Assembly (NCBI GenBank): GCA_001938485.1
Contig: MQRK01227972.1
Span: 1-64,000 of the forward strand
Origin: Girardia tigrina
Taxonomy: Eukaryota
Direction of reading: 5' to 3'
DNA: 64,000 nucleotides
How positions within the stretch are numbered: position 1 is the stretch's first letter; each line of letters opens with the position of its first letter. The notes under the pieces were generated by a model that saw nothing but the letters and a program-made list of their open reading frames with translations, was not told the origin of the DNA and did no database searches. Made by a program: the position numbers and the translations under genes. This document shows positions 1-64,000 of the stretch, piece by piece.

Positions 1-85
1 GGGGGGGGGGGGTAAGTGAGGGAGAATGCCCATTTTTACACTACTGTAACCAACCCGAATTTTCAGTTACCAAACACTTGAACCA

Positions 86-463
86 TTTTTTCCATTCTTT
101 TTATTAACTTACTTTCTATATAGTATATATATCCAAGGAATTTAGAAAACTGTTTTTGAAGGCCTTTTACTCAATCGATTTTCGTCAAACTTTGCAGACT
201 TACTCATTCTCAATGACAATAAATGATTATGTAAAAATTTGATCGAAAAAATCTTTTTAAAATCGCAAAATGGGAAAAAACGGAAAATTCGGAGTTATCG
301 AAAAATATTAATTGCAAGATATCTATTTATAAATTATAAGTAGTTTATATTAATTTTTAAAGTTTTTTATAATTGAAATTTTTTAAATTTTAAAATCTTT
401 GTTGGCAAAGTAGAATTCTGTCTGCATAAAGAATGGATATAAAAATTTAATTTTTTGATGTAC
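86..463. repeat. Dispersed non-autonomous repeat; inverted copy at ~38885-39278
   Basis: About 380 bp aligns by eye, with many mismatches, to the reverse complement of 38885-39278 (e.g. ttgcaagatatcta/tagatatcttgcaa, ctttgttggcaaagt/actttgccaacaaag). Confidence 0.85.
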
Positions 464-1159
464 TAATTAGATAATCATTTTTCAATTTAGTTATTTTAAG
501 TGATATTTAAATTAATGGTGCCACTTGAACGTTTTACATAAATTTACGAGTATAAACTGCTTTGTTAGCTTCATTTGCAATGGTTAGAATTTTTTATGGG
601 GGAGACATCGTTGAGTATTAGTGCTTCAAATTATTAATATGGTGCAGTTAAAATAGTTGGATTTAGTTTCATGTATAACCTACGAACTTATGTATATTAA
701 ATAATCTTGATGTGGATTTTTTTTTTATGCTTTAGGAAATCATTTAATAATGTCATACATATTCGTTGAAGATTAAATGAGGCCCTTTGTTTATTGAGAA
801 TGTAAGATTTATCTTCCTGCAAAATGATGAAGAATTTAACAAATATATGTTGACCTGAGTTGGTTATCGCGAACACATAGCTTTGCAAGAAATGCGAACA
901 GACTTTATGTTTATTGGAGGAGTTTTCTTTTTTTCACTCAGTTTCCTCACTAGACATACGAGTCACTAATAAAGATTAGAGTCGATTTGAAAAACTATGT
1001 GGAAGTGTGTGTTTCTAAAATCTTCTTTTTCTTGTGGTGCACCACCCCCTTTGGACATTTGCCAGTCTAGACCTCAACAACAAACCATTTCTTTTATTTT
1101 TAATGTAATTGTACAAAGGGAACTTATAACATGAAGAATAAGCTTTTCAAATATTTTAG

Positions 1160-1374
1160 TCACTGTATATCGTGATCTCTTCTGCCAACAATCTTTAAAT
1201 TGGTGATTACTAGGGCACGGAATTTAATGACCTTAAAATTAAAAAAATGACTCTATTTTATTTCCACTCTTTCCAGTTGAGATTTTATTTTGTTCTTCCC
1301 CTCTGTCAATAGAGTCGCCACCGTCACCAATCCGACACAGTCACACCTCTGCGCCACCCACTCTGTATTCAATG

Positions 1375-1438
<64 letters not shown>

Positions 1439-2005
1439 TTATTATTATTAATAGTAATAATAATCATTGATAACAGAGTGGGTGACGCAGTGGTGTGACT
1501 GCGGCGGATTGGTGACGGTGGCGACTCTATTGACAGATGGAAGAACAAAATATTATCTCAACCTGAAAGAGAGGAAATAAAATAGTCATTTTTTTTAATT
1601 TTTAAGGTCCTTAAATTCCGTGCCCTATTGATTGCCTTTTCTAATCCTTTTTTTCTTATGATGTGGCCAAAGAGATTGCCTTTTTCTGATTAACATTAAA
1701 ATATGAGTTTTCCAAATAATATCCATCATTCGGAGTTAGAACTACATCTCAGCCGCATCAATTCTCTTTTCTATTTTTTTTTGAAATCGTGAAACATTCT
1801 GAGTCATATGAAAGAACAGAATAAACGTAATATTCTAGAAGTCGTAGCTGTGTTGTCATAGGGATTTTACTCTTTATGAGGATAGTATTCACTTTGGAGT
1901 ATGCATCTTTAGTCAAGGAAATTATTTCTTTAATCTCTTGATCACATTTGCCATTCGAAGTGATTAAAATTTCTAAGTAATTGACACTGGCGACTTGTGA
2001 CTCTT
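1160..2005 (-). mobile_element. Degenerate RTE-like LINE, C-terminal ORF region, interrupted by a MITE
   Basis: Minus-strand translation VNYLEILITSNGKCDQEIKEII...LRLLEYYVYSVLSYDSECFT...EKRIDAAEM...FGHIIRKKGLEK resumes past the MITE (KIVGRRD). Typical post-RT region of RTE LINEs, with stops and frameshifts. Confidence 0.7.
1213..1625. mobile_element. Palindromic MITE (~165-bp inverted arms around an (ATT)n microsatellite), TA target duplication
   Basis: TA|GGGCACGGAATTTAA...TTAAATTCCGTGCCC|TA; the arms are reverse complements all the way to the central (att)n tract at ~1375-1450. Confidence 0.92.
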
Positions 2006-2479
2006 ATTAACCCTTAATTAGTATGGTGCAAACAGGTGCATTCTTTTTCATACTGACAACCGTGCCTTCTCTTTTCTTGATATTCATAAACAGTTATTTT
2101 TACTGCCTTTCAATGATTAGTATTTTAACGATTACTTGGAGCTCCTCTATTCAATCAGCTATAAGAACAGTTTCATCCACGTATTTATTCCATTGATTTT
2201 TAATCCAGGTAAATTTTCAATTGAAGTAAAAACATAAATTTACTGAAGGATTTAGATCACCCGGAAAAGTTATTTTCAATAATCAACAAACTAAAGTCAT
2301 AACAGAGGAAGAAATCTGTACATACATAATTTATATAATTGGACTTTAAGCAATACTTTTTCATGAGAACCAATTAAAGAAACTACCAAATACATCAATT
2401 AAAATAGTAAATAAAATATTGCGTTATTTTGTTCGAAAGGCATCAAGAAATTTGATACTTATTGGGAGGGTGTGCTATG

Positions 2480-2720
2480 TGAAGAATTGTTAATTAGGTC
2501 GCGTTGCCCTAAAAATAATATTCAAACAGCAGTTTCAAACAGCCTATTGAGAATTTCGATTAGCGTGATTTCATGCAATTGATTATACAATTATTATTTT
2601 TGCATTTATATGCAGGTGAATTAATTATTAATCAGTGAACTGAAGATGACGGTTGATACGTCGAAAATATATCGTCAATAAATATATCTTTAATACGATG
2701 TACTTTGTTTTTAAAATAGG
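2480..2720 (+). mobile_element. Penelope-like element 3' end / pseudo-LTR remnant
   Basis: Degenerate VIRSRCPK.NIQ resembles the PLE C-terminus. It is followed by taatcagtga-ctgaNgatgacggtt...cgtcgaaa, shared with the PLE tail at ~45530-45580. Confidence 0.55.
2636..2677 (+). ncRNA. Degenerate minimal type I hammerhead ribozyme motif
   Basis: CTGAAGA-T-GACG(gttgata)CGTC-GAAA-atata-TC; stem I tgaa/gtca is imperfect. Confidence 0.5.
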
Positions 2721-2851
2721 CAAAAATTACTTTTTATATAAAATGAAAGTAGGCACATGTTGGAGTATTCACTTTTGCTGATAAATAATTATATTTCTGT
2801 AATAAGTAATATAAGTAAGATAAAGTCAGGAATTTAATATATCTTAATTAC

Positions 2852-3115
2852 CATAATAATCATAGCATCTTCTATTAATCACCAGTAAAGGATGACCACA
2901 GGTAAAGCAAATTGTATTTTTATCCAGGCCATAATGTACAATCCAGAAACGTGTGGCAATAGAAGAGCTGCTGTTATATGACAAAAACCCTATACCTTTA
3001 ACAAGATCTTGGGTAACCAATTCAATTGGGTCAATTTCACATGTGACATTCATTACTTTAGTTGGAATAAATATTTTTGTATAATCAGGTAAAATTATAA
3101 CTGTTACGCTTTTAT
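2852..3115 (-). CDS. Exon 8 of modular Cys4/Ig-like repeat gene (type B domain)
   Basis: tttAG|AT...TAT G|GTAATT; 264 nt, phase 1-1, open: DKSVTVIILPDYTKIFIPTKVMNVTCEIDP...TICFTCGHPLLVINRRCYDYY. Confidence 0.85.
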
Positions 3116-3711
3116 CTAAATTTAAATTAATAAAGATAGTAAAACTATGTAATATATTTAGTATTGCATCATCAAATATTCATAAAAATATTATATAGAT
3201 TTTATTTACCAAACTGAACTTAATGTAAAACAAAATTAATTTATAATTTTATTAAAATTGTGTTATTTGTCCATAACTGATCCCTTTAGTTCAAACTTTT
3301 CTGATTCAGTTGAATTATAAATGTTAGTACACATATGGGACAATAGATGGAGAAAAGTGCACTCTTCCCACATTTTATGACGGGCTACAACGATCTGAAC
3401 CGATTTAAATACATAATTATTAATTTATTGTTTCTTATTTTAAAAATATTGTCATTTATTGATCAATGTAGATTTCAAAGGGTTAAGCTATCTTTGTCAA
3501 TATACATATGACATTTTTGGTTGAATTCTATTCATTATAGTAAGAAAGGTTGGAGACGAATGAAAACTTGTTTCTACCACAATTTAGTGAAATCCTAAAT
3601 CACCCGCTTTCACCACAATATTAAAACAAGAACTGATTAATTCAGCATGTAACTCATAATTATGTTATTAAATGGAAACATATTTGCATAAAATATTAAG
3701 ATAAATAAATT

Positions 3712-4633
3712 GGATCTACGACGAAACGCCGCGAACAAAAACACCGCGGACAAAAACTCCGAGAATGAAGACGTCGAATTCAATGATTAAATTAATATTA
3801 TTAAATTTAGTAAAACTTTATTTAAATAATATTATTAAAATGAATATTATTAATTGAAAATTTTTCATAAAGGGCTTAAATTAACCTATAAATAAGTTGA
3901 AAATGACTGGATATCGCAAAAGGTTTCAATGTATATTTGTGGTGAAAAACTAAATTATAGACAATTTAAATGGGACCCAATCCGTTTTGTAGATAGAATG
4001 TTAATATTTTGCTTTTAAGAAAATATTTTTAAAAAATCAAAAAATATTTTTAAAAAATAAAAAATCATATAAAAATTTTTTTGATTCTAAATTTTTGAAT
4101 TATTTTTATAATATTGGAAAACACTGTCTTTATTTTTTAAATTTTTAATGTTAAATAAATTAATACTAAAATTTAAAAAAAAATAGTAAAAAATTGAATA
4201 AACATTAAAAATTATTTTTTTAATATTATTTTAAAAATAATTCCAAATCTTAGAATAAAATAATATTTTATATGATTTTTTTATTATTTAAAGATATTTT
4301 CTTAAAAACAGAATATTAACATTCTATTTACAAAACGGCTTGGGCTCCATTTAAATTTTCTATAATTTAGTTTTTCCCACAAATATGCATTGCAACTTTT
4401 TGCGACTTCCAGACATTTTCAGCTTATTTTTAGGTTAATTTAAGCCCATTTTGAAAAATTTTCAATAATTAATATTCATTTGAATAATATTAATATTAAT
4501 TAAATAGTTTTACTAAATTTAATAATTTTAATAATATTAACTTAATCATTGAATTCGACTTTTTCATTCTCGACGTTTTTGTTCGCGGCGTTTTGTCCGT
4601 GGCGTTTTTTTCGCAGTGTTTTGTCGTGATACC
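3712..4633. mobile_element. Mutator-like foldback element (near-complete ~920-bp palindrome) with 9-bp TSD
   Basis: Long inverted arms with subterminal AAAACRCCGCGRAC-like repeats; AAATAAATT at both 3703-3711 and 4634-4642. Confidence 0.88.
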
Positions 4634-4999
4634 AAATAAATTCATTCAATATCTTTTCTTATCGATTTCCCAATCTCGGGGAAATTTGATTGATTTAATT
4701 AACTTTCTCTCAGTCGCATCTAAGTCATCAATTCGAACTAACAAAATTTCTATTGGAAACACAAAACCTTGTCGATAAACCAATAATAAATTTTGGTGAG
4801 TATTAATGATCTTAATATTATTTATGAAGAAACAAAATCATAATTATTATTATTTTGGTGTATGAAACCCTTCGTTTGTTATCTTTTGTAAAAACAACAA
4901 TCAATACGAATGCTATGAAATGACGCTCTAAATTGATTGTAGCAGTCTAAAAATTCAAATAAGCAAAGAATGGTTTAAACGTTGGTCAAATTTGATTTA

Positions 5000-5330
5000 T
5001 CATTCGAAGCCTCGGCATGCCTCAGTCAGGTCTTCGAATAGTGAGGAAGTTCGAGTGAATGCCTTTCTCAATCGGTCTTTATAACCTACTATTGTCTTAT
5101 CTACCGCTTTGTATCGATCTTTCAGATCTCTCTCCAACAAACAAACGACTATTGTCTCTTGTTTGGCCTTCGCTATTNCTGCAAAATTAAAGAATGTTTC
5201 ACATTCTTCAATAAATGTCTCCACATTATCGCCTTTCCTGTACTTTTCAGGTAACAGTTGACCCGTGAGGATATCCATTGCAGCGTTAGTCGCCATGTGA
5301 GATTTGGTTGCAACATCAATAGTAATTATA
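5000..5330 (-). mobile_element. Gypsy gag 5' fragment with LTR end and PBS
   Basis: ...CTCACA|TGGCGACTAAC (LTR end plus PBS); ORF MATN...PEKYRKGDNVETFIEECETFF is gag N-terminal-like. Confidence 0.7.
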
Positions 5331-5496
5331 GCAGAGGACCTTGAAAAACTGTCCTCAGGACTCTATTATTTTCATTAATGTTTATGATGTAAAAATATGT
5401 AAATTATCGTACCAATATTATTAGAAAGTGTCCGATATAATTAAAATTTATTTTAATAAATAAAATTGATCAAAATACATTTCAAAAATTCATTAC

Positions 5497-5760
5497 CATA
5501 ATAATTATAACACCGAAACTTAATGATTAAGAATGAATGACCACAAGAGAAACATATAGTTTCCTTATTCCGCCCATCGTACGGGATCCAAAGAGGGGTC
5601 ACTGCTGAAGAACTACTATTATTTGTAATAAATCTGATATTTTTTACAAGATTCTTTGAAACTATTTCATATGGATCAACTTCACATGTAATATTCATAA
5701 TTCGATTTGGTAAATATATTTTTGTATAATTTGGCTGTATGCGTATTGATATTGGCTTAT
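5497..5760 (-). CDS. Exon 7 of modular Cys4/Ig-like repeat gene (type B domain)
   Basis: ttttAG|AT...TAT G|GTAATG; 264 nt, phase 1-1, open; aligns without gaps to exon 8. Confidence 0.85.
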
Positions 5761-6001
5761 CTAAAAATATATTACACATTAATTAATATTACTTTTCAGA
5801 ATAGAGGTATTTCATAAATAATAATTAATACAGTTAACACTCTATAATTTCACACTTTTGTATGAAAAATACCAAAAGATAAAAATATGAAATTACAAAA
5901 TGTGGATTTATAGAAATTTGATAGTTATGTATTGCATAACAATATACAATCATTACATAACATTATATACAATCATGCTCTTGTATCTTATTGGTTTAGT
6001 A

Positions 6002-7266
6002 TTAGGTTGTTGCAAAAGCAATGTATGTTTTGGACCTTAATTTTAAACAAATGTAACTCAATACACAATAAACTTTATTAATCGAAATAAAAACCATCAG
6101 AATCAATACATTTTTAGCAACTAGAAACAAGTTTATTGATGCCCCTAGTGTAGAACTCCTGAGTTCTGGATGCAATGAAAGCCTTAAAGGCGTCTTTGGT
6201 GTCGTCTTGGTTTTTGAAGCATTTTTTCTAGAGGAAGTTGTCCAGATGCTTGAAAAATTGTAGTCAGTGGGCGAGAGGTCCGGTGAGTAGGGTGGATGAG
6301 GCAGAGTTTCTTAGCCCAATTCGTTTAGCTTTTGTAGGGTTGATTTTGTGATGTGTGACGGAGCGTTGTCGTGGAGGAGAATTAGCCCCTTCATATTGAC
6401 CAATCTTGAGCACATACATCAGAGCTCATGATGCATTTTGTCAATTTGTTGGCAGTAATTCTCTGCGGTCGTCGTTTCACCCGTATTCAGAAAGCTGTGA
6501 TGGATGAGACTGGCTTCAGACCACCAAACAGTCACCATGACCTTGTTTGGAGGGAAGTTTAGTTTCCGAAATTGGTGAGGAGCCTCATCGTGGCCGATTG
6601 TCGTAGAGAATCCACCTCTCATTACATGTTACAATTCGATAGAGAAATGGGTCATTCTTGCTGCTCAGAAGATGCGCGGAAGACACCTCAAAACGACGAT
6701 TTTTTTTGACTTTCGTTCAATTCGTGAGGCACCCATTTATCTAGTTTTTTCAACTTTTCAATTTGCTTCAAAAGCCGAGCGACGGTTGACGGATCAATGT
6801 TAAACTCTTCTGCAAGTGCACGAACGGTTGTGCGTGAATCGGATTCCACCAGCCCCTTCAATTCGTCACTGTCAATCGTACATGGACGGCTACTATGAGG
6901 GTCATCTTCCAGGCTGGTATTGCCAGAGCGAAACTTGATACCAGCACTACATTGTGCATTCATTGACACTTCCCTTGCTTAAAACTTCGTTGATGTTTCG
7001 AGCGGTTTGAGCTGCATTACCCCCAGCTTGAACTTATAGAAATAAATGTTGCGAAAATCACGTTTTGACATATGTAATTAAATTCAAAATTATTAACAAA
7101 AGAAACATTGTAATTAGTTTTAGACAACTATATCTGAAAGAGTATAAATTAAGCTTTTGAACGACTCATAACATAATACATTACATAACATCCTACATAC
7201 TTTAGTCGTATAACAGGGTAAATACAAAAAAAATCATAAACCTGCATTCCTTTTGCAACAACCTAA
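6002..7266 (-). mobile_element. Full-length degenerate mariner transposon
   Basis: TIR TTAGGTTGTTGCAAAAG...CTTTTGCAACAACCTAA with TA TSDs; WVPHEL, HDN and YSPDLSP motifs broken by frameshifts. Confidence 0.93.
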
Positions 7267-7499
7267 TATCAGTCTAAAATTCTCCTTTTACATCTAATCC
7301 CGAAAAATATGCTATTTCACTCATTCTCATTATTCATTCCAAGCACAAACATTAGAGTAGCGATCGTTCGAGACTTTAAACATTAGTGAACTATTTTTCA
7401 TTATGACTTTTTACTAAAATTTATTAACAACAATTAGAAAAAGAATAACAAAAATATTTCAATACTAAAATTTTATGAAACATTATTTTTCCCAGTTTG

Positions 7500-8200
7500 G
7501 TTGTATGTGTAGAAAGCTTTGTAAGATGTTTGCCTTCATACACGCGCTTCCGTTAGCATAAAAATCAATTCCTACATTTTTTGTGTTTATTCCAATAAAA
7601 CATCTTGGTTTTAAAGATTTCCCGATTATTAATGTTGGAAATTTGCTTTTGCCACTATATCAAATAGTTACTCTCTCTTTGTCCTTTTTTCTTCAATGCA
7701 CTTTTGTTTATGCTAGTGTTCTATCAGGTTGCATAAAAACAATGCAGTCTCAACCATGTTATAACGTCATGATGACGATATTTCTCAATTTTTTCTCTCT
7801 ATTTGGGAACACTAAAATCGAAAACGTTTTGATCATCATACCCTAACTCTCCACACAATTTTTTAAGTGATATTCCATGTCGGATTTTGAACGATAACAT
7901 CCACGCTTCAGATAATTTCAAATCAGAATTATTAATTTTCAGCTCCAGTTTCAAAGATACCGCTTCTTGTCGAACCAATTCATCACAGATAAAAATATCT
8001 TCCTGGTTTTTTGTAGAACTCTTCATCAAATTTTGCGTTTTTTTTTAAAAACGTTCACTATTCTTCTTTATAAATTATCTTGAGAAAAAGTCTCTGAATT
8101 TCGTTAATATTTTTGATATTTTACTTCTGTTTTTACTCTTCGCGAAATTGTTTTGTACCCAATCAACCTTTTTTCATGTGTAACACTCTTTTCCTTTTTA
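7500..8200 (-). mobile_element. Degenerate pogo/Tigger transposase fragment
   Basis: CENP-B-type HTH LKLSEAWMLSFKIRHGISLKKLCGE, followed by MQPDRTL and KKDKERVT remnants. Confidence 0.7.
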
Positions 8201-9509
8201 TGACTTATTAACTTAAGTTTCTCATAATTTATCAAAGAAATGTGTTTTATTTAATGTTTAAATTTTCCGATTTGTTAAAATTTTTCACACTGAGAGTGTT
8301 GGGCTATTAGTTTTCCTAAACTGAAAAATAACTTAGATTTTGGAATTATGTTTTGACGATTAATATATTATAGTAAAACAGGCACTAATAAAATTGACTG
8401 ATTAATAATCAGTGACTATCACAGATATAGTTAAATATAGTTTGACATTTTCGTCAATTGATTAGGCTTTAGATTTTCTCGATTGTATTTTCGGCTATGA
8501 TATAAAAGGTACTGAGAAGTTCAATGTGGTAGATCATTTTTCTTGATGGCAGAATTTATCATTGATATCAGTATGATCCATCTAAAATTATTATCTATGA
8601 TAAATTACCTCCACTTAGGGTGGATCGAACAGTATATAACTCAAAAAATTTCTAGTATACCTAACTATTGAACATTTCTCCAAATTGCAATTTTTAAATT
8701 TAATTTTTACAATCATCAAACTTCAATTAACTGGAATATATCATAAGAAGTCTAAGACGAATATCAACAATGTTGATTTCCAAACGATTGTTATTCAATT
8801 AATTTTCAATTGTGATAATAATTAGGTTTACATATGTGATTTATAAATATTATGTTGTAAAAATAGAAATGTGTCAAAAAATTGTGCCAAAGAATCACTG
8901 AAAAATGTGTTTGCGAACAAAGTTTTTGACATCTTGGATGAATTGGTGGCTGTCATCAAAGATCACTGTGCCTTGAAGAACAGCAGCTTCTTAACCTAAG
9001 AAATTGAATTCCTTTCACAGAAAATTTAAAACAGTAATTTAAGTAAGTGTAGAAGATCGTGCGAAAGGGATTCATCAGCCTTAAGCTTTATGGATTCGTA
9101 TATACTACATTTCTATTTTCAGAAAATATGGATTGGAACTCGTTGTGTTACTGTAATTTATATAATCGTAATAGCTATAAACATTTATTTGATTCAATAA
9201 CGTGCTCAAAAATTTTATTTATGTTTATTTATTTTTTAATAAATATGTTTTACTCTTATAATTTTCATGAACAAATTCTAGAACAAACAATTTTAATTCT
9301 TTGGCATCAATAATCTAAAGAATTCGATAACCCTTTAAAAACGTTATCTACTGTCAAATGTGGCATTTGTCGATTTATATTACTTATTCTATTTGAATTA
9401 TACAATTTTTACACAAATTTAAACTTTTACTTTTTTCAAATTTCCTTTAACAATTAATTTTGATTCTATTTTAAAAAACAACTTTTTTATAAACTAAATG
9501 TTTTTGTAT

Positions 9510-10410
9510 GAGATCGTCAAACATGAAAATTTGTAGAACTAAATTTAAAGTTTATTGATAATTTACCATTACAAATATTTATGTCATTCATCAAAGTATG
9601 CGCCCATATTATCGACACACTTTCTTCTTGAACAGCAGCTTCTGGATGATATTTAAATAAAAATTTTTAGGCCAGAATCTATAAATTCCTGGAAAGTCAT
9701 TTTTACGGCATCTTAGGAATTGAATTTTTTTCTTATCAAAAAGTTTTTCAAATTGAGGGAGACCTGATTGTCAGTTGGGACTCGTTCTAGTGGTTTTTTC
9801 ACGGTTTTAAGTGCAGGATGTGGTTTTGCATTGTCGTGGAGCAATATAGGAGTAGACATGTTTACCCAATGCGGCTGTTTTTCTTTGAGTGTCCGCATCA
9901 TATTTTCCAATTGGTTGTAGTAGAAATCTGCTGTAATCGACGATCCATGTTTCATGAATTCATGATGGATTATGAAGTAGCATTATGTGAAAGACAACCA
10001 AACACTCACTATCAGCTTTTTCATGAATTCTGTGCTTTAGACTCGAATGAGGGACCAAAACACACTCTAAAGTTTAGAGTGTGTTTTGGTCCCTCATTCG
10101 TGTCAACCTAGCTAGATGCACGCTTGAAATGATCATATTGCATCGATTTTTCACCAAATTGATGATTTGATTCAAAATTTGATTATATTCATAACGAGAA
10201 AGCATCAACGAGCAAACATTCCAAGGCCTTGTTTCGGCTTTTCATTCAACTTATGTGGGATTCACTTATTCCACCTTTTTACTTTACTAATTTGAGCCAA
10301 GTAATTCAATATTATTTGCTTTGCAACAGCAACGTTAGCGATAAATCATGATCACTTTGGGATGGATCCTACTCCAAAGCTGCCTTCAGTTCTTCATTGT
10401 CTTGGTCGTG
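9510..10410 (-). mobile_element. Degenerate mariner fragment
   Basis: SITADFYYNQL...PILLHDNAKPH; 9510-9615 also recurs inverted at ~33695-33800. Confidence 0.75.
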
Positions 10411-11244
10411 AAGAAAACTGATACATCTTCTAAATCCTTGGCCTAATATCGATCGTTCTGTCGGTTGGTCTTGGGGTCAATAGTTAAAATTTTATAATCG
10501 CTGTTAAATCGGAGAGGGCCAGCCATCTCGTACTTCATCGTCAATCGTTTGATGCAACTGCTCAGAAAGGTTGCAATGAGCTTCTGACACTCCAGTCGGT
10601 CATGTGTCTTCCTACATGACATTACCTAGTCATCTTATTTCTCCTCACCAAACCGAAATCGTATGGCATTTGGCAATTTGATAAAGTTGATTATTTCAGT
10701 CGGCATTTACTCAACATATAAGTTCGGTAAGCTATCGTTGTAGTGATTGCTAGATCACACAACATTTTTTATTAAAAATAATTTAATTAAAATTAATAAG
10801 TTATTTTCACTTATCAATTTTTAATCTTTTCATTAAGTATTACAAAAAATTTTTATTAAAATTTACAAAAAAAACTCAAAAGAAGTGAACTGAAAACAAG
10901 GGAAAAAAATAAAAAATTAATGTAAATATATAAATGGAACTATAAAATATGTGGAACAAAACAATTTGGTTTTAATATTCGCAACAAAGTTTTTACGAAT
11001 CAATAAAATGTCTATTTGGATTATCATATAATTTTATATTCAATATTTTCTTTTTAAATTGTCCGAATAACAAAAATGATTTATTATTTTAGAAAAATTT
11101 GAAAAAAAAGCAAACAAAATGTGTTAGCAATATCAACGATTAACAGCGGCGAATCGAACTATCACAATTTGAGTTTCAGAAGCAACTAGTAATGATTATA
11201 AATAGCGACTTTAAGAACAATGATTCGCTGGACGACAATTTGTC

Positions 11245-11618
11245 GGGAACGAGTGTTATACTTTTCCCACATATTATGCAATCTATGTAGATTACATAAT
11301 TTCGTTTCGAATTAGGGGAATAACTGGCGGAATGGATGAATAAAATTGTTAATTAATTAATAAAAAGTGAAATAATTAATTATTAATTGATTGAAATTCA
11401 ATCAAATCAAATTTAATCATTTATTTGTTAAATAATTTATTTAATAATTCATTTAATAATTAATTTATTCTTTATTTTATTTACTTAAATAAATTAAATT
11501 ATTTAATTAAATTAAATACATTAATTATTTAATGAATGAATGAATAAATCTTAGAATGAATAATGAAATAATCTACACAGATTACATAATATGTGGGGGC
11601 AGTATAACACTCGTTCCC
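11245..11618. mobile_element. MITE with ~45-bp terminal inverted repeats
   Basis: GGGAACGAGTGTTATAC...CCCACATATTATG versus CATAATATGTGGG...GTATAACACTCGTTCCC|TA; AT-rich core. Confidence 0.8.
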
Positions 11619-12139
11619 TATGCAGTTTGCTAGTCACTAGACGGCCGGAAACTCATTGCCGGTGACTTCAGTGAAGAATTCACGCTCTGGAACAGCTTGA
11701 CTTTTAATTTTGAAACCATTCACCAGGAATATTCAACTAATGTCCCATTTCATCCGATATTCGCCGATATCGCCAAATATCAACAGACATATCAGGTTCA
11801 TACAATAGTGTTCAAAATGTCATCAAAATACGGTATTTTTTATGAATCGGTGTTCCCTTCGGCACTTTTCAGCATCCCGCCGCTCATGATGAAACTCGAG
11901 ATGATCGGGTCTCATTGCCGGAACCATAAATTTTAAGTAAATAAAAATTAAAGTGCAAATTCCAATTTAAAGTCAAAATATTTCATTAAAAAAGAATTAA
12001 AAAGTGTATAAAAACTTGAGCGTTGAAGAGATTCGAAATCAGCGATGTGGAAATACATCGAAAAAATTCAAAAACTTCATGTAACAAAAAATAAAAAAAT
12101 GTTATGCAGTGTACCACTTTAAAGTAAAATGAGGCTTAC

Positions 12140-12397
12140 TGTAAAAGTCAAAGCATCCGGTCAACAATTTGTACCACGGGTGGCTACAAGTCAAACATAT
12201 TCTTCCTTGGTTATTCCCATTAACAAAAGCGTGTGAATTATTTCTATAAATGGTTGTAGCATTCAAAAAGAATATTACCGGTAGTTCAGTTATGTTCTTC
12301 AGGAATAAATTTGGATCCAATACACATTCTAGAATAAGGATTTTGTTTGGAAGATAAATGCTTGTATTTGGCATAATGTAAAAATTTGACGGGCCCT
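12140..12397 (-). CDS. Exon 6 of modular Cys4/Ig-like repeat gene (type B domain)
   Basis: ttCAG|AG...TAC A|GTAAGC; 258 nt, phase 1-1, open: GPSNFYIMPNTSIYLPNKILILECVLDP...RICLTCSHPWYKLLTGCFDFY. Confidence 0.85.
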
Positions 12398-12448
12398 CTG
12401 AATTTGATTAATGAACTAAACATGAAAGCATTTTTTATAAAAACTAAC

Positions 12449-12688
12449 GATATGGTAATAGACAACGTTTATATTCAACCAATACTTCATGATAGCATGT
12501 TAAACACAATGATCCAACATCTGAACCATTCCAAAATCCAGGAAAAGGATTTTTATTGTCTTTAAAAAGTTGAATATTTGGAAAATATTTCTTTTCTTTT
12601 GGTAAATTTAGATCGCAATGAAAAGTGACATTTTTACGTAATGGATAATGGTTTCCAAAGGGATGAAGTACGAGTAGAGGCCTCGTTT
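12449..12688 (-). CDS. Exon 5 of modular Cys4/Ig-like repeat gene (type A domain)
   Basis: gctaaAG|AA...TAT C|GTTAGT; 240 nt, phase 1-1; 51-nt intron to exon 6; TRPLLVLHPFGNHYPLRKNVTFHCDL...GSLCLTCYHEVLVEYKRCLLPY. The acceptor is less certain than the donor. Confidence 0.8.
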
Positions 12689-13543
12689 CTTTAGCAAATG
12701 GAATAATTAAATAAGATAAAAATGGATTTAAATTGTATAAATAGATCAAATAACTTCGTATTAAGTATAAGAACAAATAAAATATGCATTGAATATTACT
12801 AAGCAATATAACACTTAAACCTTTTTCATTTAAAATATGACGAAGAATCTCTACAAGATTTATATTTATCAGCATAAAAACTCAAAATATTAGTAACCCA
12901 TATGCTTGGTTTTTGATGTCAAAGACTTAGTTAGTTAGTATAAGTTTTTAGGTAATTGAGAAACATTTCCAAATCGTTATTCATAGAAATATTCGTGAGG
13001 TGATTATTTACTTCACAAAATCTACAGCCGTCAAGATAACATGTAAGAAATAAATTCAGAAATAATCTAAAATTTGCCCATACGTTTTCATACAAAGTTG
13101 ATATTTATTTACGCTGTCAAATTTTGGTATACCTGGTAAATACTCTGTGCCACCGGATCATGGAGTTGCCTCTAGAACCGGGCGGTGGTAGTAGAGGCTT
13201 ACAGGGGATCATCTGAGCGCTCGATCTCATTGATATGATATTTGTTTTTTCGAAGAGATCATTTTATTGTAAGTCAAATTATATCAGAATATCAACAATT
13301 TCAGACAAACTTTAATCGAGACAAAAAACAATCATTTTTTCTTTTTGAATTATAAAAAAGAATTCGCCTTTCAAAACAATCAATTCAATTGAAACAACAG
13401 AAATATTTCTTTCAAGCAGAAACAATCGTCCAAACAATAAATATTTTAAGTACTTTGTAATAAAAAATCAATTCATAAATTCGAGAAAAAATATATTTTA
13501 CATACTATACTGTCAATCGAAAAAGATTCGGATCGATTTAGAC

Positions 13544-13791
13544 CAGTGTCGGGCAACCTTTTTCGAGTTGCGGCGCACTAAGCTTAAAACTTTTTTTTCG
13601 CAGCGCAGCTGTGGAACTCACTAAATTTACTTAAGGTAATTACAATTATTGTGTGTTTTACAACGATGCAAAAATTCGACTAATATTGCTACAACAATAC
13701 TTCAATAACTTGTTCAATAACATGTTCAATAACTGTAACGATTTTAAATATTTTACAAAAATGTTCGCGGCACATCGGTTGCCTGACACTG
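13544..13791. mobile_element. hAT-type MITE
   Basis: TIR CAGTGTCGGGCAACC / GGTTGCCTGACACTG; 8-bp TSD ATTTAGAC on both sides. Confidence 0.92.
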
Positions 13792-13802
13792 ATTTAGACT
13801 GA

Positions 13803-16340
13803 TCAATGGAGAGGCAATATACAGTGACAGTTATGTGAGTCTGTCACGTGTAGTTTGTGAGGGGGGTTACAGATGAGTATTGTAAAAGCATTTATAATGG
13901 ATATACTTCCATTAGGGGTTGAAATGATTCTAGGGCTTGATGTTATAGCAAAACACACGATGCTCGGGATAAACCATAATATGATGTTAAAAGTGATCTC
14001 GACTGAAAAATCTTGAGGCGTTATAAAAGAAACAAGCACAGGTCAGAAGAGAAAATTTATAGCTATCGATGATGTCAACTTTCTCGCGGAGTGAAATAGT
14101 CGCCAGTGGAAAGTCAAGTGGAAGTGGAACCCAGATAGTGGTGGAGCAAAATGCCTGGCTCCCCAAAAATTCATGAACGATGGGGATAAAGAAGAATTGG
14201 ACAGAGAAATTCAATAATCGATTGGTGAGGATGAGCTAGTTGCGTATGACGAAAGCAAACACGACTCAATCAGAAGATATCTGCCACTCACGAGTGTGAG
14301 GCAAGAGAAAGGAAGCATTACGAAAATTATTTGATTACCGGGAGATGAAAATATTACTACAATCGTATCCTGTGGGGATAGAATTAGAAAGTGGAGGCAA
14401 TCGGGGTAGAATGATGCAGTTCTTGATCTCAAAAGAGAATACTTACAGATTCACATTGATTAAAGTTTGTGGGTTTATCAAGCGGTAAGGTGGCGAGGTC
14501 AAACGTTCTTACTTACTCGTTTGGGATTTGAATTATGCTCAGCATCAAATATCATGACGAAGATTGTAGAATATATCATCAATTTGAATGATGATCTCAA
14601 ACGGGGTGTATCCAGCTATATTGATGACTTATACCGTGTCGAGACACATGTTACCGTGGCAGAAGTGCAAAGGCATTTCCTTGAGTGTGATTTGGAATCG
14701 AAAGAACCGAAGAAAATTTGGAAAAATGATCCAGCTAGAGTATTAGGTCTGGAATTGATCCTGAGACTAAGAAATTTCGGAGTTAGAAGGCGAAAGGATA
14801 ACAAGGCACAATCTATACAGCTTTGTTGTGGAACTAATAGGTCACCTAACCATTTGTGGACAATTGAGAATCATTTACTCAATGTCACAAAGGATAACAG
14901 CTGCGGAAGAGAAGCACTAGGATGAACCGTTAGGAATCGAATTGTTACAGAAGGTGAGAAGTATTACAAAGTTTTGATAGAGAATGGTGATCCTTGTAAG
15001 GGGAAATGGCCGGTGAAACAGGACTCATCAATGAAGATCTGGACTGATGCGAGCTCAGTGGCAATTGGATACTTGTAGGAAGTGGATAACGAGATCATAA
15101 AAGACGCCGCTTGGTTTAGACCCAAGGACGACCTAAATCACATAAATCGTAGCGAAATGGACGCTGCCATCAAAGGAATAAACTTAGCGATCAAATGAGC
15201 TGCGCGCAGACCTATGTTTATCAAGAATTTATCAAGAATTATGTTTATCAATTGAGCTTGTTGCATCCACAGATAACAAAGCAAACAGATTAACAGGTTT
15301 TCCAAACCAATGGAATGTAAGGTCACAAACAGAAATTCAGAATTTGGAGAAGGAAATCGAACAAATTTTAACCGTTGTCACTTGAGTGAGCAACGCACAT
15401 TGGAATTGTGCAGAGTGAAAATGCTATCCGAAGTATCGAAAGAGAAGGTTGAAGCCTGTATTAAAAACTGTGACTGATGTTGTCATGTGGATCTAGCGAT
15501 AACGCACTTATGGGACACCCGTGGTGTAATGAGCTGTGGGAACGTATTGCAATTGACATATCGCATGTGAATGGACGACCATACCTCACACTGATAGATG
15601 GTTACTATGGATTTACAATGTGGAGGCAGCTCAGAAATTAATCATCCAATGAAGTTGTTTTATACTTAAGACAAATAATCGTAGAATACGGACCGCCGGA
15701 TTCTATCATGTCTGACAATGGAACAGTTTTTCGAGGACGAGATATCAACCAACTTTGCCAAGATTGGGGAGTCAGACAAGAATATTTCTGTGCATAGAGG
15801 CATCAAAGCAATGACGTAATTAAAAGGGTCCACAGAACAATCAAGCAATCGGTGGACAGAACTGGAAGATCCGTTGAAGAGGCCATCCTTTGGTACAATA
15901 ACACTGCTGGGATACACGGAAAAGCACCGTACGAATGGATGTTTGGGTATATATCTCAGAAACACGGAGTCAGCAATGTCAGGACAAGATCTAACTGTGA
16001 ACCAAAATAGTTTGAGCGAGAGAACGACTATAATGACATTGCTCGGAATCCACTAGTTGTCAGCGACAGATTTTATTTGAAGTCTGACTGTAAGAGGTGT
16101 AACAAAGAATGGAGTCGGCTTCATTTAGTAATAAGGATCATCTCAAGAGTTTCGGTTGAAATAAAGGCGTGGCGAGGCATGTTTTGCTTTTTGCTTTTTG
16201 CTACATAGAAGAAAACATAGCCTGGAGACAAAACGTCAGATTGCTTAATGGATAGAGAGTTCACAATAGAGAACTATCCAGATGAGGTACGCGATTAAGG
16301 CCAGCACGAGTCGACAAGACTACAACACTCCAGGAGGACT
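13803..16340 (+). mobile_element. Degenerate Gypsy pol (protease-RT-RNase H-integrase)
   Basis: MILGLD, YQAVRWRGQTFLLTRLGF..SYIDD, WTDAS, HINRSEMDA and YGPPDSIMSDNGTVF motifs, with many stops. Confidence 0.85.
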
Positions 16341-17018
16341 GGTTGAAATAATTTACATCTTGATCGAACTTAAGCAGAATTAATTAAATAAATATGTTTT
16401 TTAAAATAAATTAAATAAAGTAATTAATTAGAAATTTTAGTTAAGTTAAAAATTTAAGTAAAATCAAAATTTAAATTTCTATTGTAAATACTTCCAAGAA
16501 AACACAATNNNNNNNNNNNNNNNNNNNNNNNNNNNNNNNNNNNNNNNNNNNNNNNNNNNNNNNNNNNNNNNNNNNNNNNNNNNNNNNNNNNNNNNNNNNN
16601 NNNNNNNNNNNNNNNNNNNNNNNNNNNNNNNNNNNNNNNNNNNNNNNNNNNNNNNNNNNNNNNNNNNNNNNNNNNNNNNNNNNNNNNNNNNNNNNNNNNN
16701 NNNNNNNNNNNNNNNNNNNNNNNNNNNNNNNNNNNNNNNNNNNNNNNNNNNNNNNNNNNNNNNNNNNNNNNNNNNNNNNNNNNNNNNNNNNNNNNNNNNN
16801 NNNNNNNNNNNNNNNNNNNNNNNNNNNNNNNNNNNNNNNNNNNNNNNNNNNNNNNNNNNNNNNNNNNNNNNNNNNNNNNNNNNNNNNNNNNNNNNNNNNN
16901 NNNNNNNNNNNNNNNNNNNNNNNNNNNNNNNNNNNNNNNNNNNNNNNNNNNNNNNNNNNNNNNNNNNNNNNNNNNNNNNNNNNNNNNNNNNNNNNNNNNN
17001 NNNNNNNNNNNNNNNNNN

Positions 17019-17360
17019 GTCGAGTCTTTTCAATTTGTCCGGGGTTATCTCAAATATGTTGGACAGTAACGAAAGAGAACGAGAAAAAGTCCTCTTGAGG
17101 ACTAAAATTATTGATTGGATGCGCAGCGCGACACCAAGGACTCTTCGATGGCATGAAGACTACGACTTTGGTTGATCCGTTAGGTGTATCCACCAAAGGG
17201 GTGTGTGACGATATTATGATGAATTTGAAATTTGTGACAGTATTATGTATATAATTTATTGAAGTTTGTTTAAACTTTCAGAAATTGTTGATACATAAAT
17301 TTGAATTAAATAAAGTGTATTACTTTCGTCGACTTGTATATTATATATGTAGAACACAAA
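17019..17360 (+). mobile_element. Probable Gypsy 3' end: polypurine tract and LTR start
   Basis: aaaggggtg|TGTGACG at ~17204; the LTR end is uncertain. Confidence 0.4.
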
Positions 17361-17488
17361 AGGATTATGTAATCAATTGCATTAAATCACTCTAATAAAA
17401 AATTCTTAATAAGCTGCTTAAGACTGCACTATTTTGAATATTTTGCTTATTTAAATTATTAAAATTAATTAATAAATTAAAGTAAACT

Positions 17489-17730
17489 TGCGATGAATAT
17501 TTTCCAATCGTATTTATTTTATGTTGTGTTAGGTGTGTTGTCATTAAGATTGTTTGTCTCCACTCCAGATGGAAGATTGATATTTTAAATGTTTGGAACC
17601 GTTGAATTATTTGAATAATTTCACAATATAAATAAAAACTTAAAATTAAATTAATATATTTTAATCAATAAATATATAATAATATTTTAAATCTATTTGA
17701 AAGTGATTTAAAATATTTTAAAGTGGATTG
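17489..17730 (+). mobile_element. Truncated LTR related to those at 47665 and 58742
   Basis: Starts TGCGATGAATATT and contains the TCTCC..CCAGATGGAAGATTGATATTTTAAA block. Confidence 0.7.
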
Positions 17731-17904
17731 TAACGTAAAGATTTATTTATTCATAGATAATGTATTTAAAATGCAATAAAATATTTTTGAATAATTAAAG
17801 TTAGAAATAGATTTATCAATCAAGAAAGATGTGTAACTACGAATTTTTTGTGAAGGAGGCAATTCGAGTGGTGATTTCAATACAGTTTTAGAGACAAATA
17901 TTAG

Positions 17905-18085
17905 TGCTCTTAATAGCGCCCACCACATTTATATTCATAAATAAAATCAGAACAAAGTGTTAAGGGTGTAATATATGTATTACTTAACACATTTTGAATT
18001 TTTGGAGATCGTGATATATATTTTAAAATTAATTCATTGTTATTTGCTTTTAACAATGCATTTAGAAAGTCTTTAAATTCTTCAG
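17905..18085 (-). mobile_element. Penelope GIY-YIG fragment
   Basis: TPLTLCSDFIYEYKC is homologous to TPLGLCSDIVYQYTC at ~45240. Confidence 0.7.
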
Positions 18086-18479
18086 AATAAAGGTTGAGAC
18101 AGCAGATGCGGGTGCTCAGAGACAAATGTCCCACCAGATTACATATCGAGATTTAGTTTATGGAAAACTAGGTGGGAAGATCTGATTGGAAAATGAAGCC
18201 CCAAGTTATATTCAAATTAGTAATCAACCTTTAGACACTATCGCGATAGAAGAATTCTGCTACGTTGGCGATCTTGTAGATTATAAAGGACAGGGAATAT
18301 TTAGTCGAGTATAACGAGAAGACAATGGGTAAATCAAAAGAACTGAATCATATGTTCGGGATATTACAGAAAAATAAGGATAAATTACGTTCAGTTTTCG
18401 ACTTTAGGCCATTTCAGAGTTTAATACTCTTTTTACCTCACGTAAAATTTTTCATCTATTGTTTCACCAGTACCACAAG

Positions 18480-18830
18480 TGACTCGGGCAAATTAATTGA
18501 CATATCCGTGTAACGTATTCTGTCAAGTTTAGTTTTACCAAGAGCAGTGCGTGTGCAGGTATTATGAAAAGTTTGTATCCCGGATACCTCTTTTTCAGGT
18601 GTTGCCTAGCACTCACTCCCATTATACACTGCGGAATAATGCTTGATTCGATTAGTCTTTTTTTCAGCGTTATAGGAACTCGGTTACTTTGAATCGCAGG
18701 CTGCAGTTCTCGTAACTTACTCATATCTGACTGCATCTACCACATGTAGTCAATATACTGCCGAGGTAACTTAACTTGCTCACTCATTCTATGACTTTGT
18801 CACCACACATCACTTGCGGAATTCCAGTCA
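18480..18830 (-). mobile_element. RTE-like LINE remnant
   Basis: RVPITLKKRLIESSIIPQC resembles the post-RT LINE region. Confidence 0.5.
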
Positions 18831-18839
18831 TGTGCTTAA

Positions 18840-19902
18840 CTGGTATATTTACTATTTATTATGTAACGCACTGAATAATTTTCCAACCTTTCTATCCTTA
18901 TGCACTGTTAGGAATATTTTAAAATTAAATGAATTATATATATCATGAGTTTTATTTATATATATTTAAATGTTTTTCTTTTTTAAAAATATTAAACTTG
19001 ATTTTAATTTTCAATTTTAACATTTTTTAGAGCGAATTTTTTGAGCGATCTTAAACATTTTTTTGTATGGTTTGAAATCGTCGTTGCTGCGAGTGTAAAA
19101 AAAGGGAAATTTTGAAACGAAAAGAAATTGTTGAAATTTGTTATAAAAATAAATCTTTGATTTAAAAGAAATTACCATATTTTGAATTTGAAACACTTAA
19201 TGAAAATGGCTTATTTGAAAATTTCTCAGCTATCCGATCATGTTCTGTTAAACGTTCTTAGTCCACTCGGGGTTATAAAAGATCGCATCGAAAAACTCGC
19301 TGTAGACATTATTCCAAGTCGGTTGGGAAACGTGAATGGTCCCTCGACTCTCTGTGTCCTGAAAGATGTTTTCAAATTCTTTGTTGAGTTTCTTAACGCT
19401 ATCAATCGCGAAATTCGAACAAAACCGATTTCTGTGGCGGTTTCTGTTGATTGTTTTCGAGATGAAAGTTATGTCGTTTGTCAATCAAGAAAAAGTTTTT
19501 GGAATCGATAATTCGGGGTCTTCGAACAATAAAAAAGAATTGATGAAGATAATCACTCGTTTAAAATGCTGTTGGATCGATGCTTGAAGCAGGTCAGTCG
19601 AATTGGTGAGAATACGTTATGTTTCCCCCCTGCCCAAGAAACACTGATTTCCCAGCCTCGGGACGCCGCCAACGCGCTACTCTCGCTCTCGCGCCAACAT
19701 TTTTGGTATAAAATCAATTTCCATTTCGTTTGGAGAATCACCATTCTAAGTTCAACATATTCGAATTAACAAATTTCATTCAAACATTCACACCTACATA
19801 AAATTTAAAATATTCCTCACAGTGCATAAGAACAGAAAGGTTGGAAAAGTATTTATGTACAAGGTATTATTAGTGTTACATAATGAATAGTGAATGTACC
19901 AG
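18840..19902. mobile_element. Non-autonomous DNA element with ~90-bp imperfect TIRs, family unassigned
   Basis: ctggtatatttactatttattatgtaac...ttccaacctttct..cttatgcactgt is mirrored by acagtgcataag..agaaaggttggaa...gttacataatgaatagtgaatgtaccag. Confidence 0.75.
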
Positions 19903-20480
19903 AAGCAGTGGTTTTCAAAGTGTGAAGAATCTTTTATAGTAACCAACCATTACATGTGTACCAACATTTTTACAAGCAAAAAACGTTATCAAATATAAAT
20001 ATTTCAAGACAAGGCAAGTTACGAAAGTTACAACGAGTTATTCGACCTTTACATTAATGGTAAATTGTTCTGAGAATATTTCTTTCTGAAGTATTTAGTC
20101 TTCATCAAAATGTCAGATATACACTTTTAATAAAGTTTAAATCTCATATAACTTTGATTTATACTATTTTAATGAACTTATCATGACCTCCAATATTTAT
20201 TACCATCAACCAGCCAACAAACAAACGTGTTGCTTAGTGATAATGACAATATTTTATTATTATATTTTTATATTTATATAAAAAATCATTTCCTAAAAAA
20301 TGTATTAAAAATCTATCGCTTTTGAGAAAATCAGTACCGAAAGAGATAACAATGGTTCGCATCGTTTGATGATGTGAAAATATATTTTTAATAAAAACAT
20401 GTGTAATAACATTTGAGTATTTTTCTAGAATAATAATGTCATAAACACTATTTAATTATAATAATAAGAATAATTCTAAC

Positions 20481-20717
20481 TTAACATTATGAAACATCGA
20501 GATGAAGAAGAAATAATAATGGTCGTACAAAAAGCACATATGGTACGATTGCTTGTATTATATTTTCCACCAACAAATACCGTTGTCTTATTTACTTGAA
20601 GTAATTCTGTAGTGTTCAGCAACAATTTTAAATCTCTTCCATCTGGATAACATTGAATCTCAGTTTCTATGTCAAAGAAATATGCTTTACTAAATACCGG
20701 TTTTAATTTTTGATATG
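20481..20717 (-). CDS. Exon 4 of modular Cys4/Ig-like repeat gene (type C domain); not in ORF track
   Basis: ttttTAG|CA...TTA A|GTTAGA; 237 nt, phase 1-1, open by manual translation: YQKLKPVFSKAYFFDIETEIQCYPDG...VGGKYNTSNRTICAFCTTIIISSSSRCFIML. Confidence 0.85.
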
Positions 20718-20867
20718 CTAAAAATTTACTTTTAATTGTCTTAAATAAAATTATCTCTAGAATACATTTAATATATAAATGATTTAAACAAATAAAGAAA
20801 AGTAGACATTATAAAATAATAGAAAATATTGGGAAACCTTGAGCTTCATGAAAACCATACTTTACAA

Positions 20868-21198
20868 CGGTGGTGTCAAACCTTTTTGCTGTGCGGGCCA
20901 CTTGATACAACATAAATGCAACGGCGGGCCACAATGGAAATGTCAAGTACATTATCAAACACAGAAAAAACTGTATAAAAGAAAACATTTATTCAAAAAA
21001 CCATTTATTCTAAAAGAAATCATGCTACAGTACTATAATAACACTAGCTGTTTATGCTTTTAGTGAAAATTTAGTCACTGTTATGTAAAATTACACTGAT
21101 TGTGGTTCTATTTAGATTTGTAAGACTTCTGACGTGGGTCGCACGATTTGCCTCTGAGGGCCGCAAGTGGCCCGCAGGCCGCCACTTTGACACCTCTG
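20868..21198. mobile_element. hAT-type MITE
   Basis: TIR CGGTGGTGTCAAA / TTTGACACCTCTG; 8-bp TSD CTTTACAA on both sides. Confidence 0.92.
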
Positions 21199-21711
21199 CT
21201 TTACAAGATAACAAAGACATATGATAATAATTGACAGCAAAACAGTGATCGATAAACTGAAATGACCGATTAAACACTTCTCTTAGGAAACGGTGTGTTA
21301 AGAAAAATGTCCTAACCTGAGAAACCATAACGAAACAAATTGGAGCAGATCAAGACAGGACATTTTAACATTTTAGGAAGATCATGATGAAATCAATAAT
21401 AATAGCAAATAACATCAGGACGGAGACCAAAACGCAAATATGCAAAGTCATCCGTTAAAATGTAAACATTTTTTGAAACCTTTTATTTGTAATTAAATAA
21501 TTGTAATTTATTATTTGATAAATGTAATAACAACATTTTTTTAAAGAATATAAATAATATTTCTTTGAAATAATATAAGAAAGATTATTTATAATGTGTC
21601 ATCAACATTATGATCTTATAAAAAATATGGTATTTGACGAAAATGGGCTCTGAATGCTTACTGGACATTGATGAAGTTAGTAAGTTAGGAAATATTCCAA
21701 ATAAATATAAT

Positions 21712-22116
21712 TATGAGGAATGTTTTGAATTGTGGGTAGATATTGTGTATGTTGTGTGTTGATTCGGATTGTGCCTCTCCATTGCAGATGGATGATTGGT
21801 ATGTTCTCTGATTCCTACTAATTAAAAATAATTTAATTTAATTTTAAAGTAAAAAGATTTAAAATAATTTTTGAATGTATTATTTAACTTTTAATGTAAT
21901 TTAAATTTTTAATATATTAATTTAATATTTACTTTTTTAAAAATGTTTAGATTTAATTTTAACCAATTAAAATGATTTCCATGATTAAAGGATTTTCATT
22001 TATTGAGAAAATCAGTATGAATGTAAAAATATATTAATCAAGAAAAATGTCAGATAGTGAAGGCACTTGTGATGTTAATAAATGTTTAAAAACTCATATT
22101 GATGTTGTTCATAATA
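21712..22116 (+). mobile_element. Solo LTR of the TG..TA Gypsy lineage
   Basis: Starts TATGAGGAA, contains CTCTCC..GCAGATGGATGATT, has AATAAA near the end and finishes GTTCATAATA; no clean TSD. Confidence 0.7.
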
Positions 22117-22172
22117 ACAAAGGAAATATTATTTGTGTTAATGGATACATTTTAAATATACCAGAAATAGTA

Positions 22173-24900
22173 CAGTGGAAACCACTTCAGATGAAATCGC
22201 TTAAGACGAAATACCGGTTACGACGAAATAAAATACATGTCCCACAAAAAAGTAAAACCGTTTAAGACGAATTCTAGAATTTTTTACGATAAATCAATGA
22301 AGAACTATGAAGAACATTCATAGTTTGCAATGTCCACTCGATTTTATTTCCCAAAACACATAAGATATCTGAGACAAGTTCCAGAATGACACTCATTTTT
22401 AATTTATTTTAAATGCTCTGGAAATAGTCTATAATGTTTGTTTGGATAGAATTTTGGATCACTGATTTCTGTGCATAGTTCTCAATCACACCCAGAGCAT
22501 GTAGCGCAGTGATATCGCCATCTTGGCACTGAAGGAAGATGCAAATTCCATTCAGAAAGTTGATGACATCTTTTGCATAAGGCAATACAGGCACAGGGGA
22601 ATCATCTTCAGAACCCCCCGATCTATCATCTTCTTTCTTTTGATGCACCTCAGCAGCAATTTCAGAATGGCTTAGCTATCTTGTTACTGCTACGGCATCA
22701 TCTGCATGAAGGTAAACTTCAGGGTCAACAACGTCTGGGATGTTCATGAAATGGCGGAGACGGTCGAATATATTGTCCATTGAACAGGCATCCACTTGTT
22801 TAAGAGAGTTGTCCACTGGTGGGGCATTCTTGACGATTCCTGAGTGACGCCAACAGTTGGAGATGGTTTCCTCGGGGACATCATTCCAAGCCGCGCTCAA
22901 CATGTCCATGGCTTCTCGAAAATCTATCTCAGAATGCATTCCACTCTCATATGCTGCTAGAGTTCGTTTGAGCAAGCGTGATTGATATCGTCGCTTGGTT
23001 GCCTGTATAATACCTTAGTCAAAAAGCTGAAGCACAGCAGTTGTGTTTGGCGATAGATACTGCACCTTGACATTTGTCAGGTCATGCACATTTTTATGTG
23101 CGGAGCAATTGTCAATCAGCAAGAGGATATGTCGACCTAGATTGCGAATGCTCTTATCCACTTTTCGGATCCATTCTTTCCAGAGGTCACCCGTCAACCA
23201 TGCTTTCTTATAGTAGTAGACTAGGATATGCTTTATACCCCGGAAACACCTGGGATTTGTCGCTTTTCCTAGTACAAGTGGTTTCAGCTTACTTGTCCCC
23301 GTCATGTTGGTTGCAAGGAGAACAATTATTCTGTCTTTGGCTTGCTTTCCACCAGTGCAAGGTTTTCCTTTAAAATCAAGTGTTCGATCTGAAAGCATGC
23401 GCCAGAACAAGCCACTTTCATCAGCATTAAAAATGTACTTCTCCTCATAGGGTGATAGTAGCTGAGGCAGGACTGTCAATCACCAGTTATCAACCGCTTC
23501 AGTATCGACATCAGCGGCTTCGCTACATACAGCTCGCAGACGAATTCCATGTCGATCCTTCCAATGGCCAAGCCATCCAATACTGGGGTTGAAGTCTGGT
23601 ATGCCCAGCTCAATGCATAAAACTTTTGCTTTCTCCATTAAAAGAGGAACATCAACTGCAAGTGACTGGGATCTCACTTGCGTAAACCACCGAAGGAGGG
23701 CTTCATCCACGTCCGTATGCGTTGATGTGCGCTGTCGTTTACATGATCCACTTTTTCCGCTCTCCACAGCCTTGCAGATTACAGCATTATTCTTTATTAT
23801 GGTAGAGAGTGTGCTGGGCGGAATTCCGAATTCAAAAGCAATTTCCATCTTCTTTCTTCCTTTATTCACCTCTGCCAAGATCTTTAACCTCTTTTCAAGA
23901 GATATGGCGTGTTTCTTTGACATGATGAAAGCAGTCGTTTACAGTCCTTTGCGGGTAAGAATCTGGAAACGGCATTTAAGAGCAAAAATCCATAGTAAAA
24001 TTGAAAATCTAAAAATAAATATCCAATCTTACTTCTTTTTTAAGCATATAAATTGAAAAAATAATGATTAATTTTGAGATTTTTTTGGTATCAAATTGCA
24101 GTTAACTGCTGATTCAGTGCAGTTAACTGCAAGCCAATGTATCAAAGAATTGTAAAAATGCTAAACAACAAATACAACGCACACATGTGCACATTTCAGA
24201 CGATTATCCTCAACCAATTGACATACTGTACAGTAATCTGCTGTACGTTATATACTATGAAAAGAGGAAGAGGAAGGGGAGAGAGACATTGTGATGATGG
24301 CGTTATCTATAAATGCTTCAGTGCCCCTTGAAAAAATGATCATACATACACGCTGACCAACATAGCTCTGACACATTGTGAGGGTGCCATTCACCATATA
24401 CATACAGTACCATATATATGTCCCCGGGAAGGGGCTACATAAATTTACAAAGCGTGGTGCTGACCAGTTAGATCAGCTTCCGTAGATCAATGTGCATATT
24501 ACAATGCACTACACGCACACTGCGTCAAAATTTTTATGCAGGTGTGACATAAAACCAAGTGTGATTCAAACCAGCCGTCTGATTTCCTCTCTTTCTCTCT
24601 CTCTGTGCATACAGTACAGTAGCTTACACTGTATGTGTTTGAGTAGCCCCCGGATGCTCACGGTCTGTGCATACGTGTTTTAATGTTTGTGTGCACACGC
24701 GTGAACCAACATAGGGTAGTGAAAGGGCGTGCGTGCCATTGATAACTGCATGTATAGAGGAAACCGACAGACTGGCAGTGAAATTAACCTATACCACATG
24801 TTTGTAAATGTGGTAGAGTTAAATAATCACAAGAACAAGAAATCCGCTTAAGACGAATATCGGTTAAGACGAAATTTTCTGCTGGCAAACACGATTTTGT
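22173..24900 (-). mobile_element. Tigger (pogo) transposon with near-complete disrupted transposase (23923 to 22409)
   Basis: TA|CAGTGGAAACC terminus; subterminal TTAAGACGAA repeats at both ends; HTH domains, FNADESGLFW, LLLIDNCSAH and PNTTAVLQLFD motifs; right end replaced by a mariner. Confidence 0.93.
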
Positions 24901-25930
24901 TCTTGCTTTATTATTTTTGTAAAGGAAAAAATGCAGTGATAGCCACCAAAAAGGTACTGGATGTGTATGGTACAGAAGTCCTTAAAGAAAGGCAATGCCG
25001 AAATTAATTTGAAAAATTCCGTGTGAATATTTTTCTCTTAAAGATGACCAACGTTCAGGTAGAGCACTTGAAGTTAATGGGAATGATACCAAAACCATTG
25101 ACGAAGTGGATCATCATGTAACTATACGGAATAATGAAGAGAAGTTGAATGTTTTACATAAAGCATTTTAAACTTGTCAGTCGTGTTAAGAAGCTAGATA
25201 GTTTGGTTCCGTATGATTTGAAAGAAATTTATCTGACAAATTACATCAACGTTTGCGATTTATTACATCAACGCAATGAATTCGATCCTTTTTTAAAACA
25301 AATTTTCACTTGAGACGAAAGGTGTATTGTGCACAAAAATATCAATCGAAAACGAACATGGTGTACAACTAATCAGTCATCACAAACCTCTACAAAGGCA
25401 AATATCCATGAAAAGAAGATTTTGCAATCTATTTGGTGGAATTTGAAAGGTCTCGTGTATTTTGAGCTGATTCCAAGGAGTCAAACCATTAATTCGGAGG
25501 TAATCTGTCGACAACTGTGAAAATTGAATGCAGTAGTCAAGGAAAAGCGACCAGAATATGTCAATCGTAAAGGAGTCCTTTTCCACCAGTATAATGCTAG
25601 GCGTTTTACATCTTTGGTTACTCAGTAAAAATTGATGGAATTGATGTAGCACCCACCGTATATCCCTGATATGGAGCCATCGGATTATCACTTATTTCGA
25701 CACCGATGTAAAACTTTCAATTATTATGATGCTATAAACTCTCACTTAACTCAGTTTTTGGCTGAAGAAGATCATGCTTTCTATGACCGTGGAATTTTTA
25801 AGTTGTCAGAGATCTGACAAAAGGTCATCGAAAAAATGGAAAATACATCATATATTAAAGTTCATTCCAAATAAAAAAAACTCTTTTATTTCATTGAACA
25901 AATCAGCAATTACTTAGTTTCCAACTCAAA
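24901..25930 (+). mobile_element. 5'-truncated degenerate mariner, same family as 39979-41254
   Basis: LLYYFCKGKNA, WVP-like and HPPYIPDMEPSDY motifs; right TIR ...AATTACTTAGTTTCCAAC. Confidence 0.88.
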
Positions 25931-26069
25931 AATTTAAAATATAAGTATCATTGGGATGATTTTTGTGACTATATATGTTTTTAAGTTAATGTAAAATCCC
26001 ATAGTCAGCATAAAATACGTTAAACATAATAAATATTTAGCAAAATAGGAATTGATTTGTAAAACCTAC

Positions 26070-26330
26070 ATCTAGGATATAAACATTGTCGATATTCATT
26101 TATATATATGATCTGACAAGTGGGACATTCGTGGATACATTGGAAACATATCTGTCCAATATTAGAACCATTTAAAATTCCAGAATGGTGGGTACGATTG
26201 AATTTATAAAACATTATATTTTTATAATAATTAATAATCTTATCAGGTATAAGATCACAATATAAATTCACAGTTTTTCCAATCGGATATAAACTTCCTG
26301 GCAAATTGAATATAAATTGCGGAAAGGTAA
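26070..26330 (-). CDS. Exon 3 of modular Cys4/Ig-like repeat gene (type A domain with extra CPTC)
   Basis: tttcttAG|TT...AGA T|GTAGGT; 261 nt, phase 1-1, open; homologous to exon 5 (YP..K.V...CDL...NGS..G..C..C.HE...EY..CL.P). Confidence 0.85.
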
Positions 26331-27235
26331 CTAAGAAAAAATATAATTATTTTTTATTGTTTATTAATTGCTTTTATTACAGAATACAATAAAAATGTAC
26401 AAAATATACATAATGTAATATAATTTTCTTTATTACCTTTGACCTTTATGAAATGCTATTTGAATATTATGTTACCGCCAGCTTTATATAATAATTGTAA
26501 CAAGAACTTTAAGTTAAATTATTTTACACAACAAATATTGCAAATAAATGATTTTTAAAATATTTATAGTTATTCATACATACTTTGTAAAAGTTTCAAT
26601 GAAATCATAGTAATTGGTGAGGAGAATCCTGGTTTAAGGGTTCTCCGGTCGTGTCCATTTTATAAGTTTTCTCTCAAAATCTTTTGCAATTGCTTTTTAA
26701 AATTTTTAATCTGTACATTTGTTTTATCCTTTAACTTTCTTCATTTCAAGATGCTTTATTTTTTTATCAAAAGATTCAATTTCATTTATTGAAGCTTTAA
26801 TGCCGTCAGACATTTTTTTTGATTTCTAAATTTAAAAATAAAACGATTTAAGTATTCACTTTTATTTTTAAATTAAAATTTCTGATATAAATGTCATGTA
26901 CACATTTTATTTTTTACAAATGGCTCTTAAAAATTTTACTTTATTTTACACTCGCTTGCAATTAACAGTAAAATACCAGCCTTCGATAATAAAATCCAAA
27001 TGAAAATTGGCAATCTAAAAATAAATAGCCAATTAAAATTCATAAAATACGTTTAAACAGATGATAAAAATAACTCCCCGCATTTAACAATAGTGTAAAT
27101 TATAGAAAGAAATGTTCTACCCCTCATACACACAAAACACACATACAATACATACATACAGAGACAAAAACACATCTCATACATACCTCATACACACCTG
27201 ATTTGCCAGCGTTTAAGAGTGAACAGACTTTAAGA

Positions 27236-28783
27236 GTAAAAAAAGTGAAATTTCAAAAATGATTCAAGATTACAATTTATTGCCCGTTAGCAGTGCCGAT
27301 GACACTGAAATAATGTACTTTATCGTCAATCATGTTATTTTATTAAATAATCATAGTAGCGATTCCGAAGACAGCCAAAAAACAGAACCATGCCGAATAA
27401 AAAAACTCGAAAATCGTAATTTTTATTTTCAATATCAAATTAAAATAATAAAATTATTCCAGAATAAGTCTAATCGACAAAGAAAGACTCATCAGAGCTT
27501 ACAATATGTCAGAGGACTATTTGACTCTGGCAAGGCAGCTCGATATATCCCTATCAGCTGACAAGAACATCGTATACAAATATCAAAAATGCGGTCTCAT
27601 TATTGTTTGGTAAACATGGAGGCCACAAGAAATCACTTATTACCAAAGAAATCGGCGAGACGATCATTCGGTATGTAAAGGAGAAATCGCAATCGACGTT
27701 GGGAGAGATGAAACGCGGTATATTGAGGAAAACAACGAGATCAATATATCGGAATCTACAATTTCCCGCTTCCTCACCAATAAATTAATAACCGTTAAGA
27801 TCAGGGGCTCCGTCCAAGAACGAAATTCAGATCGAGTGAAAGACCTCCGATTTCAATATGCCTGCCGATTTATAAAGGAAGATTGGTGAATGAGTCAATG
27901 TGTTTACATTAACGAAATCGGATTCAATCTATGGACCAGCCGCCAATTCAGTCGTTCAAAGAGAGGCACTCCGGTGAATATTGTCATTCCAACAAACAGG
28001 GAAAAATATGTCCCTCATTATGGTAATATACAGGAAGGGTATCTTGCTATTCAAATTATACTGTGGCAGTGTGGATCATGCCAAATATCAATCGTTCATA
28101 AACGATTTATCGAGAATTCTGCCAGGGACACTGCATTATTTAATCCAGGATAATGCGTGAATCCATTTCAATACTGCCTCCAATCATGAAATTGTCAATT
28201 TGCCGCAATATTCTCCAATCCTCAATCCAATTGAGGCGTTTTTCGCAAAAATGAAGCAGGAAGTCAGGAAAGCAATAACAAACCATCCAAGCATCCTGAC
28301 ACTAAGCCACCACCAAAGGCTGGTAGTTTTGCAGGAGAAAATCGAGGCTGTGGCATGCAAATGAAAGCAACAAAGATATGATGAATTACTTTCATCATCC
28401 GAAGAAATTCTTTGTTGACTGCATTCTGAAATCAGTGTGAGTCCTTGTGGCGCTCCACCGAGGGCAGATCTAACTGGCAACGGCGATCCGTTTGCCAAAG
28501 GTGAGCCAGTGGGTACTCCATCGACATGGATCTGACCGGTATTGGCGGTCCATTTGACGGAGGTGGGCTAGTAAGCACTCCACCGGCGGCGAATCTGACC
28601 GGCATCGGCGGTTGGTTTGCCGATAGTGTGCCCGGTGCCAACTGATCAGTATCGGGAACTGCATTTCGGAGGATTGCCGTTGTGTCTGTTGGTTCTGAAA
28701 CCATTTTACTGATGCAGTCGCCGTAAAAAAATGAAATAACAAGATCGAGGTGAAATCATTATCTTTTGAAAATTTAACTTTAC
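27236..28783 (+). mobile_element. Degenerate IS630/Tc1-like (DDE_3-type) transposon
   Basis: CVYINEIGFNLW..SRSKRGTP, IQDNA*IH and LPQYSPILNPIEAFFAKMK motifs at ~27500-28400. The boundaries rest on a weak inverted repeat (27236-27266 vs 28751-28783). Confidence 0.75.
28453..28640. repeat. Three GC-rich tandem repeats of 62-63 bp
   Basis: Units start ctccaYcg at 28453, 28516 and 28578; each contains atct.ac.gg....ggcg. Confidence 0.8.
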
Positions 28784-28869
28784 ATGTCGTAATTTACATT
28801 AAAATAATTAATTCAAACAAACGATTTTAATTTTTTTACAACTCAATAATTGTTTCATAAAGTCAATTT

Positions 28870-29448
28870 TTATAAAAATATACGCAAAAAGAAACCGCGG
28901 AGTAACGCAACAATGTACTTGATTAAATGCACAGAAAATATAGCGTTAAACCAAGTTCGCGCAGATGGACTTAACAAGTTTTCTATAGCCTTTTAGATTT
29001 AGCTGCTATAAGTGCTTGGATTCTGTATAAAAAGACGGATTCAAGTAAGTATTTCACGAAAAGAAATTATTTTTCCAAATGGCTGAAGAGCTAAGAAGAT
29101 ATTTTATAGAAGAAGTCGAGAACAGTTCAATATCAATAACTGAAATTCAAACTACTGAGGTACGAAAGAATTGTTAAGTTCAGCAATCATGCAAAAGATA
29201 TAGATGTACAAACATTTGTGCTAAATACAATAGAAATGTTTGCGGAAAAATGTGTTGCAAAATCAGTTATAATTAAAAAAATGTTATAATTAAAAAGTTA
29301 AAAAATGTTTTCCATGAATTTCTTGATCATAAAAATTTATTTAACTTGTTTTTTTAACTTTCTTAGCTTAAAACGTCGATTTTCTTGTATGAGTCAAATT
29401 GGCTCATTTCAGTAAATATATAACCAACATCCGTAAATCAAGTCTTAA
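28870..29448 (+). mobile_element. piggyBac transposase 3' remnant
   Basis: VFYSLLDLAAISAWILYK...FQMAEELR plus a C-terminal Cys-rich region; ends at a TTAA. Confidence 0.75.
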
Positions 29449-29553
29449 CGGAACATTATTTTTTATAAATTTAAAATTTAATTTTAAATCATATAATAAC
29501 GTTAATTTTAAATTATAATAAAATAAATGCCTAAATATTTTTAAGAATCTCAC

Positions 29554-29796
29554 CAAGCATTATATAACATTGCATCCTGCTAGTAGAAGTATTAGTAAAA
29601 CAGTAACCGCATATCGTTTTGTTACTTCTATTATGTCTCCCTCCGATAGATGCATTTGTTTTATTATGAAAAAAAATTTCAGATGTATTAAGGTATAACG
29701 AAACATTGAGATTTTTGGGAAGGAAAAAACAATATATTATACTTTCTCTGTCATAATAATATACAGCCGCATCAGTCGGTAGTATGTTTACAGATC
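29554..29796 (-). CDS. Exon 2 of modular Cys4/Ig-like repeat gene (type C domain); not in ORF track
   Basis: ttttCAG|GA...CTT G|GTGAGA; 243 nt, phase 1-1, open: SVNILPTDAAVYYYDRESIIYCFFLP...IGGRHNRSNKTICGYCFTNTSTSRMQCYIML; 7 N-X-S/T sequons. Confidence 0.85.
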
Positions 29797-29989
29797 CTGA
29801 AAAAATAATGTTTAATTAACTTTTTAGAAAAATCAAAATTATGTAAATTTATTATAAAATTTTAGCAGTGTATCACAAATATTTTGAATAAAAAAATTGA
29901 AGTAAATTATTTTTAAATTACAAACAGTTATAAAATTTTACATAAATTCTCCTTTTTTATAAAAACATTTTTGTTATTTAATTAGAAGT

Positions 29990-30406
29990 CTTTGATTTTC
30001 AGAATGAAATCTATAGAATCTGATTGAGCACTTCAAGAAAAGAAAAATGGTGTATCACTTGCTATATTTTGATACGCGAATACAGAGAAAACGACATTTT
30101 TCTACAAATGAAAATATTTGGTGATATATCTCTTTAGATTTATCGAATTTTTATATAGATTATTGTCTTTCCTCGCTGTGTCTTCAGTTTCTTTGTTTTG
30201 TTTTTTGTAAAATAAGAGCGCAATGCAATTTGTCATTGAAATATTCAGTTGTGATAAAATTTGATTATTTCAGCAAAAAAATTTCACAGAAAAATCATTT
30301 TTTTCAGATTTTTCGAAAAATTTAGCACTTTGATTTTCAGAATGAAATCTATAAAATCTGATTGAGCACGTCAAGACAAGAAAAATGGTGTATCACTTGC
30401 TATATT
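29990..30406. repeat. ~80-bp direct repeat pair
   Basis: ctttgattttcagaatgaaatctata...ggtgtatcacttgctatatt at ~29990 and ~30328. Confidence 0.85.
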
Positions 30407-31699
30407 AGTTGGCTGATCAAAATTTAAATAGTTTTAAAAAATATTTGGAATTGAAATCAAATAGAAAATTTTAAAAATTAATTAGAATGAAAACTTAAAT
30501 ATTTTAAATTTGAATTCGAAAATATTCTTTATAAATTGATTTGAATTAAAATTTATTTTGGTAGAAAAATGAATTGATCAAAACAGATAACAGATGAAAC
30601 AGTATTTTTAAAATAATAAATTTATTTAAAATTTGAATTCTATTAAAAAATTTTATTAATATTAGTAAAAATTTATTTTTCAAATTTTAAATTAAATTAA
30701 ATTTCGAAAATAGTAAAAATATTATAAAACTAGAAAAAGACACGTCATATATGACGGGTGAGCTGAATTTTCTTTTTTGAAAGTTTCTGTTTTAATTTTT
30801 AAATCATAATTATGATAATTTATTATTTATTGCTTCGAATTTTGTGTTGATTTAACAATAGTGCCTTTTTAACATTGGATTTTGATTTGACCACAATTTT
30901 AAATAAATGAAAAATTATAGGAAAATAGAGATTGGCGAATTGATTATTAATTACGAAAATAGTTAGAAATTTTATTTGAAAATTGTTTATAATAAATGTA
31001 TAAATTGAGTAAAAAATGATTTCTGAAATTTATGTTACAAAAAGCTCTCAAAAAGTCTATCCAACCTTTCTTAATCTTGAAGTATAATTTCAAAATAAAG
31101 AAGATTAATTTAAAAGATTCACTAAACAATGGACCTGTAAAGCACCATACAAGAAAACAAATGATCTCAATCCCCGTCGAATATTACACAGACAACATGA
31201 GTTTTATAAAAAAATGTTCATTCATTTTGCAGTGAAGAACCAAGGAAACTACAGAGTACTACTAAAATTTTTTCTTGAAAGAATTCTGAGGTTTTTATGC
31301 AGATAGAAGCCTTATTTTAAATGAGCCTTCATAAACAGGGGGACTGTGCTGATTTCTTGAGTTCGAATCTGAATCTATCCCACTTTTAAACAATTTAATC
31401 AAATCAAAGTCGATATTTTCGGTGTATTTCTTGTACGAATTGTTCGCTAAAAACCAATTGAGAGGGGGAAATGACCATCTGGCTAAGGGTAGCATTTTAA
31501 AATATGTTTCGGTGTTGATCACGATATAATTCCGTAACTATTTGGTCCTGCTCAAAAATTTGGAACTGAATAATTCGGTTGCGATCAATGCTTGGATAGC
31601 CAGGTCGTTAGATGGCCAAACAGTTGCTTTTTTCCTACGGGAAAGAAAAAAGGATATAAAAAGACCTTAAAATCAATCATTTTGAAAAATTTTCTGATG

Positions 31700-32870
31700 A
31701 AAGAGATTTAACTAAATAAACTATAAATGTTAAAGAATCCAAAAATGTAATTATTAGGAATAATAACCGAGAATACTGTAACACACAAAAAGTTTATTTT
31801 CAAAACACTGTTTAATTGATAATATTTAAACAACATATTTATCAAAAAAGTATATATTAAATTTTTTAAATAATCAAAATATCTAATATCCAACACTCCC
31901 ACCAGATTCGTCCACAGAAGAATCTGAATCCACAATGTAATCATTTAGATAAGACGATCTTCGTCTTTCTCTATTAGGCCTACTGTTCAATGATTGTTCC
32001 TCTTGTGTTTGATTGTCTGGTAGTGTGCAGTTTCCTCCATATTCATATAGTATGACTTGGAATTTTCAACCAAGTTAGACTGTCTAGGTCGAATGTCTGC
32101 GATATGTCTTGGACCGCAAAATCCGTTGCAATTTACTACATATGTCCTTTGATCTATTCTTTTCACGACAACACCCTTGACCCATTGCTGTGAACATGGT
32201 GGACTGTTTTCCGGTTTTACCCACACTAATTGATTCTCAATATAATCTGGATTTCAACAAAACGGTTTCTTTTCACTTCCTTCAATTATATCTAACCCTA
32301 TGGGCAAATAGCTATACAGCACCGAGCTTGGTGTTTCTTTTCCTTCAGATGGCATGTTATTATACCACCATAAAGCTTCCAAAATGCTGATATTTGATCT
32401 GGACGCAATTCTTTTGATTGTTTTGTGATTCCTTTCTATTATTCCGTTGCAGGTAGGTCAATTGATGACACGATACATGACTCGAACGTTCCACTTTTCC
32501 ATTAGCTTGTTGAATTCTACCGAATGAAAGGTGGTATAATTATCGATAATTAGTTCCTTGGGAGACCTGCGTTCACAGAACAAACTTGAGAATTCTGAGA
32601 CAATTGACTTGACGTCTTCAGCCTTTATTAATTTCCATATCGCAAAGCGAGAAGGACCACAATCGATTACACTTAAAAATTTTTGTTGATTGTACTTTGT
32701 AACATCCACAGCAAGTCTTGTCCAGTTTTAATTGACGCTCAGCCTACCTGTTTTCCATTTTACGGGTGCCGGATCGATGGTTTGACATTTTTGACATCTT
32801 GAAATAAGATCCTTGATATCCGCGTTTGACACACCTATTCATTGCTTCGCACATAGATATTGCATTCTGT
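31700..32870 (-). mobile_element. Gypsy integrase, PPT and start of 3' LTR (second family)
   Basis: RLAVDVTK..FLSVIDCGPSRFAIW..PKELIIDN and NGIIERNHKTIKR motifs; ggtgggag|TGTTGG at ~31894. Confidence 0.85.
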
Positions 32871-33612
32871 TTGCGCCTGGTAATACGCGATACTTTAACT
32901 GATGGAGATAGACTTAAAAGAATAAGGGAAATATATGCAGATAAGATAGATGAATCATTAATGAAATTACTAATAGAATATAAAACGATATTTATGGCGG
33001 AAAAATGGGATATAGGGAAGACTACACTAACTAAGCATAAAATTGAAACGCAAGGAGAACCAATATTGGTAAAACCATACCGACAACCAAAACACTTTGA
33101 GGAAAAACTAGATGATATTATCTAGAATTACGAGGAAAATGATATCATTGAAAAATGCAGTTCGCCGTGGAATTTTCCGTAGTATGCGTATGAAAAAAAG
33201 ACACATGGATATTCAAGTATGCGTTGATTTTCGACAATTAAATAAAGTCACAATCAGACCAGCATTTCCAATGCCAAATGTAGAAGAAATGCTAAATACA
33301 TTAAATGGAGCGAAATACTTCAGAACGATCGACTTGGGGAGTGCATATCATCAAGTTGAATTGGAGAACGATTCAAAATTAAAAACTGCATTTTCGACAA
33401 AGAACGGCCAATATTGTTTTAAAAGAATGCCATTCGGAATTGCGACATTTCAAGAACTAATGACAAGAGTGTTAGGATAATTAAACTGGAAAGAAGCAGT
33501 TGTATACCTGGACGATATTCTAATCTTCACAAAAGACAAAGAAGAACATTTTAGACGAGTCGAACACGTATTTCAAAAGATTAAAGAATCGGGCCTTCGA
33601 ATAAACCCTGAA
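32871..33612 (+). mobile_element. Gypsy RT fragment, same family as 58742-63310
   Basis: KWDIGKT..PYRQP..CVDFRQLNK..RMPFG..VVYLDDILIF. Confidence 0.9.
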
Positions 33613-34072
33613 CTATGATCTAACAATCTATTCTATTTAACAATTTTCTATTTAAATGGTCTCAACAAGCTGTGTTCAAATGGCAAAAGTATATCGATAA
33701 TATGGGTGTATACTTTGATGAATGACATAAATATTTATACTGGTAAATTATCAATTAATTTGGACTTTACTTCTACAAATTTCATACTTGACGACCTAAT
33801 AGTTGCTAAACATATAACTGATTAATGACTTAGATAGTAAATCTTTTAAATGATTCATGTTTTGACATTGGAAGTATAGTGCAAAATTGCAGTTCAATCA
33901 GATCTTTGCAACTGGTCAGAAAATTAACCCCAAGATTGATTTCAGGCAGGCAAGTAGAAATGAAACCAAGTTTTAAAAACGTATTGAAAAAGCATAGCTT
34001 TTATACGTCAAAAAATAAATAAAATAATTTAAGATCAAGGATATAAAATATTTTAAGTCTGTCAAATATAAC

Positions 34073-34274
34073 CTTGTTTATGTTTTATAACTAAGCAACT
34101 GCTACATGACAATGTTGTCTTCCCATCTCTCGTAACACATTTACATAAACAACCGTTGACAATTTTGTCTGTACATTGGTTTGTAATTTCCTTTCCGGAA
34201 GACTGATCATACAAATAAATCCACAGTGTAATGAAATTTACATAACGAAATAAATATATATTTATTATAATCAT
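34073..34274 (-). CDS. Putative exon 1 of modular repeat gene: signal peptide plus Cys-rich cap
   Basis: ATG at 34274; hydrophobic N-terminus, then CTDKIVNGCLCKCVTRDGKTTLSCSSC; phase-1 donor CAA G|GTTATA is compatible with exon 2. Linkage to exon 2 is inferred. Confidence 0.6.
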
Positions 34275-35347
34275 AAATAAATCAATTTCGGTAATTATTT
34301 TAATTAATTGTACTATCAATAATTTAGGATTACTAAAAATGCAATTAAAATAAGTAAAGAGAATAATACATTTAAAATATATAAATATAAAATGATGAAG
34401 GGCCTTTGAAAAATTGAAAAAAATATTTGAGAAAATTATAAAAAAGCAAATTTGTATAAATTTCTGTTGAAACTATGTGTCCATTGCTTAGTACATAAAA
34501 TGGCTAAATTTATTTGTGAGTCTGGTGGCGTACTCATGGCATACCATTGCGTGCAATACCTTTGAAATGCCGATAGATAAGTCTTCTGAGAACTTTATAA
34601 AATTTATGACATTATGAATCATCTTTTGTAGGTTTCCAAAGAGAATAGTTAACGAAAATCCTTTTAAGAATGTAGAAATTGTTTAAAATGGCGATATATA
34701 TTATAACGATAATAATTAGATCGTCGTCGTTATTGTAACGGCCATTCGCCGCAATAATGATTACAGATATTATGGGCATATATAGGCGAAATATACAAAC
34801 CACCTTCAGCAAAACACACTATAAATTGTTAACTCTTTGTATTCATACTACCTCAGAATCCTTGGCTATAAGGGATTTAAAAACTTCTTTCCTAATTAAT
34901 TATGAAATTCTATTACTGGATATTTCCGAGGATTTACCGGATGCATCCACTGAAAAAATAAATGATTTTTGGTTTTTGCCAAAGCAGTCTGTTCTCATAT
35001 TTGCAGTTGAATTCATTTTAACAGATGATGTACCTAACCATTTCTTCTAGTTAATGCCCAAAAAATAAATTCGGATTTTTGAATTAGAGAAAAAGTATTG
35101 GTGCAAAGAACATCGGTTTTAAGGAAACAAATCCCCTGGAAAAAAATAGGATATCGACTTTCAGTGGGTTGCCAAATTATTATGGACACTTCTTTTTTTT
35201 GAAATTTTACCTTTGAATAAATGTTTTGAGTAAGCAAAATGTTTTAAGTTTTGTGGTTTTTTTTTAAAAAAAGCGGTCATACTTCATCGATTAAAAAACA
35301 CGAGGAACAATATTTTTAAGTGCATCGAATAAATTTCATAATTTTGA

Positions 35348-35399
35348 TTTATCTGATGAAAGTCATTCGATTTATTATGACGCCGAAAGAGATTGTAAA
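35348..35399 (+). ncRNA. Degenerate hammerhead-like motif
   Basis: tttat-CTGATGA-aa-GTCAT..ATGAC-gcc-GAAA-gaga-TT-gtaaa; stem II junction is imperfect. Confidence 0.35.
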
Positions 35400-36199
35400 A
35401 TAATCGAATTTGATATCTATGATGAGTCAGTCGTTATAGGTTTTGAGAATGAAATTCATGTTGTCAATAAAGAAAATTTGAGCCTTTGTCCTTTTTTTTC
35501 CCTACTGACAAAATAGTCTTTTTTCTCCTACAATACTTTTTTAATAATCACATAAAAATAATAATTTACGTAATAATAAGATTTAAAATAAAATTTTTTT
35601 TCCACTCTTGACAAAACAGTCTTTTTCACATATAGGTGAAATTTTGACAATTTAAATAGAAATAATTTCGTGGCACGATTTCCGCAACAACCATAATGGA
35701 TAAACAAATCATTCGAGTAACGCTCTCTTCTTTGACTAAAATTCAAGACTCATTTTGTACTTAACAGAACATCATCCAGTAGTAAATCTATTGATAGAAA
35801 AATATTTTAAGCATTCAAAATCAAAAGAGTCTGTATCAAACACTAATTACTTCTCAGAATTCTGATTGAATATAAATAATTTAAAAAGAATTATTTTTAA
35901 AATACTAATCTAAATTTTCAAACAATATTATATTAAAATAAACAACTTTTATTATTTTAAAAACATAAATTTAGTCCTAAAAAAAGAGTTTTTATATTAA
36001 AATATAATCAATAAAGGAAATAACAAATTGTTTTTTATATCAAAATGTTCATTTTTTATATATTTGAAATAAAATATATTTTGCTTCCATAAAATTTGAA
36101 TTTATTATATATATATATATATTAAAAAATAAAACATTAAAATGTTAAAATTAAAGTTTCTTAAAAGATATTCGATCAGATAAAGTTTTTCACTAGAAC

Positions 36200-36470
36200 T
36201 TTATAGACGACATTGGAGAAAGTATGGAGAAAGAATGTTAAAAATGAATAAAGGTGTCAGACAGGCATGAATAATGGAACCTTTTTTATTAAGGATTGTC
36301 TTTGATAAAGTGTTTAAGAATGCTGATGGAGTTCATCTGACAAACCTGGATAGATTAGTATATAAAATCAATATATTAGCATATACATTTGATCTCTGTA
36401 TCAAAGATAAAGATATCATGAGTGTAGCAAGGAATTTAGTAAAGATATCATATTATGGGTTTGGTAGTTA
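36200..36470 (+). mobile_element. LINE reverse transcriptase fragment
   Basis: NKGVRQA*IMEPFL...INILAYTFDL (degenerate GVRQG and YADD motifs). Confidence 0.7.
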
Positions 36471-36471
36471 G

Positions 36472-36780
36472 CAACAATCGACTACCATGGGCCGATGTCT
36501 CTATCAGAACGGCCGAAACAGCGTATTCGATCACCAATACGAGAATCGGCAATTTCGGTCCACCGTTTCCATCGTTGTCGCTGTACTGGAACGAGAACTG
36601 GGGCGCCAGCAGCTGGTTGGTCCCGAACGGCGTCTGAAGCGGCGCGAAGTCGGCAGAGTTTATGCTGGAGCTGCTAGGCAGCCGGTAATACATGTTCTGG
36701 AAGTACTGACTCGACAGGTCGTACGACTTGAACTAGTTCTGCCTGAGACTCGTGTTCGGATGACTGTTGAGCGAATTCAT
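36472..36780 (-). pseudogene. GC-rich orphan gene 5' fragment
   Basis: ATG at 36780: MNSLNSHPNTSLRQN*FKSYDLSSQYFQNMYYRLP...; strong C/G third-position bias, one in-frame TAG, abuts a LINE fragment. Confidence 0.5.
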
Positions 36781-37929
36781 TTCTGTCGGCCGCAGAGACA
36801 CGCGCAATTCGTCAATCGATCAATATCGAATATGATTGCGATTCGATTTGACGAAACCAAAAGAAAATCGATAGAAAATAAATTACGAATTTCTTTGATT
36901 ATAATTTTTTCTGTTTTATTTAACGAATTATCGATAGAAAACTTTTTTGAAAATGAATAATGAAATCGAATTATTTTCAAATTCAAATACACGAACTTTG
37001 AATAATGTTTATTTACAAAATTGGATACAGTGATTATTTTAACAAATTCATGCAAATTAAAATAAATATATTTCATTTAATGTCACAATCATCATAAACA
37101 CAAATATATTCGTCATGAAATTTTTAAGGAATAATTCAAGAGAAAAGAGGAGATTGTAATTATAAGTAAGAAATATCGGACTTTTAATATATATTTAATA
37201 TTTATAAATACCGATTAAAATTTTGTGTCACTACAATGGGTAAAGAATTTCTAGTCTCATAAGAGCACATTATTTAATAAGGAAAAATGGTACTAAGGTA
37301 ACACTCATTACAAACTGAAGAATGCTGCAACTAATAATTCGGAATTCTAACGTTTTAATTGCACTACAGTATTGTATTATTATTATTATTAATTGTATTA
37401 TCGGTAATTTATTATGGGAGCGAGGTTTTGGAAAATCCCGAAAGGAATATGGTACGACTTCAGGCTTTTCATAATACTTGGATAAGAATGACATTCAAAA
37501 AACATGATTGAACAGAATCTTTAACAGAAATTTATCAATCCAACTTAGTGAATTCATAACCATGTTAGCCAGAAAGTGTATTCAGTTTTATGAATACCAG
37601 AAACGGAAAGGAATTGAGTATGAGGCGCTAAATTAGTAAAGTAACTTAAATAGGACCGAATGGAAATCAGAGAAAACACTAGGGGAAACAATTTTCGATA
37701 ATATCTGATAGACAGAAAATCTGAATGGCGATGAGACAGAAACTTTGGAGACAAATATTAAACCCCACTTTTATTTCCGATTCGCAGATATACATTCAAG
37801 AGCAAATCTTATATATCAGGTAAAGTCCACAAAAACATAGCCAAATATATTGTCAGTCAATGATATAATAAATCTAACAAGGATGTGAAAGAGAGCTTAG
37901 AAGCTAAAAGTTGAATCCAAAGTAGGAAA

Positions 37930-38563
37930 CATATCAGACTTTATATTCTGAGTTGACCCAATAACGAGATAGGCCATGGATGATGGAAAGGAATACAAGT
38001 TTACGTTGTTCAAAGCTCTACATATCGTCTGGCGTGCTTTTGAGCATGTTGTCAACTTGAAGATTAGAAAATGTTTCACAAAGCCCAGGTTTATAGAAGA
38101 GGACATCCAAACTGAGGTACAAGTTATAGAGCTGCTCGAGATATTGCAAGCTCTGTCTGACGAAATAAAAATCCGAGAAAACGAGAAATTCGGACCTTCT
38201 AAGTTTCTCAATGTCAAAGAGCGCTTTGCGACTGGTGACTCTTTATTTATGGAGATACTGTGCAGTGAAGACTCGGTGGAAAGCGAAGATAACAATATGA
38301 ACTGTCCTATATGAAGTCGTTCCGTTTGGAACACTGTGCGGAAGTTATTGCAAGAGAAAAGCTGGAACCCCTGTGTAATGTAAACGTGTGATCATCTAGA
38401 CAACGAGAAGCACGTGATCTACCAAAAAAGATGTACATTCCGACGAATCTTGAATGATTTGATATGAAAATTAACTTAAGAAAATAAAATCATTTTACAA
38501 ATCCTTGTTATTATGCCATTCTTGCTTGGTCCCAACATGTACCATAGTTACGAGATTTGACTG
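37930..38563 (+). mobile_element. Tigger/pogo 3' fragment
   Basis: TLFKALHIVWRAFEHV..IRKCFTK; ends GAGATTTGACTG|TA. Confidence 0.7.
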
Positions 38564-38884
38564 TATTTATTATTCATTTATCAGTTTATTTATTTATTTG
38601 TTAATCTGGATTAGTGAACACTTAAAATTACTTTGATCGAGAAAGGTGGTTGAATATTATATAATGAAGGTAGATTATCTTTCTTGACGAATGGTAAGTT
38701 TTCTATTCCATAAATAAATTTTGAATCCGATTACAAGTAGCCATTCAGAGAATCATTGTTCCTAAGATATTGCAATTAAATATTTAACATTCAAAAGCAC
38801 CTCCTAGCTAAATATTATTTTTTATTTTTTCTACATATTTAACCATTTTTACACTTCATAAATAAATGATTGTAATTTGAAAAC

Positions 38885-39278
38885 TAGTAAATCAAAAAAT
38901 TAAATTTTTTATATCTATTCTTTATGCAGACAAAACTTTACTTTGCCAACAAAGTTTTGAAAATTTAAAAAATTTTAATTAAAAAAACATTAAAAATTAA
39001 TATAAACTACTTATAATTTATAAGTAGATATCTTGCAATTAATATTGTTCGGGAACTCCGATTTTCCCGTTTTTTCCCATTTTGGGATCTTAAAAAGTTG
39101 TTTTCGATCAAATTTTTAAATAATCATTTATCGTCATCAAGAATGAGTAAGTGTGTAAAGTTTGAAGAAAATCGATTGAGTAAAAAGCCTTCAAAAACAG
39201 GTTTCTAAATTCCGTGGATACATATGTATATGGGTAAAAAGCTATATGGAAAGTAAGCTAATAAAAAGAATGGAAAAA
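38885..39278. repeat. Dispersed repeat, inverted copy of 86-463
   Basis: Reverse-complement alignment with 86-463. Confidence 0.85.
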
Positions 39279-39978
39279 AGATAAGAGTTCATGTTGGCTA
39301 TTAACCAGTAATTTTGAAGATATATAGTTAGAAAATAAATACAATGTGAAAATGACATGGAAAAGGTTAGACTATTCCTATTGTTCTTAACTACCAATTA
39401 ACATTGTTCACCTTTTGTTTCAATATTAACGTTCAAGTTGGTGTCCCTGTAAGATCCAATCTTATATCATGATCTGATTGATTGTATTTCTGCTATCCTT
39501 TTCTGTATCTTCACAAAAAATCTGTTTAACAAGAAATAATTTTGATTGAAATTACCTTAACCGCGTCGCATTGACCGTGATCAATCAACTGTACAAAGAC
39601 TTGACTAAGCACTGCCACGCAAGTTTTACAAACAGTACTTCTTGACCATTTTTTTACTATAATTTTGTGCACTTTTGTATGATTTTTTTAAAGAAATTAT
39701 TATCTATTATTTTATCTTATTTCAGTGTTCTACTTTATCTTTTGTTACTTTTATACTCGTATCGATTAAAAACAAAATTAATTCATGTCAAATTATTTAC
39801 ATTAATTTTAAACCAAAATTTTTTAGTTGATTGGAATTCAAAATAATAACAAAAGATCGAAAAATATCTCCCCTTTTGTTATTTAATTAATATTAAAAGG
39901 AAGGTTTATTTTAAATTAAACTAAAATTATATTATTTTAATAAATTTCAATACAAGTCAAATGTAATATAATATATTA

Positions 39979-41254
39979 TTAGGTTGGAAATTAAGTTATT
40001 GCCGATTTGTTCAATGAAATACAAGAGTTTTTTTACTTGTAATGAACGTTAATCTATGATGTATTTTCAACTTTATTCGAAGATCTTATGCCATCTTTCT
40101 GATAACTTGAAAAATCTACATTCGCAGAAAGTAGGATCATTTTCAGTCAAAAACGGAGTTAAGTGAGATTTTATAGCGTCATCATCATTGTACGTTTTAC
40201 CACGAATGGAGTTTTCCAGGGATCGAAATAAGCAGTAATCCGATGGCGCGAGATCAGGACTATTTGGTGGATGTGACATTAATTACCAACCAATTAATAA
40301 ACAATACCATCAATTTTTACCGAGTGGCCAAAGATGTGTGACGGCCAGCATTATCCTTGTGAAAATGACACCTTTACGATTGATACATTCTGGTCGCTTT
40401 TCCTTGACCGATGTATTCAATTTATCCATTTGCCGACAGTAGACCTCCGAGTTGATGGTTTGGTTACTTGGAAGCAGCTCGAAATACACGGGACATTTCC
40501 AATTCCGTCAAATAGACAGAAAAATCTTCTTTTTGTGAATAATAAACATGAAGTGGTTTTCGATGACTCATTAGGTGTATGACATGATCGTTTTCGATTG
40601 TCATTGCTGTAAACAATCCAGCTTTCCTCTCCGTTGATGATTTGTTTAAAAAAGGATAAAATTCAAGGTGTTAAATTAATGAATCGCAAATGTTGATGCG
40701 ATTTGTGAGATGAACTTCTTTCAAATCATACGTAATTCAAATACCAAGCTTCTTAAGGAGATCGACACGTTTAAAATGCTTCTCAACGGCTGAATGTAAA
40801 ACATTTAATTTCTCTGAAATCTCCGGTTTTGATCTGCTTTGACTATGGTTTTGACTTCATTCTCATTAAGTTCAACTGGTCGACCTGAACGTTGTTCATC
40901 TTTAAGAGAAAAATCTATACAACGGAATTTTTAAAACTAATTTCGGCATTGCCTTATTTTAAGGGTTTCTTTCCCATACACATCACTTAACGCTTTAGAG
41001 ACTTGCATTGCGTTCTTTTCTTTATGGAAATAATAAAGCAAAATATGGTGAAAATGTTCATCTTTGCACTCCTATTAATTAATGATTATTATATTAAACA
41101 TTAAAATCTTTAAAATTCTTTAAGAAAATACCTACGCAATTAATTTGTAAAGTGAGGTTAGATGACAGTTAATATATATATGAAGTTTATATATTTATGG
41201 ATAGTTGGAATGAGAGACATCTATAACTGAAATTTTACTTAGTTGCGAAACCAA
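39979..41254 (-). mobile_element. Full-length degenerate mariner
   Basis: TA|TTAGGTTGGAAATTAAGT...ACTTAGTTGCGAAACCAA|TA; HPPNSPDLAPSDY motif; ~1.28 kb. Confidence 0.9.
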
Positions 41255-41692
41255 TATAATAATTTTATTAAATGTATCTTTCGAAACTGTTTCAGATGTC
41301 TTCTTATGCCAATACTTGAGACCGAAGATGTTACTGCACAACTTAAACACGCCATTCTCGTCGATTCTTTTTTTTCTAATTATTCGAAATTCAACAAGTA
41401 TTCTCCTTCCGCTGAAATAGTATTTTATTTTATATTATAATGTTGTTTTCTCACTCATTTGTAGCTTGATCCGGTTAAAAGGCTCTCTTTATTTACTTGA
41501 TTTGTTAAAAACCAATAATCACATGTTGTCGTTTTGCGCTAACAGATGATAAATCCATTTTGCCATTAACAATTAATTTAAAATTTTTTTGGTAATTTGA
41601 AGTTTTATCTGAAACTTTGATCAATAAATGCTTAATATTTGAATTTATTACATAGTAAATATTTAAAAAAAGATGAAGTATTAAGTTATTAA

Positions 41693-41928
41693 CCCTTTCC
41701 TGACTATTGATACCATGTGGAATCATGTTTCATTTTAATACTTTATAGGCATCTTTTGAAAAAATATGAATTATATTTTATTTATGATCGATAAGGAAGA
41801 TTTCTGTTTTAAAGACAAATTATTTTAACACGTGTCTTTTAAACTGTCCTTTTGTTTTTTATCATTTGAAAGTTGCAGAAAATGATTTACGAACGCCATT
41901 AATTCATCTTAATTAAGACAGGAAAGGG
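41693..41928. mobile_element. piggyBac-type MITE
   Basis: TTAA|CCCTTTCCTG...CAGGAAAGGG|TTAA. Confidence 0.9.
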
Positions 41929-44900
41929 TTAAGCATCCAATTCCGGCAACTTTCAAATCAGAACATTTTTAATGTAGATTGAATTCTGCAGTTGTTCTCT
42001 GCTATTCTACCCAGCGGAGTCCCTGATTTGCTAGACCGGTAATCTGCTGTTGTAGTTTGTTTAGCGTCTTCTTTGAATATGTAGAAAGGATATCTGGCTT
42101 CATTGTTTTGTTTGTCACAGAAACAAAAAAAGTTTATTACAAAATATTTATTGTTGACCGTAAACAAGAGGTACATCTTAATCTCTTATACTTCAATATA
42201 CTGCATACACTACATAGATGTTTGTGATGAGTTTTATTCAGAAGAACTAGGAATCTATGTTACAAATATCCAATAGATACTTAAGGATTTCATTCGAATG
42301 TATAGCAGTCTATCTTGTAGCGTTCTACTAACATTCATATGGTTGTTTGAAATATATGTATTAGACAGGATGATCGTAAAGTGATCAAAGAAGGAGATAC
42401 ACGAGATTATAAATTAATCGAATGTGTATGTACAAACACAGAAAATCCTGATCCTTGCGAAATCATGTTAAATATCTTAATCCTTGTGAAAGGTTTGAAG
42501 ACGAGGTTGATGTTTTGTAAATTATCTGAAGATAAGTAATTTAAAAATTTCATTTTAAAAATTATCATACTTCTTAGAAAATTGTGGTTCATATGAATAC
42601 CAATTTTCTGTGATTAGTGTCTCAAGGAAGCAGAAATCAAGTCCCTAGGAAACCATTATGGTCAACTTACACCTTTTATGGGGGAATCTTTGTAGAAGAA
42701 AGAGAAATAGCTGAAAGGCTTAAACCAAAACAAATCTGGAAAGCCCAGATTACCAGGCACTGGAAAAATTCCTGCAACAAGAAATCAAAAAGAAGAGTTT
42801 AATTGTTCAAATAGAAAATTAAGAATCTTCATACATTAAAGTGACATAAGATTCGTAAATATTAATAGAATTGAAAAAGTTTGACGAAATTGCAGGATTT
42901 GAATCAGGTTTAGATGAAATTGAGCAAACGAACGAGAAAATAAACAAATGGCTAATGAAATAAACTAAAAAAGCACATTTGAGGACAAAATAAATTTTGA
43001 GGAAGAAAATATTGAATCACCAAAAGACTAAATAATCGTTGAAGGTTGACATTTGAACGAATACACTAACTTGAGACAAAAGGTTCGAGTATTCATTGAA
43101 GAAGCTGATAAAACATCTGAGGACAAAATGCTTTCTTTGAACAGGTATCGATCTACAAAGGTGCTTGAGCTCGTTTTTTATTATTGATCTATGATAATAT
43201 GTCATATAAATAGTTGTTTAAATATTCATTTAATCGTCATATTCAAAGAGATGAATAAGCTAGAATTAGTAATAGTGACAAGTAACGCATTTTTACTTAG
43301 TTACTGTGTTTTGGTAGCGCAGAGGAAGCGCATTTTGCTTAACATGATTGTCATAAGACACATCAATGATGGAAAGATGAATTTAAGTTTTCATAATAAT
43401 AATAATAACAATTTTTTTACTGTTAAGATTCGCTTCCTTGTCCACATTCCAGATATCCACAATATTATATTGATAATTTGCAAGATTCTTTGTCAGCATT
43501 GTATGAACAATATTGGGAAAATGTTTGCTATAAATATATATATATATATATGTGTGTGTATATAAATATACATACATTTCATCACATTCTTGGCTACAGT
43601 ACAACCTATCTTCGAGAGCAAGTGCACAAACAGTAGATCCACGAGTAAACGATTCGATTCCGAAATAAGTGACAAAAAAAAACAGAAATTAGATTGGAAC
43701 CGTCACTGGATATTTGGATCTGCCGGACTGATATTTGAAACCAAAGCGGCACTTTATCGGATAAATCAATTTTTTTGATAATCAACACCATTTGATCCGT
43801 ATTTTGCACCAAATCAATAATTCTTGTCCTTACTAGGATCGTTACTCATTCTTTATCGATTCTAACAGGGACTAAGTCTAACCAGCAATAATGAAGGCGT
43901 TTACTGACTTGAAAATACAGGTGTTTTATTTCTGAATATAATCTACACTCTGCAGATAGAGGCATATTCAAAGAGGAAATCAAAAGGAAAAGAGAGTGAA
44001 AGAGGATATAGTAGAACCTCAGGAATCAATGCTCTTGATGGAGGAAAGGGATTATAAGCATACAGAGCCTAAAGACACGGAGGATTTTGATCCAGCCACC
44101 CTGGATGGACTCCTATAGTCATACAACTTAGGGATTCGAGTGCAACAGGAGGTGTACAAAATCAAGTACAGGATGACGAATCATCTGACGATGAAACACA
44201 AGTCTCCTTTCCATATAGGAGGCAAGTTGCAGACTCGTCTGAGGATGAAAATAACCCATTATGGGAGGAAGAATTATTCTCCGATGATGAGTTGATAAGG
44301 GGGTGAGTAGAAGTGTCTGGCTTGGTGGAAACGATCACCCAATTAAAGGGTGCCGTGGGAGGCCGCGAGTAAAGAACCACCGTGAAAACCAGAGCACATG
44401 TTGAAGACTGCTTCGGCCCGAAACATGGTACAAATGAATTCAGGTAACAACCGGGGACTTTTGCTCACAGACAAAAAAAATAATTGAAAAGTTCAAAAAA
44501 ATGAAATAATATTAAAAAGAAATGATCCTACAATTTCGGGTCAAGGGAGGATAATTATAGATTAAATTTAATTTTTTCAAAGAATTTTTAAATCAAAATT
44601 TAAAGAAAAGTAATGAAAAAAGTTAGTCTATGGTTATTGAATATGTAAAATTAGGAATTTTCCTTTCTAAATGATTCTAAATAAATTTGTAATTGGAAGG
44701 CGAAATTATGATAAATTAAAATATAAACAATTAGTTAGAATTATGAATTAGGAGTTTGTATACAAGTTTGAAAATTAAGCAGTATAACCGCCAATTAATG
44801 AATTTTATTTTTTGATGGATTTATGCTCTTGAATATGTTTATCATTAAGAACTTTTAGTCATTCATGACTCAGTTTCACACTTTTCAAGTTTTTTTTCAG

Positions 44901-45129
44901 GTTGCCAATTTGAAATATTATACTGATCACAAATCGCGAATTCATCTCACGCAAATGAAATATGATTATATCTTATACTTGTCACAGTTTAGATCTTTTC
45001 AGTCTCATATCTTTCCGTCAAGCAAATTTTATTACTGATTTTTTTATCTTAAAAATCCAGACTCAGAAATTTCATTTCTTTAAGATTCAACCCTCGAGAT
45101 GCTTCAGTTTGAAGACCTTTTGATAAACA

Positions 45130-45660
45130 ATGTCCGAACACAATCCTAAAGGAGTATGTGATTTATTGCAAAACATATTCTCAACTTTAAATGATCAATC
45201 ATTTAAAGTTGAGAATATGTTTTGCAATAAATCACATACTCCTTTAGGATTGTGTTCGGACATTGTTTATCAATACACATGTAATGGGTGCAATGCCACA
45301 TACATCGGAGAGNNNNNNNNNNNNNNNNNNNNNNNNNNNNNNNNNNNNNNNNNNNNNNNNNNNNNNNNNNNNNNNNNNNNNNNNNNNNNNNNNNNNNNNN
45401 NNNNNNNNNNNNNNNNNNNNNNNNNNNNNNNNNNNNNNNNNNNNNNNNNNNNNNNNNNNNNNNNNNNNNNNNNNNNNNNNNNNNNNNNNNNNNNNNNNNN
45501 NNNNNNNNNNNNNNNNNNNNNNNNNNNNATAATCAGTGATCTGATGATGACGGTTAAACCGTCGAAATATATTATCCTAAAATATATTTTTAAATGGCGT
45601 TTATTTGTTTTTAATAAAAAATTGCCATCTTTTTTCAAGTTTATTTTCAATAAATACATT
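45130..45660 (+). mobile_element. Penelope-like element 3' part (GIY-YIG endonuclease start, gap, pseudo-LTR)
   Basis: SDIVYQYTCNGCNATYIGE, then an N gap, then a tail containing a hammerhead core and AATAAA. Confidence 0.8.
45538..45576 (+). ncRNA. Minimal type I hammerhead ribozyme candidate
   Basis: gat-CTGATGA-T-GACGG(ttaaa)CCGTC-GAAA-TATA-TT-atc: intact core, 5-bp stem II, palindromic TATA in place of stem III, 3-bp stem I; Penelope context. Confidence 0.62.
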
Positions 45661-46149
45661 TTTATTTTATACAATGCACTTTACAGTGAAATTGAAATTT
45701 CGAACGTCAAGAATTTTTAACAATCAAAGATTCCATTTACCCTATTTATTTTATTTTTTGGATCATCACTTATTTATATTTTGATAAAATCATCTAATTT
45801 TTATTAAAATCCCTCTTTCTTTTCTTTTTGAACTCAAATTATTAAAGTTTTGTTAATGTTTTTCAAATGAACTGATTGAATATCTCCTTCAACGTTGTAT
45901 TATCTCCTGTATCAATGAATTTTATCACATTTAAATCTTAAACAATTTACTTCATAATTTTGAAGTACTACTTACTAGTTAAAAGTAATTTTTTAAATTC
46001 GATCACATTGTTTTCATTTTATTTATTCTTTTATCTAAAAATAATTAGAGTGACTTTTGTTTAAATCCTTCAATATTGAAATCTATTCAACCTTGGAAAC
46101 CAAACCAACTTCAAAAATTAATAAATTACTACACGCTTGTATTTCATTC

Positions 46150-46303
46150 ATGGAATTATATCTCTTGAATTTTACAATTGATTTTGGTAAAACTATTTTG
46201 CTGATTTTGTATTCGATAGTCGAAGCGGCTGTTAAATTTTGTATTCCCAATCGTTTTCGTAGGAAATCGATTTTCGATCAAATAGTTCTCATTACGGGAG
46301 CAG
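46150..46303 (+). CDS. Exon 1 of SDR16C-type short-chain dehydrogenase (epidermal retinol dehydrogenase / 17-beta-HSD11-like)
   Basis: MELYLLNF..hydrophobic anchor..RKSIFDQIVLITGA G|GTGATT; phase 1; start of TGxxxGxG. Confidence 0.88.
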
Positions 46304-46411
46304 GTGATTGCAGTTTTGAGAGATTCAGAGAGCTTTTTGAATATCGCGATTAGATGATTATTTAAACAAATATTTCGATGGTATATTACTGGGTTATGCA
46401 TTAATATATAT

Positions 46412-47026
46412 AGTTTTTCTATCTATTTTCCAATACTCGCAATCAATTTTGTCAACTAAAGTTATGAAAACATCTTTTTTAAATTTTTTTGCAACCATTT
46501 TTTCAATCTTTGCAATCAAAATTCCAATTCTTGCAATCCATTTTCCAATGATGTATTAATTAAATTTAATCAATAAAATTTCATAAAATCAAAATTGTTT
46601 TAAAACGTTTTTTGATTTTTTTATGTATGAAAAATTGTTAATAGAAAGAACAGCATAATTAATAAAATCAAAAAATCAATGACATCAATTACGCCACCAA
46701 AGTTTATTAATAAAACAAGTATTTATATGTTGCATGGTCGTTCCATCGATGTTCTCTTCTTCAAGAATCGCTCCTTCTTGAATTATCGGAGTTTCTCGTG
46801 GATTGTGTATTTGTAATCTGAGAGATCAAATTATACTTCATATTTTTATTTCTGATGTCAATGATTTCTTTAATTTTATTAATTTTGCTGTTTCTTCTAT
46901 TATAATTTTTCATGTATTAAAAATCAAAAACGTTTTAAAACAATTTTGATTTTATGAAATTTTATTGATTAAAATTACATCATTGGAAAATTGATTGCAA
47001 AGATTGGAAAATAGATCGAAAAACCC
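46412..47026. mobile_element. Foldback/palindromic non-autonomous element
   Basis: Long inverted arms (tctattttccaat/attggaaaataga; aatcaaaattgttttaaaacgttt mirrored) with short ttgcaatc repeats. Confidence 0.8.
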
Positions 47027-47157
47027 TATATTTAAAATTATTCATTAAAATATTTAAAATGTTTCATTAATATATTTTAAATTATGTAATAAAGGCTCTA
47101 TTTGAAAATGTTTATCAGAGGAGTTTAGTGTGAAGCTTGAATATTAATTTTTGGATC

Positions 47158-47300
47158 CATGGATTATAAATATACATGTTATGGGTGTGACGCCACATAC
47201 ATTGGAGAGACATCTCGTCATCTCTACAAACGGATCAAAGAGCATAGTCGATTGGATAATGGGAGCAATATTGCTGAACATAATTTAAAATGTAAAAAAA
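47158..47300 (+). mobile_element. Penelope GIY-YIG fragment
   Basis: YKYTCYGCDATYIGETSRHLYKRIKEH..SNIAEH. Confidence 0.85.
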
Positions 47301-47664
47301 AGTGGAACCTTTATTACATATTTGGTTACATATTCATCATTCTCATATATTTTAAATTATAAATAATTAGATAATTGAACAACAAAAGACAAATAAACTG
47401 ATTACAATACATAAAAAATATGAAAAAAATAAATGTTCACAATTAACTAAATAAAATTCCGTCTTGTAAGTGCTGTACCAACCTGTAAAATCCACATTTT
47501 GATCCTCAAAAATTTCACTTATTTTTACTGTAATTTATGCTCTTCTTATTTGTACTGATACGAAAGCAGCAAATTGGCTTTTTAAAAAACTAAAAAAACT
47601 CCTCGATTGATTCAATTGTGGTGAATACGGTTTTGTAAATTTCTATGTAATATTTTTTTCTTGC

Positions 47665-49895
47665 TGTGACGAATATTTTTGAATGGTGTTTATTGTGTGT
47701 TGTTTGGTATGTTGTTTTAGGATTGTGTTTCTCCCACCCAGATGGAAGATTGATATTTTAAATATTTTAAAACGTCGAGTTGTTTAATCAATTATTGAAA
47801 TATAAATAATCACTTTAAAATTAAACTAATATTTCATAATTAATATTTTCTTAAAATAAATAAAAATTATTTTAAATTTAAAGTATAAATTATTTTTGTA
47901 ATAATTAAATTGTAATTTAAATTTGTTTGAATAATAAGACGCTAAAGAATATTATTAAAGATTATCAATCAAGAACGATGACGAGCTACGCAATTTTTAC
48001 GGAGAATTGTTGTAGTGACAATTCACATTGTGATGTAAATAAATGTAAAGAAAACCCAATTAATGTTCTTAATATGGCGACCAACGACCACGTGATTCCG
48101 AACATTAGAGGTCCAGAAATATTTGACGGATCTGAGTCAAAAGTTGAGGAATTCTTAAAGAGCTTCGGCAGATATGCGAAGATCATGGGATTCTCAGAAG
48201 AAAGAAGAGTCTTGCTGGTGACAGCATTCATGAGTCTGGAAGCAATAAACAAATACGAAAATGCACAGGGAGATACATAGGAAACAAAAATGTGATCTGC
48301 ATTCACCAGAGAAAAGAACATTCTGGAGATAATGAGGGAACTTGTTGAAATAAAAGTTGGATCAAACGACACCTCAACCGTATTCCGGAAAATAGACGAA
48401 CTATTTGGTAAACTAGTAGAAAAGAAATAAGGAAAAAAAGAGATATCAGACTTAGCATATGCTAACGCTGTAGATGATAGAGAAGTGAAGAGAGAAATAG
48501 CTTTGAATATCTCGAAAGCTGAGGATATCGAATGTATATAGAAGAAAATATACGAATTCGAATCAAAGAGTAAAGATATAAGGGTGCACGCGTACACCAC
48601 AAAGAGAGACAACGAATAGAGAACAGTCGAACATAAGAGACGACAGCCAAGACCACAAAACGAAGAAAGAATAATAGAAAGAAAGAAATATTACACAACG
48701 AGAAAAATTTATTATCGGGCATGCCACGAAGAAGGTCATGTGAGAAGAGAATACCCAAACACCAGGTGCAACCACTGTAATAAAAATGTGCACGTAAGAA
48801 CACAATGGTACGAAAATCCAAATAGATTCAGAGAATGGGAGCAATGGAAACGGGACAACGGAAACACTGGAAGAGATGACAGGAGAAATTATTCGAATGT
48901 GAAATATGGAGAGCGAAGTTCAAAGACAAATAAAAAATATTCAGTGGCTAAATTAGGAGAACGAAATGAAGAATGGGACAGAATGTCCGAAAGAACAGAT
49001 AGAAGGGAAGATGTTACAAGAAGAGATTACTTTATGAAGTAATAGGAAATTTAGAGACGAGTAGGGAAACGAGGATGCATGACCACAGGGAGAAGAGATC
49101 AATGTGCTACAATAGGAAGTAAATGTAGATGTATGATTGATTGTATGTATGAATGTGTATGTGATTGTATGTTTGATGATGTGTTTAAAAATATTCCTCT
49201 GGAGATATGTATACTAAATGGTGAACATGATGGAAATGATGGAAAATGTGATAATATGAAAACCGAAAAAGAGAAGAAGAGAAAAAAGAATGCAGATGTA
49301 TTGAGAATACCAATGTTTAACATAAATTACAAAAGAATTGAAAGGAAGACCAAGTATAGAGTTTCGCATAAAGAATAAAAGTGTACAGTGCCTGTTGGAC
49401 ACAGGGGCCTGAGTCAATGTTATTAAAGCAGAGATTATCAAAGATATGAAAGATATCAAAATAAAAGAAACAAAAAGACGAATACAATGTGCAAATGATT
49501 TGGAACTTATAAACTATGGAATTGAAAGGTTAGAGAAAACGATTGATTTTTTTGTAGTTAAAGATCTAGATCCAGATACGATAGTAGGGATAGAATTTGG
49601 ACAAATTTGGAATAAAGTTGAAGAAAGAACCATCTCACACAGGAAATGTATTAGTAATACGAGACGGCCCCTCTGATGAGGATAGACAAAAAGAATTAAA
49701 GAGCTGTACGAAAATAAAACTGACGACCAACTAATGGGACTTTTAACAGAATATATATCAATATTTATGGCCGACAAATGGGATATTGGAAGAACCTTAC
49801 TGATAAAACATAAAATCGAAACACATGGAGAACCGGTATTAGTGAAACCGTATCGACAGCCGAAACATTTCGAAGAAAAATTAGACGATATCATT
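47665..49895 (+). mobile_element. 5' half of degenerate Gypsy (LTR 47665-48074, PBS, gag, protease, RT start)
   Basis: TGTGACGAATA...TTCTTAATA|TGGCGACCA; gag PEIFDG, zinc-knuckle remnants, CLLDTGA; colinear with 58742-63310. Confidence 0.9.
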
Positions 49896-50219
49896 AGATA
49901 TTTTTGGTTATAACTATTGTCTCTAAGCAAAAGCTGAGACAGTTTACTTTTAATTTCTGATCGAGGGGTGATTTTTCTTCCTTTTTTGAACGTAAAATTT
50001 CCTCGTTTTTTATATTATTTTTTATTATATTATATTGTGGTGCTCCGGTAAAACGACCGAAAAAAAACCAAACAAAAACAATTTTCATTTGTTTAAGTGT
50101 ACTAGATGAGATAATAGAGAAGTGACAATTTTAAATTTTGTAATTTCGTAAAAAATAAATATCATCTTGCTTCAATTTCCAAACTCATCCAAACTTGTAA
50201 TGAGATCGGATTCGAAAAA

Positions 50220-50510
50220 AATGAAAGCGATCCGCACCGCTCGAACTCGACCGACCGAACCACACGCACCGCCGCCTCATGTATCTCGGTGGCGCACGGT
50301 GGAGCGCCACGACCGCATCAATACAACATCCGAGTTGCAGATTAACGCATCGATGGGATCATCCGCTGCTTCGAGCGTATCCGGCGGTCGCTGGACCGGT
50401 AACTCAGTACGGGAAGCCACCGCCAATGAATTGCTCCATCCGACATCTTCCCGCATAATGAAGAGGTACCGGTCGCCGCCATTCGGTTCGGTAGCCGGCA
50501 CCTTATATAT
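50220..50510 (-). pseudogene. GC-rich orphan exon-like fragment inside SDR intron 1
   Basis: GC-rich island in AT-rich flanks; minus frame VPATEPNGGDRYLFIMREDVGW...DDPIDALICNSDVVLM. Product not recognised and strand not certain. Confidence 0.35.
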
Positions 50511-51124
50511 GTGGTTTGTTGTGTAATGTGACAATCTTCGGCAATTTTTTTGTCGAATAAGTTTTTTCCATACATTTGCGTATTATTTTAAGAATTTAAT
50601 GTGTCTCTTTTTTTCGGTTTTTTATCTGATCTCCTTCATTTAGGTTCAACAGATTGTCATTTTCATTATAGTTATCTGCCATAGGATCTAAAATTTCGAT
50701 AAAGTAATTCTAAATTATCAAAATGATGCATAATCATAATTAAGAAATTGTTATTTATATTTACAATGTGTTTAATTTTGCTTATTCAAACATATTAATT
50801 CTAAATATATTAATGAATAATTTTAAATATATTAATGCATAACCCTGTATCATAAATCTATAATATGTCGAAATATTATTTAATTGTACCTTTAAACTGC
50901 GTTATTATAAGCAAATGATAACAATGAATTCATTTAAATAAAATTGTCAAATTATAGTGATTTTTCAATCTATTTCATAGGTATTAAATCAATAACGTTA
51001 TTTCACTATCAATAACGTCGTTATTGTTATAAAGTTACATCACTGGATAATAAATTCGATTGGTTTAAATTTTGAATCGTGTAAACCGATTTCACATATG
51101 GCATAATATCGAGTAGCATAATAT

Positions 51125-51345
51125 GTTCAGCAATAAATCTCCCACTCCTGTCGGTTTATGCTCCGATCTTGTTTATACATATACTTGTAATGGGTGTAAC
51201 GCCACACACATTGGAGAGATATCTCGTCATCTCTGCAAACGGATCAAAGAGCATAGTCGATTGAATAATGGGAATTGCTGAACATAATTTAAAATGTAAA
51301 AAGAAAATCGAAGAAAATGATGTTCAAATTCTGTGTGATAATAAA
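51125..51345 (+). mobile_element. Penelope GIY-YIG fragment
   Basis: PVGLCSDLVYTYTCNGCNATHIGEISRHLCKRIKEH. Confidence 0.85.
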
Positions 51346-51781
51346 AAAAAATTTTTGAGAGTTTAATATAATATAAAAAGTAAAATGTATAATTTTTATG
51401 TGGAACGATTTTAAAAAAAAATAATAAAATTAAATGAAACGATTAAATATTTTAAAATGTTATCGTAATTTAAAATTGATTTATAGAAGTAATGAAAAAA
51501 TCAAATATGAATATTTATAAGTATTTTTATTTATATCGGTTAAGGATTTATAAAACAAATTGTTTCTCAAAAAAATAATAAGTTTGTTTAAATATTAGAT
51601 TTAAATTTTTTGTGTGGTATAATAAAAGTTTTGATGTCAGAAATATCTCATAGTAATCATTCCGACGATGTCCCTGGAATCTCTAATAATGATTTAATTG
51701 CAAGATTAGTAATAATATATTGAAATAATTTTCAAGTATTTATAGTAATTTGATTTGTTAAAAAACTTTTTTTTAATTAAG

Positions 51782-51972
51782 GTAGCGGTATTGGAGCATC
51801 TTTAGCGGTAAGATTGGCAAAACGGAAATGCCGATTAATTCTTTGGGATATCAATATTGAGGGGTTGAAAAGTACATTGGAAAAGTGTCGTGAATATCAA
51901 TCCGAATCTTTAATTTATATATTTCAAGTTGATGTATCAAATAGGTCCCAAGTCATGGATACTGCACAGAAG
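51782..51972 (+). CDS. Exon 2 of SDR16C-type dehydrogenase
   Basis: taAG|GT AGC GGT ATT GGA: GSGIGASLAVRLAKRKCRLILWDIN...QVDVSNRSQVMDTAQK|GT; completes TGAGSGIG. Confidence 0.92.
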
Positions 51973-52348
51973 GTTCAGAATTACATAAACTGAATTAAAT
52001 TATTAATTACTACGTATAATAATGATAATTATTCATAATCAAAGCCATTTATTAAAACTGTAAGTGCGGTTTATGTCAAACGTTATGATTAAATGACGTT
52101 AAACATTGTAAACATGTCAATTCATTTCAACTGTTTTGACTAAATCTTATCAGTGTAAGGATTACTTGATATACAAACTATCTCGAATTTTGAATAATGA
52201 GCTCAGTTGCACTTACCTCCTTGGTCTGGTGGATCTTGCACATATTCTATATTTTATAAATCATCTTATTTCTTATAATTGTTTTTGAAAACATTTTCCC
52301 AAATAATCTAGAGTAGGGGGAAAATGTATGTTCTCCCGGGGGGTACCC

Positions 52349-52383
52349 GTTACCTTGGCAACGGTCGCGATTACCATAGCAAC
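52349..52383. promoter_or_regulatory. Two tandem RFX X-box-like motifs
   Basis: GTTACCTTGGCAAC (52349-52362) and ATTACCATAGCAAC (52370-52383); sequence match only. Confidence 0.4.
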
Positions 52384-52409
52384 GGTTTCATAAACCATAA
52401 AGCCACTCG

Positions 52410-53590
52410 AAGATATTATCTGGGAAACCCATCGGATGTTGGCACACGCGGGTGCAAGAAAATTTGAGTATTATTTAAGAGACTCTAAGGATTTTGAAAA
52501 GCTGAAAGGTAAGATCAAAGAGATTATACGCAGTTGTGAATCATGCCCAAAGTATAAAACATATACGGCAAAAACAAAAGAGAATACGATAAAATTAGAA
52601 GCTGTCGAGGTTTTTGAATGTATTTATGTGTATATTTGTGGACCGTTGAAGGAGATTTCTGGGAAAAAGAAATATATTCTAGGCATCATTGATCAGTTCA
52701 GTAAATACATTACGTTATTAGCAATATCGAAACAAGATGAAGAGTCGATAATAAAAGGAATAATGCGGAATTGGATACTGAAATTTGGTTCTCCAAAGGC
52801 GATGAATGTGGATTGCGGTAAGGTTTTTGAATCGAAAAAGAGGAAATAGTTCGCAGAGAAACATAATTTTGAAATTAGATTCTCCAGCCCATATTCATCA
52901 TAACACAAACGGACAAATTGAACGACAATTCCGTACAGTGAGATAATTGATAAATGCAACATTGCATGAAAGAAAAAGTTCCGACTAGGCAGAGATTCTA
53001 CCGGAGATCGAGTTCTCATTAAATGCCATATTACAGACGACTATCGGATGAGTCCAGCTGAAATCATTTTCGGAAGACGCATTAGCAGGGAGAAATGGCA
53101 TGGAAAAAATAGCAAGGCTTTTCAATATGAGCGGGACCAGGAGCCTATCACGCGAAGACAATTCTTCCCAGGAGATGATGTATTGGTAAAAGTAGAATCT
53201 CGAACAAAAGATCAAGGGAGATACGACGGGCCATATAAAATAGTTCGAAAAGTACATGATAGAAAATATGTTCTTGAAGATATATCTGGTAAAACATGTG
53301 AAAGAAATGTGGAGAAAATTAAAAAATTCTTGCGTGCGGGGGTGTAAGAGAGTGTTGTTATTAATTTTTTAATTTTCAGAAATAAGAATTTTGGTTTTTT
53401 AAAATTTCGAATTATAATCGAAATTAAAAAAAAATAATAGAAAATAGAAATAAAAAAAAGAAAATAAAAAAGTAAATTTGTTTAAATAACAAATTTAAAC
53501 TGTTGTAGTTTAATAAATTTTGTAAGTTTTTAATTTGTTTTGATTTAGAATGGAAGATAATTCCCAACCTAACAAATATAGTCTTAAATT
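52410..53590 (+). mobile_element. Gypsy integrase, PPT and 3' LTR start (53343)
   Basis: HHCC (H..LAHAG..CESC), IIDQFSKY, FGSPKAMNVDCG and GPY motifs; gcggggg|TGTAAG. Confidence 0.88.
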
Positions 53591-54395
53591 GTTCGCGAGA
53601 GAAAAAAAATAAACATATGTTTGTGCAGTGTCACTGCGTTTTTCCATCTATCAAAAGCCATTGTGGCCCAGTCTCCCCTGTGGTTTTCCACGAAATCGTC
53701 TTTGATAGCGATAGTCATGTGGCGAAGATTACCGCGAACCTCACCACAATTTATGGTTGCTAATCCAAAACCTTGTGAAATAAAAGGGCCCTCGAAGAAT
53801 TGAAGAGGCAGAATGTGTCGACTGCACGCAAGTGTTAACTCACATTTCTGCTCAGCGAACAAGTCAATGCGATACTTCTTTGGTGTAGAGTCTATAAATA
53901 CTGTCTACACAAGTGTTAGCTGATTTAATTTCATTTTTCTCATTTCCTTTGCTTGGGACACCTTTGAATGTTTGCTATCAAGATACCGTTTTAGACTGCT
54001 GGTACTGGTTTTACTCGAATGTTATACTCGAATTTTGTTCGACACATCTTGCAGGAGTCTGAATTACCTGCAATATTTTTAGAATAATTTTAGTTTTAGA
54101 AATGTGAGTAGGTAACACTATTGGGAAGCGAGCGAATTACTTCCGCCTCGGATATCTTCTCCATATTTTCTTAATACATTTGTGATTTATTTTTAAAAAA
54201 ACCCCAAAAATTCGATAAAAGATATAAAAATCAAGCGTTTAAACAAATGCTATTAAAACAATTATTGATATAACAGTTTAGTAAAATTTGAAATTTTTGG
54301 AAGATTATTTTAGATTTTGTTTAATATATTTTTTAAGTATTAATAAAAAAAAATAAATTGCATTTAATATCTTTAGTTTAATATTTTTGAAAATA

Positions 54396-55676
54396 CGTGG
54401 TGCGATCCCTAAGTCCTTAGACTCGTTGATAAATAAGATTATGACGTATATGCCGTTGATACTATAAATAAATGAGCTATCATTGGTTACAGATATGACT
54501 CATCATACCTAACCTGTGTGTGTGAGTGGTGCCATTATTTCACTTTTTACTGTAGACATGGACAGTAACGTCGAATATCACACTGTGATAAAATTTCTGC
54601 TCCTGTGCAAAACTAAAAGCTGCGATATTTTGCAGCAGTTGCAGGAAGCTTACGGTGACCAGTGCCCGTCACGTGCAACAGTGTATACTTGGATCAACAA
54701 TCCGTTTTTGATGCTGAGAGATCAGGACGACGGTGTGAAATTTTACCCGGGAAAAGTGATTTGTGCATGAAGATCGTGTCGAGTGAGAAACGAATAAGCA
54801 TCTCTGAACTTGCACAGTGTCTATCCATCAGCTACCATTCTACATATGATATTCTGCAATCATTTGGAGTTCGCAAACTGTGTTCACGTTTTGTTCCCCG
54901 ATTCCTATCCGGTGAAATGTGCGACAAACGTTTGCAGTGTTGTACTGCCAATTTGGAGCTGCTTCGCACTCATGGTGATCGCTTCATCAACAACATCGTT
55001 TTACAAGATGAAACCCCGGTGAGCTTGTATGTGCCTGAGAGCAAGTGTTAATCTTCTGTGTGGTGCTTCCACTGTGAAAGTGCTACCCGAAAACTTCGAA
55101 GCGGCACGTCACACAAGCGAGCAGCAATGCTGACTGTGTTCTGGGATTCGCATGGTATTATTAAAATTGATTTCCTTGAGAAAGGACTGACAATGAATAG
55201 TGAGTATTATTTTGAATTACTTCGCGATATGAGAAAGTTTCGTAGGAAGCCAAGAGTTATCCCATTGTGGCTCCTTCAAGACAATACACCCATTCACACT
55301 TCGCGAGCAACTTTGACTGCTGTGGATGACTGTGGCTTTCAGTTGGTTTCTCACCCCCCCCCTATAGCCCTGACCTAGCCCCAAGTGATTTTGCGTTGTT
55401 TAAATACCTAAAGAAACATTTGAAAGGTGTCCACTTTCATTCAGTTGATGTCCTCAAGGAGAAAGTCCTTGATATTCTCAATTCTTGGCCTCCAAATTTT
55501 TTTACAAAAATGAGTTCTCTGAACTTGTAGCTCGCTGGCGCAAGTGTGTTGTATGTTGATACACGGCTCATATATTAAGAAATGATTTACTTTGATATCA
55601 TGTACTGTTCTGAAAAAATAAAGTTGATTGGACTTTCCTTTCTTGTCGAGTCTAAGGAATTATGGATCACACAGCG
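54396..55676 (+). mobile_element. Full-length degenerate mariner (third family)
   Basis: TA|CGTGGTGCGATCC..CCTTAGACTCG / CGAGTCTAAGG..GGATCACACAGCG|TA; FVPRFL, QDET, QDN and YSPDLAPSDF motifs. Confidence 0.92.
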
Positions 55677-55809
55677 TATAAGGTTTTTTAAATAAATAAA
55701 GTATATTAATTTTTAAAAATAAATTGTTAAAATTTATGGTATATTATGTTAATTTACATCCAATTAGCATTCTGAAACTTTTCTGTGATTTTATACTGAC
55801 TATCATTGT

Positions 55810-56070
55810 GGTTAGCAAGGCTCTCATACGAATTTGTGACATGGGTAGTTTTCTCAGTCAACCAAGATGTGGAAGGCCTCGAGTAACAACCTGGAAAGTC
55901 CGTTGAGTCTAATAACAATTCGACGACGACTTTCTAATGAATTGGGTTTAAAGTCATACCGTCCAGCAACGAAGCCACGGCTCTCAGAAAAGAATATTCG
56001 TGAACGCATCACCTTTCACCGAAAGTATGCATATTAGACTAGTGAACAATGGAATCATGTCTTATTTATA
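55810..56070 (+). mobile_element. Tc1 transposase fragment
   Basis: PRCGRPRVTT..SYRPATKPRLSEKNIRER..WNHVLF. Confidence 0.7.
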
Positions 56071-56166
56071 TAAATTTTTTTAATATACCATTTAAAGTCA
56101 ATATACCTTTTAAAATCATGTTATTAAAACAATTTAAATATTCTTATACTAAATTTCCAAGTATTG

Positions 56167-56202
<36 letters not shown>

Positions 56203-56368
56203 TTTATGGAATGAAAATAAGGTTAAACACATAAATAACACTATATATAACAAAGTGATTTGGTCACCCTATATTGTTTCGATCTTTAAATATCTTATGA
56301 TCGTATATTATAAACGTTTTGTAACCTAAATTTATTATAGAATTCTTAAAACTAATTTTTGTTTTTAG

Positions 56369-56500
56369 ATAAAATCTGACATAGGATTTGTGGATATATT
56401 AATTAATAACGCTGGAATTGTTATTGGAAAAGGGATAATGGAATTAGATGAAAAATCTATTATGAAAACGTTTAATGTTAATGTTATCAGTCACTTTTGG
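56369..56500 (+). CDS. Exon 3 of SDR16C-type dehydrogenase
   Basis: tttttAG|IKSDIGFVDILINNAGIVIGK...TFNVNVISHFW|GTATGG; NNAG motif, phase 0-0. Exons carrying YxxxK were not found in the window. Confidence 0.93.
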
Positions 56501-58659
56501 GTATGGTAACCATATTTAATTATTTTTTTAATAAATACTTTTTCATTTTATTGAAGTCATTATTTTTTACTTTTACTAAATGATGAGAAGGTTTTTTAAT
56601 AGTTATTATTTTTTATTATAACTGTCTATTTGGTGATCTAAAATTATTTTTAATATTTTTTATGAAGATACAAGGCTAGTCTTTCAAAGCCATGGTGGTT
56701 CAAAATAGAATTATTTTCTCAATAAAGCTTATGATGAAAACTCTCCAAATCAAAAGCATCAATCAAGTCACTTTCACACGCATATTAAAATAAGCACACA
56801 TATACACATTATTGGGGAATATTTCTCCTGAACGAGGTAAAAGTGCAGAACATACGATACCTACGGTCACCTATTCGTTCCCGGTTATAGACTCCTCAAA
56901 AAGGGAACGCTCAATGATAGACCACTGGGTCGGTCCGTTCGTCTTCTTTGCCATTTGTTTATGAACCGTTGTTCGCATGGTATTCGATCGATCGTCGTTA
57001 AATTCATTTTCATTATAAATTCAAACATTCAAGACGAGAGAAAAATTTATTTAATGAAACAAAAAGTTAAATTATCACCAATAATTTTAAAATGTTAATT
57101 GAATTTCTATAAATATAAATTTAAATTTTTTGACAATCGAATTTTGATGTAGGTTGATAGGAAAATGTACAGGAACAAAAAGGATGAAATAGATTTCATT
57201 TTATTTGGTTTAGAATTGATGAATCGAAATAGATTTCGTTTTGTACGATTTGTAATTGATGAATTTGTTGTGGCGATTGACTTGCGAAGACACAACACAC
57301 ACACATTTTCTTTTTTGTCTCCACACAACTCTTATTACAAACTCCAAAAAACCAAAAACAACCGTAATGTAATATTTTGTGAAAATATTTTTATAATAAC
57401 TACGTTGCGCTTCTTTTTTAATTATTTTATTTTATTTTTAACATTAAAAGTTTATTAAATTTATTTACAACAAACAAAAGAATTAATGGGAGCCAGAATT
57501 TGATAGCAACATTTGATGAAATGTATTAATTGTGATTGTTATATCGTTATATAATGAGACAATACAAATGGACCGATGAATGCACATAAAGTTATCACTG
57601 TATATATGAGACCTTTCTCATGAATTTATTGGATAATAACAGTGTTTATCCATATAAATCTGATATAAATCGTTCAATCCACAATTGTTTATTTTTCACT
57701 CTAATTGTTATAATTGATCAAGCGTGGATTTTCTTTATAGTTCAGTGGTTTCTTTATACAACATAGCTTCTATTAGGTCGGTTACTGGCACGATTTATCA
57801 ATTTCATTTTCCGCCAACCTGTTAGATCAAAAAAATTCTTTATGTAAAATGTAGTTTAATTGTCTACATATCAATTCACTAGGACTTCATGTTTAAAAAT
57901 ATTGAATTAAATGTTTGAACAAAAGAACTCCTGCTTTCATGCCGAAGTTTCCACCGAATTGTGAATCTCAACATTCTGTAGTCTTAATCTTAAGTATTAA
58001 TCTTAAGTATTACTTCCAAATTTATTTTTATTACTTCATTAAGATCTGTGGGCAGCATTTTATAGGAAAAACTTTTATTTTACTATTCGGCGGAGTGTCT
58101 TTGATAAAACGTGGTGTTCTTCTGTCCGTTCCAATATGAGTATATATGAATGTATTTGAATTGAATTTTGATAATTTGGTGACATTTTATTTTTGAAACT
58201 GATAAATCTCTAAATTATTAAAAACTAATGGTATAACGCAGTGATTCCCAACCTGGGTGCTGCTTGCTCGTGAGATGTAAGAAATTATATTACACATAAA
58301 TATATAATATATAAAAAATATAAACATATAAAGGAAAAAATGAAATTGTACAAAAATGCCAATAATATAGAATACATATTTAAATTACGTTTACTTTCAA
58401 TTCATTGATAAATAATAACACAAAGTAAATATCTTATATGTGCATGTCGTAAGAATGTTCAGTGGATTGGAATGGTAGGAATATAGTGTATATCACGACA
58501 GCGACTGTTATTTATGCTTATATCGACATCCATAAGAAATTTTTTTAATATAAAGAAATATTTATAATAATTTAAATATTTATTGATGAAATTTCAAACA
58601 AATCTTCATCTACCATTTTTACTTCGCTGATATCCAAACTTTTACAATTTCAATCAGCT

Positions 58660-61600
58660 ATGATAACTAGGCACCTTCCATGGTAGGTTGCCTCAAAGGA
58701 TTTATATCGTATGCTAAAAGTCAAAATGAAAATATCAGACTTGTGAGGAATATTTGAATGTTTGATGTTTTGTATTTGAATGTGTATGTTGATTTGGAAA
58801 TGTGTCTCTCCTACCCAGATGGATGATTAATATTTTAATTCTTATTATCTAAAAATATGTAATGTTTNNNNNNNNNNNNNNNNNNNNNNNNNNNNNNNNN
58901 NNNNNNNNNNNTTAATTAATTTTTATAATATTTAATAAATAAATCAAATTAATATTTTTTAAATAATTAATTATCATTTTAATTATTATCCAATAAGTTT
59001 TGAGTGAATATTTTATTTAAATATTTATTTTTCCATTTTGTAAAAAAGTAATGAGAATTAAACCATTAATCAATTTTGCTTTGAATGCAAATGTACGAAA
59101 GTTTTGACATAGATTGTCTTGAGGACAATCAAAATTGTTGTTTAAATAAAAATATAAAAAATCAAATTGGTGTTCTTAATATTGCGACCACGCCAGGACC
59201 ACGTGACTCCGAATATCAAAGATCCAGAAACATTCGACGGATCTGAGACGAAAGTGGAAGCATTTATAAAGAATTTCAATAGGTACGCGAAGATAATGGG
59301 ATTTTCGGAGGAAAGGAAAATCCTTTTAGTCACGCCATACATGACACCGGATGCAATAATCAAGTATGAAACAGCGCCCGGTGAAACATGTGAAGAAAAA
59401 ATAAGAGCAGCGTTCTCCAAGGAAAAAACCGTTCTAGATATAATGAAAGAAATGTTAGATTTGAGAATTGGCTCCAGTGATCCCACAATAATATTTAGAA
59501 AGGCAGACGAACTAATAGAGAAATTGGTAGAGAAAAAGCTAGGTAAGGAAGAACTATCGAATTTAGTCTACGCTAACTTGATAGATGATGATGATGTACA
59601 AAAACAAATAGCCATTCAAGGTATCATGAAATCTGATGAGATTGAAGAAATACAAACAAGAATGTTCGAATACAAGAAAAAGAAAAGAAATGCACTAGTG
59701 GCAGCATATAATACAAAAAGAGACAATGAATGGAAAACAGTGGAAAATAAAAAGAGAACAAGACCGCGGAATAGAGAAATTCCAGAAGATACAAGAAGAA
59801 ATTTTAGAGTCAGGAAAATTACTTGTTGGGCATGTCATGAAGAAGGACATGTTAGAAGAGATTGTCCAAATGTGACATGTAATCATTGCAATAAAAAAGG
59901 ACACATAAGAACACAATGTTATGAAAACCCGAATAGGTTTAAGGAACGCGAGCAATGGAAACGGGATAATGGAAGAAATCGATGGGAAAAAATACTCGAA
60001 TCAAAGATATAGAGACCGTCCGACGTACACAAATAGGAAATATTCAGTAGCGGAATTGGACGAATTAGACGATGAATTGTATGAAGGAGATAACTCTTCA
60101 AGANNNNNNNNNNNNNNNNNNNNNNNNNNNNNNNNNNNNNNNNNNNNNNNNNNGACGAATTAGACGATGAATTGTATGAAGGAGATAACTCTTCAAGACG
60201 GGGTTATACCGACGAAACCAATAGAAAAGAAGATTCTAAAAGACAGGAATATCCCAGAGGTTACATAAAGTTCAGAGATGATCAGGGAAACGAGGATGCA
60301 CGATCACAGGGAGAGGTGATCAGTGTGCTTCATTAGAAAGTCAATGCAGATGTATGTTTGATTGTACATATGAATGTGTGTGTGATTGTATTTTTGATTG
60401 TATGCATGAAAATATTCCTCTAGAAATGTGTGAATTAGATAGTTTGAATAAAGAAAATAATGAAAAATGTGATAACATGGATATTGAAAAAGAAAGAAAG
60501 AAAAGAAATATTGCAACAGATATATTAAAAATAGCAAAGTTTGACATAAATTATAAAAATTTGAAAGGATGGCCAAGTGTAGAATTTCGTATAAGGGATA
60601 AAAATGTTCAGTGTCTTTTAGATACAGGAGCCAGAGTGAATGTCATGAAAGCGGATTTAATCAAATGTATGAAAAATATTCAGATTAGAGAAACAAGAAA
60701 GCGTATTCACTGTGCGAATGACTCAGAACTTCTAAACTATGGGACTGTACAATTTAAGGTGATAATAGAAAGGGTACAGAAAACAATAGAGTTTTATGTT
60801 GTCAAAGAAATAGATCCGGAAATGATTGCTGGTATAGATTTTCTGGATAAATTTGGAATAAAACTGAAGAAAGAAGCATCAAATATCGATAGGATATTGG
60901 CTATTAGAGATAGCCCTTCTGATGAAGATAGATTGAAAAGAATAAGATAATTGTACAATACTACAATTGAAAATGAGCAAACGGAACTTTTAACAAAGTA
61001 CAGATCAATATTCATGACTGATAAATGGGATATTGGAAAAACTTCGTTAACCAAACACAAGATAGAAACGCATGGAGAACCAGTACTGGTAAAACCGTAT
61101 AGACAACCGAAACATTTTGAAGAGAAACTAGATGATATNNNNNNNNNNNNNNNNGAAAACGATATTATCGAAAAGTGTAGTTCTCCTTGGAACTTTCCTT
61201 TAGTATGTGTTTGGAAAAAAGAAAAGCAAGATATTCGAGTATGTGTAGATTTTCGTCAGTTAAATAAAATAACCGTTAGATCAGCGTTTCCAATGCCAAA
61301 TGTAAACGATATGTTGAATGCACTAAATGGGGCAAAATACTTTAGTACTATCGATTTGGGAAACGCTTACCATCAAGTAGAATTAGAAGATGAATCAAAG
61401 ATTAAAACGGCATTCTCAACAAAGTTCGGTCAATACTGTTTCAAGAGAATGCCTTTTGGAATTACTGCGACCCCAGCAACTTTTCAGGAGCTAATGGTGA
61501 AAGTTTTGGGAGATTTGAATTGGAAAGAAGCAGTCGTATATTTGGATGATATTTTGATTTTCGCAAAAGATAAGGAAGAACATCTTCAAANNNNNNNNNN

Positions 61601-64000
61601 NNNNNNNNNNNNNNNNNNNNNNNNNNNNNNNNNNNNNNNNNNNNNNNNNNNNNNNNNNNNNNNNNNNNNNNNNNNNNNNNNNNNNNNNNNNNNNNNNNNN
61701 NNNNNNNNNNNNNNNNNNNNNNNNNNNNNNNNNNNNNNNNNNAAGTTTCAAAGCCCATCATGCATTAAACATTTACGAAGCTTTTTGGGCTTGACAAATT
61801 ACTACAGAAAATTTATAAAGGATTACGCAAGATATGCAAAAGTATTGGAAGGTTTATGTGGTATAAATAAGGATAAGAAACTGATTTAGACTAAAGGATG
61901 TGATGAAACCTTTCAAAAACTAAAAGACAGAATGATTAAAACCCTAATTTTGGCACATCCTGATTTTGCCAAAGACTTCATTCTTGACACAGATGCAAGT
62001 TTTGATACGATAGGGGGCGATGTTATCACAGAAAGACGAATGTAGAAGAGAAAGGGTGATTGCGTATGGATCACATAAAATGAATAAACATGAACTAGGC
62101 TATTGCATGACAAGGAAAGAACTACTTACAATTTATTATTTCACACAGCATTTTAAACATTTCTTGTATGGAAAAAGATTTTTGTTGCGAGCAGATCATA
62201 AAGCTATTACGTTTATGATGACTACAAAGAACCCTATCACACCACAGTTCCAAACATGGATAAATTTTCTGAGTAGTCTTGACATGCAAATGGAATATCG
62301 AAAAGGTGAAAACATTCAAACGCTGATACAATGTCAAGAAATTCGTGCGAACTACGCAATCAGTGTCAAACAATGCATGGAGAGGCCAAGAAAGGAAAGA
62401 TTAAAACAAGAATACTGGCATTAAGTGAAGAATCAAATGGTTCGGACCACCAAAAGAAATCCACGTAGAAAGAGGAAAAACATTTGAATCGGCTTTGTTC
62501 AAGGACATGGCGAAAAAATTTAAAATTGAGGTATTTTATTCGAGTCCATATCATCATAACACAAATGGAATCGTGGAAAGACAGTTTCACACGATCAGAG
62601 ATGCTTTGAATATTAGAATGATGGATGGAGATCATAAAGATTGGACAGAAGTCTCATCAGAAGTCGAGTTTATGTTAAATAGTACTGTACAAGCTACGAC
62701 AGGCATGTCACCGGCCGAGATAGTATTTGGAAGAAAACTGAGACATTGGTGGAAAAACAATTACGAAGATAACAAAAATTTGAAAGCAGCTGAACAAAAA
62801 ACAGAGACAAGAAGAATTTTTGAAATCGGAGACAAAGTATTAATTAAGAAGGAAAATGTCTCAAAAGAAGATGACCGTTACATGGGTCCCGCAACAGTGG
62901 TGAAAAGAAATCATGAAATGAGTTACGAGTTACAGCTTGAAGATGGAAGAAGTTTTATTAGAAATGTTGAATGGCTAAAGCCATTTAAATCGAGGAAGAT
63001 GTGAGGAATATTTGAATGTTTGATGTTTTGTGTTTGAATGTGTATGTTGATTTGGAAATGTGTCTCTCCTACCCAGATGGATGATTAATATTTTAATTCT
63101 TATTATCTAAAAATATNNNNNNNNNNNNNNNNNNNNNNNNNNNNNNNNNNNNNNNNNNNNNNNNNNNNNNNNNNNNNNNNNGAGAATTAAACCATTAATC
63201 AATTTCGCTTTGAATGCAAATGTACGAAAGTTTTGACAAAGATTGTCTTGAGGACAATCAAAATTGTTGTTTAAATAAAAATATAAAAAATCAAATTGGT
63301 TTTCTTAATAAGACTGACTCATTGTTTTAAATATCGCAAAGCTCTAATAGCAAAAACAATCGGATTTGAACTCAAACAAGTTTTGGATGAAGTAATTAAA
63401 ATGGCTACTTCTATTAAAAGCAGGCCACTTAAATCGAGGATTTTTGAACAACTATGTGAAGAAATTTGGAAGTACACTTAATTTTACATACGGAAATAAG
63501 ATTAATTTCTAAAGGTCGTGTTTTGAATCGCTTCATCGAATTAAAAAAACAAATTGAGGATTTTTTTCACCAAGAAAACAGAAGAGTTCTGAAAATTATT
63601 GCAAAATCAATTATGGGGTTTAAAAGTTACATATTTGACAGACATATTTGGTCATTTGAATGTTCTAAATTTAAGCATGCAATGTAAAAATGAAAATATT
63701 TTGTCTTCTATAGATAAAATTAAAACCTTTCAAGCCAAAATCAAATTATGGAACGAAAAAATAAGAGAAGGCAGCATAAGTATGTTCGTAAAAGTTGCGG
63801 AGAGTAACACTGAAACATTGTTTTCCTAATTTTCAATCACTGGACATCCTTACACGAAGAAATTTCTCTCTATTTTCCAGAAATTTTAATTGAATGCTAT
63901 GATTCGATACGTAATAATTATTTTCCTCTTGTTGAATCTACTCATGATTTAAATCTTTCTGAATAAGAGAAATTATTAAGTATTCGTAATGAAATTTCAA
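58660..64000 (+). mobile_element. Degenerate hAT (Charlie/SCAND3-ZBED5-like) transposase split by a Gypsy insertion
   Basis: APSMVGCLKGF..NENIRL (58660-58741) rejoins in frame with THCFKYRKALIAK..IKSRPLKSRIF..HTEIRLISKGRVL..YLTDIF (63311 onward); possible TIR CAGTGATTCCCAACCT at 58239. Confidence 0.85.
58742..63310 (+). mobile_element. Gypsy LTR retrotransposon with both LTRs (58742-59181; 63000-63310) and 5-bp TSD
   Basis: TSD AGACT on both sides; LTRs differ at about 4 positions in the ungapped parts; gag with two CCHC knuckles, LLDTGA protease, YLDD RT, DTDAS RNase H; integrase N-terminus deleted; several stops. Confidence 0.96.

Follow-up and report, generated by a model that had tools for sequence, protein, structure and literature searches.

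Tryptophan-less Ig-like domain exons in a Girardia tigrina contig: the 5′ part of a gene from a family of predicted extracellular proteins

The window (the whole 64,000-nt stretch of DNA analysed) carries a series of short open exons on its minus strand, separated by transposon-filled introns, and the question is whether these exons belong to one functional gene and what kind of protein that gene would encode. A first-pass annotation had proposed a leader and seven single-domain exons coding for divergent Ig-like modules of a secreted or surface protein.

A leader and seven phase 1-1 exons in the window

A blind scan found all seven of the claimed exons (7/7), AG/GT bounded, phase 1-1 and stop-free. 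The exon sizes and the junction codons (GGA, GTT, TCA, AAA, CAG, AAT and GAT) agree with those first given, the leader and seven exons together are open over 1,969 nt (656 codons, where ~656 had been estimated), and 25 N-X-S/T sequons were counted, more than 20 having been claimed. Seven such exons are present in the window and none in each of 25 Markov shuffles. A profile made without any window exon ranks the seven first of 1,065 window ORFs.

The leader exon (34073..34274, -) includes a signal-peptide-like N-terminus and a six-Cys vWC/TILa-like cap, and ends in phase 1. Exon 1 (29554..29796, -; 243 nt) encodes an Ig-like domain of the N-terminal subtype B with 7 sequons, and exon 3 (20481..20717, -; 237 nt), also of subtype B, shares 38% identity with it. 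Exons 2 (26070..26330, -; 261 nt) and 4 (12449..12688, -; 240 nt) encode sister Ig-like domains of subtype C, exon 2 having an additional Cys pair in the FG loop. Exon 5 (12140..12397, -; 258 nt), separated from exon 4 by a 51-nt intron, predicts a divergent Ig-like domain of the main type. The Ig-like domains of exons 6 (5497..5760, -; 264 nt) and 7 (2852..3115, -; 264 nt) are also main type, and that of exon 6 belongs to a recent clade of 24 members.

An assembly gap of 510 N (16509..17018) lies amid repeat-like DNA in the 7.8-kb intron that separates exon 3 from exon 4, so that no exon or frame spans it. The linkage of exons 1-3 with exons 4-7 across this gap is the scaffold's only; indirect support comes from the shared strand, from the duplication pattern that pairs exon 1 with exon 3 and exon 2 with exon 4, and from the equal subtype order of the paralogues. 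An exon may be concealed inside the gap. A second leader was sought upstream of exon 3 and was not found.

Exon 7 ends in a phase-1 GT donor resembling that of an internal exon; the 3′ end of the gene is very probably missing here, and the gene probably runs on beyond the end of the contig. A candidate last exon (2733..2777, -), which would add ~14 codons and a stop beyond a 74-nt intron, is unsupported; it is common to no paralogue and is followed by a high-copy repeat. Reads on positions 2400-6400, from runs that are contigs and may be DNA, cover mostly intronic repeats, with no joint across the intron at 3116-5496. The seven exons are the front (5′) part of a real gene.

It is very doubtful that the window copy is silent or decaying, or that fragments of two genes have been joined at the gap. 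Such an explanation would account for the lack of spliced reads in these contig-type, possibly DNA, runs, for the transposon-filled introns and for the unread link across the gap. However, 8/8 exons are intact with canonical sites, exons 6 and 7 differ by a dN of 0.33 against a dS of about 1.9, no leader precedes exon 3, and the subtype order over the gap is that of the paralogues.

A family of about ten genes under purifying selection

The scan for paralogues that had been proposed recovered at least 150 exon matches in the genome, in roughly ten genes, with an in-frame stop in just one of the matches. All 58 distinct exons that were fetched have AG/GT boundaries and phase 1-1 and keep the frame, and arrays reach at least 18 domains, one contig alone having 18 domain exons. 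The seven exons first described stand but the lone seven-domain gene does not, the window holding instead the 5′ part of one among ~10 genes with longer arrays.

Paralogous domains are 15-74% identical to that of exon 6, and the 24 related main-type domains form a lineage-specific recent sub-clade. Neighbouring exons are often joined by ordinary introns of 46-65 nt. The leader lies immediately ahead of a type-B exon at 11 other places in the genome and in one unrelated environmental assembly, the intron between them being ~50 nt in the paralogues, and the N-terminal order is constant (leader, B, then C or main type). Identical exon structure was seen in eight environmental contigs from unrelated environmental assemblies. 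No convincing or conserved C-terminal, transmembrane or GPI exon was found in the fetched DNA, within 1.3-7 kb downstream of eight arrays. The family is animal and lineage-restricted, probably belonging to triclad flatworms (planarians).

Purifying selection acts across the family, with a median dN/dS of 0.20 and no exon pair above 1. The 24-member clade has a mean dS of about 1.3. Only one codon column among the variable positions has pN clearly above pS, the variable positions are scattered and do not cluster in loops, and positive selection was detected at no site, so that the recognition role suggested earlier gains no support. The domain exons are unlikely to derive from transposons, a reading rejected on the conserved splice sites and phase and the dN/dS of 0.2.

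None of 55 domains matches the Pfam profiles ig, I-set, V-set, Ig_2, Ig_3 or C2-set at E values up to 1. Pfam and PDB sequence searches gave noise only and no named-protein match was found, in keeping with the first-pass statement that the family was not recognised. Searches of the Atlas gave weak Ig-cluster leads only (0.83-0.91), and metagenome locus scans found no family locus. Word-indexed protein searches returned no match, a blank that is uninformative because relatives do exist. One candidate relative, P0012, was rejected as an XIAP false positive. No account of the family was found in the literature searched, most subscription papers being outside its scope, and the family is apparently without prior description.

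Predicted fold of the domains and composition of the leader

AlphaFold2 models of two divergent subtypes, exon 6 (pLDDT 88.2) and exon 1 (pLDDT 89.9), both predict a two-sheet Ig beta-sandwich, and their top structural matches are nearly all Ig or Ig-like, lending support to the proposed Ig-like fold. The best matches are to domain 1 of ICAM and VCAM proteins, with moderate Z scores of 7.5-8.6 that indicate fold and say nothing on function. For the exon 6 model these are ICAM-3 (Z 8.6, rmsd 2.5, 78 aligned), ICAM-2 (Z 8.5), ICAM-5 (Z 8.2) and VCAM-1 (Z 7.4); Ig-domain matches of the exon 1 model reach Z 7.6.

The domains were compared with a list of IgSF I-set/V-frame features (PMC9546547). 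Cys25 and Cys72 occur in 58/58 domains, on predicted strands 21-28 and 68-73, the predicted positions of the B-F pin disulfide. As had been claimed, the core Trp is missing on strand C (0/58); position 43 is Phe in 47/58 domains. The tyrosine corner (DxGxYxC) is also absent, with Phe two residues ahead of Cys72 in 48/58 and no Tyr, and the DxG motif is displaced by two residues. The A'B-turn Gly is not conserved, position 18 being Asn in 34/58 domains and Gly in 6/58. Asp64 (33/58) is a candidate half of an Arg-Asp salt bridge. About three N-glycan sites are predicted per domain.

Cys1 and Cys3 are invariant, and Cys2 and Cys4 are jointly absent in three domains (two genomic exons and P0010). 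This pairwise loss supports the earlier proposal of a second disulfide that joins the first CxxC cysteine to the final Cys, predicted here as Cys69-Cys83 (Cys2-Cys4) between strands F and G. A zinc-binding role for the CxxC was rejected, since the protein has a predicted signal peptide and sequons and the two Cys are lost as a pair.

Domain 1 of ICAM-1/2/3/5, VCAM-1 and MAdCAM-1 (atypical I-set) is short like the domains of the family, with identities of 8-13%, and it too lacks the core Trp and has two disulfides. In ICAM and VCAM domain 1, the second of these joins the BC and FG loops through two CxxxC motifs, whereas the BC-loop Cys is not matched in the family, which has Pro29 there and whose extra pair, Cys69-Cys83, would link F and G via CxxC. 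ICAM, VCAM and MAdCAM-1 proteins are vertebrate integrin ligands, and the likeness to ICAM/VCAM domain 1 is probably convergent.

The leader holds a six-Cys module of its own, a feature additional to the original account. A paralogue leader matches TILa in Pfam with an E value of 0.0024 and 18.4 bits, below the curated cut-off of 27; neither the window leader nor the L054 leader matches a TILa/vWC clan profile. The likeness to vWC clan modules (TILa, VWC) is weak, the cap having just six Cys in ~45 residues, and the cap relates to VWC clusters in the Atlas at 0.76-0.78. The window copy has its Trp-bearing segment deleted. The leader appears to comprise a signal peptide and a vWC/TILa-like cap, consistent with the extracellular location that had been suggested.

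Possible roles of the encoded proteins

We favour, by somewhat better than even chances, a functional gene, represented here by its 5′ part, from a lineage-restricted, probably triclad, family encoding a giant extracellular adhesion, matrix or coat glycoprotein. Each gene would specify a signal peptide, the small six-Cys cap and a distinct first Ig-like domain of type B, followed by a long series of Ig-like domains that lack the Trp. Each of these would have its own phase 1-1 exon, and there would be between 10 and at least 18 of them, perhaps ~30. Each domain would have a B-F disulfide (Cys1-Cys3), an F-G disulfide (Cys2-Cys4) and approximately three N-glycans. Once the exons are spliced and the protein exported, the repeats may build a long, stiff, glycan-covered rod, lengthened by exon duplication and exposing an N-terminal tip that would bind or self-associate. 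By analogy with hemicentin or ICAM/CEACAM ectodomains, it could act in adhesion, in the matrix or as a surface or mucus coat. Hemicentin is a giant extracellular protein forming a long tandem-Ig rod, with an N-terminal VWA domain and canonical Ig domains detectable by Pfam. The family lacks the VWA domain, the leader with its cap being followed directly by a type-B exon in the paralogues, and has no Pfam Ig match. In planarians, hmcn-1 is a matrix glycoprotein (PMC6453901).

Membrane-anchored immune or self/non-self receptors, their diverse domains forming a germline binding repertoire, are an unlikely alternative for which Alr of Hydractinia offers the logic. Alr is a lineage-restricted invertebrate family whose exons each encode one domain and whose unusual Ig domains were identified largely by structure prediction (PMC9546547), and resembles the family in all three respects. 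Alr domains are without the B-F disulfide, and the proteins combine only 1-3 Ig domains with an Fn3-like fold, a transmembrane helix and tails of the ITAM/ITIM type (PMC9546547); no sequence relationship to the family was found. The ~10 strongly diverged paralogues and nearest folds of ICAM, CEACAM and NCAM type would suit receptors, as would a C-terminal anchor beyond the DNA covered, but selection is purifying throughout with scattered variability, arrays of 10-18 or more domains are stalk-like, and no convincing transmembrane exon follows the eight arrays within 1.3-7 kb. An adhesion or surface-coat protein is most likely, rather than an immune receptor.

Less probable still is a gamete, egg-capsule or reproductive-gland coat (VERL- or zonadhesin-like), in which tandem repeats would serve species-specific gamete adhesion. 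TILa occurs in zonadhesin, and the TILa-like cap, the heavy predicted glycosylation, the long arrays and the lineage-specific sub-clade would fit such a coat. The repeats are not homogenised, however, as the mean dS within that clade indicates, none of the structural matches listed is a ZP-N fold, and the 1-4/2-3 Cys pairing of ZP-N is unlike the 1-3/2-4 pairing predicted here. We give little credence to Dscam-like cassettes, where each mRNA would pick one or a few interchangeable exons and each leader would yield many isoforms. The symmetric phase means that any subset of exons preserves the frame, and a few leaders stand against many domain exons, but in the 250-nt flanks no 9-mer is shared more often than in controls and no 12-mers are complementary in the docking/selector manner, many neighbours are joined by ordinary short introns, and the N-terminal order is fixed. 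A similarly small chance attaches to the ~10 loci being a flatworm-specific recognition system, independent of Dscam, in which combinatorially spliced double-disulfide Trp-less Ig exons provide an isoform repertoire for immunity or self-recognition.

Well over 100 Ig-like exons in ~10 genes escape Pfam and are absent from named protein databases. The family would for this reason be missed wherever planarian matrix, adhesion and immune genes are listed by domain. It represents an Ig variant with no Trp and a predicted extra F-G disulfide, and if laboratory planarians hold orthologues, its function would be directly testable by RNAi and single-cell atlases.

Organization of the gene

A blind scan of the window for stop-free, phase 1-1 segments with AG/GT bounds and a CxxC recovered all seven minus-strand exons proposed in the first-pass annotation, namely exons 1 (29554-29796) and 3 (20481-20717) of subtype B, exons 2 (26070-26330) and 4 (12449-12688) of subtype C, and exons 5 (12140-12397), 6 (5497-5760) and 7 (2852-3115). 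None of 25 shuffles contained a single instance of this pattern, against 7 in the window, and the seven exons take the top ranks among 1,065 window ORFs with a profile built solely from other contigs. Computed junction codons and lengths reproduced the junction codons and 656-codon total given earlier, and 25 sequons were counted where more than 20 had been claimed. The putative leader exon (34073-34274) is supported by paralogue leaders that share 46-47% identity, the same start and most cysteines. Its translation has a hydrophobic N-terminus followed by a six-Cys module that may be vWC/TILa-like; weak matches link paralogue leaders to TILa (E 0.0024, under the cut-off) and to VWC clusters.

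The 7,792 nt intron between exons 3 and 4 contains a 510-N assembly gap (16509-17018) flanked on both sides by repeat-like DNA and, because the gap falls within this intron, no reading frame spans it. Indirect evidence suggests that exons 3 and 4 are linked across it: the B/C subtype order, the order in paralogues (contig C239057 opens with B, C, B; four more contigs have a B exon followed by C), and the finding of no second leader upstream of exon 3. A further exon may be hidden within the gap.

The window includes decayed Ty3/gypsy-like LTR retroelements at 47900-53400 and 59100-63000 (one copy each, with gag zinc knuckle, RT and integrase), and introns of the gene contain related remnants at 31900-33600 and 14400-16000. 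A pogo/Tigger-like transposase broken only by a few stops (22400-23940, minus strand) sits in the intron that separates exons 2 and 3, and a mariner-like remnant is located at 54500-55400 (plus strand). A GC-rich (~53%) coding-like island (36450-36820), 2 kb upstream of the leader, has stops in every minus-strand frame and no Pfam match.

Predicted domain fold and proposed disulfides

AlphaFold2 models of exon 6 (pLDDT 88.2) and exon 1 (pLDDT 89.9) are both beta-sandwiches closest to Ig domains, in line with the Ig-like fold proposed earlier, and profile-profile comparison finds the two modelled subtypes homologous (probability 97.5%). The exon 6 model is nearest to domain 1 of ICAM-3, ICAM-2 and ICAM-5 (Z 8.6, 8.5 and 8.2), with MDGA1 and VCAM-1 next, and the exon 1 model to CEACAM1, ICAM-5, CSF1R and VCAM-1 (Z 7.5-7.6). 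Foldseek returned no match at E <=0.001, nearly all rows being Ig domains. For these predicted structures, the scores show an Ig-like fold, not ICAM family membership.

The B- and F-strand cysteines are kept in 58/58 domains. The core Trp, correctly described as missing, is absent among these 58, with Phe there in 47. Checked against a V-frame residue list (PMC9546547), the 58 domains lack the tyrosine corner and mostly the A'B glycine; in several sequence tests the family does not qualify as canonical I-set. Cys25 and Cys72 never vary. Cys69 and Cys83 are lost as a pair in two exons of the genome and in the library protein P0010, and none of the 58 lacks just one of them. The exon 6 model places Cys69 and Cys83 in register on the two strands (68-73 and 79-86) of the predicted F-G hairpin. 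Co-loss and model register both argue for the second disulfide previously suggested between the first CxxC Cys and the last Cys. A third Cys pair is present in some domains, located in the FG loop in exon 2 (26070-26330) and in the CD region in one paralogue (L035:5262-5522).

The family in genome and environmental assemblies

Domain profiles were run against 1,428,149,015 bases in 255,254 contigs (~30% GC), for a genome given as 1.40-1.88 Gb (10.64898/2025.12.11.693146). At least 150 matches were obtained from up to 466 candidates, and stops are present in only one of the best 150. Since many genome places are allelic or assembly duplicates, ~100 distinct exons are estimated; all 58 that could be read have AG/GT bounds, phase 1-1 and an open frame. 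C239057 carries 18 domain exons, running to the contig end, and C227973 one leader and 10 domain exons. An environmental leader used as query found 11 genome places, each ~50-90 nt upstream of a type-B exon, and counts of distinct leader and type-B variants point to a family of roughly ten genes.

A 1.8-billion-protein library yielded 13 relatives, all single-exon fragments from short AT-rich environmental-assembly contigs, with phase 1-1 exons and ~50-nt introns as in the genome. Ten were looked up and gave no named protein apart from one XIAP match, a false positive. On environmental contig L054 a leader is accompanied by a type-B exon. L052 and L053 have repeating ends, each ~1.3-kb unit holding two domain exons, a pattern that points to tandem arrays of near-identical units in another species. 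An aldo/keto-reductase-like C-terminus at L056:59-220 (Pfam E 0.009) ends ~45 nt before a same-strand domain exon, either a nested gene or a chimeric contig. The leader Cys module recurs nearly unchanged, each copy split by the same frameshift, on ~22 genome contigs (e.g. C215498:23725-23897 and C172996:2555-2726), where no Ig exon was found; a mobile element possibly captured and spread this fragment.

Gene length and possible role

Exon 7 stops 2.85 kb short of the contig end, with a normal phase-1 donor. The sole nearby candidate last exon has ~14 codons, is followed by a high-copy repeat and is common to no paralogue; the available DNA yielded no terminal or transmembrane exon that is conserved. 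Exons 6 and 7 share one clade (support 88) with the exons, 22 in all, of five contigs that showed neither a leader nor a type-B exon. If these exons continue the window gene, it would have ~29 domains and some 2,600 residues. One C125655 exon is identical to the last exon of C243943 and another has the same score as the first exon of C252740. These matches imply an uninterrupted run of at least 10 exons of exon 6/7 type.

We lean towards a role in adhesion, matrix or coat. The protein would be exported through a signal peptide, and its tandem domains, each with two disulfides and ~3 glycans, would form a long protease-resistant rod. An Ig domain is ~4 nm long, and 20-30 domains would span ~100 nm. 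Binding or self-association would most likely take place at a tip formed by the fixed N-terminal cap and type-B domain, and symmetric exons would leave rod length free to evolve.

Comparison of 24 related exons gives a median dN/dS of 0.20, no pair exceeds 1, and variable positions are scattered. An immune or self-recognition receptor is unlikely, and a reproductive coat somewhat less likely still. Dscam-like cassettes are very improbable, and flanking introns have no common motif above controls and no docking-type complementarity. A dead or mis-joined gene is slightly less probable still. Public runs on window positions 2400-6400 gave mainly intronic-repeat matches, no exon 6-7 joint and no usable RNA evidence in any; the missing joint does not speak against splicing. 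On the preferred reading, the protein may behave like a tandem-Ig adhesion or matrix protein. Its fold and general design are of known kinds; the gene family is real, under selection, apparently undescribed so far, and has a distinct Ig variant.
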